Shown: in pieces, positions 1-64,000 of the stretch
Layout of the letters: the number at the start of each line of letters is the position of its first letter
Position numbering within the stretch: position 1 is the stretch's first letter
Assembly (NCBI GenBank): GCA_951406725.2
Contig: OX597823.1
Location: 23,870,001 to 23,934,000 of the forward strand
Origin: Octopus vulgaris
Lineage: Eukaryota
DNA length: 64,000 nt
Direction of reading: 5' to 3'
Translations under genes and position numbers: made by a program
The notes under the pieces: generated by a model
Told to the model about the DNA's origin: nothing
The model's database searches: none
Seen by the model: only the letters and a program-made list of their open reading frames with translations

Positions 1-1620
1 CTGGTGGGCAATGTGGAAACTCGAGATTGATGTATAGGTAATAAGGGCTGTACAGGACCTATACAGAGAGCTTGTTTGTAAGGTTAGGATTAGCAATGAG
101 TATAGTGAAGAATTCTGGGTAGAAGTAGAGGTCCACCAAGGTTCAGCCTTCTGTCTGCTTTTATTAATCATAGTACTTCAGGCAATAACAGAGGAATTCA
201 AGACAGGTTGCTCCTGGGAGCTCCTCTATGCTGATGACCTGGCTCTCATAGCAGAATCACTATCGGAACTAGAAAAGAAATTTTTGGTGTGGAAGCAAGG
301 TTTAGAATCAAAAAGCCTTAGAGCCAATGTAGCAAAGACCAAAGTTCTAGTAAGCAGGAAGGCACCCACATCACACACCCCTTCAGGTAGGTGGCCCTGC
401 TTGATCAGTAGAAAAGGTGTAGGTAGAAACTCCATCAGATGTACCCAGTGTAAGCTACAGTCACATAAGAGGTGCAGCAACATCAAAGGAAGATTAACCT
501 GGAAGATGACTTTCATGAGCAGCAGATGCATAGGGGCAATAAACACCACAGATGCTCAGAAAACAGATTCCATCACATGCTAGGGGGAGAAACTAGAAGT
601 AGTTGATAGCTTCTACTACTTAGGTGACCAAGTCTGTAGATGCTCAGAGAGTGTTACCACTAGAATAAGAATAGCCTGGGCAAAGTTTAGAAAGCTTCTA
701 CCCCTATTGATAACAAAGGGCGTCTTGCTCAGAGTGAAAGGTAGATTGTACAATGCATGTGTGTGAACTACCATGCTTCACAGCAGTGAAACATGGGCCA
801 TGACTGCTGATGACATGCATAGGCTCAAAAGAAATGAAGCTTGCATGATCCACTGGATGTGTAATGTCAGTGTGCACACACAACAGAGTGTAAGCATCCC
901 GAGAGAAATGTTGGACATAAGAAGCATCGGATGTGGTGTCAATAGAGACATTTGTGTTGGTATAGTCATGTACTAGGGATGGAGGAGGAGAGCTCTGTGA
1001 AGAAGTGCCACTCCTAAACAGTGGAAGGAATCCAGGGTAGAAGGAGATCCTGGAAGACATAGGATGAGGTGGTGAAGCATGGACATTGGGCCTGACAGAA
1101 GCAATGACGAAAGACCGAGGCATCTGGAGATATGCTGTGACTGAGAAGACCCGCCAAATAAAGTGAGTTCACAGTTGTAACCTACACCAGTGACACATAA
1201 CCAGCCCACTCAAAAAGTACCTTGGATTGAAGGGTGAGATGCCATGCTTGAAGAGACCCATTGAGTCAAGTGCATCAAAATCAAAACACAATCAAATGGA
1301 AATTGTAGTTGTGGTCCCCGTACTGGTGGCAAGTAAAAAGTACCATCTGAACGTGGCTGATGGCAGCACTGCCTTGACTGGCCCTGTGCCGGTGACATAT
1401 AAAAAGCACCATCTAATCGTGGTTGAAGCCAGTCCCCTCTGGCCCCTGGTGGTACTTAAAAAAAGCACTCTCAGAGTGGTTGGTGTTAAGAAAGGCATCC
1501 AGCTGTAAGAAGCACTGCCAGATCAGATTGGAACCTGGTGCTGCCTCCTGGCTTCTCAGACCCCAGTTGAACTGTCCAACCCATGCCAGCATGGAAAATG
1601 GATTTTAAATAATGATGATA
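1..1620 (+). mobile_element. Decayed RTE-clade LINE, 3' part of ORF2 (RT with Cys-rich PHD-like insert) plus 3' UTR and (GAT)n-like tail
   Basis: ELLYADDL RT motif near 215-240, KGVGRNSIRCTQCK..HKRCS, MLHSSETW and a GR.RKT C-terminal motif; many stops and frameshifts. Confidence 0.85.
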
Positions 1621-2032
1621 ATAATAATGTATGTATGCTTACACATATAAATGTGTATGTATATGTGTATATACTTTTATTTATGTGAGCATTTATTTGC
1701 GAACATTTTTGTATATTTGTATACGTATCTATATGTGTGTATATTTGTATGTATATTTATACTAGTGTAGATATACATGTAATTTTATGTGTTCGTTACG
1801 CAATCTATATGAAGTATCTAAATGCTGTTGGTTACTTGTGAGTGCTATTATGTAGCACTCTCTGTCCCTATCTATCTTTCCCCTTTCTCTTGCTAGTTAT
1901 CTGTTTCTCTTTCTTTTTCTGCTTCTCCAATGTTTTCTTCCTCCTCCCCATACTTAATGATTTCCTTCTCTTTCTTTCACCTGTAACAACTAACTTGTAT
2001 AAGCATACACCAGGAGATTTTGTGCACATGCA

Positions 2033-2067
<35 letters not shown>

Positions 2068-2464
2068 TTATGTTCATATTTTGTACTGTCGTTACTGTCC
2101 TGTTTTTGTTACCATTTTTACCCCTCTGCAAAAAAATCTCAAATTTTATTTAATTTGATTTTCGCGGGAAGGAAAGTTTCATTAAAGTCATGTATCGCCT
2201 TGACCTTCAAAACGTGGAGTAGATGAAACAAAGGAGACTGAAGAAGGGGAATTTTCCTTGTTTTGTATGTCCTGTACTCTATTTTGTTTCGCTGTTTAAG
2301 AAAAATGTCCATTTCCTTGGTTTTGTGTTTATGTTTTCGTTTCTCATTGTGTTCGACGTTTTTTTGGTGTCCTGTACCCATATATGCATGTATATATACA
2401 TGTAGAGGTAGGTACGTACATATATGTATGTATATATGCATATGTTTTATTTATTTATTAATTC

Positions 2465-2499
<35 letters not shown>

Positions 2500-2919
2500 G
2501 TCTAGCCTATATATGTCTGTATATGTATGTAGCTATGTACAACTGTGTATGTTTCACTGTATATGTGTATATTATAGATGGTTTAGTATGTGCATATGCT
2601 CCTAAATGTATATGTAATCCAATGTGAAAATGTTTTTTAAATGGATATAACATTTGATGAATTAATTGATTAATATTGTACAAATAATTATTTACCCTAG
2701 GTATTTAGACTCTGTCCTTTCATAAGCTTTCTTGATTTAAGGTTTCTTTTGATTTTATAATGAGATGATTTTATACTGAAATTTGTTCATTGCATGCAAC
2801 TGGTCATTGTAAAGACCGTTAGTTGAACGGACCAGTGAAACAAAACCATTTTCAAATGAGTATCCATTAAACTAATTGTATATGTTTGCTTATAACCTTA
2901 TTTTTGCTTCATTCTAAAC

Positions 2920-2965
2920 AAAACTTTCCAATGACTGGGGACCTGAAACTCCGAGTAACAGTTTT
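2920..2965 (+). ncRNA. Degenerate minimal type I hammerhead ribozyme relic (Penelope-like terminal repeat)
   Basis: aaaacttt-CCAATGA(for CTGATGA)-ctggggacct-GAAAC-tccga-GTA-acagtttt; stem I, GAAAC and the GUA triplet are kept but the core is mutated. Confidence 0.4.
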
Positions 2966-3131
2966 TGCGTTAGTTTTTCTGCTTTTTAATAATCTGCTTT
3001 TTTAATAATGGTATTGAGTACTACTTTTTTCACCTTGTTTCACATTTATGTGCTTACTCTGTGGCACATATATATATATATATATATATGTATATCGTTA
3101 AACAATGATGATGATGATGATATATATATAT

Positions 3132-3324
3132 ACAGCAGTATAGGCAACTCATGAGACTCCAATTGCCAGAGGCATATAACGTCTCCATGGTTGGAGCGAG
3201 GTAAACATCATGGTCAGTTAGTTTCAGAAACAAAAATAAATGCATCCAGAATGACCCTACAGGTAGTGCTTCAGGTGGGATTGGGTCACCTTCCCTACAT
3301 CTGTTTAAACCATGATGGTCATCC

Positions 3325-3368
<44 letters not shown>

Positions 3369-4975
3369 TGTATACGCACACACATATATATATATAAATA
3401 TGTATGTACACACACACACATATATATATATGTGTGTATATATATATATATATATACATTTGTATGTTTTTTTTAAAAATATAAATATATGAAAGAATGG
3501 AGTTGAACGACGAATTAACAAAATTCCTTAATTCGTCGTTCAACTCCATTCTTTCATATATTTATATTTTTAAAAAAAACATACAAATTTCCACACGAAA
3601 GCACGTAACTTCAAACGTGTCTTCTCTGATGTGAATTTGCTACCCAGGTATCGGTTAACCGAATTATCCATAACAAGATAATTCATTCAACTACTCATAT
3701 ATACATTTGTATATATATATATTCCTTCATTTATTCATTTACTTGTTTCAGTCATTTCACTGCAGCTTTGCTGGAGCACCACCTTTACTCAAAGAAATCA
3801 ACTCCAGGACTTATTCTTTGTCAGCCTAGTACTTACTCTTTTGCCGAATTGCTAAGTTATAGGGATGTTGACATAAGAAAATAGGTTGTCAAACTTTACC
3901 GGTGGGAACAAGTACAGATACATATATATCATCATCATCATTGTCATCAACATTTAACACCTGTTGTCCCTGCTGGCATGGCAGGGATTCAATGTTTTGA
4001 CCAACGCTAGCAAGCTGAGGGACTGTACCAGACTCCAGTTGATTTGGCATGGTTTCTACAGCTGGATGCCTTTTCTAATACCAACCACACACACACATAC
4101 ACACACATATATACACACACACAAACATGCAATCACACAACACTGACAGTGGCAGCAACAGTACATCAATCAACAGAGGCAGCAGTACCAACAGCCAGGA
4201 TGGCAACAACAACAATGATACTAAGATTGAATATAATGAAAGAAACATCAGTAGTTGTAGCACGCAGAGTGCACAGACATGGAAATATGTCACTTCAACT
4301 AATGGCCCCTTTAAGCAACGTCTGAGCAACCATAAATCCTCTTTTAGAATACCAAAGAGGATGAACATCAGGAACCTGGTTAGCCACATATGGCTCTGAG
4401 AAGAAGAAGGCATGCCATACATAATTAAATGAAACCTTCTCAGACAATAAGGACCAGATATAAATGGGCTGAAATGAGGTAAGCTTTGCTTGGCTGATAG
4501 AGCAAGAATCGTAAGGAACTCATTTGACCATGTGGCCTTTTTACTCTAGGGAAAAGTGTTTAGCTAGTGTCCTCATGAGTGCCCTGTTGCAAGCTTGGGG
4601 TTCCCCATTCATCAAATACAACTATGACAGACACTTAGAAACTCATTATGGTTCAAACAGATGTAGGGGAGATAACCCAATCCCACCTGAAGCACTACCT
4701 CCAGGGTCCTTCTGGATGCATTTATTTTTGTTTATGAATCTAACTGACAATGTTGTTTTCCTCCCTCAAACCACAGAGTGTTATATGCCTCTGGCCATTT
4801 GAGTCTAATGGGTTGCCTATACTGCTAAGCACTTTCGATGTGTAAAACCATTGGACACTCTCTGACGAGTCATAACAATCAATCAGCAACCAGATCCACT
4901 CAGAAGTCTCTTGTTCACCCTGGACTATAGTAGGAGACTTGTTTAAGGTTTCACGCATTGAAATTGAACAGAGAA
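3132..4975 (+). mobile_element. Penelope-like element relic: GIY-YIG-like 3' coding remnant (about 4230-4520), terminal repeat (about 4640-4975) and inverted partial copy of that repeat (about 3132-3325)
   Basis: WKYVTSTNGPFKQRLSNHKSSF...LVSHIW resembles PLE endonuclease; 3132-3325 is the reverse complement of about 4640-4830; degenerate CTGACGA...GAAA hammerhead-like motif near 4860-4975. Confidence 0.6.
3458..3588. repeat. Perfect 61-bp inverted repeat with 9-nt loop
   Basis: 3458-3518 is the reverse complement of 3528-3588; loop caaaattcc. Confidence 0.92.
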
Positions 4976-5035
4976 ACATATTTTTGGAAAGCAAACTTAT
5001 TCCCATACAGCCATGCCTGCTTCACTCAATATATA

Positions 5036-5630
5036 TGTAACGAACTTCGTGTGTGAATATCTTGACTTGTACTTTCGGGGTACAAGAAAGCAATCACTCA
5101 CTAGCCGTTGCTTTAATAATCCAGTATCTCTGCCCATCAGAAACAACAAGACGCAAACGTAATATATATATATATTTTACTTTATTCTCTTTCTTGGTAA
5201 CAATAACAATAAGTGTGTTATCTGATGTCCTTGGTTCTGGGTGCGCAAGGCTGAAAGTTAATCGATTGTAATATTTACAATATTCAGCCGCCAAAAACAG
5301 AACGGGTCAAAATGGCGTCGAACAATGGAGACGATGTTGGTCTGCAACAATTTGGTTAAAGCCCTTTTGGTAAGGACTGCTAGAAGCTAGTTCGAACGGA
5401 GAGAAAATATATCGCGACCGTTGCCTTCGATAGCCATGTCTCAAAGTCCCCGCTGACTGCCGCTAGTGGTCAAACGTTCTACGATCCCCCTGCCTTGGCC
5501 AGGGTCGTGCTTCCGGTGGTTCGCGCATGCACGAGAGGGCCCTTCCTTTCTGTGCCTTGGTGAAGGCACCAACACGCGCGAAATAGAAAATGGACGGTGC
5601 GCGCGCGCGCACCGTTATAGTATCACTACA
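5036..5630 (-). repeat. 3' LTR
   Basis: tgtaacgaac...tatcactaca; the minus-strand PPT GGAGGGGAG lies next to it (about 5634-5642). Confidence 0.9.
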
Positions 5631-7160
5631 AGGCTCCCCTCCAGTGCGTACACACGAAAGGAAACTTATTGTAGTGACTGCAAAACTCAAGGTGGACACC
5701 AGATAACCAAATAGCACACAATAATATAATGGCAAAATTTATAACATACACAAGAAATCTACTAAAGGAAAAAGAGAAAAAATACTCAATGAGCAAAAAT
5801 CAAGAGTGCATGCATGAAAGTGTATACGTCACAAAGTATAGAGCCTTCTGCTGTAGGAAGCGGAGGGAAAGCAAAACTCACAGTCAATGAACCTAGGCGA
5901 AATTAAAATCCAACTTCTCTAAAGGTAGTTGATCCTGCGAAATAGCAGTTAAATCAATTGCTGCAGGAGAGGAAATGGAATTGACAGAAGCTCGCTAGTA
6001 ACACAAAAGGCAAAAGTGCAAACATGCTGGTGTGATGCGCGACACAGATAATTTTCTGTCAATTACGTGACCAACAGTGGTCTAACAGGGAAAAATAATT
6101 ACGCCTAAACATGGCGCAGCGCATGTGAACATCCGACGTCCTATGAGTCGGGAAAAGAATTAAGCTAGCGCAAACGTGTTGCAAAAAAACAAGGCAAGTA
6201 CACGTGCGGAGCAAGAGGCGCATGAAATGCAATAGTGCTGCCAGACCGAAAAAAACAGCAATGAATATGCCAGTGGTTGAGCGATTATATGCCTCGTTCG
6301 CACAGGAACAAAAGTATGACATGCTGGCGCGTTATAATGGACAAACAACCCTCTCTATGTATACGTGACCGACCTAGGGTCTATAGAAATGAGGGGTGTC
6401 CACAAAAGGCAAATTCAGCATGGAAAAAACAAGCGAGAAAAGCATGTGTGATGTATGTATGTGAGAGATAGCATTTATGTGTGTGTACGTGTGTGCGACA
6501 GAAATACATACAAGGTGAATGCGAGCAAAATATAAAAACAGCGCATAGAAAAAAATGTCTCTCAAGTGCTATTCCAGACAAGAGTTAATTTACCAGTCTG
6601 TAATAGCCTGATGCCCAATAGCAGTTCGTTCTGTAACAGAAATGTTGAAATCAGAAAATGCAGATGCCGGTTGAACACAATGTGTAGCGGTTGTAGCTTC
6701 GATGCTGTGACATGTTAACTGGAACAGAAGAAATCTCGTAGATAGTGCTGGGCTGTGAATTCTTGGTGTGCTAATGCACAAACGGCAAGTGGACCAAACT
6801 TCCGCGAGTTGCTATGTACATCTTGGTGGAGGTCGACGGTGTTGAAAGGCGACAGTGGTGGTGGAAGGCGACTGTAGTGGACTTGAGACAACATCGTTCT
6901 TAGTGATGATGGCGACGAAGGTAGCGACGACGTGAAGTAGACAGACGACGATGGTGATGACGAAGGCAGAGAAAAAGCATCGATGAATTGATGGCGTTCG
7001 TCATCATGGCTGTAGAATAAGAAAGAGTCTCCTTCTACAACTGTTTGTGGTGGCCGGAAACAAATCGTCGAAAGATGAATGCGTAGTGTTAAATCGTGTT
7101 CCGACTTCGCAGAAAAACTGGATTTTTTTGTTGATAAGTGATCTCTGGTTTTAGACCAGA

Positions 7161-7179
7161 ATCACGTCGGGAGTCACCA
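7161..7179 (-). promoter_or_regulatory. Primer-binding site complementary to tRNA-Trp 3' end
   Basis: Minus strand reads TGGTGACTCCCGACGTGAT versus the canonical tRNA-Trp PBS TGGTGACCCCGACGTGAT (one extra base), 1 nt from the LTR. Confidence 0.85.
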
Positions 7180-7180
7180 C

Positions 7181-7777
7181 TGTAACGAACTTCGTGTGTG
7201 AATATCTTGTCTTGTACTTTCGGGGTACAAGAAAGCAATCACTCACTAGCCGTTGCTTTAATAATCCAGAATCTCTGCCCGTCAGAAACAACAAGACGCA
7301 AACGTAATATATATATATATTTTACTTTATTCTCTTTCTTGGTAACAATAACAATAAGTGTGTTATCTGATGTCCTTGGTTCTGGGCGCGCAAGGCTGAA
7401 AGTTAATCGATTGTAATATTTACAATATTCAGCCGCCAAAAACAGAACGGGTCAAAATGGCGTCGAACAATGTAGACGATGTTGGTCTGCAACAATTTGG
7501 TTAAAGCCCTTTTGGTAAGGACTGCTAGAAGCTAGTTCGAACGGAGAGAAAATATATCGCGACCGTTGCCTTCGATAGCCATGTCTCAAAGTCCCCGCTG
7601 ACTGCCGCTAGTGGTCAAACGTTCTACGATCCCCCTGCCTTGGCCAGGGTCGTGCTTCCGGTGGTTTGTGCATGCGCGAGAGGGCCCTTCCTTTCTGTGC
7701 CTTGGTGAAGGCACCAACACGCGCGAAATAGAAAATGGACGGTGCGCGCGCGCGCGCACCGTTATAGTATCACTACA
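7181..7777 (-). repeat. 5' LTR
   Basis: Near-identical to 5036-5630 and followed on the minus strand by the PBS. Confidence 0.9.
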
Positions 7778-8927
7778 TATATTTGTTCAAAATGAACAGC
7801 TGTGAAAAAATACTCAGGGTCACTTCATGAATGGAAAATAAATAGTTAAGTGGCTACTTATTGAACAATGATATTATGATTAACTGAAATTTATCAGTGA
7901 GTGATGAAATATTTATGTTAACGACATCTCCTGGTCATATGATTGAGAAGAAGGAACATTGTAAAAATCACTTTTTTATTCTCATCTCACTAAAGATCTA
8001 ATTTTGTTGAATAAAATTTCTTAGGTTGATATATTAAGTTGTAAATGTTCACATTGGCTACATACTTATATCAATCATCTTGGTGAAGATCATCCTTTAA
8101 TGTCCACTGTCCATGGGTGGAATGGTTTCACAGGAGCCAGCCAAGCAGAAGCCTGTATCAATTTTATGTGACTGTTTTGGCAAGATTGTTACTGTGGATA
8201 CCCTTCCTAACACCAACCAACCAGCAGAGTGGTCTTAGTCCTTCTTATTCTTATTTTTACAGCTGGAACCCTTTCTAAATGCCAACCACTTTACAGTGTG
8301 GACTGTTTGCTTTTAAAGTGGCACTTGCACTGACAGGGTCACCAAGTAACTTGCAAGACAAAATCTTTTGAGAAGGAAGAGTCATTGGAGTAGATGATCA
8401 AAGTAAAAGTATTTTTGTTTTCCTAAGGAAAAAAATTACACAATCAGTAGAGTGATGTTTCTTGTCATGAGTAGACTAGCCATATTCAGTTACATTCTTT
8501 TACATTCTGGATTCAAATCCACCAGGGGGTATTTCACATTTCATACTCCTGAGATTGATAAAACAGTCTTACTTAAGAACTAAATTTCATTCATTTTCAT
8601 GTATCCTCACACTGCAAAATGTATGACTTTGTTACCATCGATGATAATTATAATTATTCTTGCTGTTGAAGGTGAAGTATTGACAAAATCGTTTGAGCAT
8701 CAGACAAAATGTTTTGTGATATTTATTTTGGCTCTTGAACTTCTGGGTTCAAATCTGGCTTTTGACAACTTCATCTTTCCGAGGCCAGTAAGTGAAAATG
8801 CTGCCAGTCAAGTGTTGTGGCCTATTTTAATCAGCCAGTTCTTACATCAAAGTTTTGGCATTCATTCTATGTTATAAAATATTATTTTTGTTAATTTTCA
8901 ATGATCTAAATTTTACTTTAATTTCAG

Positions 8928-9167
8928 CTGTTGAGAGCCTGTTTTTGAAAATAGACGATGCAATTCTGGATGTATCTGGGAAAATATTGTGGCCTAAGAA
9001 AAATGCAACAGCAGAAGCCTGTAAAACAAAATGTCTGTCTGACATTGATTGTTTATCATTTGAAATAAATGAAGGAAGTGGTCAATGTTACTTATCAAAG
9101 GAAAGTGCAGCTCATTCCAACAAATTAAAGTCAGCCAAAGGCACAGATTACTACCAACGAGAGCATT
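8928..9167 (+). CDS. Exon A1, PAN/Apple domain type A
   Basis: atttcAG|ct...cat t|GTaatt; VESLFLKIDDAILDVSGK...ACKTKCLSDIDCLSFEINEGSGQCYLS...DYYQREH has the PAN core C-x3-C-x5-C-x2-F-x8-C-Y-L. Confidence 0.9.
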
Positions 9168-12100
9168 GTAATTATTATTTATATTTTATTATTGGGCTCC
9201 TCTTTTTCTTTTGTTCTGAATTTTGTGATTCCATTTGCACTTAATAATATATAAGCAATTATTTCTGTAAGAACATTGAGAGGTTTACCAATGAGGAGAA
9301 GACAGAAATACATTCCTGTGAAAAAGATAAAAGACAAGAACTGTATACACTGTTAAAACATTTTGATACAACATGTGTTCAACAGGAATACGTTTCTCTA
9401 TATTTTCAGTTGTTTTTTTCTTTTTTTAAGTCATAAAGGAAGCAGTTGTTCTTTTACTTAAACCTGAAGAGTAGCAGCAGCAACATTTGCAGTAACGAGT
9501 TTCTATTCATTTGCCAATTTTGACATGACTTATTGCTGGTACAGCACAGTGTTTCACAAGGGATGTTATGTTCTACATAACACGATATACAAAATAACGG
9601 AGAAAAAATGCCAATCTACAGAGTCATGTATTTTGTACATTTTGACATGGTTGCTATGTCTAGATACCCTTCCTATCATCAACCATTATACCACATGAAG
9701 AAAGTACATTTTCTCATGCTGCTATAATTAGAGACACTTTACTAGGACTCAAAAGTACTTTACCTTATATAGGTTTGTATTCAGACTAGTTCCATAGCAT
9801 TAAAAATATAAGAGCCAGCAAATTCACTCAGTTTGCTCTTAAAGATTTTGTGTATTCTTTTTGAAATCCTTCAACCTTGAAATCCTAGACATGAGGGAAA
9901 ATTCACTAGGTTTATTGATTGTAATATTAAGATACTTGTGCATGCAAGTATGTCATTACTATCATGATAAACCTTTTGGGCCAAAAAGAAAGTTTGGCTA
10001 TTTCTTTGTGAGGAACTTCAAGTAGGCTGGAATGAAAGAAATTACTGCAATATATACCCTGGGCCCCCTCAAAAAGTTCAAACTTATTCACAGATTATTT
10101 TCGTACAGAGACAGTTTCAACTAATATGAACAGCCATCCCCATAAAGGGACAGGAATCAAGAAATTTGATTTAAACATAAAGATTACTAGTAAGATTTTT
10201 ATTGAAAGTGAATTAACTTACAAAATAGCTATGGTTATTATTTTTAGAAAATTAGTTATTCATATTTTGTCCTGACAGCAAGAAAAGTATTTACATAAAC
10301 AAATGACTAAACTGAAACAAAATGAATTATTCTTGGTTGGCAAACAACTTAGACTGCGCTTTGTTACTGAAAACTATAATGATGGTATTGGTGGTGGTAA
10401 TGGTGGCAGCAGTGTTGAGTGGATAGTAAAAAGTGTAGTTTTTTTTCTTAATTTAACCTAATTTTTTATATTGCCTATCAGTTAAGGTATGTACATCAGT
10501 ACAATTATTCATTGTCTGCTCACTTGAAAATAGATATTTGTTAATAAACTATGAATGTATGCTAACAAGAGAAAGAATGAAACAGTATAGGCAATAAAAT
10601 TAAGAGAAGCATACTGTTGAATCACTAGAACAATTGTGGAAACATCAAAGAATATTGAGTGAATATTTACAACGGATATGTTCAAAATAGTATATAAAAT
10701 GAAAATGAGAGAAAACATTAAAAAAAAACCCTGTAAATATATGGTTGAAAGTTACAACATTGGTGATGTGAATATTCTCTGTAATCATTGTGAAGATTGT
10801 AGATTTGTAAATGAACCTCTCAACTGCTGAAAGAATGGGAAAATCATGCTCCTTCAATTATATACATTTAAAAGGTGCTTTTAAATGTATATAATGCAGA
10901 ATATACAATTTATAAAGAAACACTAATTTTTGTGGCTCTGTATAAACTTACAACAATCTAAAAATGTTTGTACTTACTGCATAATTTTCACAGTTATTGC
11001 TAGTTGTTGTTATTATTTTATAGATATTTTAGAAATATTATATAGTTATGTAGAAGTAACATATAAATGAAATTTTGAATAAAATATGAGATGCTTTGTT
11101 ATTAAAATGGACAATTCATTATAATATCATGATCCATCCACAAAATAACTTTCCAACATAAGTTAGCCTCCTTAGAATAAATGTGAAACTGATTGCCTCA
11201 TGAGTCATACTCAAACCTTTGCCTGAATGTTTTTATTTTGGATAATCCATTTAGACGTTCTTCTCCTGATGGTGTGCTCTTATTTAAGATTGCCTGGTTG
11301 TTACAACAGACATCTTAGTTAATCATGTGTTAAAGGAAGTTTTTACCTTACAAAAGCACACCATCAGGTTAGTGATGTACAAAAAATTGTCTGCAACCTG
11401 GAAATTGAGACAAGTTTTAAAATGAGTCTTAAGGATGTTCTAAGACTCAGGTAAATTGTTTTGTAACTTGTGGATCATTTTGTGAATCAGTTATTGGTGT
11501 ATAATGCATGTATGTGGGCATATGAATGTGCATGTCAGCTTATAAAATGTATTTCTTCTTTTTCTTCCAGCCAATAATGAACATTTCATGCTTAAAAAAG
11601 TTAGCATACCAGTGGGGGATATTTTAGGACAGCATAAGAATAAGACCTTAAAGGAATGTAATGAAAAATGCTACAGATATCATGGCTGTAATTCTTACCA
11701 GTACAGTGAGGAAAATAAATTATGTGTTCTGAGTAATGTGACTCAGTCGACCGATAAACTTAAACCCAGCAAAAAAAAAGTAGATGTGTACATAACTAAC
11801 CCTGGTCAGTAGACTATTTTCATTTTATTTATTATATGCATGTGTGTGTGTGTGTGCTGCAATGCTGCAGGGCAATGAGACATGGGCTTTGATCTCAGAA
11901 GACATGAGAAGACTAGAAAGAAACGAATTGAGCATGCTCTATTCACTATGCAGATGTGTGCATATATGACGTAGTATAAATGCGCTGAATGCAAAACTGG
12001 TTTTAAAGAGAAATCAGATGTAGTGTGCCAGAAAGAAGACTGTGCTTGTATGGACATGCTTTGCGTATGGATAACTAAAGACGGGTAGAGTTTGTGGATG

Positions 12101-15100
12101 AGGGAAATGCAGGAAGACATGGGATGGAGTACTGATGGCTGACCTCAGGACACTGAATCTCATAAAAAAGATGACAGAGGACTGCAATGTTTAGCAATAT
12201 GTGGTTTTTAAGAAGACTTGCTTTTTGCTGTACAACTGATTTCGGGCTGCAATGGGTTTGTATTGTGTGTATGTGTGCGTATGTGTGTGTGCATGTGTAC
12301 AAAGGGGCATCTCACTTAGTTACCATCTCATTATCTTTTCCCTACATCTCTCTCAACAGACCTCTATTCCTTCTTAACCTGGTACAATTTTTCTTCCTTG
12401 CTACCCAAGAACATTTCACTTGTTAGTCATTCTCTATTCAGTAATATTTCTCTCTACATCCACGCATGACTCTCCTACCAAATTATCCTTTCTCATGCCC
12501 TAAATTTGTCTCGCCTTCTCCTTTAGCCTCCACAGCCATTTGTAATCACTTCTTTGCCCACAACCTGATGACTCTATCATCATCACTATCCTGTTGCTGC
12601 TTTCCCCTGCACACTTCTTACATCCCTCTTCTCTCCCTAACTCATGTACTATTGGCCATCTCCCATTCCCCTCACCCAGCACTATCCTTCATTACTACCT
12701 AATCTTTATAGAAGTACACCAAGAATCTGTACAATATAGATGTCAATACCCATAAACATTCAGATTCTTTAAATCATTTTTCACCATTTCATCTCATTTT
12801 TCTCTGGGTCGATCTCTTTCACATATTCACTCTGCATTTAAAAATCAGCACTTCTTCATGTATTCATCTTCATCTACATGCATCACATGACCATACCAAC
12901 ACTGTCCCCTCTCTTACACATGACATGTGATTCCTGTTATGAACATCCAGCAAAGCATATTGGCTTCATTTCTTTCAAACTGTCATGTTTCTCCAATCAC
13001 AGCCCACATTTCACTATCACATAGCATAGATGTTTGTACACAAACATCATACACTTTGCATTTCACTCTGAGGAAGTGTCTCTTTGTTACTAACAAAGAT
13101 AATAACTCTCTGAAGTTTGTGTAGCCAGTTCTAACTGTAGTGACTATGCTTTCAGAACATTCTCCATCATTACTAATTTGATCACCTAGGTAATAGAAAT
13201 TATCTGCTAGTTCTAAGGATCCCTCTTGACACAAAGGTTACTTGCACTATTGATCTTCTTGTGATTCTGTTGCTCCTCTTATGTGCCTATAGCTTCCACT
13301 GGGTACATTGTATGAAATTTCTACCTACTCTTTTTCTGCTTTCTTTCTGTCTAGTTCTTTGGTCTTTGCTAAATTAACTCAACGTTCCTTTGATTCCAGG
13401 TCTTCTTTCTACACTTGAAATTTCTTCTTTAATTCTACAATAAATTCTACTGTAAAAACAAGGTCATCAGCATAGAGGTTTTTCCATGTTATAGCCACTC
13501 ATCTACTTCTAACTTCTGCAGCGATCACCAGATGGCTTTCTCCATATCAACAAATACTAAGTGCAGTAGTTATTTTTCACTAAATTCCTCTTCTGCAGTT
13601 ACCTTAGTCAGAAAACAACATCAGTAGTGCTCCTCTCTGGTACAAAATCAAACTGTATTTCATCTAATTTAGCTCTCTTCCTTATGAATTGAGCTATGAG
13701 TCTTTCTGTAACTTTCATCACCTGGCCCAATAATATATGTGTATGTACACACATGTATGTATATCTGTCTGTCTGTCTGAAATGTTCAGCATCCTGAGGT
13801 CATCCTTCAGTTCTTCTTCCTATGTCTTTCTGGGTCCCCCTCTTCCACATGTTCCATCTACTTTGAGATATTGGTACTTGTTTATGGAGCCATCAGTATA
13901 CTAGACTCATTCCTCCCTAACCTTTGCATGTCCTCTGCATTCATGGCCCACATTATCTCTTCCATGTTGAATTGCTGTTTGTATACATGCATCATACAAT
14001 CTTTTTACTTAGAAAGAGAAACCTTTAGTAACCAATAGAGGTGAAAGCTCTCTGAATTTCCTCTGTCCTATACTTAGTCTAACTATTACACTCTCCTTGC
14101 TCCCCCCTACTAATTTGTTACCTTAAGTAGCAGAAATTATCTATTGCCTCCAAGGAACTCTCAGGACATTTCAGAGAATCAATTTCCTGAGGATTTATAG
14201 TTTTTTGGATCCTGTGCATCTTCAACATATGAACACTACTTTCTTTAATAACCTTCCTATTATTTCACTGCACCTGTTGTATGTCTGTAGTTTACACTAT
14301 GTACACTGTATGAAGTTCCTGTCTACACATTTCCTACAAAGCAAGCAGAGCCATCTACCAGAAGTGGGTGGGTTTCTTGCTTACAAAGACCTTAGTCTTT
14401 AATAAGTTAATCTTTAGGCCCTTAGATTCCAGGTTTTGTTTCCACACATGGAATTCCTCTTCTAGCTTTGATATGGAATCTACTATGAAGACAAGATCAT
14501 CAGTACCCAGTGGCTGCCAGTCTTGAATTTCTCTGTTATGGCCTGGATGATAATGATGAAAAGGAAGGGACTGAAGACAGAGAGTTGATGAACACATACA
14601 TGTACGCCAAATTCTTTGCTGTACTTATGGTTAATTTTCATGTTACTGACAGTATATCTGTACATAGGCTGTACAGCTTTCAAAAACCACTCATCTATCC
14701 CTGGCCTCCTCAGACCCACTATATCACACAGAGGTGTATTCTATTGAAGGCTTTCTCTAGAACAACAAAGCCAAGTCTTATTGTTTATTTTTAGCTAAGT
14801 ACTACTCTTTCAGTTGCCTGTCTATGAAAATTGTGTCAGTAGTGCTTCAGCTTGTGAAAGCAGTGCAGGCCATGTACAGGGGTGCTGCCAGTAAGGTAAG
14901 AGTTGGTGATGGGTACAGTGATGAATTTAGTATACAACATAGAGTCCACCAGTGGTTGTTCCTCAGCCCCTCCCATTAATCATCATCCTCCAGACCATAG
15001 CAGAATAATTTAAGACTGCAAGCTCATGGGAACTAGAGTATGCTGATGACCTTTGCCTCATTAAAGAATCTGTAACAAAGTTAGAAAAGACATTCCAGGT

Positions 15101-18100
15101 GTGTAAAGAAAATCTGGACTCAAATGGTCTTAAACTTAACTTAGTAAAGATCAAAGTCCTAATATGCAAGAAATCAAACAAGACCTTTTACCCCTACAGT
15201 AAATGGCTCTGCTCGATACGTAGGAAGGGTATTGGCAGCAATTTCATAGAGTGTACCCATTGCCAGCTATGAACACACTAGAGATGCAGTGGAATAGTAG
15301 GAAGATTAGTAGAGAAAGTAGGGTTTGTATGTGGAAGATGTACAGCAGCCATAAAGACCACAAATACAGAGACAACTGATGTTCTCAAATGTCTTGGTGG
15401 TTCTCAGGAAATTGTAGATAATTTTTTGCTACCGTGGTGTTCTAATTAGCACTGAAGGAGATTGTATAGTGAGTATAATTGCTTAAATAAGCATAGGATG
15501 GAAAAAGTTCAGAGGGTTTGTACCCCTGTTGGCAATGAAATGTCTCTCTCTCTCTAAGTAAACTGAAAATTGTATGATTAATCTGTGCAAACTGTGATGT
15601 TACATGACAGTGAGATATAAGGCCCTGAATGCAGAGGAAATGCAAAGGCTGGAGATTTATGAACCTGGTATGCTTCGCTGGATGTGCGGTATCAGTGTGC
15701 ATGTGTGTCAGAGCCCTGGTGAACTGACAGGGAAGTTGGGAAGATGAGGAACTCTATGTAGTGTGCAAGAGAGAAGACTTGTTTGGTCATGTGCTGCAGA
15801 TAGATGAGGATACTTACATAAAGAAGTGTTGGTCACTTCATGTGGGGGTACATTGTTGAAGTGGGAGTCCCAGGAAGACATAGGACAATGTATTTAAGGC
15901 CAATCTCAAAACTCTAAGTCTTATGTAGGAGGTGACAGAGAGCTGAGATATTTGGCCTATTGTTATGCTCAAGAACACCTGCCTATCACAACAGAATTGA
16001 GCTCCTAAAATCAAGGTGCCATGTAAAAAGCATTGGTGATGGTGCCATGTAAAAAGCACCCAGTATGCTCTGCAAAGTAGTTGGTGTTAGGAATAGCATC
16101 CAGTCTTAAAAGCCTAACCAAAAAGAGACTATGGAACCTTGTGTAGCTAATGGCCTTGCCTGTTCCTGTCAACCCATTCAGAGCCTAAGTCAGTGAGGGA
16201 CCTAGGTATCGACATGAGTGATGATACCTCTTTCCAAGTGCACATTACCAGGATGGCGACAAAGTGCAGATGACTGGCTGGATCCTAAGAACATTCAGAA
16301 CCATAGATAAGGGAATCATGATGGTCCTCTGGAGGACATTCATCATTAACTGCCAGGATTACTGCTCACAGCTATGGTCACCCACCAGTGTAAAATGAAC
16401 AGCAGACCTTGAAGCAATCCAGAGAAGATTCACAAGAAGATTGTCTCTTTGCAACAGTTCAGCTACTGGGAAATGTTGAAACAGCTAAGACTCTACTCCC
16501 CGGAGAGAATACGGGAGAGGTATGCAGTAATATATATCTGGAAGATCCTGGAAGGAATTGTGCCAAATTTTGGCATTGAAAACTACACCAATGCCAGAAC
16601 AGGATGACACTGCATAGTGCCAAAAATCCCAGCAATGCCATCACGCTTGAGGACCAGTTACTGCAACAGCCTGGGTTTCAAGGGCCCACAGGTTTTTAAT
16701 ATTCTCTCAAAGAGTCTGAAGAACTTGTACAAAGTAGATGTAGGGTTTTTTATATCAAAGCTGGACCTCTTCCTGCTGAGAGCAATAATTTAGGTGGCTC
16801 AAAACAAATGTCGTCCATAGAGTCAACATGACTTTTGGATTCCTTGTTCTGAATGTCCTCAGTATTCACCCTGCCAGTTGTCTGCACTTTGCTGTCAACT
16901 TGACAATGTGCATGTGAAATGATACATCACTACACATGCTGATGCCTAGGTCTCTCACTGTTTGTGGTTCTGGGATTGCAGTACCTCCAGGTCCTGTGTA
17001 TACCAATTGGGGGGGCACTTGTGGCCTTGTAGCCCAGTACTTGAAATTTTTAGCATTGAACTGCATATTATTTTGCTCTGCCGACTTGTTTATTGCATTT
17101 AGGTCATTCTGCAATGGTGCATAACTCCACAATGCTTGTATCGGTTGTCATGTATGTATATGTGTGTGTTTGTGTCTGTATATATTTCATCATCGTTCTT
17201 TAACAGTTGTAATTAATGTGTTATTTAGTATTGAAATTTTTAAATGCTTTCTTGTATATATGAGAACATTTCAATTTAAATGTTATGAAATACATTTCCT
17301 CAAGACAAAAATCACATTTAAAATTCCTAGTATTGTACAATGGTGCATAACTAATAATGGACCACTTTAAATTTTAGTTAATTTTCCTGTCTTTTAAATC
17401 TCAAATGCATTTGCTAATATTTATAGAATTAATAACATTTGAAATATTTCTTCTAAACTTGAATGAGGAAGAATTATTATGCAATCTAGATTTCCAAATT
17501 GTAGCATATGGATATTGGCAATAATATGTAGAATCCCCTCTTATGACCTTTCATTTCTACACTATATTCTTCCTTGGACACTGATTTTATAAAGGGCAGA
17601 TAATTTTGTTTTTGAAATTACAAAAGCATTCTCTTGCATGTGGTACTCATAGTCAAGAGAATTAGTACTAATCCTCCTCTTGGAAGTATGTATTAAAATG
17701 GTATTATTATCAGTATTATAATCATAATAGATAGTAATAATATTAATTGCTTTTCATGTAATCTAATATGCATAATTTAAAACAAATTTTTTTACCATAT
17801 TTAATAAATAGATAACCAATTGTTGTGACATAAAATTTCAATGTTTGTAATTGTTGTGACATAGAACCCCTATGTTTATTTGTTATCATGAACTAGAAGG
17901 AATGCCAGGGTAATAAACATTATAAACCACATATACTTAACATATATGCTTCATGTATTTGCTGGTAGGTTGCTATTTAGTGTGGTGAAGAATACTCTCT
18001 CAAAGCACTGGGTGTTAAAACACCTGAAAGTCATGGCCAGGTGAGACAGAGTACAACTCTTCTCCAATCTCATCTAGGAGTGATGGGTATTAACAATTTC

Positions 18101-21100
18101 ACCACTTTTGTGGTTTGTCAACATCATGTCCCTTCAGGTTGATGGCCCTGCTCGATCTGTAGAAAGGGTGTAGGTAGATACTCTATAAAATGTACCCAAG
18201 TGTAAGCTACGGACACATAAGAGGTGCAGCAATATCAAAGGAAGACTAACTGGGAAGATAGTTTTTGTATGTGGCAGATGCTCAGGAGCATAAACACTAA
18301 GTATTTGTGGTTAGTAATGTTTATTATGCTAGCACTGCTATTTCTTATTTGATTTCATTCTTACATATGCATTGTTTGGACATACTCACTCATGGTTTGC
18401 ATGCTATGTGCATATAAGTCATGACCTATGAAATGATTCATTTCCAATTATGTTCAGGTGGATGATATTAAGAAGACATTGATGTCCATCACTCCTAGAC
18501 AAGATTAGAGATGAGTTGTCTCTTCTGTCCATGACTTTCAGGTGTTGTAACACCTCTTGGGTTAAGAGAGAATTCTTCACCATGCCAAATGTCTGCCTAC
18601 CAGCAAATACATGGTGCATGTGTAGGTTATGTCATGTTTCTGTGGAAGACATCATGCATGTGATTAGCAGCTGCCTTACAATGTCATCGTAGTATTCCCT
18701 CTGTATTCAGCATGATGTTGTTGCAAAAACAATTTACAATGTCATCTACAAAAAAGACTGTCCTGAAATAAGCTTTGAAAATCCATCTGTTATGGAATAC
18801 ACTCAGAAACACCAACTCAAGGAATACTGGTGGAATATTCCCATCAAAACTTCTATCAAGCCAGATAGAGGAGACAGAGGAGAAAAGGTATGTACCATTA
18901 TAGAGGTCAGTTGCCCTGCAGATATTAACATCTCTTTGAAAATCAAAGAAAAAAAGTATGTCTATGTACAACTGCTTCGAAACCTCCAGCTTCTACATGC
19001 AGACTATGAATTCATATTCATATCAATAATAATTTTAGCACTAGGTTTTGTTAGTAAATGCTTAAAGGAGAATGTGGATGAACAGGGATTTTCAGATGAA
19101 GAAATTGACCAGCTGACATTACAAATGCAATCTGTGAGTTGAACAGTAAAAGTATGCAAGACTCTTCTAAAGTTCCAAATGTGAATTTTTCTGTGTACTG
19201 ACTCAACATACTGCACACATACATGCATACATGCAAAAATACCCTATTGATGTTGAAATTCTAATGAAGGAGTGCTGTTTCTAGTTTAGAAACTGGCTCT
19301 TTCTTTATTGGCAAGAAATCTTTGAAAATAACTGAATAATACATATACACACACACTTATGTGCATGTTTTTTATCTTTGTGCAAATTTCTTCCATTTGT
19401 TTCACTCTATATATTTCATTGTAACATTCTCATATCCTAATTTTCACCTTCCTCCCATCATACATGCAGCATCTATATATGTTTCTGTTATCATTTCCAG
19501 TTTTCTCAAATATTAACTGTGGATCTCCAAAAGATGTTGCTGGTGCATTCAAGTTGTACAATAGCACCACCTATCAATCTGAAGTGATCTATACTTGCTC
19601 AGATGGAGAACAACTAAAGTCAGAATGTGAAAAGGACAATAAATGGACTCCTGTAGCATCTGTTTGTAATGGTAACGTAAATAGTTTCTCTCTTGTCATT
19701 GTCTGTGTAATTTTGTGTGTTAAATGGATTTGTCAGAGAAAGTCTGGTTGATTCCATGACAATTTCCACTGTGTTTGTGGCATGTGGGAGGAAGAGAGGA
19801 ATCTAGTAGTGTCAGCCCACAAGTCCTTCCCAAATGCTTGCAACAGGGTGGACATGAGTAATTGTACCCAAGGGCCAGGAATTAAATTAGGTGATGGAGT
19901 AAAGTCTGCCAACCAAACAGTGGAAATGTGGAAGCTTGTTCCCAACAGTAGGGTTCTACATTGATTCCATCTACCAACTTTTCTTTAGCTGTGAAGCATA
20001 TTTTTAAGCACATGACCTATTCCCTCTTCTACCATCCTCCATCCCACCTTTCGTTCTCCCTCACATATCCACCTAACTACCTGCATGCAAACTGCTTCCT
20101 TCATATACCAGCCATTTCTAGCTCCCACTGTGTTTTCAAAATCTTGTGACTCACCCACCTTGCTGCCCTCTCCAATCCCCAATCCATTTCACTATAAACA
20201 CCACCCTGTAACTTGGGTGTACAACTCCTACTTCCCTCTCTCATATTTTCATTGTCTTTTTCTCTGTTTTCTCTCCTTCATCAGAGGAAGACATGTCTCT
20301 TTTCTAATGCAAGATCCACTTATTTGGTGGCCTCACTCAGCCGGTGCCATGCATAAATCATCCAGTACACTCTATAAAGTGGTTGACATTAGCAAGATCA
20401 TCCAGCCACAGAAACCATGCCACAACAGACAGAAGAACTTGGTGCAGTCTTCTGATTTGCCTGTTTCTATTAGACTGTCCTATACATACCAGCATAGAAA
20501 CTAGATACTAAATGATGATGATCCTGATGATAATGACCATGATTCCACTCAGTACCACAGGCTTGTGAAGTAAACTTCTTGCTCTTAAAGTTACACCTGA
20601 ATATTTCTATGCAGATCTTCACTAAATTTCTAACATGGCGTTTTCCACTTGTACCATGTATCATTATCCAAAACCCTGTGCAATATTATGCAATATAATG
20701 AGTCATTATCGTCATCATCATCATCATCACCGATTAACGTCTGTTTTCCATGCTGGCATGGGTTGGACGGTTTGACTGAGGTCTGGAGATCTAGTGGCTG
20801 CACCAGGCTCCGAACTGAACTGGCAGAGTTTCTACAGCTGGATGCCATTTCTAACGGCAACCAATCCAAGATTGTAGTGGGTGCTTTTTATGTGCCACCA
20901 GCACAAGAGTCAGTAAAGTAGGCCTGGCAGCAGTCACGTTGGGATGGTGCTTTTTATGTGTCACCAGCACAGGTGCCAGTCAGTGGGTACTGGCGTCGGT
21001 CACGATCAGTTGGTGCTTTTTATGTGCCACCAGCACGGGCCAGTCAGTGGGTACTGGCATCGACTGTATTCGGATGATGCCTTTTATGTGCAATTGGCAT

Positions 21101-22672
21101 AGGAGCCAGCCAGGGGGCACCGACCCCAGCTATGATATTGGTTTTACTTGTTTCAACAGGTCTTCTCAAGCATATCATATCACCCAACGCATCAGGTTAT
21201 TTTTAGCAGGGCTGGACGTGTGTGGCTACCATCTCACTTTAGTTGCCAGGTCTTCTCAATCACAACATATCTCCAAAGGTCCCAGTCTCCTGTCATTGCC
21301 TCTGTGAGGTCCAATGTTCGAAGGTCATTCTTCACCACTGCATCACATGTCTTCCTGTGTCTACCTCTTTTACAGGTTCTTTCCACAGTTAGGGAGTGGC
21401 ACTTCCTCACGCAGCTGTTTTCATTCATATGTAATACGTGGCCATACCAGTGCAGTCACCTCACTTGCACACCACTTTTGATGCTTCTTATGCCCAACTT
21501 TTCTCTCAGGACACTTACACTCTGTCGTGTATGCACAGACATTACACATCCAGTGGATCATACTAGCTTCATTTCTTTCAAGCCTACGCATGTCCTCAGC
21601 ATTCATGGCCCATGTTTCACTGCTGTGTAGCATGGCAATTCACACACTTGCATCATACAGTCTACCTTTCACCCTGAGTAGGAGGCCTTTAGTTGCCAGC
21701 AGAGGTAGGAGCTCCCTGAACTTTGGCCAAGCTATTCTTATCCTAGTTGCTACACTTTCAGAGCAACCATCCCCACTACAGATTTGGATGCCTAGGTAGC
21801 AGAAGCTATTAACTACTTCTAGTTTCTTCCCCTGGCATGTGATGGAATCTGTTTTCTGTACTTCTTCAATGTTTACTGCCCCTGTGCATTTACCACATGC
21901 AAAAAGTAGTTTCCTGGCTAATCTTTCTTTGATATTGCTGCACCTTTTACATGTCTATAGCTTACACCAGTTACATTGTATGGAGTTTCTGCCCATGCCT
22001 TTTCTACTGTTTGAACAGGGCCATCTACCTGAAGTGGGGTTGTGATTTGACAGCCTTACTACTTTTGGCTTTGGCTAGGGTAACCCTAAGGTCCTTCAAT
22101 TCTAGACCTTGCTTCCACACCCTAAAGTTTTTCTACAATCCTGGCAGTGACACGGCTATTAGAGCAAGGTCATTAGCACAGAGGAGCTCCCAGGGGCAGC
22201 TGGTCTTAAATTCCTCTGTTATTTTCTGGAGGACTATAATGAATAAGAGGGGGCTTAGGACTGATCTTTGGTGAACCCCTAATTCTACTTGGAATTCTTC
22301 CCTTTGCTCATTGTCAACTCTCACCTTACTGACTATGTCCCTGTACAGAGCTTTTACAGCTCTTACGAGCCACTCAATTATTCCCAGTTTCCACATTGAC
22401 CACCAGATAAGGGATCAGGGGTTCCTGTTAAAAGCTTTCTCCAAGTCAACAAATGCCAAATACAAAGGTTTATATATATGTATATAGATGATAAACACAA
22501 GTTTATAAACTTGTGGCATCATATTTTCTCCTACATTTCTGCTGTTTATCAAACCTAGTAATACTACTCAGTATAGTCATTGCTTAACGACTATACAGGA
22601 TACAGGTTGTACAGTGATAATCTACTGGAAACACTAAACTTTATAATTGCTGTCATCTGTTTTTTACACACA

Positions 22673-22708
<36 letters not shown>

Positions 22709-25700
22709 TGTGCTGATGGCATGTAAAAAGCACCATCCGAATGTGGTCGATGCCAGGTCCGCCTAACTGGCCCCTGTGCCAGTAGCTTGTAAAAAGCACC
22801 AACCAGTCGTGACTGATGCCAGTACCCCGTGACTGGCTCCTGTGCTGGTGGAACTCAGAATGTACCATCCGAACATGTTTGTTTCCATGCCTGCCTTATT
22901 GGCTCCAGTGCTGGGGACATGTCAAAAGCTCCAACCAATCATGACTGACGCCAGTACACTCTTATTGATTGCTGTGCCGGTGGCTCATAAAAAGTACCAT
23001 CCCAACATGATCATGGCCAGGTCTGCCTTACTGGCACATAAAAAGCACCCACTACTCTCTCGGAGTGGTTGGCATTAGGAAGGGCATTCAGCTGTAGAAA
23101 CTCTGCCTGACCAGTTTGGAGCCTGGTGCAGCCACTGGCTCTCCAGACCTCAAACCATCCAAGCCATGCCAGCATGGAAAACGGACATTAATCAATGCGG
23201 ATGATGATAATATACGTATATACTAGCCCAGTGATGCAAACAGGATAATTGCACTCAAAACATGTATATTTAACAAAATATCTTTTATGAAGATAATGCT
23301 ATAAAAATTTCATACCTACGTACACATGCATGTATGTATGTGTGTATATTTCTATAAGTATATGCATGTTCATCCATGCATCTTTTCTCTCCACTTTTCC
23401 TAGGAAGGTCATGTAGTGGAATCTACAGGTATCTCCTCCAGATTTTTCTATTAGAAGCAATTGTAATTAGATATTCTGACTAGATTCCCAAGCATAACTG
23501 ACTTAAACTATGGATATTATCAAACCATCACATTCTCAATCAGCCTGTTCACCTGTTAGTGACTCAGCTTAAAGAATCCATCGTGTGAGTCTTTCTTGTG
23601 ACATTCTAATCAAATGTCTGTAATATCAGAGCTTGTGATCACTCAATGTGCAGAAGTAGCACCTCAACCTGGAGAGACTACCTCATCTTTGAGTTATATA
23701 AACTGTTAATTAATGTTACTCTAAAAATCCTTTGGTGGAAAACCATTTCATCTGCTTGACTTCATAATGGTATCCTTTTATTCATTACCCAACATTCATG
23801 ACCACACGTGAGGATAGTCATGATGCTCAAATTAAAGACAAGTCTGGTTCTTAGAGTAACCTCTTCTCTTCTGCAGATTGAATGCAGTAGCTAGTATATT
23901 ACCATGCCGACTCCTGCAATTTTTACATCTAATTTTGCCATCTGCTTCTTACACTCATGGATATGGATCTGAAATGCTGAAACTTATCCAGTTGACTTCA
24001 ACTTCAACTCAAAGTGAATTGGGAAGACTCTCTTGACAGGATCATTGTCTTAGTCTGTGCTACACCAATTTTACTCCTCTGATGCAGTAGTTAGCACTGA
24101 ACTCAATCAGTGCATGCTGGTGATTGCCTTCTTATGGGTGAAAGAAGACAATGTCATCTACAAATATCAGCCAACCAATCCTAAACCCACTGGTTTTAAT
24201 ATCAATTTCACAATGGCCTTGCCACATTTGAGTGCTTTAATCACCTCTAGGACTTTGGCTTCTGGAAGCTTAGATTGCACTTGTAGATACATCTTTTGTC
24301 TACCTTTTGCTATGAAGTCAGTGAATGTTTTACTAGAATACTTTATTGGTCAATTTAAAGTCAGAGTCCAGCTTAACCTCAATCTTCCCATAATTTAGCC
24401 TTTAGCAGGTTTACTCTTTCTGTTGCATCTCAGTGCAACATATATTCAAAATGAGAGACTCATTTCCAATGCACACACTATAAGCCTTTTTGTATGGCAT
24501 CTTTGTATTCCTGGTTAAATCAGGGAGTTATTTTACCTCTCAGTGCCACACTAAGTTGCTTTCCTTTACAACATTGTTGAAACTGTTGTGCAAAACATTC
24601 TTCATTCTATTTATTTATCCCCAGTTTATTTAGAAAGGTCTCTGAATTTGGATTCAGTAGTGTCTATATATTTGTTTCTGATCCCATCATTCAGCAGACA
24701 TTCCCACTTTATTCTGTAATTTAACTGATCTTACCAGTTTTGTGAGTTGCAGACAACTAGGTGGTGATCAGTTGATTGCATAGACCATCTTTTCACATAA
24801 ATATCCCATCATGGAAACAAAGAGATCCAAGATAATAGCAAGATCTATCAGTGACCTCTGTCCCATTTGTAGCAAGTCATAAAAGGTGACAATATGACGT
24901 AATGGTTGTTTGCCCAAACAAGCATAATTGTTGGTATCCCATTGGTTAAAATTACTGCCCATATACGAAATCTAAACTTTCATCAAAGAAATGTTTCGTG
25001 AAATATGGTTCTTAGAATTCGGATATAAACAGTTATAAAAACCCTGATTTTTGGGAAATTACTCAGTGTTCGTAGGATTGTTACTTAACTCCACGACACT
25101 CATTACAGTGTTCATAGGATTGTTACTAAACTCTACGATACTCACAACAGTGTTTGTAGGATTGTTATTAAACACCACAACACTCACTCATTGAGAAATT
25201 GGCTATTTTTTTATGCCATGTCTATGACAAAAATCCAACAAGACATTTGAATTGTTGTGAACTCTAGTAGTTAGTATGAAAGATTAGCTCGTGTGAATTT
25301 TAAGTCGTAATTCTCTACGACAAAATGACTTTACTTTCTAATTGTACTATAAATGCTAAATGCACATAAATAAAATAATGTAGCAATTATTTTCTCTTTC
25401 TTCACATTCTTCAACTCGTTAATGAAATTTATTTCTGCAGTTATGAAACTGTATTTTTTATAGTGGTTAAAAGAACATGAATTTGTTTATCTTCAACATA
25501 CATGCATGCATAAAATGCCCGTTAGTGTTTCAGAGTAAATATTTCTCGCTATGGTGTTTACGTTGCTGGAGTCAGGATTTATGTATAATGATAAAACTTA
25601 TAAGTAAGTTATAAGTGATGGGTTTATCAATATATATTCCTACTTCAAATGTAAAATATATTTATCTATTTCCAAATAGGAAACATATAAAAGTAGTGTT

Positions 25701-28700
25701 ACACAAACAGTAACCAAATGTAGCTATAAAAAGTGGTGACCAACTATCCTGTCCCACTCAATATCTTTTCTTCCAAGTTTATCTCCTCATTCTTTCCCTC
25801 CTTCTAATACATGCAGCAATGATAAACATCTCTGTTTTCAATTACAGAATATGCACAAATAAACTGTGGAACTCCAAAAGATATTGCTAATGCATTGAAG
25901 TCTTATAAAACCTCCTCCTATAAAGCTGAAGTGACCTATACTTGCCCAAAGGGAGAAAAGTTAAAGTCAACATGTGAAAAGGACAACAAATGGACTCCAA
26001 TACCTTCCGCTTGTAAAGGTAATGTAAATAGCTTCTCTCCTGTTGTTTCGGTCTGTCTATTAATATTTGATTTTTGCATTAAATGTTTTTGTTAGCAGAA
26101 TACTGGCTGACTCCATGACAATTTCTGTAGTGTTTTTGGCTGGTGGGAGGAAGAGAAGGAGCTGTCCTCAGACCAGAGATCTCTCCATATGCTTGCAACA
26201 GAGTGAACTCCTTTAATACTAGCCAAGGGCCTAGTAATGCTGTTAAATTGGGTGATTTGAACTGATAGACTAAACAGCATGAATACCCACTGTAAAAGAA
26301 ATACACTTGACATGTAATTGTCCTCCTTCTCCTCCTCCTCATCGTCATCATCATCATCATAACTAATGCTCATTTTGCAAGCTAACCTGGGCTGAACAGT
26401 TTGACAGGTTTCAATGATATACAGATTGCATGAGGCCCAAATGTCACTTCTGGTATGGTTTCTGTTTCTTGTTGCACATCCTAGCACCAACCACTTTACA
26501 GTGTGTACTGGGTGGTGCGTTTTTTCATGAAACTGGCATTAGTGAGGTCAGCAAACAACTTGAAAGACAAAGTAAAAAGAGGAATAGGGCGAAAAGCTTC
26601 TCCGCCATGTTAATCTGTACTGGAGGGAGGAAAAATAGCATTATGCTAGGTGGTGTAGGTAAAAGTATGACAAAGGGACAAGCACAGGTATCTTGCTATA
26701 GAGGAAATACATGACCACCCCAGTTTTGCAAGGGTGGGTGAGGGTAGTTGGAAGGGAGAAAATGATGGTGGTGACATATATCCTGATCATACTTTCTAGG
26801 TACAAGAAGGTGAGTATCAGGAAGAATATAGCGAGGTGGAGAAAAAAGTGTGGATAAATTAATAAAAAGTATGGTGGGAGAGTTAAAAAAACAGTTAGAG
26901 ATTGGGCTATAGGTGGATGGAATGAGTGATGAGAAAGAGTGAAGCTGTGGTTGATGGAGGGGGAGGTAAGATATAGAAGTGGCGCAGGAAGCAGGAGGTG
27001 ACAAGCAGCAGCACAGGAGAAGTGAAGGGCAACAGTATCATATACGTTTTGACATGAGAAAGTAGGAAGATAATGTGCAGGTGTTAGATTGTTGGAAGGT
27101 GGGTGAAGAGTGCGGCAAATATGGAGGTGGCTAATGTGAGTGGGACACCAAAGTTGGTGGGGCCATTGATAGTGAATATGAGAAAATACTGAGAATGATG
27201 ATACATAGGAAAGGTGTTAACCATGATGCATGGCAGACCTTTGATTTAGCTCAGAGTGGAAGGAGAGATTAATGAAAGCACAGAAAAGGAGTAATTGGTG
27301 GAAAGTAGTATGACAGGGATGATTATGAGAGTGAGATAACTGGTTGTGACAAAGTGAGGATGAAAAATGTGCTGATTCTGCATCTCAAATGATTTAAGCT
27401 GCTGAGTAGTGCCATGTACACACTGAAAATAAAGATGAGTATGTTTGCTGCAAACATCTCAGACAAGATTGTCGAGTGGCAGTTCTATGACTAGATTTTT
27501 ATCTTGAAGTGGTAGAACCATTTGGTAGCTTTGCAAAACCAAGTATTTAAGGAAGTTCACCATGGTATTCCCTGACCAAAAGTTTTTCAATTCAAATTTG
27601 TCAGTTAGTTTTCATTGATGTTCAGCGAAAACTGTTAGAATACTAGTGCTCTAACTCTCAATAGATTGCTAGAGTGGGATATCCACCAATTCTATTTATC
27701 CATGTCAGATTTCATCCAGTGTACTTCATCTTTTGTAATCCATAGGATTACATTAGACAATGTGGCCATCCCCTTTACATAAAATGGTGGTGTGTGATTG
27801 AGGGAGAGTTTGTTACTATTTCTATCATAAGGGCCTTCATAGTAACTACCTCATGACAAGTATTGAACTTTAATATTGCAATCTAACAAATCTGACATAG
27901 CTTATCCTCAGTTGCCTGGTTCAACATCACCACCTGGTCCTTCAGCTGGTCATAACAATGGTGATGAACGATACTTGCTCTAATGTTTATATACTCAGTA
28001 CAATATCAAGCGTTCATATTGAACCACAAATTTACTCAAGTTTGATATTTTGCGTTCAGATTGCTGTCAAATGTAATGTTTATTTCTTCACATTTAAAAA
28101 ACATTAAATTAATCATGCATCATCTTGTAGCTTGAAGTTTTCAATGATGTGATTATTTTGTTATAGAATGACATTGTAGGTTAGATATGAAAGGCTGGTT
28201 ATGGCTGATTTAATCATAAAGCAGGTAGAATATTTGGGCTGGATTAAATGCTAAAGGGTTAATCACAAGTGTAGGAAGGTTGGTTGCCTCAGAATTTCAT
28301 GTCATTGTTGTTTCTGTCATGGCTAGCTTATTAAAAAATCTAAATAAACTCATTGAATCAATTATGTATTCATTGTTTAGGGTGATGTATTCACAGAATC
28401 ATTCTAGCGTCAGACAAAATGTGTTGTATTTTTCTAAATCCTATTAATGTGGATTTTCCTCTTCCAGAGCCAATAAAATGTAGGGGCCATTTAAATTTTA
28501 TTGGTCCTTTTAGGGCCAAATTAATTGGCTCCTACCTCAAAATTTTGGTCTTCTCTCTATGTGAGAAATTAATAGTATTATTGTTAGTTTTCATTCTTCT
28601 CTATCTTATTTTGACTCTAGATGTTCAGATCCATTTTGTGAAAGTAAAAAATGCAGCTCTGGATGTAACAGGGAAAACATTATGGAGTAAGAAAAAAGTG

Positions 28701-31700
28701 ACAACAGATGCATGTGCTGAAAAATGTTTTTCTGACAAAACTTGTGCATCATTTGAAATATTAAAAACAAGTGGACTCTGTTACTTATTAAAACAAGCTG
28801 CAACATCCTCCAAAATAAAAACAGACCAAAGCAGAGATTACTACCAACGAGTAAAATGTAATTATTCTTTGTATTTTATTATTGGATTTCTCTTTTCTAT
28901 TTTTTTTCTGATATTTCTGATTCCATTCCTGCTTCATAATATATACGCAACCATCCCTTTAAAGGTATTAAGAGATTTACCAATAAGGGCAGACATAAAC
29001 ACATTGCTGCAAAAAAAAAAAAAGAAAGAAAGCAGTACAAGGAAGTGTAAATACTGTTAGAGTATTCCAATATGGCAAGTGTTTACCTTGAACACTTTTA
29101 ATGCTTATTTTCATTTTCTTTTATCTTCTTTGATGTTCTTTTACATGTTTGAATCATTGAACAGTGGACATGCTGGGACAATGTCTTGAAAGGTTCATTT
29201 GAATAAATCAAATCCAGTACTCATTTTTTAAAAAACCTGGTACTTATTTTATCATTCTGGTTTGCTGGGATGTAAATAAGCTGACACCAGCAGTGACAGT
29301 GGGGTTTAAACACAGATGCACTCACACTTACACACACATGTACACTTGTAAATAAATAGATACATTGATACAGATTTAAGCACATAAATATGTATGTGAA
29401 TATATATATATATACATATATATAGTAAGAGAAGGGATATAATATCCAGACAGATACCAAATTTCTCTCTGTAAAATGTCAAGGCTGGTTCCTTCAGGTG
29501 GTGCATTTTATGGTAAACTTCCTTTAACTCCCATTTCAAGTTATAGTTTATTCCTTGGCTATTTAGAGTGTAAAGTACAATATTGATAAAAAAGAGAATG
29601 AAGAATATGAACATTCAAACTTTATTTATTTCCAGTTAGCTTATTCATAATAATTGTCTGATATGTGTTTCGATTGTACTAATTGGATATTGTTGCACAT
29701 TTATATGCAGTGATTTATGCATTATTAGTATGATCTCTTCAGGATATATAAATATGACATTGTTTGAAGAGTAATTTTCCTCTGTTTTTAGTTTGAATTA
29801 GGCTTGGTAGTAGTTGCTATTATTCGTTAGCTTCTTGTGCTTGTGGTTAGACATCAGTCATTCATTATGGTTTATAGCTTTTGATTTATATATATATATA
29901 TATATATATCCATTTTGCAGGGATGTAAACAAGCTAACACCTGTTGTCCAACATCAGCGTTGGTGGTGGTGGGGATCAAACACAGTCGCACACACCCACA
30001 CTTATACACACATGCTCGCTCACACAGAAGACATGCCTGTATACAACAACAACCGTGATTTCACTTAGCTTGATGTGTTTTCTCAAGCACAGCAACCTGC
30101 CAGGAGTCTTGATCCCCTGTCATCCCCTCTGTGGGTTCCTATATCTGTAGATCCTTTCTCACCTCTTTGTTCCTTCTGCAATTAGAGATCAGTACTTCTT
30201 GATGCAACTTCATTCATACACATTACATGATTGCACCAGCACAGTCTTCTCTCTCTTACACTATATTTGATACCTTGTGTACCCCGTTTTTCTCTCAAAT
30301 CACTTACACTCTGTTGTATATGCACACTGACATTACCCATCCAGTGGAGAATACTGGCTTATTTTCTTTCAAGCCTTTGCATATCCTCAGTAGTTACAGC
30401 CCATGTCACACTGTCAGGTAGCATAGCTGTTCATACACTGGCATCATACACTATATCTTTCACACTGAAAGGGAAGCCCTTTGTTACTAACAGAGAGAGT
30501 AGCTCTCTGAAGTTTGCCCATCCTATTCTTATTCTAGTAGATATATTTTGAGAACTTCCTCCACTACTACTAACTTGGTCATGTAAGTAACAAAAATTGT
30601 CTACTACTTCTAAGGATTCCCCCTGACATTTCAGCGAGTCTGGTTTTTGGTCATTCCTGGTGTTTAATATTCCTGCAAACATACCACATATAAAGACTAC
30701 TTTCTCTGTTAGTCTTCCGGTGATACTGCTGCACCTCTTATGTGTCCAAAGCTTGCACTGAGTACACCTTACGGAGTTTCTCCCAACACCTTTTCCACAT
30801 ATCATCAGCAATTTGTTTTCCTACTTATCAAGACTTTAGTCTTTGCGAAATGAACTCTAGGGCTCTTTAACTCCAGTCTGTGCTTCCATACCTGAAATTT
30901 TTTCTCTAGATCTGGTTGTGATTCAGCAATAAGAACAAGGTTATCAACACAGGAGCTCCCAATGCAGTCAGTCTTAAATTATCATAAATAAGAGGAGGCT
31001 AAGAACTGCTCCCTGGTGGACTCCTACTTGTACACTAAACTTTTTGATATACTCATTGGCAACTCTCACCTTACTGACTACATCCTTGTACATTGTTTAT
31101 ACAGCTCTTACCAACTACTCATCTATCCATAGCTTCTGCATTGCTTACCAAATAGGTTAGTGGAAGACCCTGTCAAAGGTTTTCTCCATCTCTTAAAAAG
31201 CTAGATACTGAGGTTTATATTTGGCCAAGTATTTCTCCTGCTGGGTCTTCTCAAGCATAGCATATCTCCAATGGTCTCTATGAGGTCCAACGTTTGAAGG
31301 TCGTGCTTCACCATCTCATCACAGGTCTTACTGGGTTTACCACTTCCACAGGTTCTCTCCACTGTTAGGGTGTGACACTTCTTCAAACAGCTGTCCTCAT
31401 CCATACACAGCACATGACCATACCAGCACAGCTGTCTCTCTTGCATTCCATGTCTGATGTTTCTTACACTCTCCTATTTCCATGAAGAAGGAAAGATTTG
31501 ATATGAACATTATATGACAATGAGGTAGTTAATGCTTTTGAAACTATTGTCTACATGTAGCCTTTAGTCACTCGCAAAATATTCTCCAGAATGTCATGTT
31601 AGACATCCCTAAGTAACCATGAATATTTTGATACATTTCTGCCTGATATCTTATATCAGATCCACTGTAACCTTGCTTCTTCAGTTTTGGAATACATATC

Positions 31701-34575
31701 ATAGTAATATTCCTGAGCTAAACAATCTGAGAAGTGAAGGAAAGGAAAATCATGTTATCAAACTATGAGTCTATATTTATAAAATCCATCTGTGATATTT
31801 TATGACACTTACATCCAATGTCAAAAGTTGTGTTGACTCCTCATCTCTGATCACCAATTGGAAATAGCAATGGGAATTGCTGTGACTCATAATTTGGATG
31901 TATTGAATTGATTGTTTGAAGAGGAAATTCACCAGGAACACAGCTTTTATGCAGCCTCAGAAATCATTGTGGTTGTTCTGTTTCCAAATTCATATCTGGC
32001 ATAATTACTGCAACTTCTGTGGCTGGACAATTATAAGTTTGGTTACCAGCTGTAGGAATGTATTTGTTATTCTGGAATAAATATTCTGTGCTGTTGTTGA
32101 TGAGCTCATCTTCGAAGCTGACAGAGTTGTTGTTACTGCAACACTATGAACAAAAATGTTGAATAGAATTCATGATGCTCATTTTGGAGTGACAAAGTGC
32201 ATACTCAGAGCTAAAGATGTTATCTTTTGGCAAGGAATTACTGTACAAATTGAAGAATTTGTATCACGATGTTCTGTGTGCAGTGAAAACAGAATGAGTA
32301 ATCCAAAACAACCAACAAAGAGTCATGAAATTCCTGATCAGCCGTGGACCAAAGATGGAGCTGATTTGTTTGTGTACAAGAACAATGACTACCTGGTGGT
32401 GTGGACTATTTCTCAAATACCACAAAATTGTGAAATTGTCTGATCTATCAAGTAAAAAGAGAAGCATAGCAGTGAAATTTGTTAGCATCCCAGATGAGCG
32501 CATGAGAGATAATGGACTGCAGTTTATGAGTGCAGAGTTCCTTAACTTTGGTCTTAAATGGGACTTCAAACACACATCGAGTCTGACATTCCCACAATCA
32601 AACAGACAAGGTGAGCGTACAGTTTAGACAGTAAAATATCTGCTCAAGAAAACGGAAGCTAGTGGCTGAGATGTCTACTTAGCTCTATTTGAGTACAGAA
32701 AAGCACTGGTTGACTGCTCAAATGCTAATGACACAGCGTCTGATACCTTGCTGAAACCTCGGGTACAGGGCCAGAAACAACTACATGAACAGCTGAAAGC
32801 ATGTCAGGACCAGCAAAAGTATACTGCAACAGAGGTAATAGAGAGTTACCTCCCTTGACTCCCGGACAGCAAGTCAGGATTCAAGAATGGAATCCTGGAG
32901 TTGTCAAATTAGCTGATGATGCGCCAAGATCCTACAATATAACGACGTCAAATGGAAGACAGTATCAATGAAATTACAGTCATCTCTGGACAGCTGCTGA
33001 GAATCCAACAGCTCAGCCAAATGGAGAATGTGAAAAGATTATGAACTGTGATACATATGTGTCTGAGACAACAGACACTCTCTGTAATTGAACTACAAGA
33101 TCCAGACAAAATATCAACATGCCAGAATGATATCAAGATTGATATCAAGAACTTTTGAATTTCAGTTTCAACAAGTTGAACTATGTTAATTGCTAGAAAG
33201 CATATTTCATTATTTTTTCCTGTTTGAAGTTAAAGAAGATATATTCATGGACTTAGAAGAAAGTTGCTTTATCAGAATATTAATTGATATATAATTGAGT
33301 TTATTTGAAGCTGATAATTTAATTTCCATTGCCATAGCTTAAATTTTGTGTGTATATTGACTACAATAATACTTCTTACAATGTTTGTAAAGAAGGGAGA
33401 TGTAATGAAAGTCACTTTACATTAAGATGTGCACACAAAGTGTGATGTCATGAGTTTGTGATGTATGACGTAACAGATACACATAGTGATGGCTGTGCCC
33501 TGTGTCATGCCATAGTTTTCAGTCGAGGCCTATGGTTAATTTCCAGAAACCACTGGCTTGACACCCCCATCCTCGCCCTTGTGGCAAATAAATGAAATTA
33601 TTATTATTATTAATCCTCATGAGTTATTGTTGTTGTCATCATCATTATTATTATTTCATAGATATTTTAAAAGTATTAGATGATTATGTAGAAGTACAAG
33701 TAATTGTGATTTTGAATAAAATATGAGAAAGCTATCTCATGCTTTGTTGTTTAAAGGGACAAACAAATCAATCCACGAAATAGATTTTCAGCATAAGACA
33801 CCCTTCTCAGAATTAATGTGAATTCTAGTACATCATAAGACATGCTTCACACTTTATCTCAGAGCTTAGGTTGTTCATACTCCATTTGTATATCTCTCTC
33901 CCCATGGTGTGTTTTGTTGAAGACTGAATGGCCATAGCAACACTTGATACATGGGTTGACCACCTGTTTAGGGGAGTGTTGACCCTACAAAATTACATCA
34001 TTTAAAGGGAGCTGTACCAATGTATTGTAGAAGCACAAGTGTTGTCTGGAGCCTAAGTATTGTGACAAGGTTTCAAATAAGTCTGAAGATGTTCAACTCA
34101 TATGCATTCTGATTTGCATGTCATTTTGTCAATCAATTATTTGTTGATAATAAATTATCCATTTACAAACTTATATCCTGCTTGCTTTACAATATTTGAG
34201 TGTGGGTGTATTTGGGGAAATGAATGAGCATAAAATGTATCTCTTGGTTTCTTTTTCTTTTACCAGCTGACAAGCCCTTGAAGCTTAAGAAAGTTAATTT
34301 ACCAAAGACGGTTATTTTAAAACAGCTTAAAGATAAGTCCTTAAATGAGTGCAATGAAGCTTGTCAACAATACGAAGGATGTAATTCTTATGAGTACAAT
34401 GACCAGGATAAACTGTGTGGTCTAAGCAATGTGACACAATTGACTAGTGAACTTAAACCCAACACTGGAAATTGGGATGTTTATATCATTAATCCAGGTC
34501 AGTAGAGTGTTTCTATTTTATATATGTGTGCTTACATCTGTGTGTATTTACATTTATGCATCTGTAGGAAGATAT

Positions 34576-34606
<31 letters not shown>

Positions 34607-37600
34607 CATATAGCTGAAATTTATAGAAAAACAAAAGACAAAGTGAGGTGTATGAACAACAAGCAGATGTATTAGTTTGATGCTCGGGAAAATGAAAATG
34701 TCTTTTATGTTTCGAGTCTATGCTCTTCAGCAGAAAGGAATAAGAGAAAATAAACAGAGAGAGAAGGAAAAAGCTTGTAGATTTAGCGGTCAAGCATGGC
34801 AACTGATTAGAAAAAAGTTTGAAAGAAGAGGTTGGAAGAAAGAGGGATGATAAAGTGATGGTGATCCCACATGAAGGTGTGCATGCATGTGTGTGTGGAG
34901 TGGGATGGTAGCAGTGAAGAGAGGAGGTGGGTAGGAGTGAAGGGAGGAACTAGGTATCAGATGAAGAGAAGAGGGGAGTTGATCCCATGTGGTGCAAAGA
35001 GAGAAGATTAGTTCCTGTTCATGGTGAAGGCAGGATTCTGGATGGCACCTGTGCAAAGACAGTCTAAACACAGAAAAGTGGTGTAGTGATTGACCGGAAT
35101 ATATATATATATGTATGTATGGAAGTGAGTCATCTAAGAGACCATAAATCAGGGAGAAGATGCACTCTTATAACTGTCAGTAGAGTGGGTATATTATCGT
35201 AATGTTATAGTATTAAGTATCCATCACAGCTGGTCTTACCAATCAGTTTCTCATAAAGAATACAAAGGCGTGTTAGATGACAATCCAATTATATAACACT
35301 GCACTCATCAGAGATAGCTGATGTAAAAGGGAAAATGGTGACTGCTCTCTATTGTTGGAGTTTGATTAGCACAACTGGTCAGTAGATGCTGTGAAAAATG
35401 TGGTGGAACAAAAAAGGGTCCCGAGGATTGTGCTTAGAGTGAAGATGGCAAGAAATATCTTGAAGTAGGGAAAGTGTGTATCATTAATGTGGTGTCCCAG
35501 TGGAGATGGGGTGGGTGGTATGTATAACAGTGTCATACGTATAGTTCTTTCTGGGGATGGGAGTGTATATAGCTGTGTTCTTTTCAGAAGTAAACAGACC
35601 AAAGCACATGGCTATATATGCCTACATCCCTGGGAAAAAAACTATACCTATGACACTACTATATTTACTACACATCCCATCCCTGCAGGGACACCACATT
35701 CATGATACACACTTCCCCTACTTCAAGATAACTCTTCCCACTTTCACAGCATACCAAACCAAGGGACATAACTCCTAGCCTAATGCTCTGGACCCTTTTA
35801 TGTTTCACTAGTTTTTCCACAGAAGCTGCTGACCTGTTGTGCTAATCCACCTCCAACAATAGATAGCAGCCGCCATATTCCCTTCCATATCAGCTACCTC
35901 TGATGAGCATAGAGTTATATAATTGGATTGTTACCTAACACTCCATTGTATTCTTAATGCTAAACCAATTGGTAAGATCAGCCATGATAGATATATACAT
36001 AGAGAGAGAGTGAGAGAGAGATATCTCTTAATATATACACAGTATTTAAATGTGAGTTAGTTCTGGTTTGAAGGTCAGATTTAAATACTGTTATATTAAA
36101 TTTTATTTACCTCTCACTGGATGGAAGATATTATTTCTTGATCCTACTAATAATGGAACTCTAAACTATAAATATTTGTATATACACATATACATACATA
36201 TATATAAATTTGTTGTTGAAAATGCACCTAAATTTGAAAAACTTGTAATTGTTTTTGAATAACTTTATTTACATACATATCAAACTAGTTTCAACAATAT
36301 TTTTTGTTTATCAATGATAAAAATTTTAAATTGCAAAGTTGAAAAACATGTTTTAAAAAATCATTGTTTACAAAATTTAATAATATCAAGTATGATTTAA
36401 ATGTTCACAACATTCAATAATATAAAAAAATGTGGATCATCTTGTTTAGATGCACAAAATTCAATAGTGATAGAAGTGATCAATAAGAAATGTAGATCAC
36501 CAAAGGTTCGGACATACTGAGTTAAGATGGAGAAGAACAAGGGAGAAATGAAGATAGTAAAAAAGGGTTGATTCTTTTTTTCCATCATGTGCTGTGATTT
36601 TTGCTTGCAATGTTGTTTTGGAATCTAGTGTACATGTAGTATATGTAATTTTTTCCATGGATGGATCTGATTTTTGATTTGCTAAAGTACAGATGAAATC
36701 TTATTTTTCTGGTGGTCAAATTTGTCGTTCTTCCTGGTTAACTTCCCTGTGAGGAGTGGTCATCAGCCTGTTCCAGTTGGTTGATTCTCTTAAGGGCTCA
36801 TTTTGTTATATTTACTGAAGTTTGGTTTTGATTGGTGATAAAATTTATTGGACTAGAGTTAGGTGACGTCAGCAACTGGTGTTTATATGGTGTATTTGTA
36901 TGGTGATTTGGAGTGGCAGTTTCAAAACCTGAATGGGAGATTTACTAATATTTTTTGGAATTATATCTGTTGTATCTGGTTGTTTTTTTTTTGTGGAGCA
37001 ATTGGATCTTTTTACCTTTTTCTTTTTAATGTTTATTCTTCTTGCTAAAGAATATACAGCTGTGGTTTATATTTTTTAATGAGCATGCTTTCCTTATTCA
37101 AACGGAATTGGATTGAAGTGTTTCTGGTGCATTGATAGAGGAAAGATTTGGTATTTTGGTTTATGTTTGCAGGGCATTGGTCTAGGTCTTTGCTTAGGGA
37201 AATTTTCCTGGTCATGTGCTCCCAGATTTGTTGCCTGTGTACCATCAGTCTGTCCCTCAAGGTCAAACTAGTTTGGCCTATGTAGTCTTCATCACACCCT
37301 CTACATTTGAGAACATGGATTATGTTCTTCAATGTACAGGGCAGTGATTTTTTTTATGGTAAAAGTTTGACCTGACTTAAATTTGTAAGTTGAAGCCTCC
37401 AAGAGGAGGATGTAAGTCCCGCAGTTAGTGCAGTTGCACTTTTTGACTAGTGGGGACTAGTATTTTTGATGGGTAATTTGGCACTGGTGAATAACTTTTA
37501 TAGGAATTGTGGTATTAGCACCTGTTAAAAATATGCTTTGCCTAAGTTTGTTGAGAAATTTCAAGAGACTGGTTCCACTGCTGATTGACCTGGACATGGC

Positions 37601-40600
37601 TGAAAAAGAAGTGTGTGGACCTTTCAGCTTATCAAGAGTACTAGAGAAAAGAAAATGCAAAATCCTCATCGTTCTGTTGGAAAACTGGCTGCCACAGTAT
37701 AAATAAGCTGAACATTGATGTATGCCTACAAGATGATCCACTGTCATTATCTCATGCAAGTTCATAAGGCTGTGAAACTGGAGAGAAGTCATCTTATCCT
37801 CTATCTGTTTGCTGAAGTTATGCTGCCCAACCTAGTGTTCACTGATGAAAAGAAATCTGACATTGATCTGACAGTAAACCACCAGAAAGACCAGTTTTGG
37901 AGTGTATCTGGCTCTGTCAAGGGTAGACTCATAAATCAATGTCAAAATCCACAGTCAGTTTGGGCAGCTGTGACAGCCACTGGAAGGTCTTCCCCCATTT
38001 TTGTGTCCTCGGGTGTTTAAATTAATATCCAGCAATACATTAACAGCATTATGGAAGCTGAACTGCTTTCATTGGCAAATGAGCACTTTCAAGGTCTGCC
38101 TTGGAGCCTCCAACAGGACTTGGCATCATCCCACAGCTCCAAACCGATACAACACTTGATTCAGAAAAGCGTTCCATTGTACATAGGCAAAGATGCATGG
38201 CACTCAAGACACCCTGATCTCAATCTGTTGGATTTTTCTGTTTGATCCATTTTGGAGAAGAGGGTCTCAAGTACTCTTCATGCTTTGCTTGATGCTCTGA
38301 AAGCAAAACTGTGCCAGCAATGCAATTTGATTCTGCATGAACAGCTGCGTGTTGTGTATGAAGCATTTGCACCTAGTCTTAAGGCTGTGATTTGAAACAT
38401 AGGCAGTCATATCAAATAAATGTGGTAGTGTCATAATTGTGTTTCCTTTACAATTGCATTGTAATGCTCAAACCCAAAATATAACAATATTTTGCTTTGG
38501 TATGTATGTATGTATGTGTGGATATATATTTATATATAGAGAGAGTTACCAAAAAATGTATACACACTTCAGGAAAGGAAAAATCTGTATAAATATTTAA
38601 CTTGAATAAATAACTTTTTTGATGTTTTATAAATTGTGATAACACTGTTTACTGTAGAATTATATTTTCTCAACAGGTAGTGTTACACTCATGACTTTAG
38701 CATCAGCAAGTGACGTCAACAATTATTGTTAGAGGAATGTAAGATTATTTTCATGTGGTATTTCAAATTCGAGAATGTTGTTGAAGTTCAAAAACATTGG
38801 AGCTGTAAGTCTGGAATAAAACCTTCAACACATTTTCACAGATTTGTGTTAAGTTCAAAGCACATGGTATTGTGTATGATGTGTGTAAAGGAAAATCCAG
38901 AGCAAAGTGGAAAGCTTACATCCCAAGATTATTACGTGCAATTAATGAAGACATTCCAGATTGAAGAATCCAGTCTTGTATGTAATTTCAACACATGGTA
39001 GGCTAAGATGAAGAGCTGATGAGAAAGATTGTGTGGTCTATTGAAACACATTTTAAGTTAAATGGAGCAGCAAACTGACATAATTATGTTTACTGATCAT
39101 CAGAAATTACTCCTGTGCATGTGGACAAAAAGCAGTCAATTTACCGGGTGTTGATGTCTATTGTGGAGTGTGAGTTAGAAGTTTAATAGAACCATTTTTC
39201 TTTGAAGGTACAGTTACTGGTCAGGCATACTTAGGCATGCTGTGCACACCCATCTTACCTACCATACATAAACTTTATGGAAATGATGAAGTATTCTTTC
39301 ATAAAAAATTATGCACCACCACACTACCGTCAAGATGTGTAAGCTAATCTCAATGAAAATTTGCAAGGACACATGCTAGGATGAAGAGATGCAGTTGAGT
39401 TCTCCTCACATTCTCCTTATTTAACACCTGTAGACTTTTTACTATGGGGGACAATAAAGGATGTTGTGTAGCAGAGAAAACCGAAAAACTAAGACATGAA
39501 ATTGAAAATTCATGTACAGCAATTTAAGTGTTGCCCAAGCAGTAACTTGCCATACACCACTTTGAGCACCTCTTAGAGTCAAAAGGTAACTTGTATTAAT
39601 CTCTTAATGTTTGAATAAATTTAGTACTAAAATATTTAAGGCCAGGGACATATGAGTGGTTGATGAGAGTTGTACAAGCCATCAGTTCTCAGTCCTTTCT
39701 TGTTTGTTATAGTCCTTCAGGCCATAACTGAGTAATTTGATACTGGCTCTTGGGAGTTCATCTATGCTGATGAACTTGTTTTTATTGTTGAATCACTACA
39801 AAAGCTAAAGAAAAAAATTCAGATGTGGATGCAAGATTTAAAAGGGCCTTAGAGTTAATTTAGCAAAGACTATAGTCCTTGTAAGTAAGAAGACAGACAA
39901 CAAATCACTGATCCCTACAGAGAGATGGCCCTGCTCAATATGTAAGAAAGTTATCAGTAGAAACTCCACACTGTATATCCTGATATCCAGTGCAAATCAT
40001 GGAAACATAAGAAGTGCTGCAGATGCTGGTGGATTAACTGAGAAAGCAGTCTGTACATGTGATAGATGTGCATGTACATTAAATACCAGGGGTGTATAGA
40101 AAATAGATTCCCTCAAATGTCTGAGGGGATCCTTAGAAGTAGTAGATCGTTTCTTCTACTTTGGTGACCAAGGTAGTTGTGGAGTAGGTAGTTCTGAAAG
40201 CGTAGTTACTAAAATAAGAATGGGATGAGCAAAATTCAGAGAACTACTACTTCTTTTAGTAACAAAGGGTCTCTCCCTCAAAGTGAAAGACAGATTTTAT
40301 GATGCCTGTGTATGAACAGTTATGCCACACAGCAGTGAGACATGGACTATGACTACAGAGGACATGCGAAGGCTTGGAAGAAACAAAGCCAATCTGCTCT
40401 GCTGGATGGGTAAAGTCAGTGTGCATGTATGACAGAGAATAAGTGATTTGAGATAAATATTGGGTATACAGGCTATCATATGTAGTGTGCAAAAGAGAAA
40501 ACTGTGCTAGTATTGTCATGTGATGTGTGTAGATGAGGACATACTAGAGAGATAAAGTACACATTGGAAGGCCATATATGTTCCAGAAAAACTCTACTCA

Positions 40601-43600
40601 ACACAATAATGGATGACTGTCAATTTTCATGACCTTGTAACTTCTAACATTTGGGCTTGAAACTCTCCAGATCTCAATCCATTGGCCTACTATGTGTAAA
40701 GCATTGTTGAGAGAGAGAGGGCAATCAACATCCCCTTAACATCAAGGATTCTGTGAAAGCCACTGTTATCAGAGTAATGTCCAATATGAACCATTGCCAT
40801 TTACTTCAGGTATGTGGACAATTCAGATCTTGCAGAAAAGCAGTTATTGATGCTGAAGGTAGCTACACTGAATAAGGGCATGCATAAAGAAGATAAACAA
40901 GCTTATATATAGAAATGTTTTGGTAATAAAGTCGTTTACTGTTATTATATGTATGTTTTTCTATGAAACAAATTCTTAAATACCTTACACCCCCTATATA
41001 TACAGATGTGTATGAGTGTATACATTCATACATAAATACATATATGTGCCTATTTCTATCTGTGTACATGTTTCTTCAGTATGTTTCAGTCAATATCTTT
41101 TATTCCAAATTTGTCATTATCTCCTCATCCTTACCCTCCTCCTAACATATGCTCACCATTGATACCAATTTCTCTTGTCATTTCCAGTTTTTAAAATTGT
41201 TGACTGTGGACCACCAAAAGACATTACTGGTGCTTCAAAGTCCTATAAAAGCACTACCTATAAATCTAAAGTAATCTACACTTGTCCAGAAGGAGAAAAA
41301 TTAAGATCAATATGTGCAGAGGACGATAAATGGACCCCAGTAGCATCTTCTTGTAAAGGTAATGAAAATAGGCTCTCACTTGTTGCTTGTGTCTATGTAA
41401 TTTTGTTTTATTTTTGTGTTGAGTATTTTTGTCAGAGGAAGAATTGTTGTGTTCATGACAATTTCTATTGGGATAGTGGCTGTTGGAAAAGGGAGAAGTT
41501 ATGCTCAGAGTAGAGACCTCTTCAAATGCTTGCAACAGTGTGGGCTTTGTGAGTGTTACCCAAGGGCCAGGTAATGCAATGAAATTGAGAGATGTTTCAT
41601 GTGTACCAAACAAGCACAAGAAGAGTGAAATCTTGTACCCTCCTGAAATTTCCATGGAGTTTCTATCAAGCAAATTTCATGCACAGAGCTTAGATGTGTT
41701 GCAAAGTCTTAAGCACACAGACAGGACTCTATCCAATGCCTAATTGTTGTTAAACAAAACTATTATGTCCACATCTATACCTCACCTCATCTTGACTTTT
41801 TTCTCTTGACCTTTCTCATCCATACTTTGTGTCATCATATATTATTCTGTACAATACAATGCATTGCGTTTTTTCTTTACTATAATTCAGCAATCCTCTG
41901 AAACAGATTTCTGATGCTCAAATGATATTCCATCCAGTCCACCATTCTAAATTATAATAATAAAAATAATAATAATGATGCTTTCTAATTTAGGCAAAAA
42001 AGCTAGTAATTGTCAATAGATGACATTGAGTCAGTATCATCAATTCCAGTTCCTGATTGGTATGTTATGCTATTGACCCCTGCAAGAATGAAAGACAAAG
42101 TTGACACTGACTGGATTTGAACTGAACAAATGAAGATCCTGAATACATATCATAAAGAATTTTTATTCTAATTCTGCAATTAGTATACATGTATTCATAT
42201 GATGTACTCAGTGTAATGTATGGACACACAAGAAGTACAGTGGAATAATATGAAGGTTATCAGAGAAAGTAGTGTTCATATGTGGAAGATGCCTGGGAGT
42301 CATGAAAACTACTGATACCCAGGAAATTGATTTTCTCAAATTTCCTAGAGACTCATTAGAGTTAGTGGATAATTTCTGCTACCTGGGAGACCATATTAGT
42401 AGTGGGAAAGGATGTATGGAGAGTAGCTAGAATAAGGATAGGATGGAGAAAATTCATAGAGCTTTTACCTCTGTTGACAAACAAAACTTTTTCTCTCCAA
42501 GTGAGAGGATTGTATAATGCATGTATATGGACAGTGATTCTACATGGTTGTGAGATATGAGCCCTAAATGCAGAGAACATGTGAAGGCTTGAGAGGAATC
42601 AGGCTATTATGCTCTGCTGAATGCATAATGTAAGTGTACATGTTTGACAGAGTGCTAGTTTATTAAGAGAGAAGTTAGGCATAAGAGAAATTAAATAGAG
42701 TGTGCAAGAGAGAAGATTGTACTGGTTTGGTCATGTGGTGTGAATGGATGCTGATAACTCCATAAAGAAGTACTGATTTCTCAAAGTGGATGGAACTCAT
42801 AGAAGATAAATAAATCTAATGCTTCGATGTACTCAAGAAGTTCCATCCACCACAACAGAAGTGTTAATGTCACTCCGTCTCAGGAAGAGGATTGGTCTGT
42901 AAGTGTCCTGAATCAGTGGACTTCCTTTACTTGCACTTCCAAAGACTCTAGAAAGTTGTCTATAGTATTTCCTGATCAATAAGATCTAAAACAAACTTGA
43001 CAGTTCATTTACTTCAATGCACAGAACATCCTTGGGAATGGTGGTATTCATTTTCCTCAATTCACAGTGATTCCCTGAGTATTTTGTACACTAACCCTTA
43101 ATAAATTGCTAGACTGGAACACCCACTAATTCTGTTGTCCATGTCAGGTTTCATCCTGTGTACTTTATTGTTTGTAATCCTTAGGATTACATTAGATGAT
43201 ATGGCTACTCTTTTTTTTATGATATTGGGGTGGAATCATCACCATCCTCACTTTTGATAACACTACCACCTAGTCAAGGTGTGATGGACAACACCTAATC
43301 CAGTGTTAATATATCTGTATATTACAGTGACAAACACATTGCTAAGGCTTCGCATGAGCTACTTTAACATCATAAGTGTAAGATAGAGGGTGGCCTGAGA
43401 GTTTCATAACATCTTTTAAATTTTTCTGTCATGACTAGCTTATAAAAAAATATATGTACCACTTTGTTGTAATATATTATATATTCACTATTTTGAGATA
43501 TGCCCAAACAATTGAAAAAATCAGTAAGATAATGTGATATTCATGTCTTTTTCAAGAGCAGTATCTGCAAATGTAAAGTTAGTTGACTTAGGCTCAGAAT

Positions 43601-45361
43601 CAAACTCAGATCCTTGGACTCACACAACACATGATGGTGATGATCATCTTCATCATTTAGCAACTACTTTCTGTGCTGGCATGGATTAGACAGTTTGACT
43701 GGAAATGGCAAGCGAGGGAGCTGTACCAGGTTTCAGTTTCATTTGGCATGGTTTGTATGGCTGGATGCCCTTCCTAGTGCTAATCACTTCAAGATTGTAG
43801 GGGATGTGATTTATATGTCACTGGCATAGGTCCTTTTAAGTGTCATTAGCCACGACCATGATTTCACTTAGCCTGATGAGTCTTCACAAGCCAAGCAAAT
43901 CACTAACAGTCTCAATCATTTGTCATTGTCTCTGTGAGACCCAACATTTGAAGATTATACTTCACCCTTTGTCCCAATTCATGTTTTTACTTAAAGAACA
44001 GCTATGAGAAATATACTCTGGTTCACTTCCTGCTTAGAAAACAAATAGTAGAGTGGCTGCTTCTTGAACCAAGATATTATGTTAATGACTTATTCTGGTC
44101 ATCAGATTCAGAAAAGACTGTAAAGTTTATCAGTTATTTGTTTTCTTTTATCTTATTTTTGTGCATATTACAAAAATATACTTTTACATGAATAAAATTT
44201 CATTGCCTGTTACATTAGGTTTTTAGTATTCCCATTTTCTACATATTTATATTTAGTCATTCAAAATGATGACAGTCATGTTGTAACATTGGTAAAGTCA
44301 TGTCTTGCAGTGACTAGCCATATTTAGTTACCTTCTTTTATATTATGAATTCAAATCCCATCTGAATATATATTCATCTTTCACTATTTGGAGGTCAATA
44401 AAACTAGCATTAGTCGAGTACTGAGTTTCATTTATTCATATGCATTCCCACTGCAAAATGTGTTTGCATTAGAAACCATTATCATACACATAATTGATAT
44501 CAACAATAATTATAATTATTCCCGTTGTTAAAGTTAATGTATTCACAGAATAATTAGTGCATCAGACAAACTGTGTTGAGATATTGTTTTGGCACATCAA
44601 CCTCTGATTCCAAATCCTACTGATGATAATTTTGCCCTTGCAGGCCCAGTAAATTAAAATAATATTTAAGCATAGAGGCCATATTTTATTGATTAGCTCC
44701 TTAAATTTTTGTCCTTTCTATGTTAGAAATTATTAATATTGTTATTGTTTTTGACTTACATTCATCTAAATCTTACTTCAATTCCAGTCACTGAGCTGCA
44801 TTTTGTGAAAGTCAAAGATGCAATTTTGGATGTATCCGGAAAACGGTTGGTCAAGGAAAATGTAACAGCTGATGTTTGTGCTGAAAAATGTTTGTATAAT
44901 TCAAAGTGTTTAGCATTTGAAATAACTAAAGAAAGTGGAAACTGTTACTTATCTACACAGACAGCAGCTTCCTCTATGAAAATTAAATCAGACAAAAGCA
45001 GAGATTATTACCAACGAGTAAAATGTAATTATTATTTGTATTTTATTATTGTTTTTCTTTTTCTTCATTTTCTGAAATTTGTGAATCCATTTATACTTCA
45101 TAGTATATAGATAACCATTTCTGTAAAGACATTGACAGATTTACCTATCATGACAAGTATAGACATGTTCCTGAAAAAGACAAAACAATATTAGGAACTG
45201 TAAATACTGAGGGTATTCTCATACAGAATTTGTTCACTTTGAACTATTTTATGCATGTTTACAATAATTCTTTTTTATACCAGAAAGAAATCTCTTGTTG
45301 TTTGCTGTAAACTTGAATAATTGCATTGGTGGTGGTAGTGGTGGTGGTAGTGGTAGTGGTG

Positions 45362-45420
<59 letters not shown>

Positions 45421-47411
45421 TTCCAATTTAAGCCAAATAAAAGCAGATTGAATCAGTGTTAATCAATACATCTGGTATTATATTGTATCAACCTTGAATG
45501 GCAAGGTTGATATCAGCAGAGTTTGAGCTCAGAATGTAGTAAACTGGAGGGAATACTACAATGTGGCATGGCTTATGCACATTATCTTGTTATTCTTCAT
45601 AATCTAATATACAAAATAACAGGAAAAGAGATGCCAGTCAATGAAGCTGCATATCTTCTATATATTAGCATTGTTATTGTGGCTAGATAACCCTCCTATC
45701 ACCAACTATTATACCACATATGATGAGTACATTTTACCATGCTGCTAGAGTTAGAAAAGGTGTCTGCAGTGACTAAAGAATCCTCTCAACATAAAATAAG
45801 TTCCTATTCAGAATAACTCCATGATATAAAATCAAAATGTTCAGCAATTTCACCCATTTTTATCAGAAGGATCTTTTCCTTTCCTATCAAAATTCTTCCT
45901 TCTGAAACCACTGGACATCAGGGGAAATTTACTAGTTGTAGTGATTTCTTTGTCCTACCCATGCCATCATGGAAAGCAGATGTTAAATGATGATGATGAT
46001 GTTGATCATCTATGAGGAACTATAACTGGTCCAAAGTCACAGACTGCTCTGTGATATTCCAGGTACCCTCAAGAAATTGAAGCACATTTACTGCTCAGGT
46101 ATAAACAGACAGTTGACTAGCAATTTCATGTCCTGTAAACAGCTATATCAAAAATAGATTAAAGAAGAGACTTAGATGTAAAAATACTGATTGTTACCAA
46201 CGATTGCTACAACAATTGTTAACTACATTCAACCAAGTGGATATTATTTCAGAATTGAAGTCAGGCACTAGAGAAATGATACTCCAACAGAAAGCCTAAC
46301 AAGTGGAATTTCATAGGAATTTCAAGTTCTACTCCCACACTATAATAAGAAACTTAGTAGTTGGCATTACTAAAAAATTTGAGTTATGTTCAGATAATTT
46401 TGACAGCAATTTTTTACAGTATAACAGGATGCTAACTTGGATTGGCATTGGAGAGAAACTACTATTTGCACACCCAAAGAAAATTAGAAAGATAACTTGA
46501 TTCAATCCTTTCAACCTAAATATCTCTGGCAATATATCAAGTGAATTTTTATTCCGTATTAGGACATTTTTGAGGCACAGATATGTACCACAAGCTTCTG
46601 AATGTGCATGGTGTTGAGGTTGGTTACTACTGTATAAATACATGGTTCCAGTATTGTGTAATACAAGAGGAAATACATACACTTATCCCATTCACGCACC
46701 CGTAACTATCAAAATCAATCCACCTCTCCACTGAGAGCATTTTGACTTTCTAAGGCAGTATTTTACAAAGCAACTCTCTTATAGTGCCTGATGGCTCCTG
46801 AATGAATTACATGGGACTTGCAGCTAATGGCTTCAAGGAAATTTTGAGTGAGCATATATACTTCTGCAAGTTCATGCACATGATAAAGTCCACCTACCGG
46901 TCTTGTGTTATCTGGAAACTTGAGAAGCAGGAAAATTCTCTATAAAGTACAACCAGGAGCATATTCAACTAATCCACTCCTTATTTATCAGGCAATGTCT
47001 TTGTCTTTCAGTGTTTGTGTGTGTTTATGTTTTTGTATTTGCCACCCAACCCTACCAACACTTGACAGCTGGTGTTATTGTTTACATAATTTAGCTGTTT
47101 GCCAAAATGGTACAATAGAATAAGTACCAAACTTTAAAAAATGCGTACTAGGGTTGACTCAGTTAACTGAAAATGCTTTAAAGCAGTGTCATCTAATGAC
47201 TGCAGTCTAATGACTGAAACAAGTAAAAGATAAAAGATTTTTATATATATATGCATACAATAATAATAATAATAATAAGGATTATATATATAATATATAT
47301 ATATATATATATTATAAAATGAGATAGGGGTTGAAAATTCAACCCACCATTGAGTATCATCGGATAGTTGATGTTTTACTGATTAAAATGTTTCTCCATT
47401 CTCTAATTTTG

Positions 47412-47462
<51 letters not shown>

Positions 47463-48149
47463 TAAATAAATTAGAGACAAAACCACTATTATGCAAATCA
47501 AACAAAGAAAGACTTAAGCCAATACATAAAATAATTTATATAATTAAATTTAATTAAAATAACCACTACGATCGTTTCGTGTCAGCACTTCTATGAGACA
47601 TTCTTCAGGTGGTTTCAAAACCTAAAATATAATCAATATTTTTAAGATATAAATAATCTATATAATCTAAATAAAAATTTACTTATAATAAACTCTATTA
47701 TTAAATATGATTATATCGAAATCGACTATAATGTTAAATATTAACTTTAATTTGGATTTTCTACCTTATAAATTAAAGTTAATATTTAACATTATAGTCG
47801 ATTTCGATATAATCATATTTAATAATAGAGTTTATTATAAGTAAATTTTTATTTAGATTATATAGATTATTTATATCTTAAAAATATTGATTATAATTTA
47901 GGTTTTGAAACCACCTGAAGAATGTCTCATAGAAGTGCTGACACGAAACGATCGTAGTGGTTATTTTAATTAAATTTAATTATATAAATTATTTTATGTA
48001 TTGGCTTAAGTCTTTCTTTGTTTGATTTGCATAATAGTGGTTTTGTCTCTAATTTAATATAATATAATATTTTACTATAAAATTGGATTCAATCCTAAAT
48101 CTGATTTTTCCCTGTAAATTTGGATTTATTCCCTATATATTATATTTAT

Positions 48150-48188
<39 letters not shown>

Positions 48189-49290
48189 TATAATAATAAT
48201 AATAATATCCCTATCGGATATGCCATCAGTTACAAAGGCAGTCATGCTTACCAGCTATGCCGACGGCACAAAAGTCGCACAGTCAGTAATGGAAACCTCT
48301 GATGCTACGCTATGACAGAAAGATCTAGATGCCATCTATACATGGGCTGAGGATAACAACATGCAATTTAATGCAAGTAAATTCCAGGCCCTCTGCTACC
48401 AGTTAAGCACTGCTCAGGAATCACGACATCAGTACGTTGGTCCAAGTAGAGCAACGGTCCCAGAATCAAATACGGTGTGTGATCTTGGGATAGAAATGAG
48501 CAACAGTGCCTCATTTCACACACATATCAACAAAATGGTAGCAGTATCCAGAAGACTGGCTGGTTTGATTCTGAGAACCTTCCAGACAAGGGACCAAGAA
48601 TCTATGATGACACTATGGAAGTCATTTATCCTCAGCTGCCTGGACTACTGCTCTCAGCTATGGTTGCCTTATACTACAAGGATGATAGCAGAGCTTGAAG
48701 CAGTCCAACGACATTACACAAAGAAAGTTGCATCAATGGAACGATTGAGTTACTGGGACAGGTTGAAAGAGCTATGACTCTATTCCCTGGAACGAAGGCG
48801 GGAGAGGTATGCAGTGATATATATATGAAAGATAGTGGAAGGACTGGTACCAAACTTTGGAATAAAGAGCTATACCAGACTACAAACAGGACGTCACTGT
48901 GCTGTCCCCATTGTGCCGACTGCTTCATCACGAGCAAGGATGATGTACTGCAATAACTTGGATTTCAAGGGCCCACAGCTCTTTAACTGTCTGCTGAAGC
49001 ATCTGAGGAGCCTCCATGAAGTGGATGTTGATGTTTTCAAATGTAAACTTGACCTCTGGCTTGCCAAGATCCCGGATGAGCCAATATCTTAGCAAGAAAC
49101 TCAAAAGAGAGCAGTAGCATTGAACTCCATCCTTCACCAGAAGCCGCTCCGACAAAGGTGTAAAGTGAAAAGATGATTATAATGGTGGTGCTCCAGCATG
49201 GCCATAGTCATTGGACTGAAACATATAAGAGAGTAAGAGAAAAAGGATTATTTTGAAGTTTTGTAGTAGTACCTTTAATTCTTTTTTATG

Positions 49291-49328
<38 letters not shown>

Positions 49329-52300
49329 CAGCTTCAAATAGACATACACATGTTTCTAGTGTATCGATTAGTAACCGTTGCAGTTGCAACCCTACTGTAA
49401 TACTGGTGCAGTTTCTTCAAGCTCTTCACTTTAATATCCTTTAATTTAATGGAGTGTAGTGGAGGCAGAAAAAGCAATGGAGGGGATGTGATATGTGCCA
49501 ATTCTGCTCTCAGGTCACTACAAGAGATGAGTAGTACCATTGATTAGTGATAGGTTGTTGGGGATAAGAATCAAGTGTGAAATGCATGACATAGGGTAGG
49601 GGTCTAACAATTATAAGCATAACCATGTGGTTTTAGGATACAATTTTTTGCTGTAATGGGCAACCTCTCTCAAACTGAAAGAAGAGCAAAATGCCAGTCA
49701 TGGTCTTTTATCATCTCCTCTGTAAATCTCTACAAATTCTATCCAATTTAAGTGATCAGCATTTCTTAATGCAACTGTCTTCATTACATGATCAAACCAG
49801 TGCAGTCTTTTCTCCTGCATGCTATATGTAATGTCTAACTTTAGTCTCAAAACATTAGCACTTAGCCTCATTTACCTCTAGTCTTTGCATGTCCTCTGTG
49901 TTCATAGTCTACATCATACTACTATGTAGTGTTGCATTTCATACACAAGCATTATTAAATCAGCCTTTCACGCAGCGAGAGAGAGCTTTTGTTATCAGCA
50001 AAGATAAAAGCTCTCTGAACTTTCTCTATTCTACTCTACTCTACTCTTATTCTATGAGCTACACTTTGAGAACATCCTGCTCTAATGTTAGTTAAATAAC
50101 AGGAACTACCATAGATCACAGAAACTATCTGCTACGTCTGGGGAGCCTACCTCATATCCTATTTCTTGTCAATTATACCTTCTCTAGTTTATGAGTCGGT
50201 ATCAAGAAGTTCCTTGACTAGTTTTGCAGTGTGCCCATAGATGGCAACACATGATTGTGTGCACAAGGAGAGCCAGTACTAACCTTCATGAGATAGTGTG
50301 CTGAGTGACATCATTGTGTTTACTTAGCAAGTTGTGAAATTGGTGTTTTTGTGATCACAGATATGTTGTAGTCTGTGATTTTGTCATGGACATGATCAAA
50401 GAGCCAACGTGAAATTTTGTGTTAAACTTGGGAAGTCTGCTACAGAAATATTGAGCATGCTTTGGCAAGCTTATGACAATGAGGCAATGGGTTCTACACA
50501 ATGTTTCAAGTAGCACAAATGTTTCAAAAGCAAAAGAATGTCCCTGGAAGATGATGAGTGATCTGGAAGATCTGCCACAAATGTCGACCCCAGAAATGTG
50601 GAACTGTGCATCAAGGATTTCTTCCCCAGTTCCAGACCATAAATCTATAGTTCTACTGCAATGTTTTGAAGCAGTTGAGGCAGGACATTTGGCGAAAGTG
50701 ACCAGACCTGTGGAGTGTGAAGAATTGGACTCTTCACCAAGCTCTCTTCACTGGTGAGTTTCTCACCAAAAACAACATAGTATCACTTCTGCATTCACCC
50801 TATTCACCAGATTTAGCCCCTGCAGAATATTATCCTTTTCTCAAGACGAAAATGATGCTCAGAGGTCACGATCCATAACAAATTGCATAAAGTCCTCAAC
50901 TTGCTAATGGAAAACACTTCCAGGCTGGAATCCAAAGTGGTAGGAATGCTGGGACCAGTGTATTGTTGCACAAGGTAACTATTTTGAAGGAGATGTTGTT
51001 CAAACATAGGTGAATAAGTAATGTTTTATTAAACATAACTAGTCTATGAACCTTTTGATACCAGCTCACTCACACATCTCAATGGAATGGAACATCTGCC
51101 CATTTGCTTTGTGTGGAAGAGGTATATTCCTCTGGTCAGATGCTACATTTGATGGAAGACTGTATGTTATGGCTGATGATGCACAAACATGATCTAAAGC
51201 TGAAACATCCCCAGCAATTCCCTGTTGCTATATGTCAGATATTTGTTTTCACAGCTCATCTCTTTGATAGAGCTGTAATTCTTCATCAAGCAAAGATAAA
51301 AACAGGGCAATTGGCATCTGAAATGATATCAAGCACTCACAGTCCACTATCATTTGTGAAATGTGGTTACTTGTAGTTCTATATTGATGTCCTTCAAGAG
51401 ATTAGTGGAGGGCAAGAATGACTACATTCTCATAAAAAATCTAAGTGTTGATGAAAAGCAACTGGTGCTGTGGACCTTCACTCTGGGATGGCATGAATGA
51501 TTTCAGAAATATCTGGATTGGCAATGCTAACAGGGGAGGATAGTGAATTCAAGATAAATTCTACATCATTGGAAGTTCAATCAGTTGGGTGTGTTCCAGC
51601 TGCATGCCAAATGATGAAGCTGTTCTGCATGCCTTTGTCTTGTACCTGTGCATTGTGAATTGTGGAGTTAAGATTCAAACACTTGCTGTCATACATAGGA
51701 TACATCAAGCTATCAAATGAGTTCTTTGAAAACATCGTTCCACTTCTTTCCTCTGGCCAAGAAGGTCAGGTATACTTTATCTGACTGGTGGTGATTGCTA
51801 AGTAGACTGTTTAGTGGACCAGATTGAAAGGGCTGTAAACAGATACCTTTCTCTCTGGTGAAGTTTCCTGCTGTTTTAAGTTTTACTTGAAAAAGAAACT
51901 GAAGATTGAAAGGTAAATGCTGTCACCCAACAAATTTGTTGAAAAGTAAATGAATTGGCAAGCAATGTCCAAGGGCAGATCTGAGTATGCACCATTGGAG
52001 TGTAGAAGCATTATTAATAGAGGACACTAACCTAGTTGGTCAGGGTTTCTGTGGTTTTTGTAGGGTTTCTACCTGTTAACCCCAGAGGTCTTCTTTTCTC
52101 TGGGGAATTATTGTATGATTTTACTTTTTACATACTGTTTTGAATAATCCCACATTGTGTCTTACTACACTTTCCCCAACTTTTATTTTAAATCTTAGTG
52201 GTAAATAAGGAAACATAACTACTACTAATACCACCACCACCACCACTACTACTACTATATATTGAAAATACTTGATAAATACATTGAAGTACTATATATG

Positions 52301-53154
52301 TGAAATTTTGAATAAATTTTAGAAAGCCATCCAACTCAGTATTTTTCCTGGTGGCAATTTATTATAAAAACAGAATCCATTTTCAAACCAGTTTTTAGCA
52401 TAAGACACCTTTCTCAAAATTCATGTGAATTCCGGTATATCACGAGACATAATTGAAATTTCACCTTCATGATTCAGTTGCAGATAATGCATTTGTACAT
52501 CCCTCTTCTGACAGTGTGTTTTTATGTTTGATTTAATGGCCACAACAACAATTGACTCATTCATCAACCATCTGCTGAATAGTATTCCATCCCTATAAAA
52601 ATACAACATTAGAAGCGGGAATATATAAATGTGTTATGTGCAACTTAAGTTTTGAAACACAGAACAAATGACTTTCAGGAGGTGCTACATTTCACATGAA
52701 TCCTGACTAAGTTGTCATTTTGTGTATCAATTATTTGTTTATAATAGATTATCTATTTAAAACATATTATGCACCAGATGTTATATAATATTCAATGTGT
52801 GAGTTTAAGAATTTATTTCTTGTTTTTTTTTTCTCTAGCAAAAGAAGACATTGTTACATTTAAAAAAACTCTTATAAGAGGGGAAGATAGTTTTGAACGA
52901 CTGACTGATGTGAGCTTAATGGAGTGTGCTAAAGCTTGTAATCTAAATCCAAGTTGTAATTCTTATGAGTACAATGAAAAATTTAAGCTCTGTGATCGAA
53001 GTAATGTGACTCACTTGACTCATGACCTTCAACCCAGCAGAGGGAATTGGGATGTTTACATCAGAAACCCAGGTCAGTGGTGTTTGTGTTCTATTTTTAT
53101 GTGCGTGCTTTCATGTGAGTGCGTTTGTATGTTTGCCATATATATGTGTATGTA

Positions 53155-53200
<46 letters not shown>

Positions 53201-53479
53201 GCACGTAAAAAGCACCCAATCCACTCACGGAGTGGTTGGCGTTAGGAAGGGCATCCAGCCGTAGAAACTCTGCCAGATTCAGACTGGAGCCTGGAGCGGC
53301 CCCTGGCTTCCCAGACCCGGTCGAACCGTCCAACCCGTGCTAGCGCGGAAAGCGGACGTTAAACGATGATGATGATGATGATATATATCAATCTGTTTTA
53401 TCTACTATCTATTTATCTATTCATCTACCTGTCTATATATATGTATATACACACACTTATACATGTATATATGTGTATA

Positions 53480-53512
<33 letters not shown>

Positions 53513-54027
53513 TATAATAATAATAACAACATACAGAAAAGAAAATTGCACTACTAGGCACTGCACACATCCTACACAGAACACTTTCCATACAATAACC
53601 ATCAGAGCATCACAACAAATCACAGCACATACCCAAGGCACACAGAGCTGCGCTCGGTAGTGAAGTGAAAGCACGCTATAAAAAAAATAAAACTACTGAA
53701 TAATAATAATAATAATAATAGGGAATATGATTCCAAACTTACAGGGAAAAATTCAATTTAGTAATACTAAATCAAATTTCACAATATATAATATATGTAT
53801 ATAAATTAGAGAAGAACCACTATGTAGCAATTGAACAATGATATAATTAAATCATACCATATAGAAAAAAATTAAATATACTATAAAACATATACCTATA
53901 ATTAAATAAAGTACAAAATAATAAATAAATAGTATATAATTGGTAAAAAGACTACATGTGTTTCATTGCTATATTTTCAAACTGATAGCAGTAAAATCAA
54001 TTCAATTTAACTATAGTCAATTTAAAT

Positions 54028-54086
<59 letters not shown>

Positions 54087-57000
54087 TGGATCAAAATAGT
54101 ATGATTCAAATTTGTTGGAGCTCTTGAGTTTCAAGTGTAATTTTCAGATTCAAAGTGGCTGACAACTAGCATCATGCTTGAAATTCATGAGTACCAACAA
54201 ATTTGAATCAAACCGTTCTGATCCATACATGTAACTCCCAATAAGTTGGTTGAGTGCCCTTGTCATTTGTCCTTTCACTTGTGTGTGTGTGTATGTATAT
54301 ATGTATGTATATAAGTGGTGGAGTGGGATATGGCCTAGTCACCCGTATAGGTAATCAGGTTGTTCACAAGGGAGTTATACCCATTGACTGGTGTAGCAGC
54401 ATTATAGTCAACTGCTACAAAGGCATGGGCCATGCCCAGGACAAAAATAGTTACAGAGACATCAAATTGCTGGACCAGGGGGTGAAAATTACAAATACAA
54501 TCTGTTACCAGAACAGTAAAACTATACAAGACTTTGTGACATTCCTTTTGTTATCAACATTTCAAAGATGGAGCTTTGTATTTTTGTTAGAAACCAGCAC
54601 CTTCTTCAGTGGAAGAATTTAAATGATAAAACAGAAGAGAAAAATGCATTCATACATACATACATACATACATACATACATACATACATACATTTTATAA
54701 GGTACGTTTTTATATTCCTGTGCAAATTTCTTCAATTTGATTCACTCATTATTTTTTATTTATTGTATTGTTATTTTTGCCCTATTTTCACCTCCCTCTA
54801 AACATGCAAGGACCATTTGTGTCAATTTCTCTTTTCATTTCCAGATTTTGTATTAATTGACTGTGGAACTCCAAGAGAAGTTTCTGGTTCATTGAAGTCC
54901 TATAATTCCACCAACTATAAATCTGAAGCCACTTATACTTGCCCAAACGGAGAACAAGTGAAGTCAGTGTGTGAAAAGGACAATAAGTGGACTTCAGTAC
55001 CATTTTCTTGTAAAGGTAACATAAAATGTTTCTCTCTTGTTGCCTTTGTCTGTGTAATTTTGTTTTACTTTTGTGTTACATGTCTTTGTCGGAGGATGAG
55101 TGGCTAGCTTAGGTAGATTTGTGGCTGGTAGGTGGAAGCTTACAGATCACAGATGTCCCCAAATACTTGCAAATGGGTGGGATGCATTAATTCTGGTCAA
55201 GGACCAGGTAATGGTATTAAACTGGGTGATGGATGCTGTCTACAAACCGAGAGCTGGAAGTGTAGAAACTAATTGTCACCAGCAAGCTTCAACACAGATT
55301 CCATCCACAAAATTTCATCCACAAGACTTAGCTGAGAAGTAAATTTTTCACTACACAGCAAAAACTCCATGCAAAACCACAATGTTATCTCCACTGTTAT
55401 GCCTCATGTCATCTTGGCCATTTCTCACTTAATTTCTAACTTGACTTACTCACCCATACTTTGTGTCATCAATCAAAACCCTTCACATTATAATACCTTG
55501 TGTCCATCTTTACTAAAACATGGCAATACTCTGAAACAGACTTCTGATGCTCTTATCTTCTAATCCACCACCCTTAATCATGATAATATTAATAATAATA
55601 ATGAGTCCTGATTTACACACAAAGATAGCAAGTTATGGTGGGAGTTGTTTCGTCAATACCATCAACCATATTATTTGACTGGTACGTTATGTTATTATGT
55701 TATATCACACAAGTATGAAAAGTGAACGGATAACCAAAAGAACCTGAGTACATACCAGAAAGCATTTCTTCCAGTTTTCCAGTTAGTATACACATAAACA
55801 ATGGAATAAAAAAAAAAAGAAAAAGATGGGGATGATTTTGTGATAAACATTAATGTAGCAGGACTTTGGTCTAGGACCAACTGAAGAACCCTATCTCTGA
55901 AAATCACCCTGAATTCCGTGCATAAGTTTGCTCTGCAGTTATTGTTCTCTAACTTACATGTTTATGCCCTGTGGCCCTTTTTGCTACTTTCACCTTACTT
56001 TCAATAATCATCTCTGAGGACAGTATCTTCCTTTCTATTCTCACTTTCTTTGCAAGGGAAACTTCAAAAATACAAATGAGGGATTGGCTAAACAGGAAAG
56101 TCACTCTCATCTGATCTATCAACCATATCCACCTTGTGATCTCTTTTGCTATCGCCACCAAACAGGAAGACTGACTTCTTTGATTGGTTGAAGGAATGTG
56201 TGAAGCAATCATCATGATAGGCTTGTCTCATAGCCAGATCTATCCCATACTGAAGACCATCTGTTTGACATAACTGCAAGTTAACAGTATATGGAAAATG
56301 AAAGATTTCATGCAAAATTATTTATTTTTACCACAAGTATCTGTGACGGGCTTGTCTGATGCACTTCCATGCCTGTAGATTTTATCTTGGACCAGTAGAG
56401 TCTTTTTGCAGCACTACTGAGCCAAAGAATTAAGAATGTTATCCATAGAAAACCCTGAACAAAAGCCTTGAAAAAAAATAGCCACTTCAGTTTCATTGCT
56501 ACCCAGAGCAACCCTGAGAATATCAATACTCTATCCTACAAATCCTCTTGCTCAGGTTTGACATAGCATACTATATCTGAAATCTTTAAGATTAAGTGAG
56601 ATAGTGTAGCCCAACTCTATCCTACAAATCCTCTTGCTCAGGTTTGAGATAGCATACTATATCTGAAATCTTTAAGATTAAGTGAGATAGTGTAGCCCAT
56701 TCTTTTTAATACTTTTGAGTATGATTGAAGGAAATTTTGCTTATCAGTCTTAATATGTTGTGCATAGGTGTGGCTGTGTAAGCTTGCTTCCCAACCACAT
56801 AGTTCTAGGTTCAGTCCCACCGTGTGGCACCTTGGACAAGTGTCTTGGTCTATAGCCTCAGGCCAACCAAAGCTTTGTGAGTGGATTTGGTAGACAAAAC
56901 AGAAGGAAGACCATCATATACAGGGGGTAATGGGTAAATTGTCACTATTTTGTACTTTTAATTTCTTGCATGTACTTTGTTTATTTTTGATTTTGTTGAC

Positions 57001-60000
57001 TATACAGTATAGTAGGGTCAGTTGGACACCATCTGTGAGAAAAACAGCACCATGATGAAATTCTCTCTGCCAGAAATTGAAAATTACTTGCTGTATTGCT
57101 TGGCATTCACACCGGAAGCTGTGATACGAACATTTCAAAGTGTTTGGGTGTCTATCTCAGGACAGTGCAAAGGATTTGGTAAGAGTTGAATGAGTCTGAT
57201 AGTGATTACAAAAGTATGGTAACTTGGAAAACTCACTCTGATCATTCTAATAAGAAAAGAACCCCAGAATTTGTTGGTGAGATCCAGGCCATGATTGACA
57301 ACAATCCCTCCAATTTAATCAGGTCCATTGCCAGGGACATGGGAGTGTGTGAGTTTCTTGTCAGGCAGGTAGTGCATGAAGACATTTGGTATTCCTCATA
57401 CAAGATGAGAAAAGGACAATTTTTATCTCCAGCTATTAAGGACAAAGAGGAAAGACCATGCTGCAAAGCTTTTGAACTAACTTAAGCATCCCCTCTGACC
57501 AAACATGCTTTCATTTTCCTGAGACAAGAAACAATTCTACCAAGATCAGATGGTCAACACACAGAACAACTGTCCCCAAAACATGTAATGACAGTGATAA
57601 AAATCAAACATCCAGTCAATACCATGGTGTTTGGAATGATCACTAATGATGGCGACGTTATGCCTCCATTCATCTTCCCACATGGCCTCAGACTCAACAC
57701 AGAGGCCTACAGCAAGTGCCTGGAGGAGGTAGTGCTGCTCTGGGTCAAAAGGGTGACTGCTGAAAAACCCTATGTCTGGCAACAAAACTCTTCACCATAC
57801 CACACAAGCAGGAGAACCCAATTATGGCTTTCAGACAATTTCTGCAAACACAACACCCCTAATATCTGGCCACATAACCCCCCCCCCCCCACTGAAATCC
57901 CCTTAATTATTATGTGTGGGGTACAGTTTAGTGAGACACCAACAAAACTCCTTGTAACACCAAATATGAACTGTAGGCAAGGATTATGGCTGCGTTCACC
58001 AACTTAAACAAGGGGATTCCACAGTCATCTGGAGGCTGTGGCTGAAGCCAATGGCGATTTTATTGACTACATTTACTCTTTAGTATTTGAAGATATCTTT
58101 ATGCAATTTTGGTAAATATATCTGTTAAAATGAGATGTCAGTATTATTTTCATTTTTGCATAATTTAGACAACAGTTTATGCATCGCACCCTGTATGTGT
58201 GTGTGTATCTTTGTCTGCATTTGTCCTCCACCACTGCTTGACAACTGGTGTTGGTGTGTTTATATCCTTGTAACTTAATGTTCAGTGAAAAAGACCATTA
58301 AAATAAGTACCAAGCTTTAAAAAAAATAAGTACTGAGGTCAATTCATTTGACTAAAAATCCTTCATGGTGATACTCATGCATGGTTGTTGTTTAATGACT
58401 GAAACAAGTAAAAGATCAAAGATAAGAAACAATGTTGGACATCCACAAAGGGGTATCCGCAGTGGCTGGTCTATGGTAAAATTTGAAATTAATATTGGAG
58501 TCTAACACATCTAAGTTATCCTCCAGTAAATGCTGTTATCTGGTTCACCACAACCATCTGGTCCTTCAGATAATCATGGACAACAGTTGATTCAATGTTA
58601 ATATATTTATTACAATAATAAACACTTTACATACTCAAGCTGGGCATGGTCTATGTTAATGTCGCAGTCTTAGAAGGGAGGGTAAGTTGAGAATCCTATG
58701 ACACAGCTTTATTTTTTTCTGTCATAACTAGTTTACTGAAAAATAAAAGTACCACCTTGTAATGTACTATATATTCATTGTTTAGACACATGGTCAAACA
58801 TAATTAGAGAAATCAATGAAGTTGTCTGATATTCATGTCTTTCTCAAGAGCTCCAACTCGCTATATATTTTCTGCAAACAACTTGCACATGCTACCCATT
58901 GAAAGCTCCACATACTGGAAGCTAACAAGTGTATGGGATCGTAAGAGAGAATGCACGCTGTTTCAGGCCCTACCTCTTAACGGCATCAATGCGCACCAGC
59001 TCATTCACTGATATGAGGTCCTGCTTGCTAGATCAACTGGTTATCAAATAAAGCTCAATATTCTTCTAGCCATCGCTCATCGTTTTTAACCAAATCCTGT
59101 GGCTACCCTTTTCCACTGTAGTTTAGATATCGGTCGTGGTTGTATTTACTTTACAATGAGTTAGGCCTAACGATAACAACAGTCACCTCACACTGTGTCC
59201 AACAAATCCTCTACATCCAACTTCGATTGGAAAATGCTCTGCTTTCCAGCCTACGTCTTCACATTCCTTTAGGAGGTTTACATAACAGTCAATCTTTCAA
59301 GCCCAAGTGGCGTCCATATTATCTACATGAGAAACTGCTAACTCGACTAGATTCACAACTTTCTTTCTTTCAGACCACATTAAAATGTCTGTTTTTTTTT
59401 GTTTTGTTTTTTGTAATTGGGATGGGAAAGAGTCCCTGGCACCCTAGTAACAACCGTTCCACTTTTCATCGCTCACAGGAAGTTTCCTTTTCTTCTTGAA
59501 ATGGATCTGCTGTCCTGGGGGCACAAAGGTAATGAAATCACTAGTTGATACTTTCAATGGTCTTTTTCACTATTGTTGAGATCAATTTTGTTCTTTATAG
59601 CATTGAAGATAACCTCAAGGACCAGGTTGTATCTTTATGTATGCCTATTCAATGCTAGTGAACTGTTAGAAAGAATATGTTTCAATGTTCTGATCTTTCT
59701 ACATTTGCATATATCATTCTGTGAGACGTTCCACCTTATTAGATTTGCAAGTGATAGCAAGACATCATAAGATGAATGAATCAGAAAACCTAACCAAGGT
59801 GTGATCCATCTCCATATCTTATCCCAACTTATTTTTCTCTCAACATGTTTCTCCCATCTCATCATCTGTCCTTGTTGAGTGCATTGGATCAAATGAAGCT
59901 CTTTTCTCTCTGCTTCCCTTGTTTTGACACTGTTGCTAACAACAGATCTGTATTTGTTCCACATCTTACTTGAAAATGGTCTGAACCAATCTGTGCCAAA

Positions 60001-60505
60001 GCCAAGTCTCTTCCTATGAATTTGCATTGCACCTACCATATCTCAGTGTCTAAGATAAGACACAATATCATCAGTCTTTGCCTCTGCTTTCCACGTCCTT
60101 GCTGTTTTCACATCTGGTGGATTACACCTGATTTCGATGTCCTTCAGCTCTCTCAGCATCATCACCATTTGCACCTTCCCTAGTTTATAAATTTCTACTA
60201 CATTTCCACTATTGACACCAGAGGCAACGAGCCTCTTTTATAATAAAGAGCTGCACTGTTCAGTATCTGAGGTAGGCCTAATCACTTTCTAATGAACACA
60301 TTACATTTTTGTTCAATGATTTGAACTCATGACAATGCTACCTCATATATTAAAAGTGGCCACGAAAGTCACAGATACATGCCAATCTGTAAGTACCAAA
60401 CTTTATATTTATCTGGTAACTTTCCAGACATTTGTACATTACTGCATATGCTTTATATGCACTTTTGACAAGTTGTAGTGCACCTGAGCACTATATACAA
60501 TAATT

Positions 60506-60566
<61 letters not shown>

Positions 60567-63500
60567 CATTATGGTTTGAGTCCAGAGATGATTTGCCATG
60601 TGTTTTATGATCAGACAATTCACACTTCTCTGGCCTCTTCTTACAAGCCTTTCCCTGATGTATCTTCAAGTCACTTTTGGTTACAAAGGTCCTACAGCAC
60701 AGCTTACATCCAAAGTTGTTTGCACTTAATTCACTGTTCAAAGGAATAGCTGTATTCATGTCCAAGGTCATTCCCGTGTTAACTAAGTTTCATTGATTCT
60801 CGACTCTCCACTCTTGGTCAATCACGGGGCTGTTATTCTCATTGGTATCTGTTACAACAAGTTAAAAATGCAAGGATTGTAAGTCTGCAGCCTACACCAG
60901 TCTTTCCTGGTGTCAATAGACTTTCCCACTGTCAGCTTGTCTTTCCGAGCAGTCCTCTTGTCTTTCAGGATGCCTAACCGTCTTTCCAGTCTGTCAGTGA
61001 TTACCTACAATGTCTTAGATGTTCTTCAAACAACTTGCACATGCAAGTGCTACCAGTTGCAAACTCCACATATCAGAAGCCAGCAAGTGTATGGGGTCAT
61101 CAGGAGAGAATTTGTGCCATTTCAGGGCCTGCCTCTCTATAGCATCAATGTGCACTGGCTCCCCCCAGTGATATGAGGCCCTGCTTGCTAGATCAACTGA
61201 TTATCAAATAAAGCTCAATATTCTTCTAGCCATCCCTTTTTACCAAATTAATCACTAGGGGAAAATACACATGTCAACTTCCTGCATGAAGAAAATATTA
61301 AAAATCAGCTGTTGACTGAACAGCAATATCATATTTGATTAAAATTTCACCCTTTGTGGGTGCTGAAATCATTATGTCAATGACTTATTTTGGTCATGAG
61401 ATTCGCAAGTGACAACCTTGTAAAAAACAATCACTTTTTCTTCATCTCACTAAAAGTATAATTTTGATTGAGAATTTCTTAGCTTGCTACATTAAGTTGT
61501 GAGTGTCTATATTTACTATGTATTTTTATTTCTTCACTAGATAATGAAAGTGAAGTTATTTTTGTTTTATAAGGCAAAACTTTGCAAGATCAGTTAATTG
61601 ATGTGTTACAGTCCTTGTCATGACTAAGTATAGTTAGTGATATCCATTTACATAGTGGTTTGAAATCACAACAGAATATATTTCACCTTTCATACTTCTG
61701 TGGTTGATGAAATGAGCATTAGTCATATACCGAGGTTGATATATTGTCATGTACCTTCACTGCAGAGTGTGTATCTTTAATATTGGTTACTTCAACAATC
61801 ATTATATTTTTGTATTCTTGTTGTGACGAAGGGTGATAGATCGACAAAGTCATTTGAGCATCAGTCAAAATGTGTTGTGGAATGTGTTCTGGCTATTTGA
61901 CTTTTGAGCATAAATCCTGCCGATGCTGAATTTGCTCTTCTTGGGTCAATAAAATGTAATGCTTGTCTGGTGTAGAGGCCAACCAAATAGACTTATTCCT
62001 TCCTCTAAATCTTGGCCTTGTTTCTCTATTTCAATGTATTGTTGTTGTTATTGGTATATTTCATTGCCTTAAATTTTATTTTTTAATTCTAGATTCTCAG
62101 ATCCATTTTGTGAAAATAAAAGATGCAGCTCTGGATGAAACAGGGAAAACATTGTGGAGTAAGAAAAAAGTAACACCAGATGCATGTGCTGAAAAATGTT
62201 TTTCTGACAAAACTTGTTTATCATTTGAAATAACTAAAGGAAGTGGACTCTGTTACTTATCAAAGCAAACTGCAGCTTCCTCCAAGAAAATAAAAACAGA
62301 CAAAAGCAGAGATTACTACCAACGAGTAAAATGTAATTATTGTTTTTGTACTTTATTATTGGATTTTTCTGAATTTGTGATTCCATTTGTACTTCATAGT
62401 ATATAGACAACTATTTGTGTGAAGACATTGACAGGTTAAGAATGTTATCCATAGAAAACCCTGAACAAAAACCTTGAAAAAAAATAGCCACTTCAGTTTC
62501 ATTGCTACCCAGAGCAACCCTGAGAATATCAATACACTATCCTACAAATCCTCTTGCTCAGGTCAGGTTTGACATAGCATACTATATCTGAAATCTTTAA
62601 GATTAAGTGAGATAGTGTAGCCCATTCTTTTTAATACTTTTGAGTATTATTGAAGGAAAACTTAATCCATCCAGAAAATTATGTTTTAGCAAAAGACTAT
62701 CTTCTCAGAATAAATAAGAATTCTGGTACATCATGAGACATACATGAATGCTCACCTGAATATTTTGGTTGTACATAGTGCTTTTGTACATGCATCTTTC
62801 GATAACATGCATTTATTTAATACTAGTCCAACCCATGCTAGCATGGAAAGCGGACGTTAAATGATGATGATGATGATGATGATGCATGGCCATTACCACA
62901 ACACATGATACATTGATTAGCCATCTGTTTAATGGGGTATCAACCTTAATGTTGCCAGTATGTTTGGAGATGTTCTACCTCTCTCTCATGAATTCTTAAA
63001 AGAGTGTCAGTTTGTGAATCAACTATTTCTTTCTTTTACTTTTTAATTGCTCTATAAGACTTTGCAGCCATGCTGGGGCACTGCCAAAAAGAATTTTGGT
63101 CAAATGAGTTAACCCCAGTAGTTGTTTTTTTTTTTTAAGCCTGGCACTTATTCTAACAGTTTCTTTTGCCGAACTGCTAATTTATGGTGACATAAGCACA
63201 CCAACATAAGTTGTCAAGCAGTGATAGGGGATACACACATACACATGCACAATGAGCTTCTTTCAGTTTTTGTATGCCACTCATAAGGATTTGGTTGGCC
63301 CAAAGCTATAGTAGAAGACACTTACCCAAAGTGTCACGCAGCAGAACAGAACCTAGAACCATGAGGTTGAGGAGCAAACTTCTTACCACTCAGTCACATC
63401 TATGCTTGTTTATAATGAATTTTTCATTTGCAAAATTATGTTTCAAATGCTTTAAAATATTTAATACATGCTAAGATGTGTTAGAATGTAGTTGTTTTCT

Positions 63501-64000
63501 TTTTTCTGTATTTTCAGCTGACAAGCCTCTTCAAATTAAGAGAGTTAGTATATTAGAGAAGGAAACTTTTGGAAGGCTTATGAATGTGAACTTAAAGACG
63601 TGTAATGAAGCTTGCTTTCAATATCCGGATTGTAATTCTTATGAGTACAATGAGAAAGATAAATTATGTGATCTAAGCAGAGTGACTCGGTTGACTGATC
63701 AATTTAAACCCAACTATGGAGTTTGGGATTCATACACAATCACCCCAGGTCAGTAGAGCATTTCCGTTTAATTTCTTGAGTGTATATATGTCACCCCCCC
63801 CCCCCCACACACATACATACATATCTGTGTGCCAATATCTTCTGATTGTTTCACTCAGTATCTTTTATTCTAAATCTGTCATTATCTCTTCATTCTCACC
63901 CTCTTCCTAATATGTACACATCATTGATATCAATTTCTCTTACTCACTTTAGTTTACATGAAAATTGATTGTGGACCACCGAAAGATATTGCTGACACAT
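8928..64000 (+). CDS. Partial multi-exon gene encoding an extracellular (PAN-PAN-Sushi)n repeat protein, join(8928..9167,11571..11804,19501..19671,25848..26018,28621..28857,34267..34497,41188..41358,44788..45024,52839..53072,54845..55015,62093..62332,63518..63748,63953..>64000)
   Basis: 13 exons with polypyrimidine-AG acceptors; 12 complete with GT donors, all phase 1-1. Lengths are 240/234/171/171/237/231/171/237/234/171/240/231 nt plus 48 nt partial, 2616 nt in all, with no stop codon. Cys spacing of PAN and CCP domains is conserved and N-glycosylation sequons (NAT, NVT, NST, NKT) are present. Both gene ends lie outside the window. Confidence 0.88.
11571..11804 (+). CDS. Exon B1, PAN/Apple domain type B
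   Basis: ttcttccAG|cc...cct g|GTcagt; TLKECNEKCYRYHGCNSYQYSEENKLCVLSNVT...DVYITNP. Confidence 0.9.
12690..14850 (-). mobile_element. Two decayed RTE LINE fragments in tandem
   Basis: Minus-strand frames DNFYYLGDQIS..., NFRELLSLLVTK, WKQNLESKGLKINL.KTKV, PFLFIII.QAITE. Confidence 0.75.
14855..16180 (+). mobile_element. Decayed RTE LINE 3' half with 3' UTR
   Basis: YADDL at about 15040, Cys-rich insert, RW.GHV-like motif and the shared gtaaaaagcacc.../aggaa.gcatccag tail. Confidence 0.8.
16180..17140. mobile_element. CR1/Jockey-group LINE fragments (+ 16180-16780; - 16820-17140)
   Basis: VRDLGI, ILRTFRT, DYCSQLW, YIWKILEGIVPNFGI on +; LQNDLNAI..NNMQFNAK on -. Confidence 0.75.
18640..19190 (+). 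mobile_element. Decayed non-LTR element with RLE endonuclease (R4/Dong-like) 3' end
   Basis: HVISSC...HDVVAKTIYN, YWWNIPIKT..KPD...IIEVSCP.D.NI...EK..Y, IIILALG: the CCHC/RHD/PD..E/K-Y layout of RLE elements. Confidence 0.7.
19501..19671 (+). CDS. Exon C1, Sushi/CCP domain
   Basis: atttccAG|tt...aat g|GTaacg; CGSPKDVAGA...VIYTCSDGE...CEKDNKWTPVASVC, with the 4-Cys and Trp pattern of CCP modules. Confidence 0.9.
20715..22470 (-). mobile_element. RTE LINE 3' half with 3' UTR and (GAT)n tail
   Basis: Minus-strand LSPLLFIIVLQ, ELLCANDL, MLHSSETWAM..RRLERNEASM.HWMC, GRHRKTCD; same family as 1-1620. Confidence 0.85.
22710..23210 (+). mobile_element. RTE-type 3' UTR/SINE-like repeat with internal aaaaagcaccatcc subrepeats
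   Basis: Matches the tails at 1300-1620 and 53195-53380. Confidence 0.7.
23400..24950 (-). mobile_element. Highly decayed LINE RT relic
   Basis: Minus strand LIFVDDI at about 24150-24172 and FTDF..K at about 24310-24330. Confidence 0.45.
25064..25189. repeat. Minisatellite, 3 x 42 bp
   Basis: Unit cagtgttcgtaggattgttacttaactccacgacactcatta starts at 25064, 25106 and 25148. Confidence 0.85.
25848..26018 (+). CDS. Exon C2, Sushi/CCP domain (extra copy not preceded by A/B exons)
   Basis: attacAG|aa...aaa g|GTaatg; INCGTPKDIANALKSY...VTYTCPKGE...CEKDNKWTPIPSAC; 171 nt, open frame. Confidence 0.87.
28621..28857 (+). CDS. Exon A2, PAN/Apple domain type A
   Basis: actctAG|at...aaa t|GTaatt; ACAEKCFSDKTCASFEILKTSGLCYL...DYYQRVK. 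Confidence 0.9.
30060..31470 (-). mobile_element. RTE LINE fragments
   Basis: ICGKGVGRNSVRCTQCKLWTHKRCS...VDNFCYL...WANFRELLSLL; QERQLCWYGHVLCM...GKPSKT. Confidence 0.8.
32080..33520 (+). mobile_element. Ty3/Gypsy integrase relic with PPT and start of 3' LTR
   Basis: HDAHFG...C..C zinc-binding motif, PWTK.GADLF, RDNGLQF and PQSN.QGER rve motifs; PPT aaagaagggaga (33389-33400) followed by TGTAA at 33401. Confidence 0.82.
34267..34497 (+). CDS. Exon B2, PAN/Apple domain type B
   Basis: ttaccAG|ct...cca g|GTcagt; SLNECNEACQQYEGCNSYEYNDQDKLCGLSNVT...WDVYIINP. Confidence 0.9.
35227..35320 (-). ncRNA. Type I hammerhead ribozyme motif (stem II decayed)
   Basis: Minus strand: cagctatct-CTGATGA-gtgc...atga-GAAAC-tgattg-GTA-agaccagctg. 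Confidence 0.55.
35891..35982 (+). ncRNA. Type I hammerhead ribozyme motif (GAAA mutated to TAAA)
   Basis: cagctacct-CTGATGA-gcat...atgc-TAAAC-caattg-GTA-agatcagc, with palindromic stem III. Confidence 0.5.
36380..37450 (-). mobile_element. Penelope-like element relic with GIY-YIG endonuclease
   Basis: NIIHVLKCRGCDEDYIGQTSLTLRDRLMVHRQQI...KES.LIKKYKPQL (37045-37332). Confidence 0.75.
37580..38420 (+). mobile_element. Tc1/mariner transposase relic
   Basis: LVFTDEKK, VWAAVTATG, LQQD.A.SH and W.SR.PDLN.LDFSV motifs. Confidence 0.8.
38540..39600 (+). mobile_element. Second Tc1/mariner transposase relic
   Basis: WS.ETHFKLNG, PFFFEGTVTG.AYL.ML, APPHY and SP.LTPVDFLLWG motifs, frameshifted. Confidence 0.7.
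39640..40545 (+). mobile_element. RTE LINE fragment
   Basis: YADEL, Cys-rich insert, HSSETW; same family as 1-1620. Confidence 0.75.
40555..40880 (+). mobile_element. Tc1/mariner 3' fragment
   Basis: NIW..NSPDLNPLAYYV motif. Confidence 0.6.
41188..41358 (+). CDS. Exon C3, Sushi/CCP domain
   Basis: tttccAG|tt...aaa g|GTaatg; DCGPPKDITGA...VIYTCPEGE...CAEDDKWTPVASSC. Confidence 0.9.
42200..42810 (+). mobile_element. RTE LINE fragment
   Basis: VDNFCYLGD, WRKFIELLPLL and WFGHVV motifs. Confidence 0.7.
44788..45024 (+). CDS. Exon A3, PAN/Apple domain type A
   Basis: attccAG|tc...aaa t|GTaatt; VCAEKCLYNSKCLAFEITKESGNCYLS...DYYQRVK. Confidence 0.9.
45326..45420. repeat. Compound (GGT)n(TAG)n microsatellite
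   Basis: Read directly. Confidence 0.9.
47561..47614 (-). ncRNA. Mirror copy of the minimal type I hammerhead ribozyme
   Basis: Reverse complement of 47909-47962 in the left palindrome arm. Confidence 0.72.
47909..47962 (+). ncRNA. Minimal type I hammerhead ribozyme (Penelope-type)
   Basis: aaccac-CTGAAGA-atgtc[tcatagaagtgct]gacac-GAAAC-gatc-GTA-gtggtt: 6-bp stem I, conserved core, palindromic stem III, GUA cleavage triplet (cut after 47956); the first stem II pair is A-C instead of G-C. Confidence 0.75.
48270..49170 (+). mobile_element. CR1/Jockey-group LINE 3' fragment
   Basis: MQFNASKFQAL...DLGIEMSN...ILRTFQTRD...LDYCSQLW...LEAVQR...SYWDRLKEL (ORF 48361-48777). Confidence 0.85.
50192..51068 (+). 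mobile_element. Internally deleted mariner element with TIRs
   Basis: Imperfect TIRs tgagtcggtatcaagaagttcc / gaaccttttgataccagctca; NVKFCVKLGKSATE and PYSPDLAP motifs. Confidence 0.85.
52839..53072 (+). CDS. Exon B3, PAN/Apple domain type B
   Basis: ttctctAG|ca...cca g|GTcagt; SLMECAKACNLNPSCNSYEYNEKFKLCDRSNVT...WDVYIRNP. Confidence 0.9.
53195..53382 (+). mobile_element. Young SINE/RTE-tail repeat between (TG)n and (GAT)n
   Basis: CpG-intact copy of gagtggttggcgttaggaagggcatccagc...aaagcggacgttaaacgatgatgat. Confidence 0.8.
54028..54085. repeat. (GATA)n microsatellite
   Basis: Read directly. Confidence 0.9.
54085..54227. mobile_element. Small foldback/MITE-like element
   Basis: About 55-bp imperfect inverted arms (tggatcaaaatagtatgattcaaatttgttgg / ccaacaaatttgaatcaaaccgttctgatcca) flanked by TA. 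Confidence 0.6.
54845..55015 (+). CDS. Exon C4, Sushi/CCP domain
   Basis: tttccAG|at...aaa g|GTaaca; DCGTPREVSGS...ATYTCPNGE...CEKDNKWTSVPFSC. Confidence 0.9.
55880..56734 (-). mobile_element. Penelope-like RT relic
   Basis: Minus strand QTDGLQYG...AYHDDCF (RT motifs B and C) at about 56200-56275. Confidence 0.5.
56528..56699. repeat. 86-bp tandem duplication
   Basis: 56528-56613 and 56614-56699 differ by one base. Confidence 0.92.
56765..56915 (+). mobile_element. tRNA-derived SINE 5' part
   Basis: A/B-box-like tgtggctgtgt...ggttcagtccc followed by ggcaccttggacaagtgtctt; a minus-strand copy lies at about 63030-63400. Confidence 0.65.
56921..58193 (+). mobile_element. Near full-length decayed Tc1/mariner (maT/DD37D-like) transposon
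   Basis: TA-CAGGG...CCCTG-TA ends; MVFGMITNDG, YVWQQNSSPYHTS and IWPHN motifs in ORFs 57186-58007. Confidence 0.85.
58870..61245 (-). mobile_element. Decayed HERO/R2-group non-LTR element flanked by about 200-bp direct repeats
   Basis: N-terminal zinc finger CKLCCRTFVTKSDLKIHQGKAC; RKISW..IW...LGFLI.S.YD.L.SLANL.RW...CKC...TLKHILSN...ALNR; direct repeats at about 58876-59075 and 61028-61233. Confidence 0.72.
60507..60571. repeat. (ATT)n microsatellite
   Basis: Read directly. Confidence 0.9.
62093..62332 (+). CDS. Exon A4, PAN/Apple domain type A
   Basis: aattctAG|at...aaa t|GTaatt; ACAEKCFSDKTCLSFEITKGSGLCYLS...DYYQRVK; close paralogue of A2. Confidence 0.9.
62436..62659 (+). repeat. Near-identical copy of 56430-56734 (with one 86-bp unit)
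   Basis: ttaagaatgttatccatagaaaaccctgaac...ttgagta.tattgaaggaaa; a few substitutions and a tcagg duplication. Confidence 0.9.
63518..63748 (+). CDS. Exon B4, PAN/Apple domain type B
   Basis: ttttcAG|ct...cca g|GTcagt; NLKTCNEACFQYPDCNSYEYNEKDKLCDLS...WDSYTITP. Confidence 0.9.
63953..64000 (+). CDS. Exon C5 (5' part), Sushi/CCP domain, cut by window end
   Basis: cactttAG|tt tac atg aaa att gat tgt gga cca ccg aaa gat att = YMKIDCGPPKDI; the upstream intron matches that of C3. Confidence 0.85.

Follow-up and report, generated by a model that had tools for sequence, protein, structure and literature searches.

Among giant extracellular proteins, the closest described system is Drosophila Dumpy, a protein of 2.5 MDa with 78 coding exons and more than 300 EGF modules arranged in EGF-DPY-EGF units (PMC10895422). 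A comparable exon number is found in titin (connectin), for which PMC12198301 lists 363 exons, 283 kb and 38,138 aa. The GON domain, known from ADAMTS9 and GON-1, works in ER-to-Golgi transport in these proteins (PMC3338439). The Octopus locus described here joins a very long array of PAN and Sushi modules to a C-terminal GON domain. It probably encodes a single glycan-binding filament of 24,338 residues and 2.74 MDa with a titin-like super-repeat of 13 modules. Such a protein would have arisen within octopods when a small molluscan PAN-Sushi-GON protein expanded hundred-fold, and in its entirety it is missing from the databases searched.

Modules in the window and in the surrounding array

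The window, a 64-kb stretch of contig OX597823.1, contains 13 exons of one module each on the + strand in the order A B C C A B C A B C A B C, where A stands for PAN-A, B for PAN-B and C for Sushi/CCP (Table 1). They correspond to repeat exons 97–109 of 343. Each of the 13 is bounded by AG and GT, starts and ends in phase 1, has a length divisible by three, encodes four Cys and contains no stop, in full agreement with the order, intact splice sites, open frames and conserved Cys described in the initial annotation. Its domain calls were borne out by Pfam, as PAN_1 matched 8/8 A and B exons of the window (E-values from 2e-8 to 3e-11) and Sushi exceeded the curated cut-off in 4/4 C exons, in a scan that covered 12 of the 13 exons and excluded the one truncated by the window edge. 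The transposon remains it had described around the exons were also recovered from the introns: of nine window ORFs tested, three gave matches to RT, integrase zinc-finger and GIY-YIG.

Table 1. Positions of the modules within the window (exons 97–109) and of the gene model on the contig.
Feature	Position	Strand	Remarks
PAN-A, repeat exon 97	8928..9167	+	phase 1-1, Pfam + splice sites
PAN-B, repeat exon 98	11571..11804	+	Pfam + splice sites
Sushi/CCP, repeat exon 99	19501..19671	+	Pfam + splice sites
Sushi/CCP, repeat exon 100	25848..26018	+	second of C-C doublet; Pfam + splice sites
PAN-A, repeat exon 101	28621..28857	+	Pfam + splice sites
PAN-B, repeat exon 102	34267..34497	+	Pfam + splice sites
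Sushi/CCP, repeat exon 103	41188..41358	+	Pfam + splice sites
PAN-A, repeat exon 104	44788..45024	+	Pfam + splice sites
PAN-B, repeat exon 105	52839..53072	+	Pfam + splice sites
Sushi/CCP, repeat exon 106	54845..55015	+	Pfam + splice sites
PAN-A, repeat exon 107	62093..62332	+	Pfam + splice sites
PAN-B, repeat exon 108	63518..63748	+	Pfam + splice sites
Sushi/CCP, repeat exon 109	63953..64000, runs to 64123 in genome (171 nt)	+	completed from neighbouring DNA
Gene model	OX597823.1 (C10) 23,362,495-25,003,050	+	window 23,870,001-23,934,000 wholly inside
Signal-like exon	23,362,495-549	+	
30-nt exon	23,363,457-486	+	
343 repeat exons	23,364,742-24,983,168	+	
Four GON exons	24,990,060-25,003,050	+	

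The C-C doublet formed by exons 99 and 100 marks a super-repeat of 13 exons and is also present in model P0001 of O. bimaculoides. No overlooked A or B exons were found between the adjacent Sushi exons, and the doublet recurs regularly (31 in the array).

Within 2.0 Mb around the window, 105 PAN-A, 105 PAN-B and 133 Sushi exons give a total of 343 repeat exons, which are all located on the + strand, stop-free and flanked by phase-1 borders, and mostly follow the 13-exon super-repeat. All 348 module matches of the 2-Mb stretch lie on the + strand, and 343 of them show phase 1 when the best acceptor is picked blind to phase. Four Cys are present in 209/210 PAN and 129/133 Sushi modules, and the Sushi consensus derived from the array copies likewise contains the four Cys and the Trp. 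Two partial matches without splice sites (A at C10:24,195,917 and B at 24,207,898) were excluded from the 343, and the ends of two intact B exons were set by hand. In-order splicing of the 343 exons with six terminal exons yields 73,017 nt encoding 24,338 aa with no internal stop, and the resulting model of 349 exons spans 1.64 Mb with a largest intron of 19.4 kb and a predicted chain mass of 2.74 MDa.

An assembly artefact is ruled out by the lack of gaps (no N across 2,000,000 bases around the array), by copies that are 18–99% alike and by collinearity with two other species. A graveyard of pseudo-exons is ruled out as well, since the model contains 0 stops compared to about 551 expected under neutral drift. 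In two young tracts, 11 indels were counted in exons and 564 in flanking intron. The dN/dS of 0.48–0.76 between mutual-best exon pairs, a value biased low by the pairing, shows that residue constraint is loose, and a diversifying recognition role is also compatible with it.

Gene termini and predicted fold of the modules

Extension beyond the window, which the initial annotation had proposed as a way to both protein ends, revealed one signal-peptide-like exon pair at the 5' side of the array and one four-exon GON domain at the 3' side. Both exons of the 5' pair (signal-like and 30-nt) and the last exon are present just twice in the 2 Mb, with one copy per gene, the second gene being an intact paralog of about 465 residues directly upstream with the architecture signal-PAN-PAN-Sushi-GON, which likely shows the ancestral form. 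A GON search of the genome gave two matches among 11 candidates, one closing the array and one closing the mini-paralog. The first exon is hydrophobic, resembles that of the paralog and ends in a phase-1 donor; the putative signal peptide was judged by eye and is only moderately hydrophobic. The maximum 19-residue hydropathy of the 24,338-aa model (1.49) is located at the N-terminus, no 19-residue window exceeds 1.6, and neither a ZP nor a transmembrane C-terminus was found. From first exon to stop the model contains PAN, Sushi and GON only, with three furin-type RxK/RR sites.

The GON domain of the O. bimaculoides ortholog matches Pfam PF08685 with an E-value of 6e-33. No clear relative of the GON fold emerged among solved structures, as Foldseek gave 0 matches at E<=0.001 and a separate structural comparison a best Z of 3.8, which does not imply a new fold. 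Compared with the heads of fibrinogen-related proteins and collagen C-propeptides, only the first ~50 residues align by profile (E 1e-6), and the structures superimpose with a Z of 3.3 and an rmsd of 6.4 over 77 aligned residues.

The two PAN types differ in their chemistry: PAN-A is strongly basic (+7.4 per module), and PAN-B is near-neutral with a conserved N-glycan site. An AF2 model of a Sushi-PAN-PAN-Sushi segment reached a pLDDT of 90 and a pTM of 0.72. Its input was alignment A2, chosen for its nine multi-domain rows besides the query; alignments A2 and A3 each placed one PAN type onto columns of the other. For the predicted fold of PAN-B, the best match is plasminogen PAN (Z 8.5, rmsd 2.5, 70 aligned), and further matches are the HGF N-domain at Z 7.5 and two lectins, SML-2 and MIC4, at Z 7.2–7.3; all PAN matches but the best fall below Z 8, and a common fold proves no function.

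Duplication history, related species and alternative readings

Growth through tandem duplication, as proposed at the outset, is reflected by the 13-exon periodicity and by introns that were copied along with the exons in duplicated blocks. A small signal-PAN-PAN-Sushi-GON gene would have given rise to the array via unequal crossing-over of symmetric phase-1 exons, and recent growth may have proceeded in blocks of ~50–90 kb with 13 exons each. The long array is restricted to Octopus among the retrieved proteins, in line with the lineage-specific character suggested earlier, and other molluscs possess small PAN/Sushi-GON proteins. No characterised protein sharing the repeating PAN-PAN-Sushi architecture was found in the databases and literature searched. 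The initial annotation stands with respect to domains, tandem growth, an Octopus-only long array and the lack of a known match. What it had missed is the size of the array, of which the window holds just 13 of 343 exons, together with the super-repeat, the terminal exons (signal-like and GON) and the kinship with small molluscan proteins.

Models of O. bimaculoides and O. sinensis are collinear with the array at 78–95% identity, and the consecutively numbered O. bimaculoides models LOC128248837-841 follow its order. Of the 343 junctions, 158 are bridged by models from these two species, which may be ab initio predictions, and 11 of the 12 junctions in the window are among them; the other 185, including 1–45 and 204–281, are bridged by no retrieved other-species model. 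RNA support consists of two contigs from putative RNA runs that end at splice sites: the contig of run X2 departs exactly at the donor of PAN-A exon 107, that of run X5 exactly at the acceptor of PAN-B exon 108. When contigs from four putative-RNA runs were aligned to window positions 44501–64000, intronic repeats dominated; the 15 of 314 joints listed were all intronic, none of them linking exon to exon, and a full-length transcript was not observed. A search of sequencing runs listed no RNA data set that contains the sequence.

Since all 343 exons are phase 1-1, any exon skip preserves the frame, and the array could serve as a combinatorial splicing cassette in one gene, giving many shorter secreted recognition proteins, for immune or microbe binding, with a shared signal peptide and GON head. 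The above dN/dS, the mean identity of just 46–58% between copies and the nearest Atlas clusters, small PAN-COLFI, PAN-fibrinogen and PAN-GON proteins which are leads only, would fit such a use. However, the module types are strictly interleaved (A is followed by B 105/105 times) and do not form mutually exclusive clusters, in which the alternative exons of Dscam are found. Moreover, models from other species connect consecutive exons across stretches of 25 and 54 junctions, rendering this reading unlikely.

Giant repeat arrays with relaxed dN/dS are typical of gamete-recognition proteins, with abalone VERL and sea-urchin EBR1 as comparable cases, and the limpet protein P0073 combines VERL_C, Sushi repeats and GON. 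A role as egg-coat, egg-string or gamete-recognition protein is nevertheless quite improbable. The model lacks a ZP or VERL domain, and whereas the ZP-N repeats of VERL are homogenised by concerted evolution, the octopus copies have a mean identity of 46–58% and show position-specific orthology (81% identity to the O. bimaculoides ortholog, 67% to paralogs).

Public annotations divide the array into at least five models in the O. vulgaris-labelled annotation and at least seven in O. bimaculoides; the longest retrieved model comprises 4,470 residues, and all retrieved ones are fragments. Annotated break points fall after exons 45, 61, 80, 122, 137, 203, 284 and 330. If this division reflected a cluster of separate genes, their start and end exons would have gone unrecognised, and unrelated internal ones would indeed be overlooked by homology searches; the runs of unbridged junctions and the demands of a 1.64 Mb transcription unit point the same way. 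However, there is no internal copy of the 5' exons, the last exon or GON, and the introns do not exceed 19.4 kb. All retrieved models begin mid-domain without a signal peptide, several run into introns at their end, and models of O. vulgaris and of O. sinensis break at positions other than those seen in O. bimaculoides, which leaves a gene cluster with very little probability.

Least probable is a salivary or venom-gland secretion that acts as a matrix or as a carrier, or else a polyprotein processed into many small PAN/Sushi effectors. Among named small relatives, GON-Sep-2 of cuttlefish comes closest, with the architecture signal-Sushi-GON and 45% identity across the GON region, and it reportedly stems from a posterior salivary gland survey. 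However, three furin-type sites in 24,338 aa are few for a polyprotein, the venom papers checked do not mention the protein, and the parts of one salivary-gland supplement covered gave irrelevant matches only. A skin-mucus supplement gave 0 matches for the terms tried. No description of locus or protein was found in the literature searched on octopus, PAN, Sushi, GON, SVEP and giant genes, with bioRxiv supplements and subscription journals outside the scope, and no title among the GON-domain papers listed indicated a mollusc study.

The proposed filament and its relation to known systems

The single giant protein remains the preferred reading. Exon order, splice sites, the open frame, the lone 5' exon pair and the lone GON end are directly visible in the genome. 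The 349 exons would be spliced into one mRNA with ~73 kb of coding sequence, and the hydrophobic N-terminus is predicted to direct the chain into the ER. Due to the lack of a transmembrane segment and the presence of only three furin-type sites, the chain is predicted to be released whole. PAN-A, PAN-B and Sushi units are expected to form disulfide-bonded modules of fairly fixed orientation, and 343 modules of ~3 nm would give a filament of about 1 micrometre. The HGF N-domain binds heparin; by analogy, basic PAN-A might bind sulfated or acidic glycans, PAN-B with its N-glycan site may serve as a lectin, and Sushi as a spacer. The GON head could assist ER export, or assemble or target chain ends. 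With slightly less than even confidence, it is suggested that the one likely gene yields a secreted, unanchored, polyvalent filament of ~24,300 residues and micrometre scale that cross-links acidic sugars to form a gel or an apical matrix. The absence of the whole protein from the searched databases would then result from gene finders splitting the array.

If one protein is made, it would be heavier than Dumpy, with an exon count near that of titin (349 coding exons versus 363), and known only as fragments; it would rank among the largest extracellular proteins of any animal. It would count as an octopod novelty whose history can still be read: an ancestral-type small gene lies adjacent, and old and recent duplication blocks are kept. 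This would offer a clean system for the growth of giant proteins by exon shuffling, for the splicing of 348 introns and the export of such cargo, and for GON function outside ADAMTS proteases. The protein would be a structural candidate for octopus mucus, saliva or egg glue, and further giant one-exon-per-domain genes may hide in invertebrate annotations.

Like Dumpy, the octopus model represents a giant extracellular protein consisting mostly of a repeated disulfide-bonded three-module unit. However, the unit is PAN-PAN-Sushi, each module has its own exon, and the C-terminus is formed by GON followed by the stop, whereas Dumpy and PAN-ZP apical matrix proteins end in a ZP domain and a membrane anchor. 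With titin it shares a similar number of exons and the organisation of modules into a super-repeat, but titin is an intracellular Ig/Fn3 protein, whereas the octopus product is predicted to be secreted and its gene occupies ~6x more DNA.

The PAN fold is common to HGF and the plasminogen N-domain, SML-2, TgMIC4, factor XI and prekallikrein. The apple domains of the latter two contain six Cys, pack into a disc and accompany a serine protease, in contrast to the four-Cys PAN modules of the octopus model, which lacks a protease; compared with solved multi-apple structures, their predicted tandem arrangement gave no match (best TM 0.28). Sushi repeats and, by prediction, secretion are shared with SVEP1/polydom, and several fragments of the array are labelled SVEP1-like. 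These fragments lack the vWA, EGF, HYR and pentraxin domains present in true SVEP1 entries, and the label appears, on domain content, to be a transfer from Sushi matches. The C-terminal GON domain is shared with ADAMTS9, ADAMTS20 and GON-1, but metalloprotease, disintegrin and TSP1 domains are missing from the octopus model and, in Pfam scans, from P0004 and P0017.

Both the domain set and the C-terminal GON are found in small molluscan proteins, on which the literature searched yielded no functional study: the 'ADAMTS9/20-like' proteins of Haliotis and Patella, GON-Sep-2 and P0025 of Sepia (PAN-Sushi-Sushi-GON), with the ~465-aa octopus paralog being of the same small type. These proteins mostly comprise ~290–430 aa and one to three modules, compared to 343 in the octopus array.

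Extent and integrity of the array

A translated self-module search of the window recovered exactly 13 plus-strand exons, arranged as A B C C A B C A B C A B C (A, PAN-A; B, PAN-B; C, Sushi), the number and order claimed in the initial annotation, with the first acceptor at the proposed position 8928. All 13 are bounded by AG and GT, are in phase 1 on both sides and 3n in length, and contain four cysteines and no stop, in agreement with the splice sites, phase, open frames and conserved cysteines stated initially. The proposed domain identities were borne out by a Pfam scan of the 12 complete exons, which assigned PAN_1 to 8/8 A and B and Sushi to 4/4 C exons, all above the cut-off.

The array is real and far larger than first recognized. 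A genome search with one exon per type returned 111 (A), 110 (B) and 134 (C) matches, nearly all on the plus strand of contig C10 (OX597823.1) between 23.27 and 24.98 Mb and without stops, while other contigs contributed four A and four B rows, all weak. Profile searches on both strands of C10:23.17-25.17 Mb, which contains no N, detected 348 modules (107 A, 107 B, 134 C), every one on the plus strand; the best acceptor, chosen blind to phase, was in phase 1 in 343/348. Subtraction of three upstream-gene modules and two broken fragments leaves 343 repeat exons (105 A, 105 B, 133 C), of which the window (C10:23,870,001-23,934,000) holds numbers 97-109. The fragments are the only dead modules among the 348 matches. 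The median array intron is 4.0 kb long, and the longest reaches 19.4 kb.

The dead transposons reported around the exons are present as retroelement remains in introns, and RT, integrase zinc finger and GIY-YIG matches were found in three of nine window ORFs tested. Two long open intronic frames look by eye like young LINE copies, and therefore not every intronic element has decayed; a similar 671-codon frame matches RVT_1.

Coordinates of features in and around the array
Feature	Location	Strand	Remarks
Giant gene model	C10:23,362,495-25,003,050	+	Ends with stop
Small paralog (L020-L023)	C10:23,269,851-~23,294,200	+	Directly upstream, same orientation
Broken PAN-A and PAN-B fragments	C10:24,195,917; 24,207,898	+	No splice sites; beside intact copies
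PAN-B exon, shortened N-terminal part	C10:~24,093,500	+	Same in O. bimaculoides model P0008
Intronic open frame	C10:23,378,074-23,381,307	-	1,078 codons
Intronic open frame	C10:23,618,585-23,621,761	-	1,059 codons
Near-identical reading frames	window 5041-5711; 7186-7802		Spaced by ~2.1 kb; point to duplication of an intronic element
66/132-bp tandem repeats	window 20880-21091; 22722-23035	opposite	Within the intron of the Sushi-Sushi doublet
PAN-A/PAN-B-like exons (L206, L207)	C13:19.92-19.98 Mb		32-43% identical to array

Ends of the probable gene and RNA evidence

Extension past the window for both termini, as initially advised, reached a signal-like 5' exon pair, the signal peptide being called by eye only, and a GON C-terminus. 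The O. bimaculoides model P0004 continues from the array into this domain, which occupies four exons in O. vulgaris. Searching the genome with the first GON exon gave two matches among 11 candidates, the array end and C10 23.285 Mb, where GON is the last domain of a small, intact gene whose ~465-residue product is encoded by a signal-like exon, a 30-nt exon, one A, one B and one C exon, and GON. Comparison of both upstream regions revealed the small gene's two 5' exons also ahead of the giant array, and upstream and intron sequences are still alignable. Joined in order, 349 coding exons form a 73,017-nt frame that is free of internal stops and encodes 24,338 residues (2.74 MDa; pI 8.9; gene span 1,640,556 bases). 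The model has three furin-type sites and, within the array, 272 N-glycan sequons; no segment of transmembrane strength was found in it.

The array is probably one gene, and a full-length product, slightly less assured, is still favoured. Several genes would be the alternative: the O. vulgaris-labelled annotation, whose proteins match array tiles at 100%, splits the array into at least five models with exons skipped, and 185 junctions are unbridged by models of other species. The 5' exon pair and the last exon each occur just twice in the 2 Mb, a signal peptide is absent from all Octopus array models retrieved, the longest of which has 4,470 aa, and O. bimaculoides and O. sinensis models bridge 158/343 junctions, 11/12 inside the window; these may be predictions rather than transcripts. 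The former map in array order at 78-86% identity, five with consecutive locus numbers, and the latter are 90-95% identical to the array.

For the mapping of RNA to the junctions, also advised, four runs of guessed RNA status were aligned to window 44501-64000; the alignments fall mostly in intronic repeats, and no exon-exon joint is present among 15 of 314 joints listed. Among 32 pieces listed, two contigs have alignments that break off at splice sites: that of a 1,109-nt contig (run X2) stops precisely at donor 62332, leaving 981 letters unaligned, and that of a 167-nt contig (run X5) precisely at acceptor 63518, leaving 24. Both are just 86-90% alike to the window and therefore derive either from exon paralogs or from a related species; they give a weak hint at splicing of such exons, with no bearing on tissue or transcript length. 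Less likely rival readings take the locus as a splicing repertoire for recognition, or its product as a salivary secretion.

Constraint and growth by duplication

The array copies are separated by at least 10,828 base differences (minimum spanning tree) and contain no stop, against ~551 expected under neutral drift. In two young tracts, 11 indels fall in exon pairs versus 564 in flanking intron; four of the 11 are not multiples of three and, since all exons are 3n long, are probably compensating alignment gaps. Residue-level constraint is loose, with dN/dS of mutual-best pairs at 0.69 for A (n=17), 0.48 for B (n=14) and 0.76 for C (n=22).

The proposed growth by tandem duplication is upheld by a 13-exon periodicity and by introns copied along with exons. 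Identity peaks at exon offsets 13, 26, 39 and 52 (0.67, 0.65, 0.62 and 0.59, versus ~0.54), and the exact unit ABC-ABC-ABC-ABC-C occurs in 15 copies, the window's exons being one rotation of it. Adjoining units have intron blocks in common that are up to ~95% alike, and thus whole 50-90 kb blocks were duplicated.

Proposed function and relation to known proteins

An AlphaFold2 model of an orthologous Sushi-PAN-PAN-Sushi stretch (pLDDT 90, pTM 0.72) suggests a defined module orientation; no solved structure with this arrangement was found (best TM 0.28). The terminal PAN-B plus GON model (pLDDT 83) matches the PAN domain of plasminogen (Z 8.5), the HGF N-domain (Z 7.5) and the apicomplexan lectins SML-2 (Z 7.3) and MIC4 (Z 7.2). 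GON has no clear relative among solved structures, and its likeness to collagen C-propeptide is confined to its start; a distant fibrinogen/COLFI-type head is a lead. In ADAMTS9/GON-1, GON promotes ER-to-Golgi transport (PMC3338439). Mean net charge is +7.4 for PAN-A, -0.7 for PAN-B and +2.7 for Sushi, and PAN-B carries a conserved N-x-T.

From the modelled fold, PAN and lectin matches, charges and N-x-T we infer a glycan-cross-linking filament. The product would be secreted and unanchored, ~1 micrometre long, and would present ~105 basic and ~105 glycosylated PAN sites cross-linking acidic glycans, with GON as putative export or assembly head. That the giant product acts as such a scaffold is a tentative proposal, at slightly under even chances. 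An egg-coat or gamete protein would be a rival; limpet P0073 (Patella vulgata XP_050416304.2), with VERL_C, Sushi repeats and GON, ties the GON head to an egg-envelope domain.

Two protein searches retrieved 12 Octopus models and four distant SVEP1 proteins. Among the best 150 of 685 matches of a representative protein search, many short GON proteins were added, and no named protein beyond Octopus has a long PAN-PAN-Sushi array. Several of 31 proteins scanned, from abalone, limpet and cuttlefish, combine GON with PAN and/or Sushi, including a cuttlefish PAN-Sushi-Sushi-GON protein; a cuttlefish signal-Sushi-GON cluster includes GON-Sep-2. In the ESM Atlas, molluscan PAN-GON clusters adjoin cnidarian PAN-COLFI and PAN-fibrinogen clusters. 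The L206/L207 exons are similar to two kinds of short protein, multi-PAN (Argonauta P0043) and PAN-WSC (P0140), and are a possible source of the A-B pair.

No published description of the locus was found in literature outside subscription journals and bioRxiv supplements; none was found either in the examined portions of two paper supplements, nor in those of PMC4280546, 10.64898/2026.04.09.716377, PMC12607849, PMC7656900 and 10.1101/2022.06.11.495763. The last describes 'svep' as marking endothelium-like cells of the octopus optic lobe; this gene may be true SVEP1 or a fragment of the giant locus, fragments of which are labelled SVEP1-like.

The predicted giant protein lacks the defining features of ADAMTS, SVEP1, ZP proteins and factor XI. 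By sequence, it fits the group of small molluscan PAN/Sushi-GON proteins as an extreme expansion, and it would be a new variant among giant modular extracellular proteins. It would resemble Dumpy (2.5 MDa, 78 exons; PMC10895422) in working principle and repeated three-module unit, and titin (363 exons, 38,138 aa; PMC12198301) in exon count and super-repeats, but is a member of neither family.

Follow-up and report, generated by a model that had tools for sequence, protein, structure and literature searches.

Exons at the locus

The window, i.e. the whole stretch of 64,000 nucleotides analysed here, covers positions 23,870,001-23,934,000 of contig OX597823.1 of Octopus vulgaris (G000:C10, hereafter C10); 2.8 Gb of genome were searched. 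Over its entire length (1-64000, plus strand) it is a slice, units 31-34, of an exon array that is predicted to form a single gene (C10:23,362,495-25,003,050). Three types of exons are present, all on the plus strand and all with phase 1-1: According to Pfam, A and B exons encode PAN domains and C exons sushi (CCP) domains. The first unit comprises the PAN-A exon A1 (8928-9167; A31 in array numbering), the PAN-B exon B1 (11571-11804; B31) and two sushi exons, C1 (19501-19671; C40) and the second one of this ABCC unit (25848-26018; C41). It is followed by A2 (28621-28857; A32), whose model has a PAN fold with a pLDDT of 93, B2 (34267-34497; B32) and C2 (41188-41358; C42), and then by A3 (44788-45024; A33), B3 (52839-53072; B33) and C3 (54845-55015; C43). 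The last unit consists of A4 (62093-62332; A34), B4 (63518-63748; B34) and the start of C4 (63953-64000; C44), which extends 123 bases beyond the window end. A4 is 98% identical at the DNA level to A22, located 226 kb upstream. All four window exons scanned with the PAN_1 profile (PF00024) match it with 36-40 bits (curated cut-off 21.4), among them A2 (E 1.4e-9) and B2 (E 1.3e-9). Exon C2 scores 25.2 bits with the Sushi profile (PF00084; E 2.1e-5), above the cut-off of 20.7.

The window also carries repeats. Positions 5036-5630 and 7181-7777 form a direct repeat of 597 bp with 98.3% identity that flanks ~1.5 kb of CpG-rich DNA. This intronic pair (5036-7777) resembles a small LTR-type element inserted recently. 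In the A2-B2 intron (~31500-33400), a degenerate coding remnant resembling that of an LTR retrotransposon was read by eye. The C3-A4 and A4-B4 introns have a repeat in common (56430-56734 and 62436-62659), of which ~190-300 bp are 94-96% identical, with an 86-bp tandem duplication.

The array and its predicted giant gene

Genome searches, which score the best candidates only, returned matches to A (107), B (106) and C (134) that lie on a single strand of C10 from 23.27 to 24.98 Mb. Their order is ABC or ABCC, i.e. the exons are interleaved by type; 45% of the array DNA was read. Among the 347 matches, 346 are intact, stop-free exons of phase 1-1 with AG/GT ends and a length that is a multiple of three; the boundaries of C63 and B43 were adjusted manually, and a truncated A fragment was left out. 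This fragment (C10:24,195,918) lies 1.7 kb ahead of an intact A exon and is the sole relic in the array. Exon B43 (C10:24,093,506) is short (201 nt) and divergent, and its O. bimaculoides orthologue is 82-88% identical, making it a conserved odd unit. Four cysteines and a tryptophan are invariant in 134/134 sushi exons. Four cysteines, as needed for the two conserved disulfides of the PAN fold, are found in 106/106 A domains and at least four in 105/105 B domains, and eight columns are invariant across the 106 PAN-A domains.

Ahead of the first unit lie an exon for a signal peptide and a second exon of 30 nt, both of which recur as paralogous copies ahead of the second unit. The splice context of the 30-nt exon is identical in both genes, and the signal-exon motif has two matches genome-wide (≤3 mismatches), one ahead of each gene. 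When the signal exon was used as a DNA query, it returned itself alone and missed the known paralogue; this search is insensitive and was set aside. After the last B exon, a GON domain is encoded by four exons, followed by a stop codon and AATAAA. The region contains two GON copies only, one after the first and one after the last unit. Between the array ends, the searches made detected neither another signal-exon motif nor another GON exon, and the largest intron has 19 kb. The paired signal exons and paired GON domains thus indicate that a small gene (SP-A-B-C-GON) is followed by a single giant frame.

The giant frame is composed of SP, 105 A (PAN-A), 105 B (PAN-B), 133 C (sushi) and GON. Its conceptual CDS has 349 exons, 73,065 nt and 24,354 aa without internal stops, spans 1,640,556 bp and is bounded by AG and GT at 348/348 splice sites. 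The predicted protein has ~2.74 MDa and a pI of 8.9 (computed without the 10-codon exon), contains 272 N-x-S/T sites and is predicted to be secreted via its signal peptide. With a probability of nearly 0.6, judged from the sequence, the intact 349-exon array is a single gene that encodes a secreted, beads-on-a-string chain of 24,354 aa, likely a multivalent binder or cross-linker in a secretion. Since all repeat exons have phase 1-1, skipping keeps the frame, and a full-length product need not exist. The unread introns (55% of the DNA) may hold other exon types or internal polyadenylation sites. Among the listed matches of contigs aligned to window positions 44500-64000, which are dominated by repeats, no spliced joint was found, and one contig includes an intron, which speaks neither for nor against expression.

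The next gene downstream begins at C10 ~25,043,720 (L013:1220-1810) with a hydrophobic signal-like N-terminus and a Ser/Pro-rich region. Neither this gene start nor the ORF L016:7586-8170 has a Pfam match. The exon searches gave four weak matches on other contigs; away from the array, weak PAN matches and a separate GON-bearing locus, the latter on C1, are located at C13:19.92-19.98 Mb, C13:76.17 Mb, C18:43.14 Mb and C1:49.33 Mb.

Relatives and public gene models

The neighbour gene directly upstream of the array encodes 465 aa in the order SP-PAN-PAN-sushi-GON and is the orthologue of GON-Abd-1 (UniRef R4G2C1, Abdopus aculeatus, 465 aa). GON-Abd-1 aligns to it from the signal peptide through GON, which supports the exon plan of the neighbour. 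Orthologues of GON-Abd-1 are LOC106874924 and LOC115215708. The array follows the same family plan, with a signal exon, a short exon 2, PAN-A, PAN-B, sushi and a C-terminal GON, and its protein has GON-Abd-1 and GON-Sep-2 (R4FJA6) as nearest named relatives. Giant gene and GON-Abd-1 share even the short second exon and the four-exon GON, but differ in the number of units (105 versus one) and in length (24,354 versus 465 aa). The GON domains of the giant and its neighbour paralogue are 58% identical. The putative giant is a paralogue of this 465-aa neighbour that has been enlarged by internal amplification. In 2013, Ruder et al. reportedly obtained GON-Abd-1 and GON-Sep-2 from cDNA of the posterior salivary (venom) gland. 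The available part of PMC9501996 cites this work for coleoid venom evolution only.

A similar order, PAN followed by GON, is found in molluscan PAN/GON proteins (ESM Atlas cluster: GON 95%, PAN_1 27%, 324 aa, Mollusca). ADAMTS9/20 have the GON domain in common with the array, whose exons read so far contain neither a metalloprotease nor a thrombospondin domain. Likewise, the array homologue models yielded strong Pfam matches to PAN, Sushi and GON only, and none to metalloprotease or thrombospondin domains. 'ADAMTS-like' labels of fragments are therefore based on GON alone.

In public gene models, the locus is divided among several genes and a number of A exons are skipped. The O. vulgaris models are fragments of 4,470, 857 and 4,283 aa (4,470 aa being the longest seen), and models reach up to 2,643 aa in O. 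sinensis and up to 1,865 aa in O. bimaculoides. None of the array models inspected begins with a signal exon, and only the last one contains GON. The named O. vulgaris models are identical to array exons and those of O. sinensis 98-100% identical; models of O. sinensis and O. bimaculoides run colinear with the array. For O. bimaculoides, identity amounts to 82-84% in a set of 54 colinear exons chosen by hand from four models, which leaves out P0003, P0007, P0011 and ambiguous repeat-tract ends. Out of 56 homologue PAN domains, picked by regex and including two from a model lacking a species name, 50 are nearest to a domain of the O. vulgaris genome and six to another homologue domain. O. vulgaris and O. 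bimaculoides separated 34 My ago, as given in the available text of PMC10700109. The domain comparison means that the units predate this split and have mostly been kept distinct. Twenty short proteins (P0037, P0039, P0063, P0071, P0077 and others) match single array exons with 55-77% identity, and those looked up are Logan records; they suggest that similar arrays may be present in other octopods. An Argonauta protein carries four PAN domains in the order A-B-A-B.

Constitutive chain or selective splicing

The giant would most likely be one constitutively spliced secreted chain, basic, rich in glycosylation sites and, as estimated from domain sizes, roughly 1 micrometre long. PAN domains bind glycans or proteins. 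Therefore, 210 lysine-rich PAN variants on one chain would give high avidity and broad specificity. From what is known of the family, the chain would bind glycans or proteins multivalently in a saliva- or mucus-type secretion, and broad specificity would be expected rather than a single specific receptor surface.

Alternatively, the locus could be a cassette library with one promoter and one GON end, from which Dscam-like or variable-length splicing would place a few A-B-C units on each mRNA and generate many GON-Abd-1-like proteins. This is unlikely, although it has several points in its favour. All 343 repeat exons have phase 1-1 and are interchangeable, the small neighbour shows that a one-unit product is viable, and the units stay diverse and position-specific between species. 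A diversity function would also account for the sites above 1 described below. However, the exons are interleaved A-B-C-A-B-C, whereas in Dscam-type arrays the alternative exons are clustered by type and one of them is used per mRNA. Furthermore, 346 of 347 copies are intact and their order has been conserved for ~34 My, which is easier to understand if every exon is constitutive.

Array history and two paralogous pairs

Between-unit identity peaks at lags of 4, 8 and 12 units. In young tracts, the divergence of exons versus flanks varies patchily, a pattern consistent with conversion and unequal crossing-over. The phase-1 A-B-C cassette of the neighbour would have been amplified in tandem by unequal crossing-over into four-unit higher-order repeats, and patchy conversion centred on exons would reshuffle the copies. 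Purifying selection would preserve the reading frame, the cysteines and a small number of core residues. In loops and linkers, change would proceed at a roughly neutral rate, and modestly faster at a minority of sites.

In a preliminary description of the window, replacement-biased divergence between A2 and A4 and between B2 and B4 had been taken to suggest diversifying selection. The underlying counts were reproduced. A2 and A4 differ at 12 amino-acid-changing codons (78 aligned) and by one codon indel; the three silent codons are valid with the gap placed further 3' by eye, and BLOSUM gap placement gives five. B2 and B4 share 41 of 76 residues and differ at 35 amino-acid-changing and 9 silent codons. 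Within the quoted N-terminal stretch 17 of 20 residues differ, and the core CNSYEYN..DKLC is identical. The flanks are alignable as described, with 80% identity between 28530-28954 and 61997-62414 and 71% between 34244-34521 and 63492-63772 (both spans include the exons).

As evidence of selection, the replacement bias did not hold. NG86 omega is 0.68-0.90 for A2/A4 and 0.57-0.89 for B2/B4 with kappa between 1 and 3 and not significant (Fisher P 0.44-1.0 and 0.08-0.75, respectively), and maximum likelihood yields dS/dN values of 0.098/0.101 and 0.561/0.374. Nonsynonymous sites outnumber synonymous ones by ~3:1, so that a ratio of 12:3 is the neutral expectation. Pairwise replacement bias was therefore rejected as a sign of selection, omega being ~0.6-1.0 in both pairs. 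A2 and A4 occupy different positions in the four-unit repeat. Their exon dS amounts to 0.10 compared with a flank divergence of 0.36 and 0.20; exons that are far closer than their flanks point to gene conversion.

Selection across the array

The preliminary description had compared the domains to immune or reproductive recognition proteins. That the array encodes an immune or gamete-recognition protein with a ligand-contact face under strong diversifying selection is distinctly improbable, although part of the array-wide evidence speaks for it. Alignments of 106 A, 105 B (without B43) and 134 C exons, each with one small-gene exon among them, were used. One-ratio omega for A/B/C is 0.76/0.77/0.70 with GY-F3x4 and 0.95/0.95/0.77 with the better-fitting MG-F3x4. 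Scaled nucleotide trees were employed because the codon branch lengths from IQ-TREE were the same as those of the input tree. In the codeml-type site test that had been suggested, M8 is superior to M8a: Three fits assign an omega of 1.7-2.4 to 20-35% of sites and yield 2dL values of 132 and 193 for A and 76 for B, as a recognition protein would predict.

These values were calibrated by simulations in which no site exceeds the neutral rate; each class received 24 of them, run on one, two or four segment trees. With a constant-dS grid test, the nulls reach 2dL values of up to 144/196/212 (A/B/C) compared with 272/139/178 for the real data. Since they exceed the real B and C values without any positive selection, this test is trustworthy only for A, and constant-dS site tests, which are anti-conservative here, were rejected as evidence. 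When dS is allowed to vary, the real values of 80.5/35.1/41.0 are above all 24 nulls per class (maxima 33.2/24.2/20.7), with nulls that omit context-dependent mutation and synonymous constraint. After addition of GTR and multi-nucleotide changes, the statistic is 75.6, 26.7 and 41.9, and 18, 13 and 7 sites have a posterior >0.9. Sites with omega >1 thus survive synonymous-rate variation, multi-nucleotide hits and mosaic-tree nulls among the paralogues. Of the proposed diversifying selection, an array-wide site class above 1 stands in this calibrated test, whereas the quoted pairs give no sign of it. The odds that a minority of sites is truly under positive selection are about even.

Pooled comparisons point the other way. 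Pairs of units defined by position at lag 4 have dN 0.09-0.11, dS 0.115-0.138 and a flanking intron divergence of 0.12-0.26, where pairs overlap and misalignment may inflate the intron values. Position-defined pairs replaced a comparison of cherry pairs, in which pairs chosen on exon similarity and conditioned four-fold sites introduce bias. In 6/6 pooled sets, dN is below intron divergence, a point against strong diversifying selection. As dS is also below intron divergence, dS itself may be depressed.

Comparisons between species fall on both sides. In O. sinensis, 9/2,973 residues of 43 mid-array exons differ, corresponding to an omega of ~0.1-0.2 if a neutral divergence of 0.7-1.2% is assumed; this low number argues against a recognition protein. 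Model P0010 from a young tract, which is outside this count, is 92-99% identical and changes faster. In O. bimaculoides, the domains of the single-copy neighbour diverge nearly as much as those of the array (86% versus 83% identity, P 0.22), again unfavourable to strong selection on the array. On the other hand, the GON domain of the giant diverges faster than that of the neighbour (32/221 versus 15/220 differences, P 0.013), and sites that are fast among paralogues are also fastest between species, both as expected of a recognition protein. Orthologue divergence rises through all five bins of paralogue rate (0.02, 0.09, 0.18, 0.25, 0.29), bins that are not independent of it because O. vulgaris exons enter both. 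Extending as it does into the fastest bin, this rise agrees with ongoing positive selection, provided that neutral divergence is ~0.09. A rate of 2.4e-9, published in the available part of PMC7656900, corresponds over 34 My to a neutral divergence of ~0.16, and the fastest sites would then be merely neutral. In the literature searched, no nuclear dS value was found for the species pair.

Structure and placement of variable sites

The A-domain model built from the 106-row alignment (pLDDT 93) displays a PAN fold with a helix on an antiparallel sheet; the single-sequence fold of P0003 has a pLDDT of 45. Foldseek TM-scores are 0.75-0.81 to the N domains of plasminogen and HGF (0.81 for plasminogen) and 0.64 to SML-2. 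With the plasminogen/HGF N domains and apicomplexan microneme apple lectins, the array PAN domains have a common fold and the four-cysteine pattern, at 21-26% identity. The candidate sites of PAN-A are enriched in coil (15/18 versus 40/79 overall, P 0.003) and distributed among the N-terminal linker and a number of distinct loops. In B domains, the N-terminal 28 columns have a mean beta of 1.18 and alpha of 0.98 compared with 0.89 and 1.11 in the other columns. This stretch is variable and only slightly above neutral. The conserved scaffold carrying variable residues was thus found as proposed; by secondary structure, the fast PAN-A sites are scattered across loops and linker rather than placed on a recognisable ligand face. 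No test run pointed to immune or reproductive recognition, and among named proteins GON-Abd-1 and GON-Sep-2 are the closest.

That the array consists of several separate genes, as annotated publicly, is very doubtful. Distinct locus models in three species and 55% unseen intron DNA would allow it. However, a start with a signal exon is lacking in every array model inspected, GON is confined to the last one, and in the searches made neither an extra signal-exon motif nor a GON exon interrupts the array, in which no intron exceeds 19 kb. An unexpressed array in neutral decay, which the mean omega (0.7-1.0; near 1 for A and B under MG94) might suggest, can be dismissed because no stop or frameshift is present in 346 exons, where hundreds would be expected (~125-160 nonsense events per exon class without selection, computed on the trees), and because eight columns are invariant in 106 A domains and both order and sequence are conserved across species.

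Comparison with known systems and implications

The abalone egg protein VERL is a giant extracellular protein with tandem repeat exons and conversion between the repeats. Array and VERL are both tandem-exon giants with inter-repeat conversion, built from PAN/sushi and ZP-N domains, respectively. In contrast to the within-species homogenisation of the VERL type, the repeats of the array are mostly position-specific orthologues across species (50/56). Drosophila Dumpy has ~23,000 aa. Titin comprises ~40,000 aa according to the available text of 10.1101/2023.11.21.568195. With these two, the predicted giant shares the form of a megadalton modular chain from hundreds of exons, though its domains are unrelated to theirs. 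The giant has a predicted signal peptide and neither a membrane nor a ZP anchor after GON.

GON is not mentioned in the available parts of PMC9068888, PMC7656900, PMC9501996 and 10.64898/2026.04.09.716377. The literature searched, which misses subscription journals and supplements, contained no report of a 105-fold internal expansion to 24,354 aa. The coleoid/molluscan domain plan is known, and the 105-fold internal expansion is apparently the new part. The host gene, rather than selection, is the real point of interest; the inference of selection is partly supported and weaker than proposed. The most far-reaching version, a single secreted protein of 2.7 MDa from 349 exons over 1.64 Mb that derives from an amplified salivary module, carries 210 adaptively diversified PAN domains and is fragmented in databases, is put forward tentatively and with somewhat less than an even chance. 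If true, it would be one of the largest extracellular animal proteins.

The array can serve as a test system for conversion and selection in domain arrays, in which constant-dS site tests give large false signals. Transcribed end to end, it would encode a secreted protein of a size comparable to Dumpy and titin, which is cut up by the annotation of three octopus genomes. With selective splicing, it would constitute a library of 105 cassettes. Under either reading, it would represent a cephalopod tandem expansion within one gene, not of genes.
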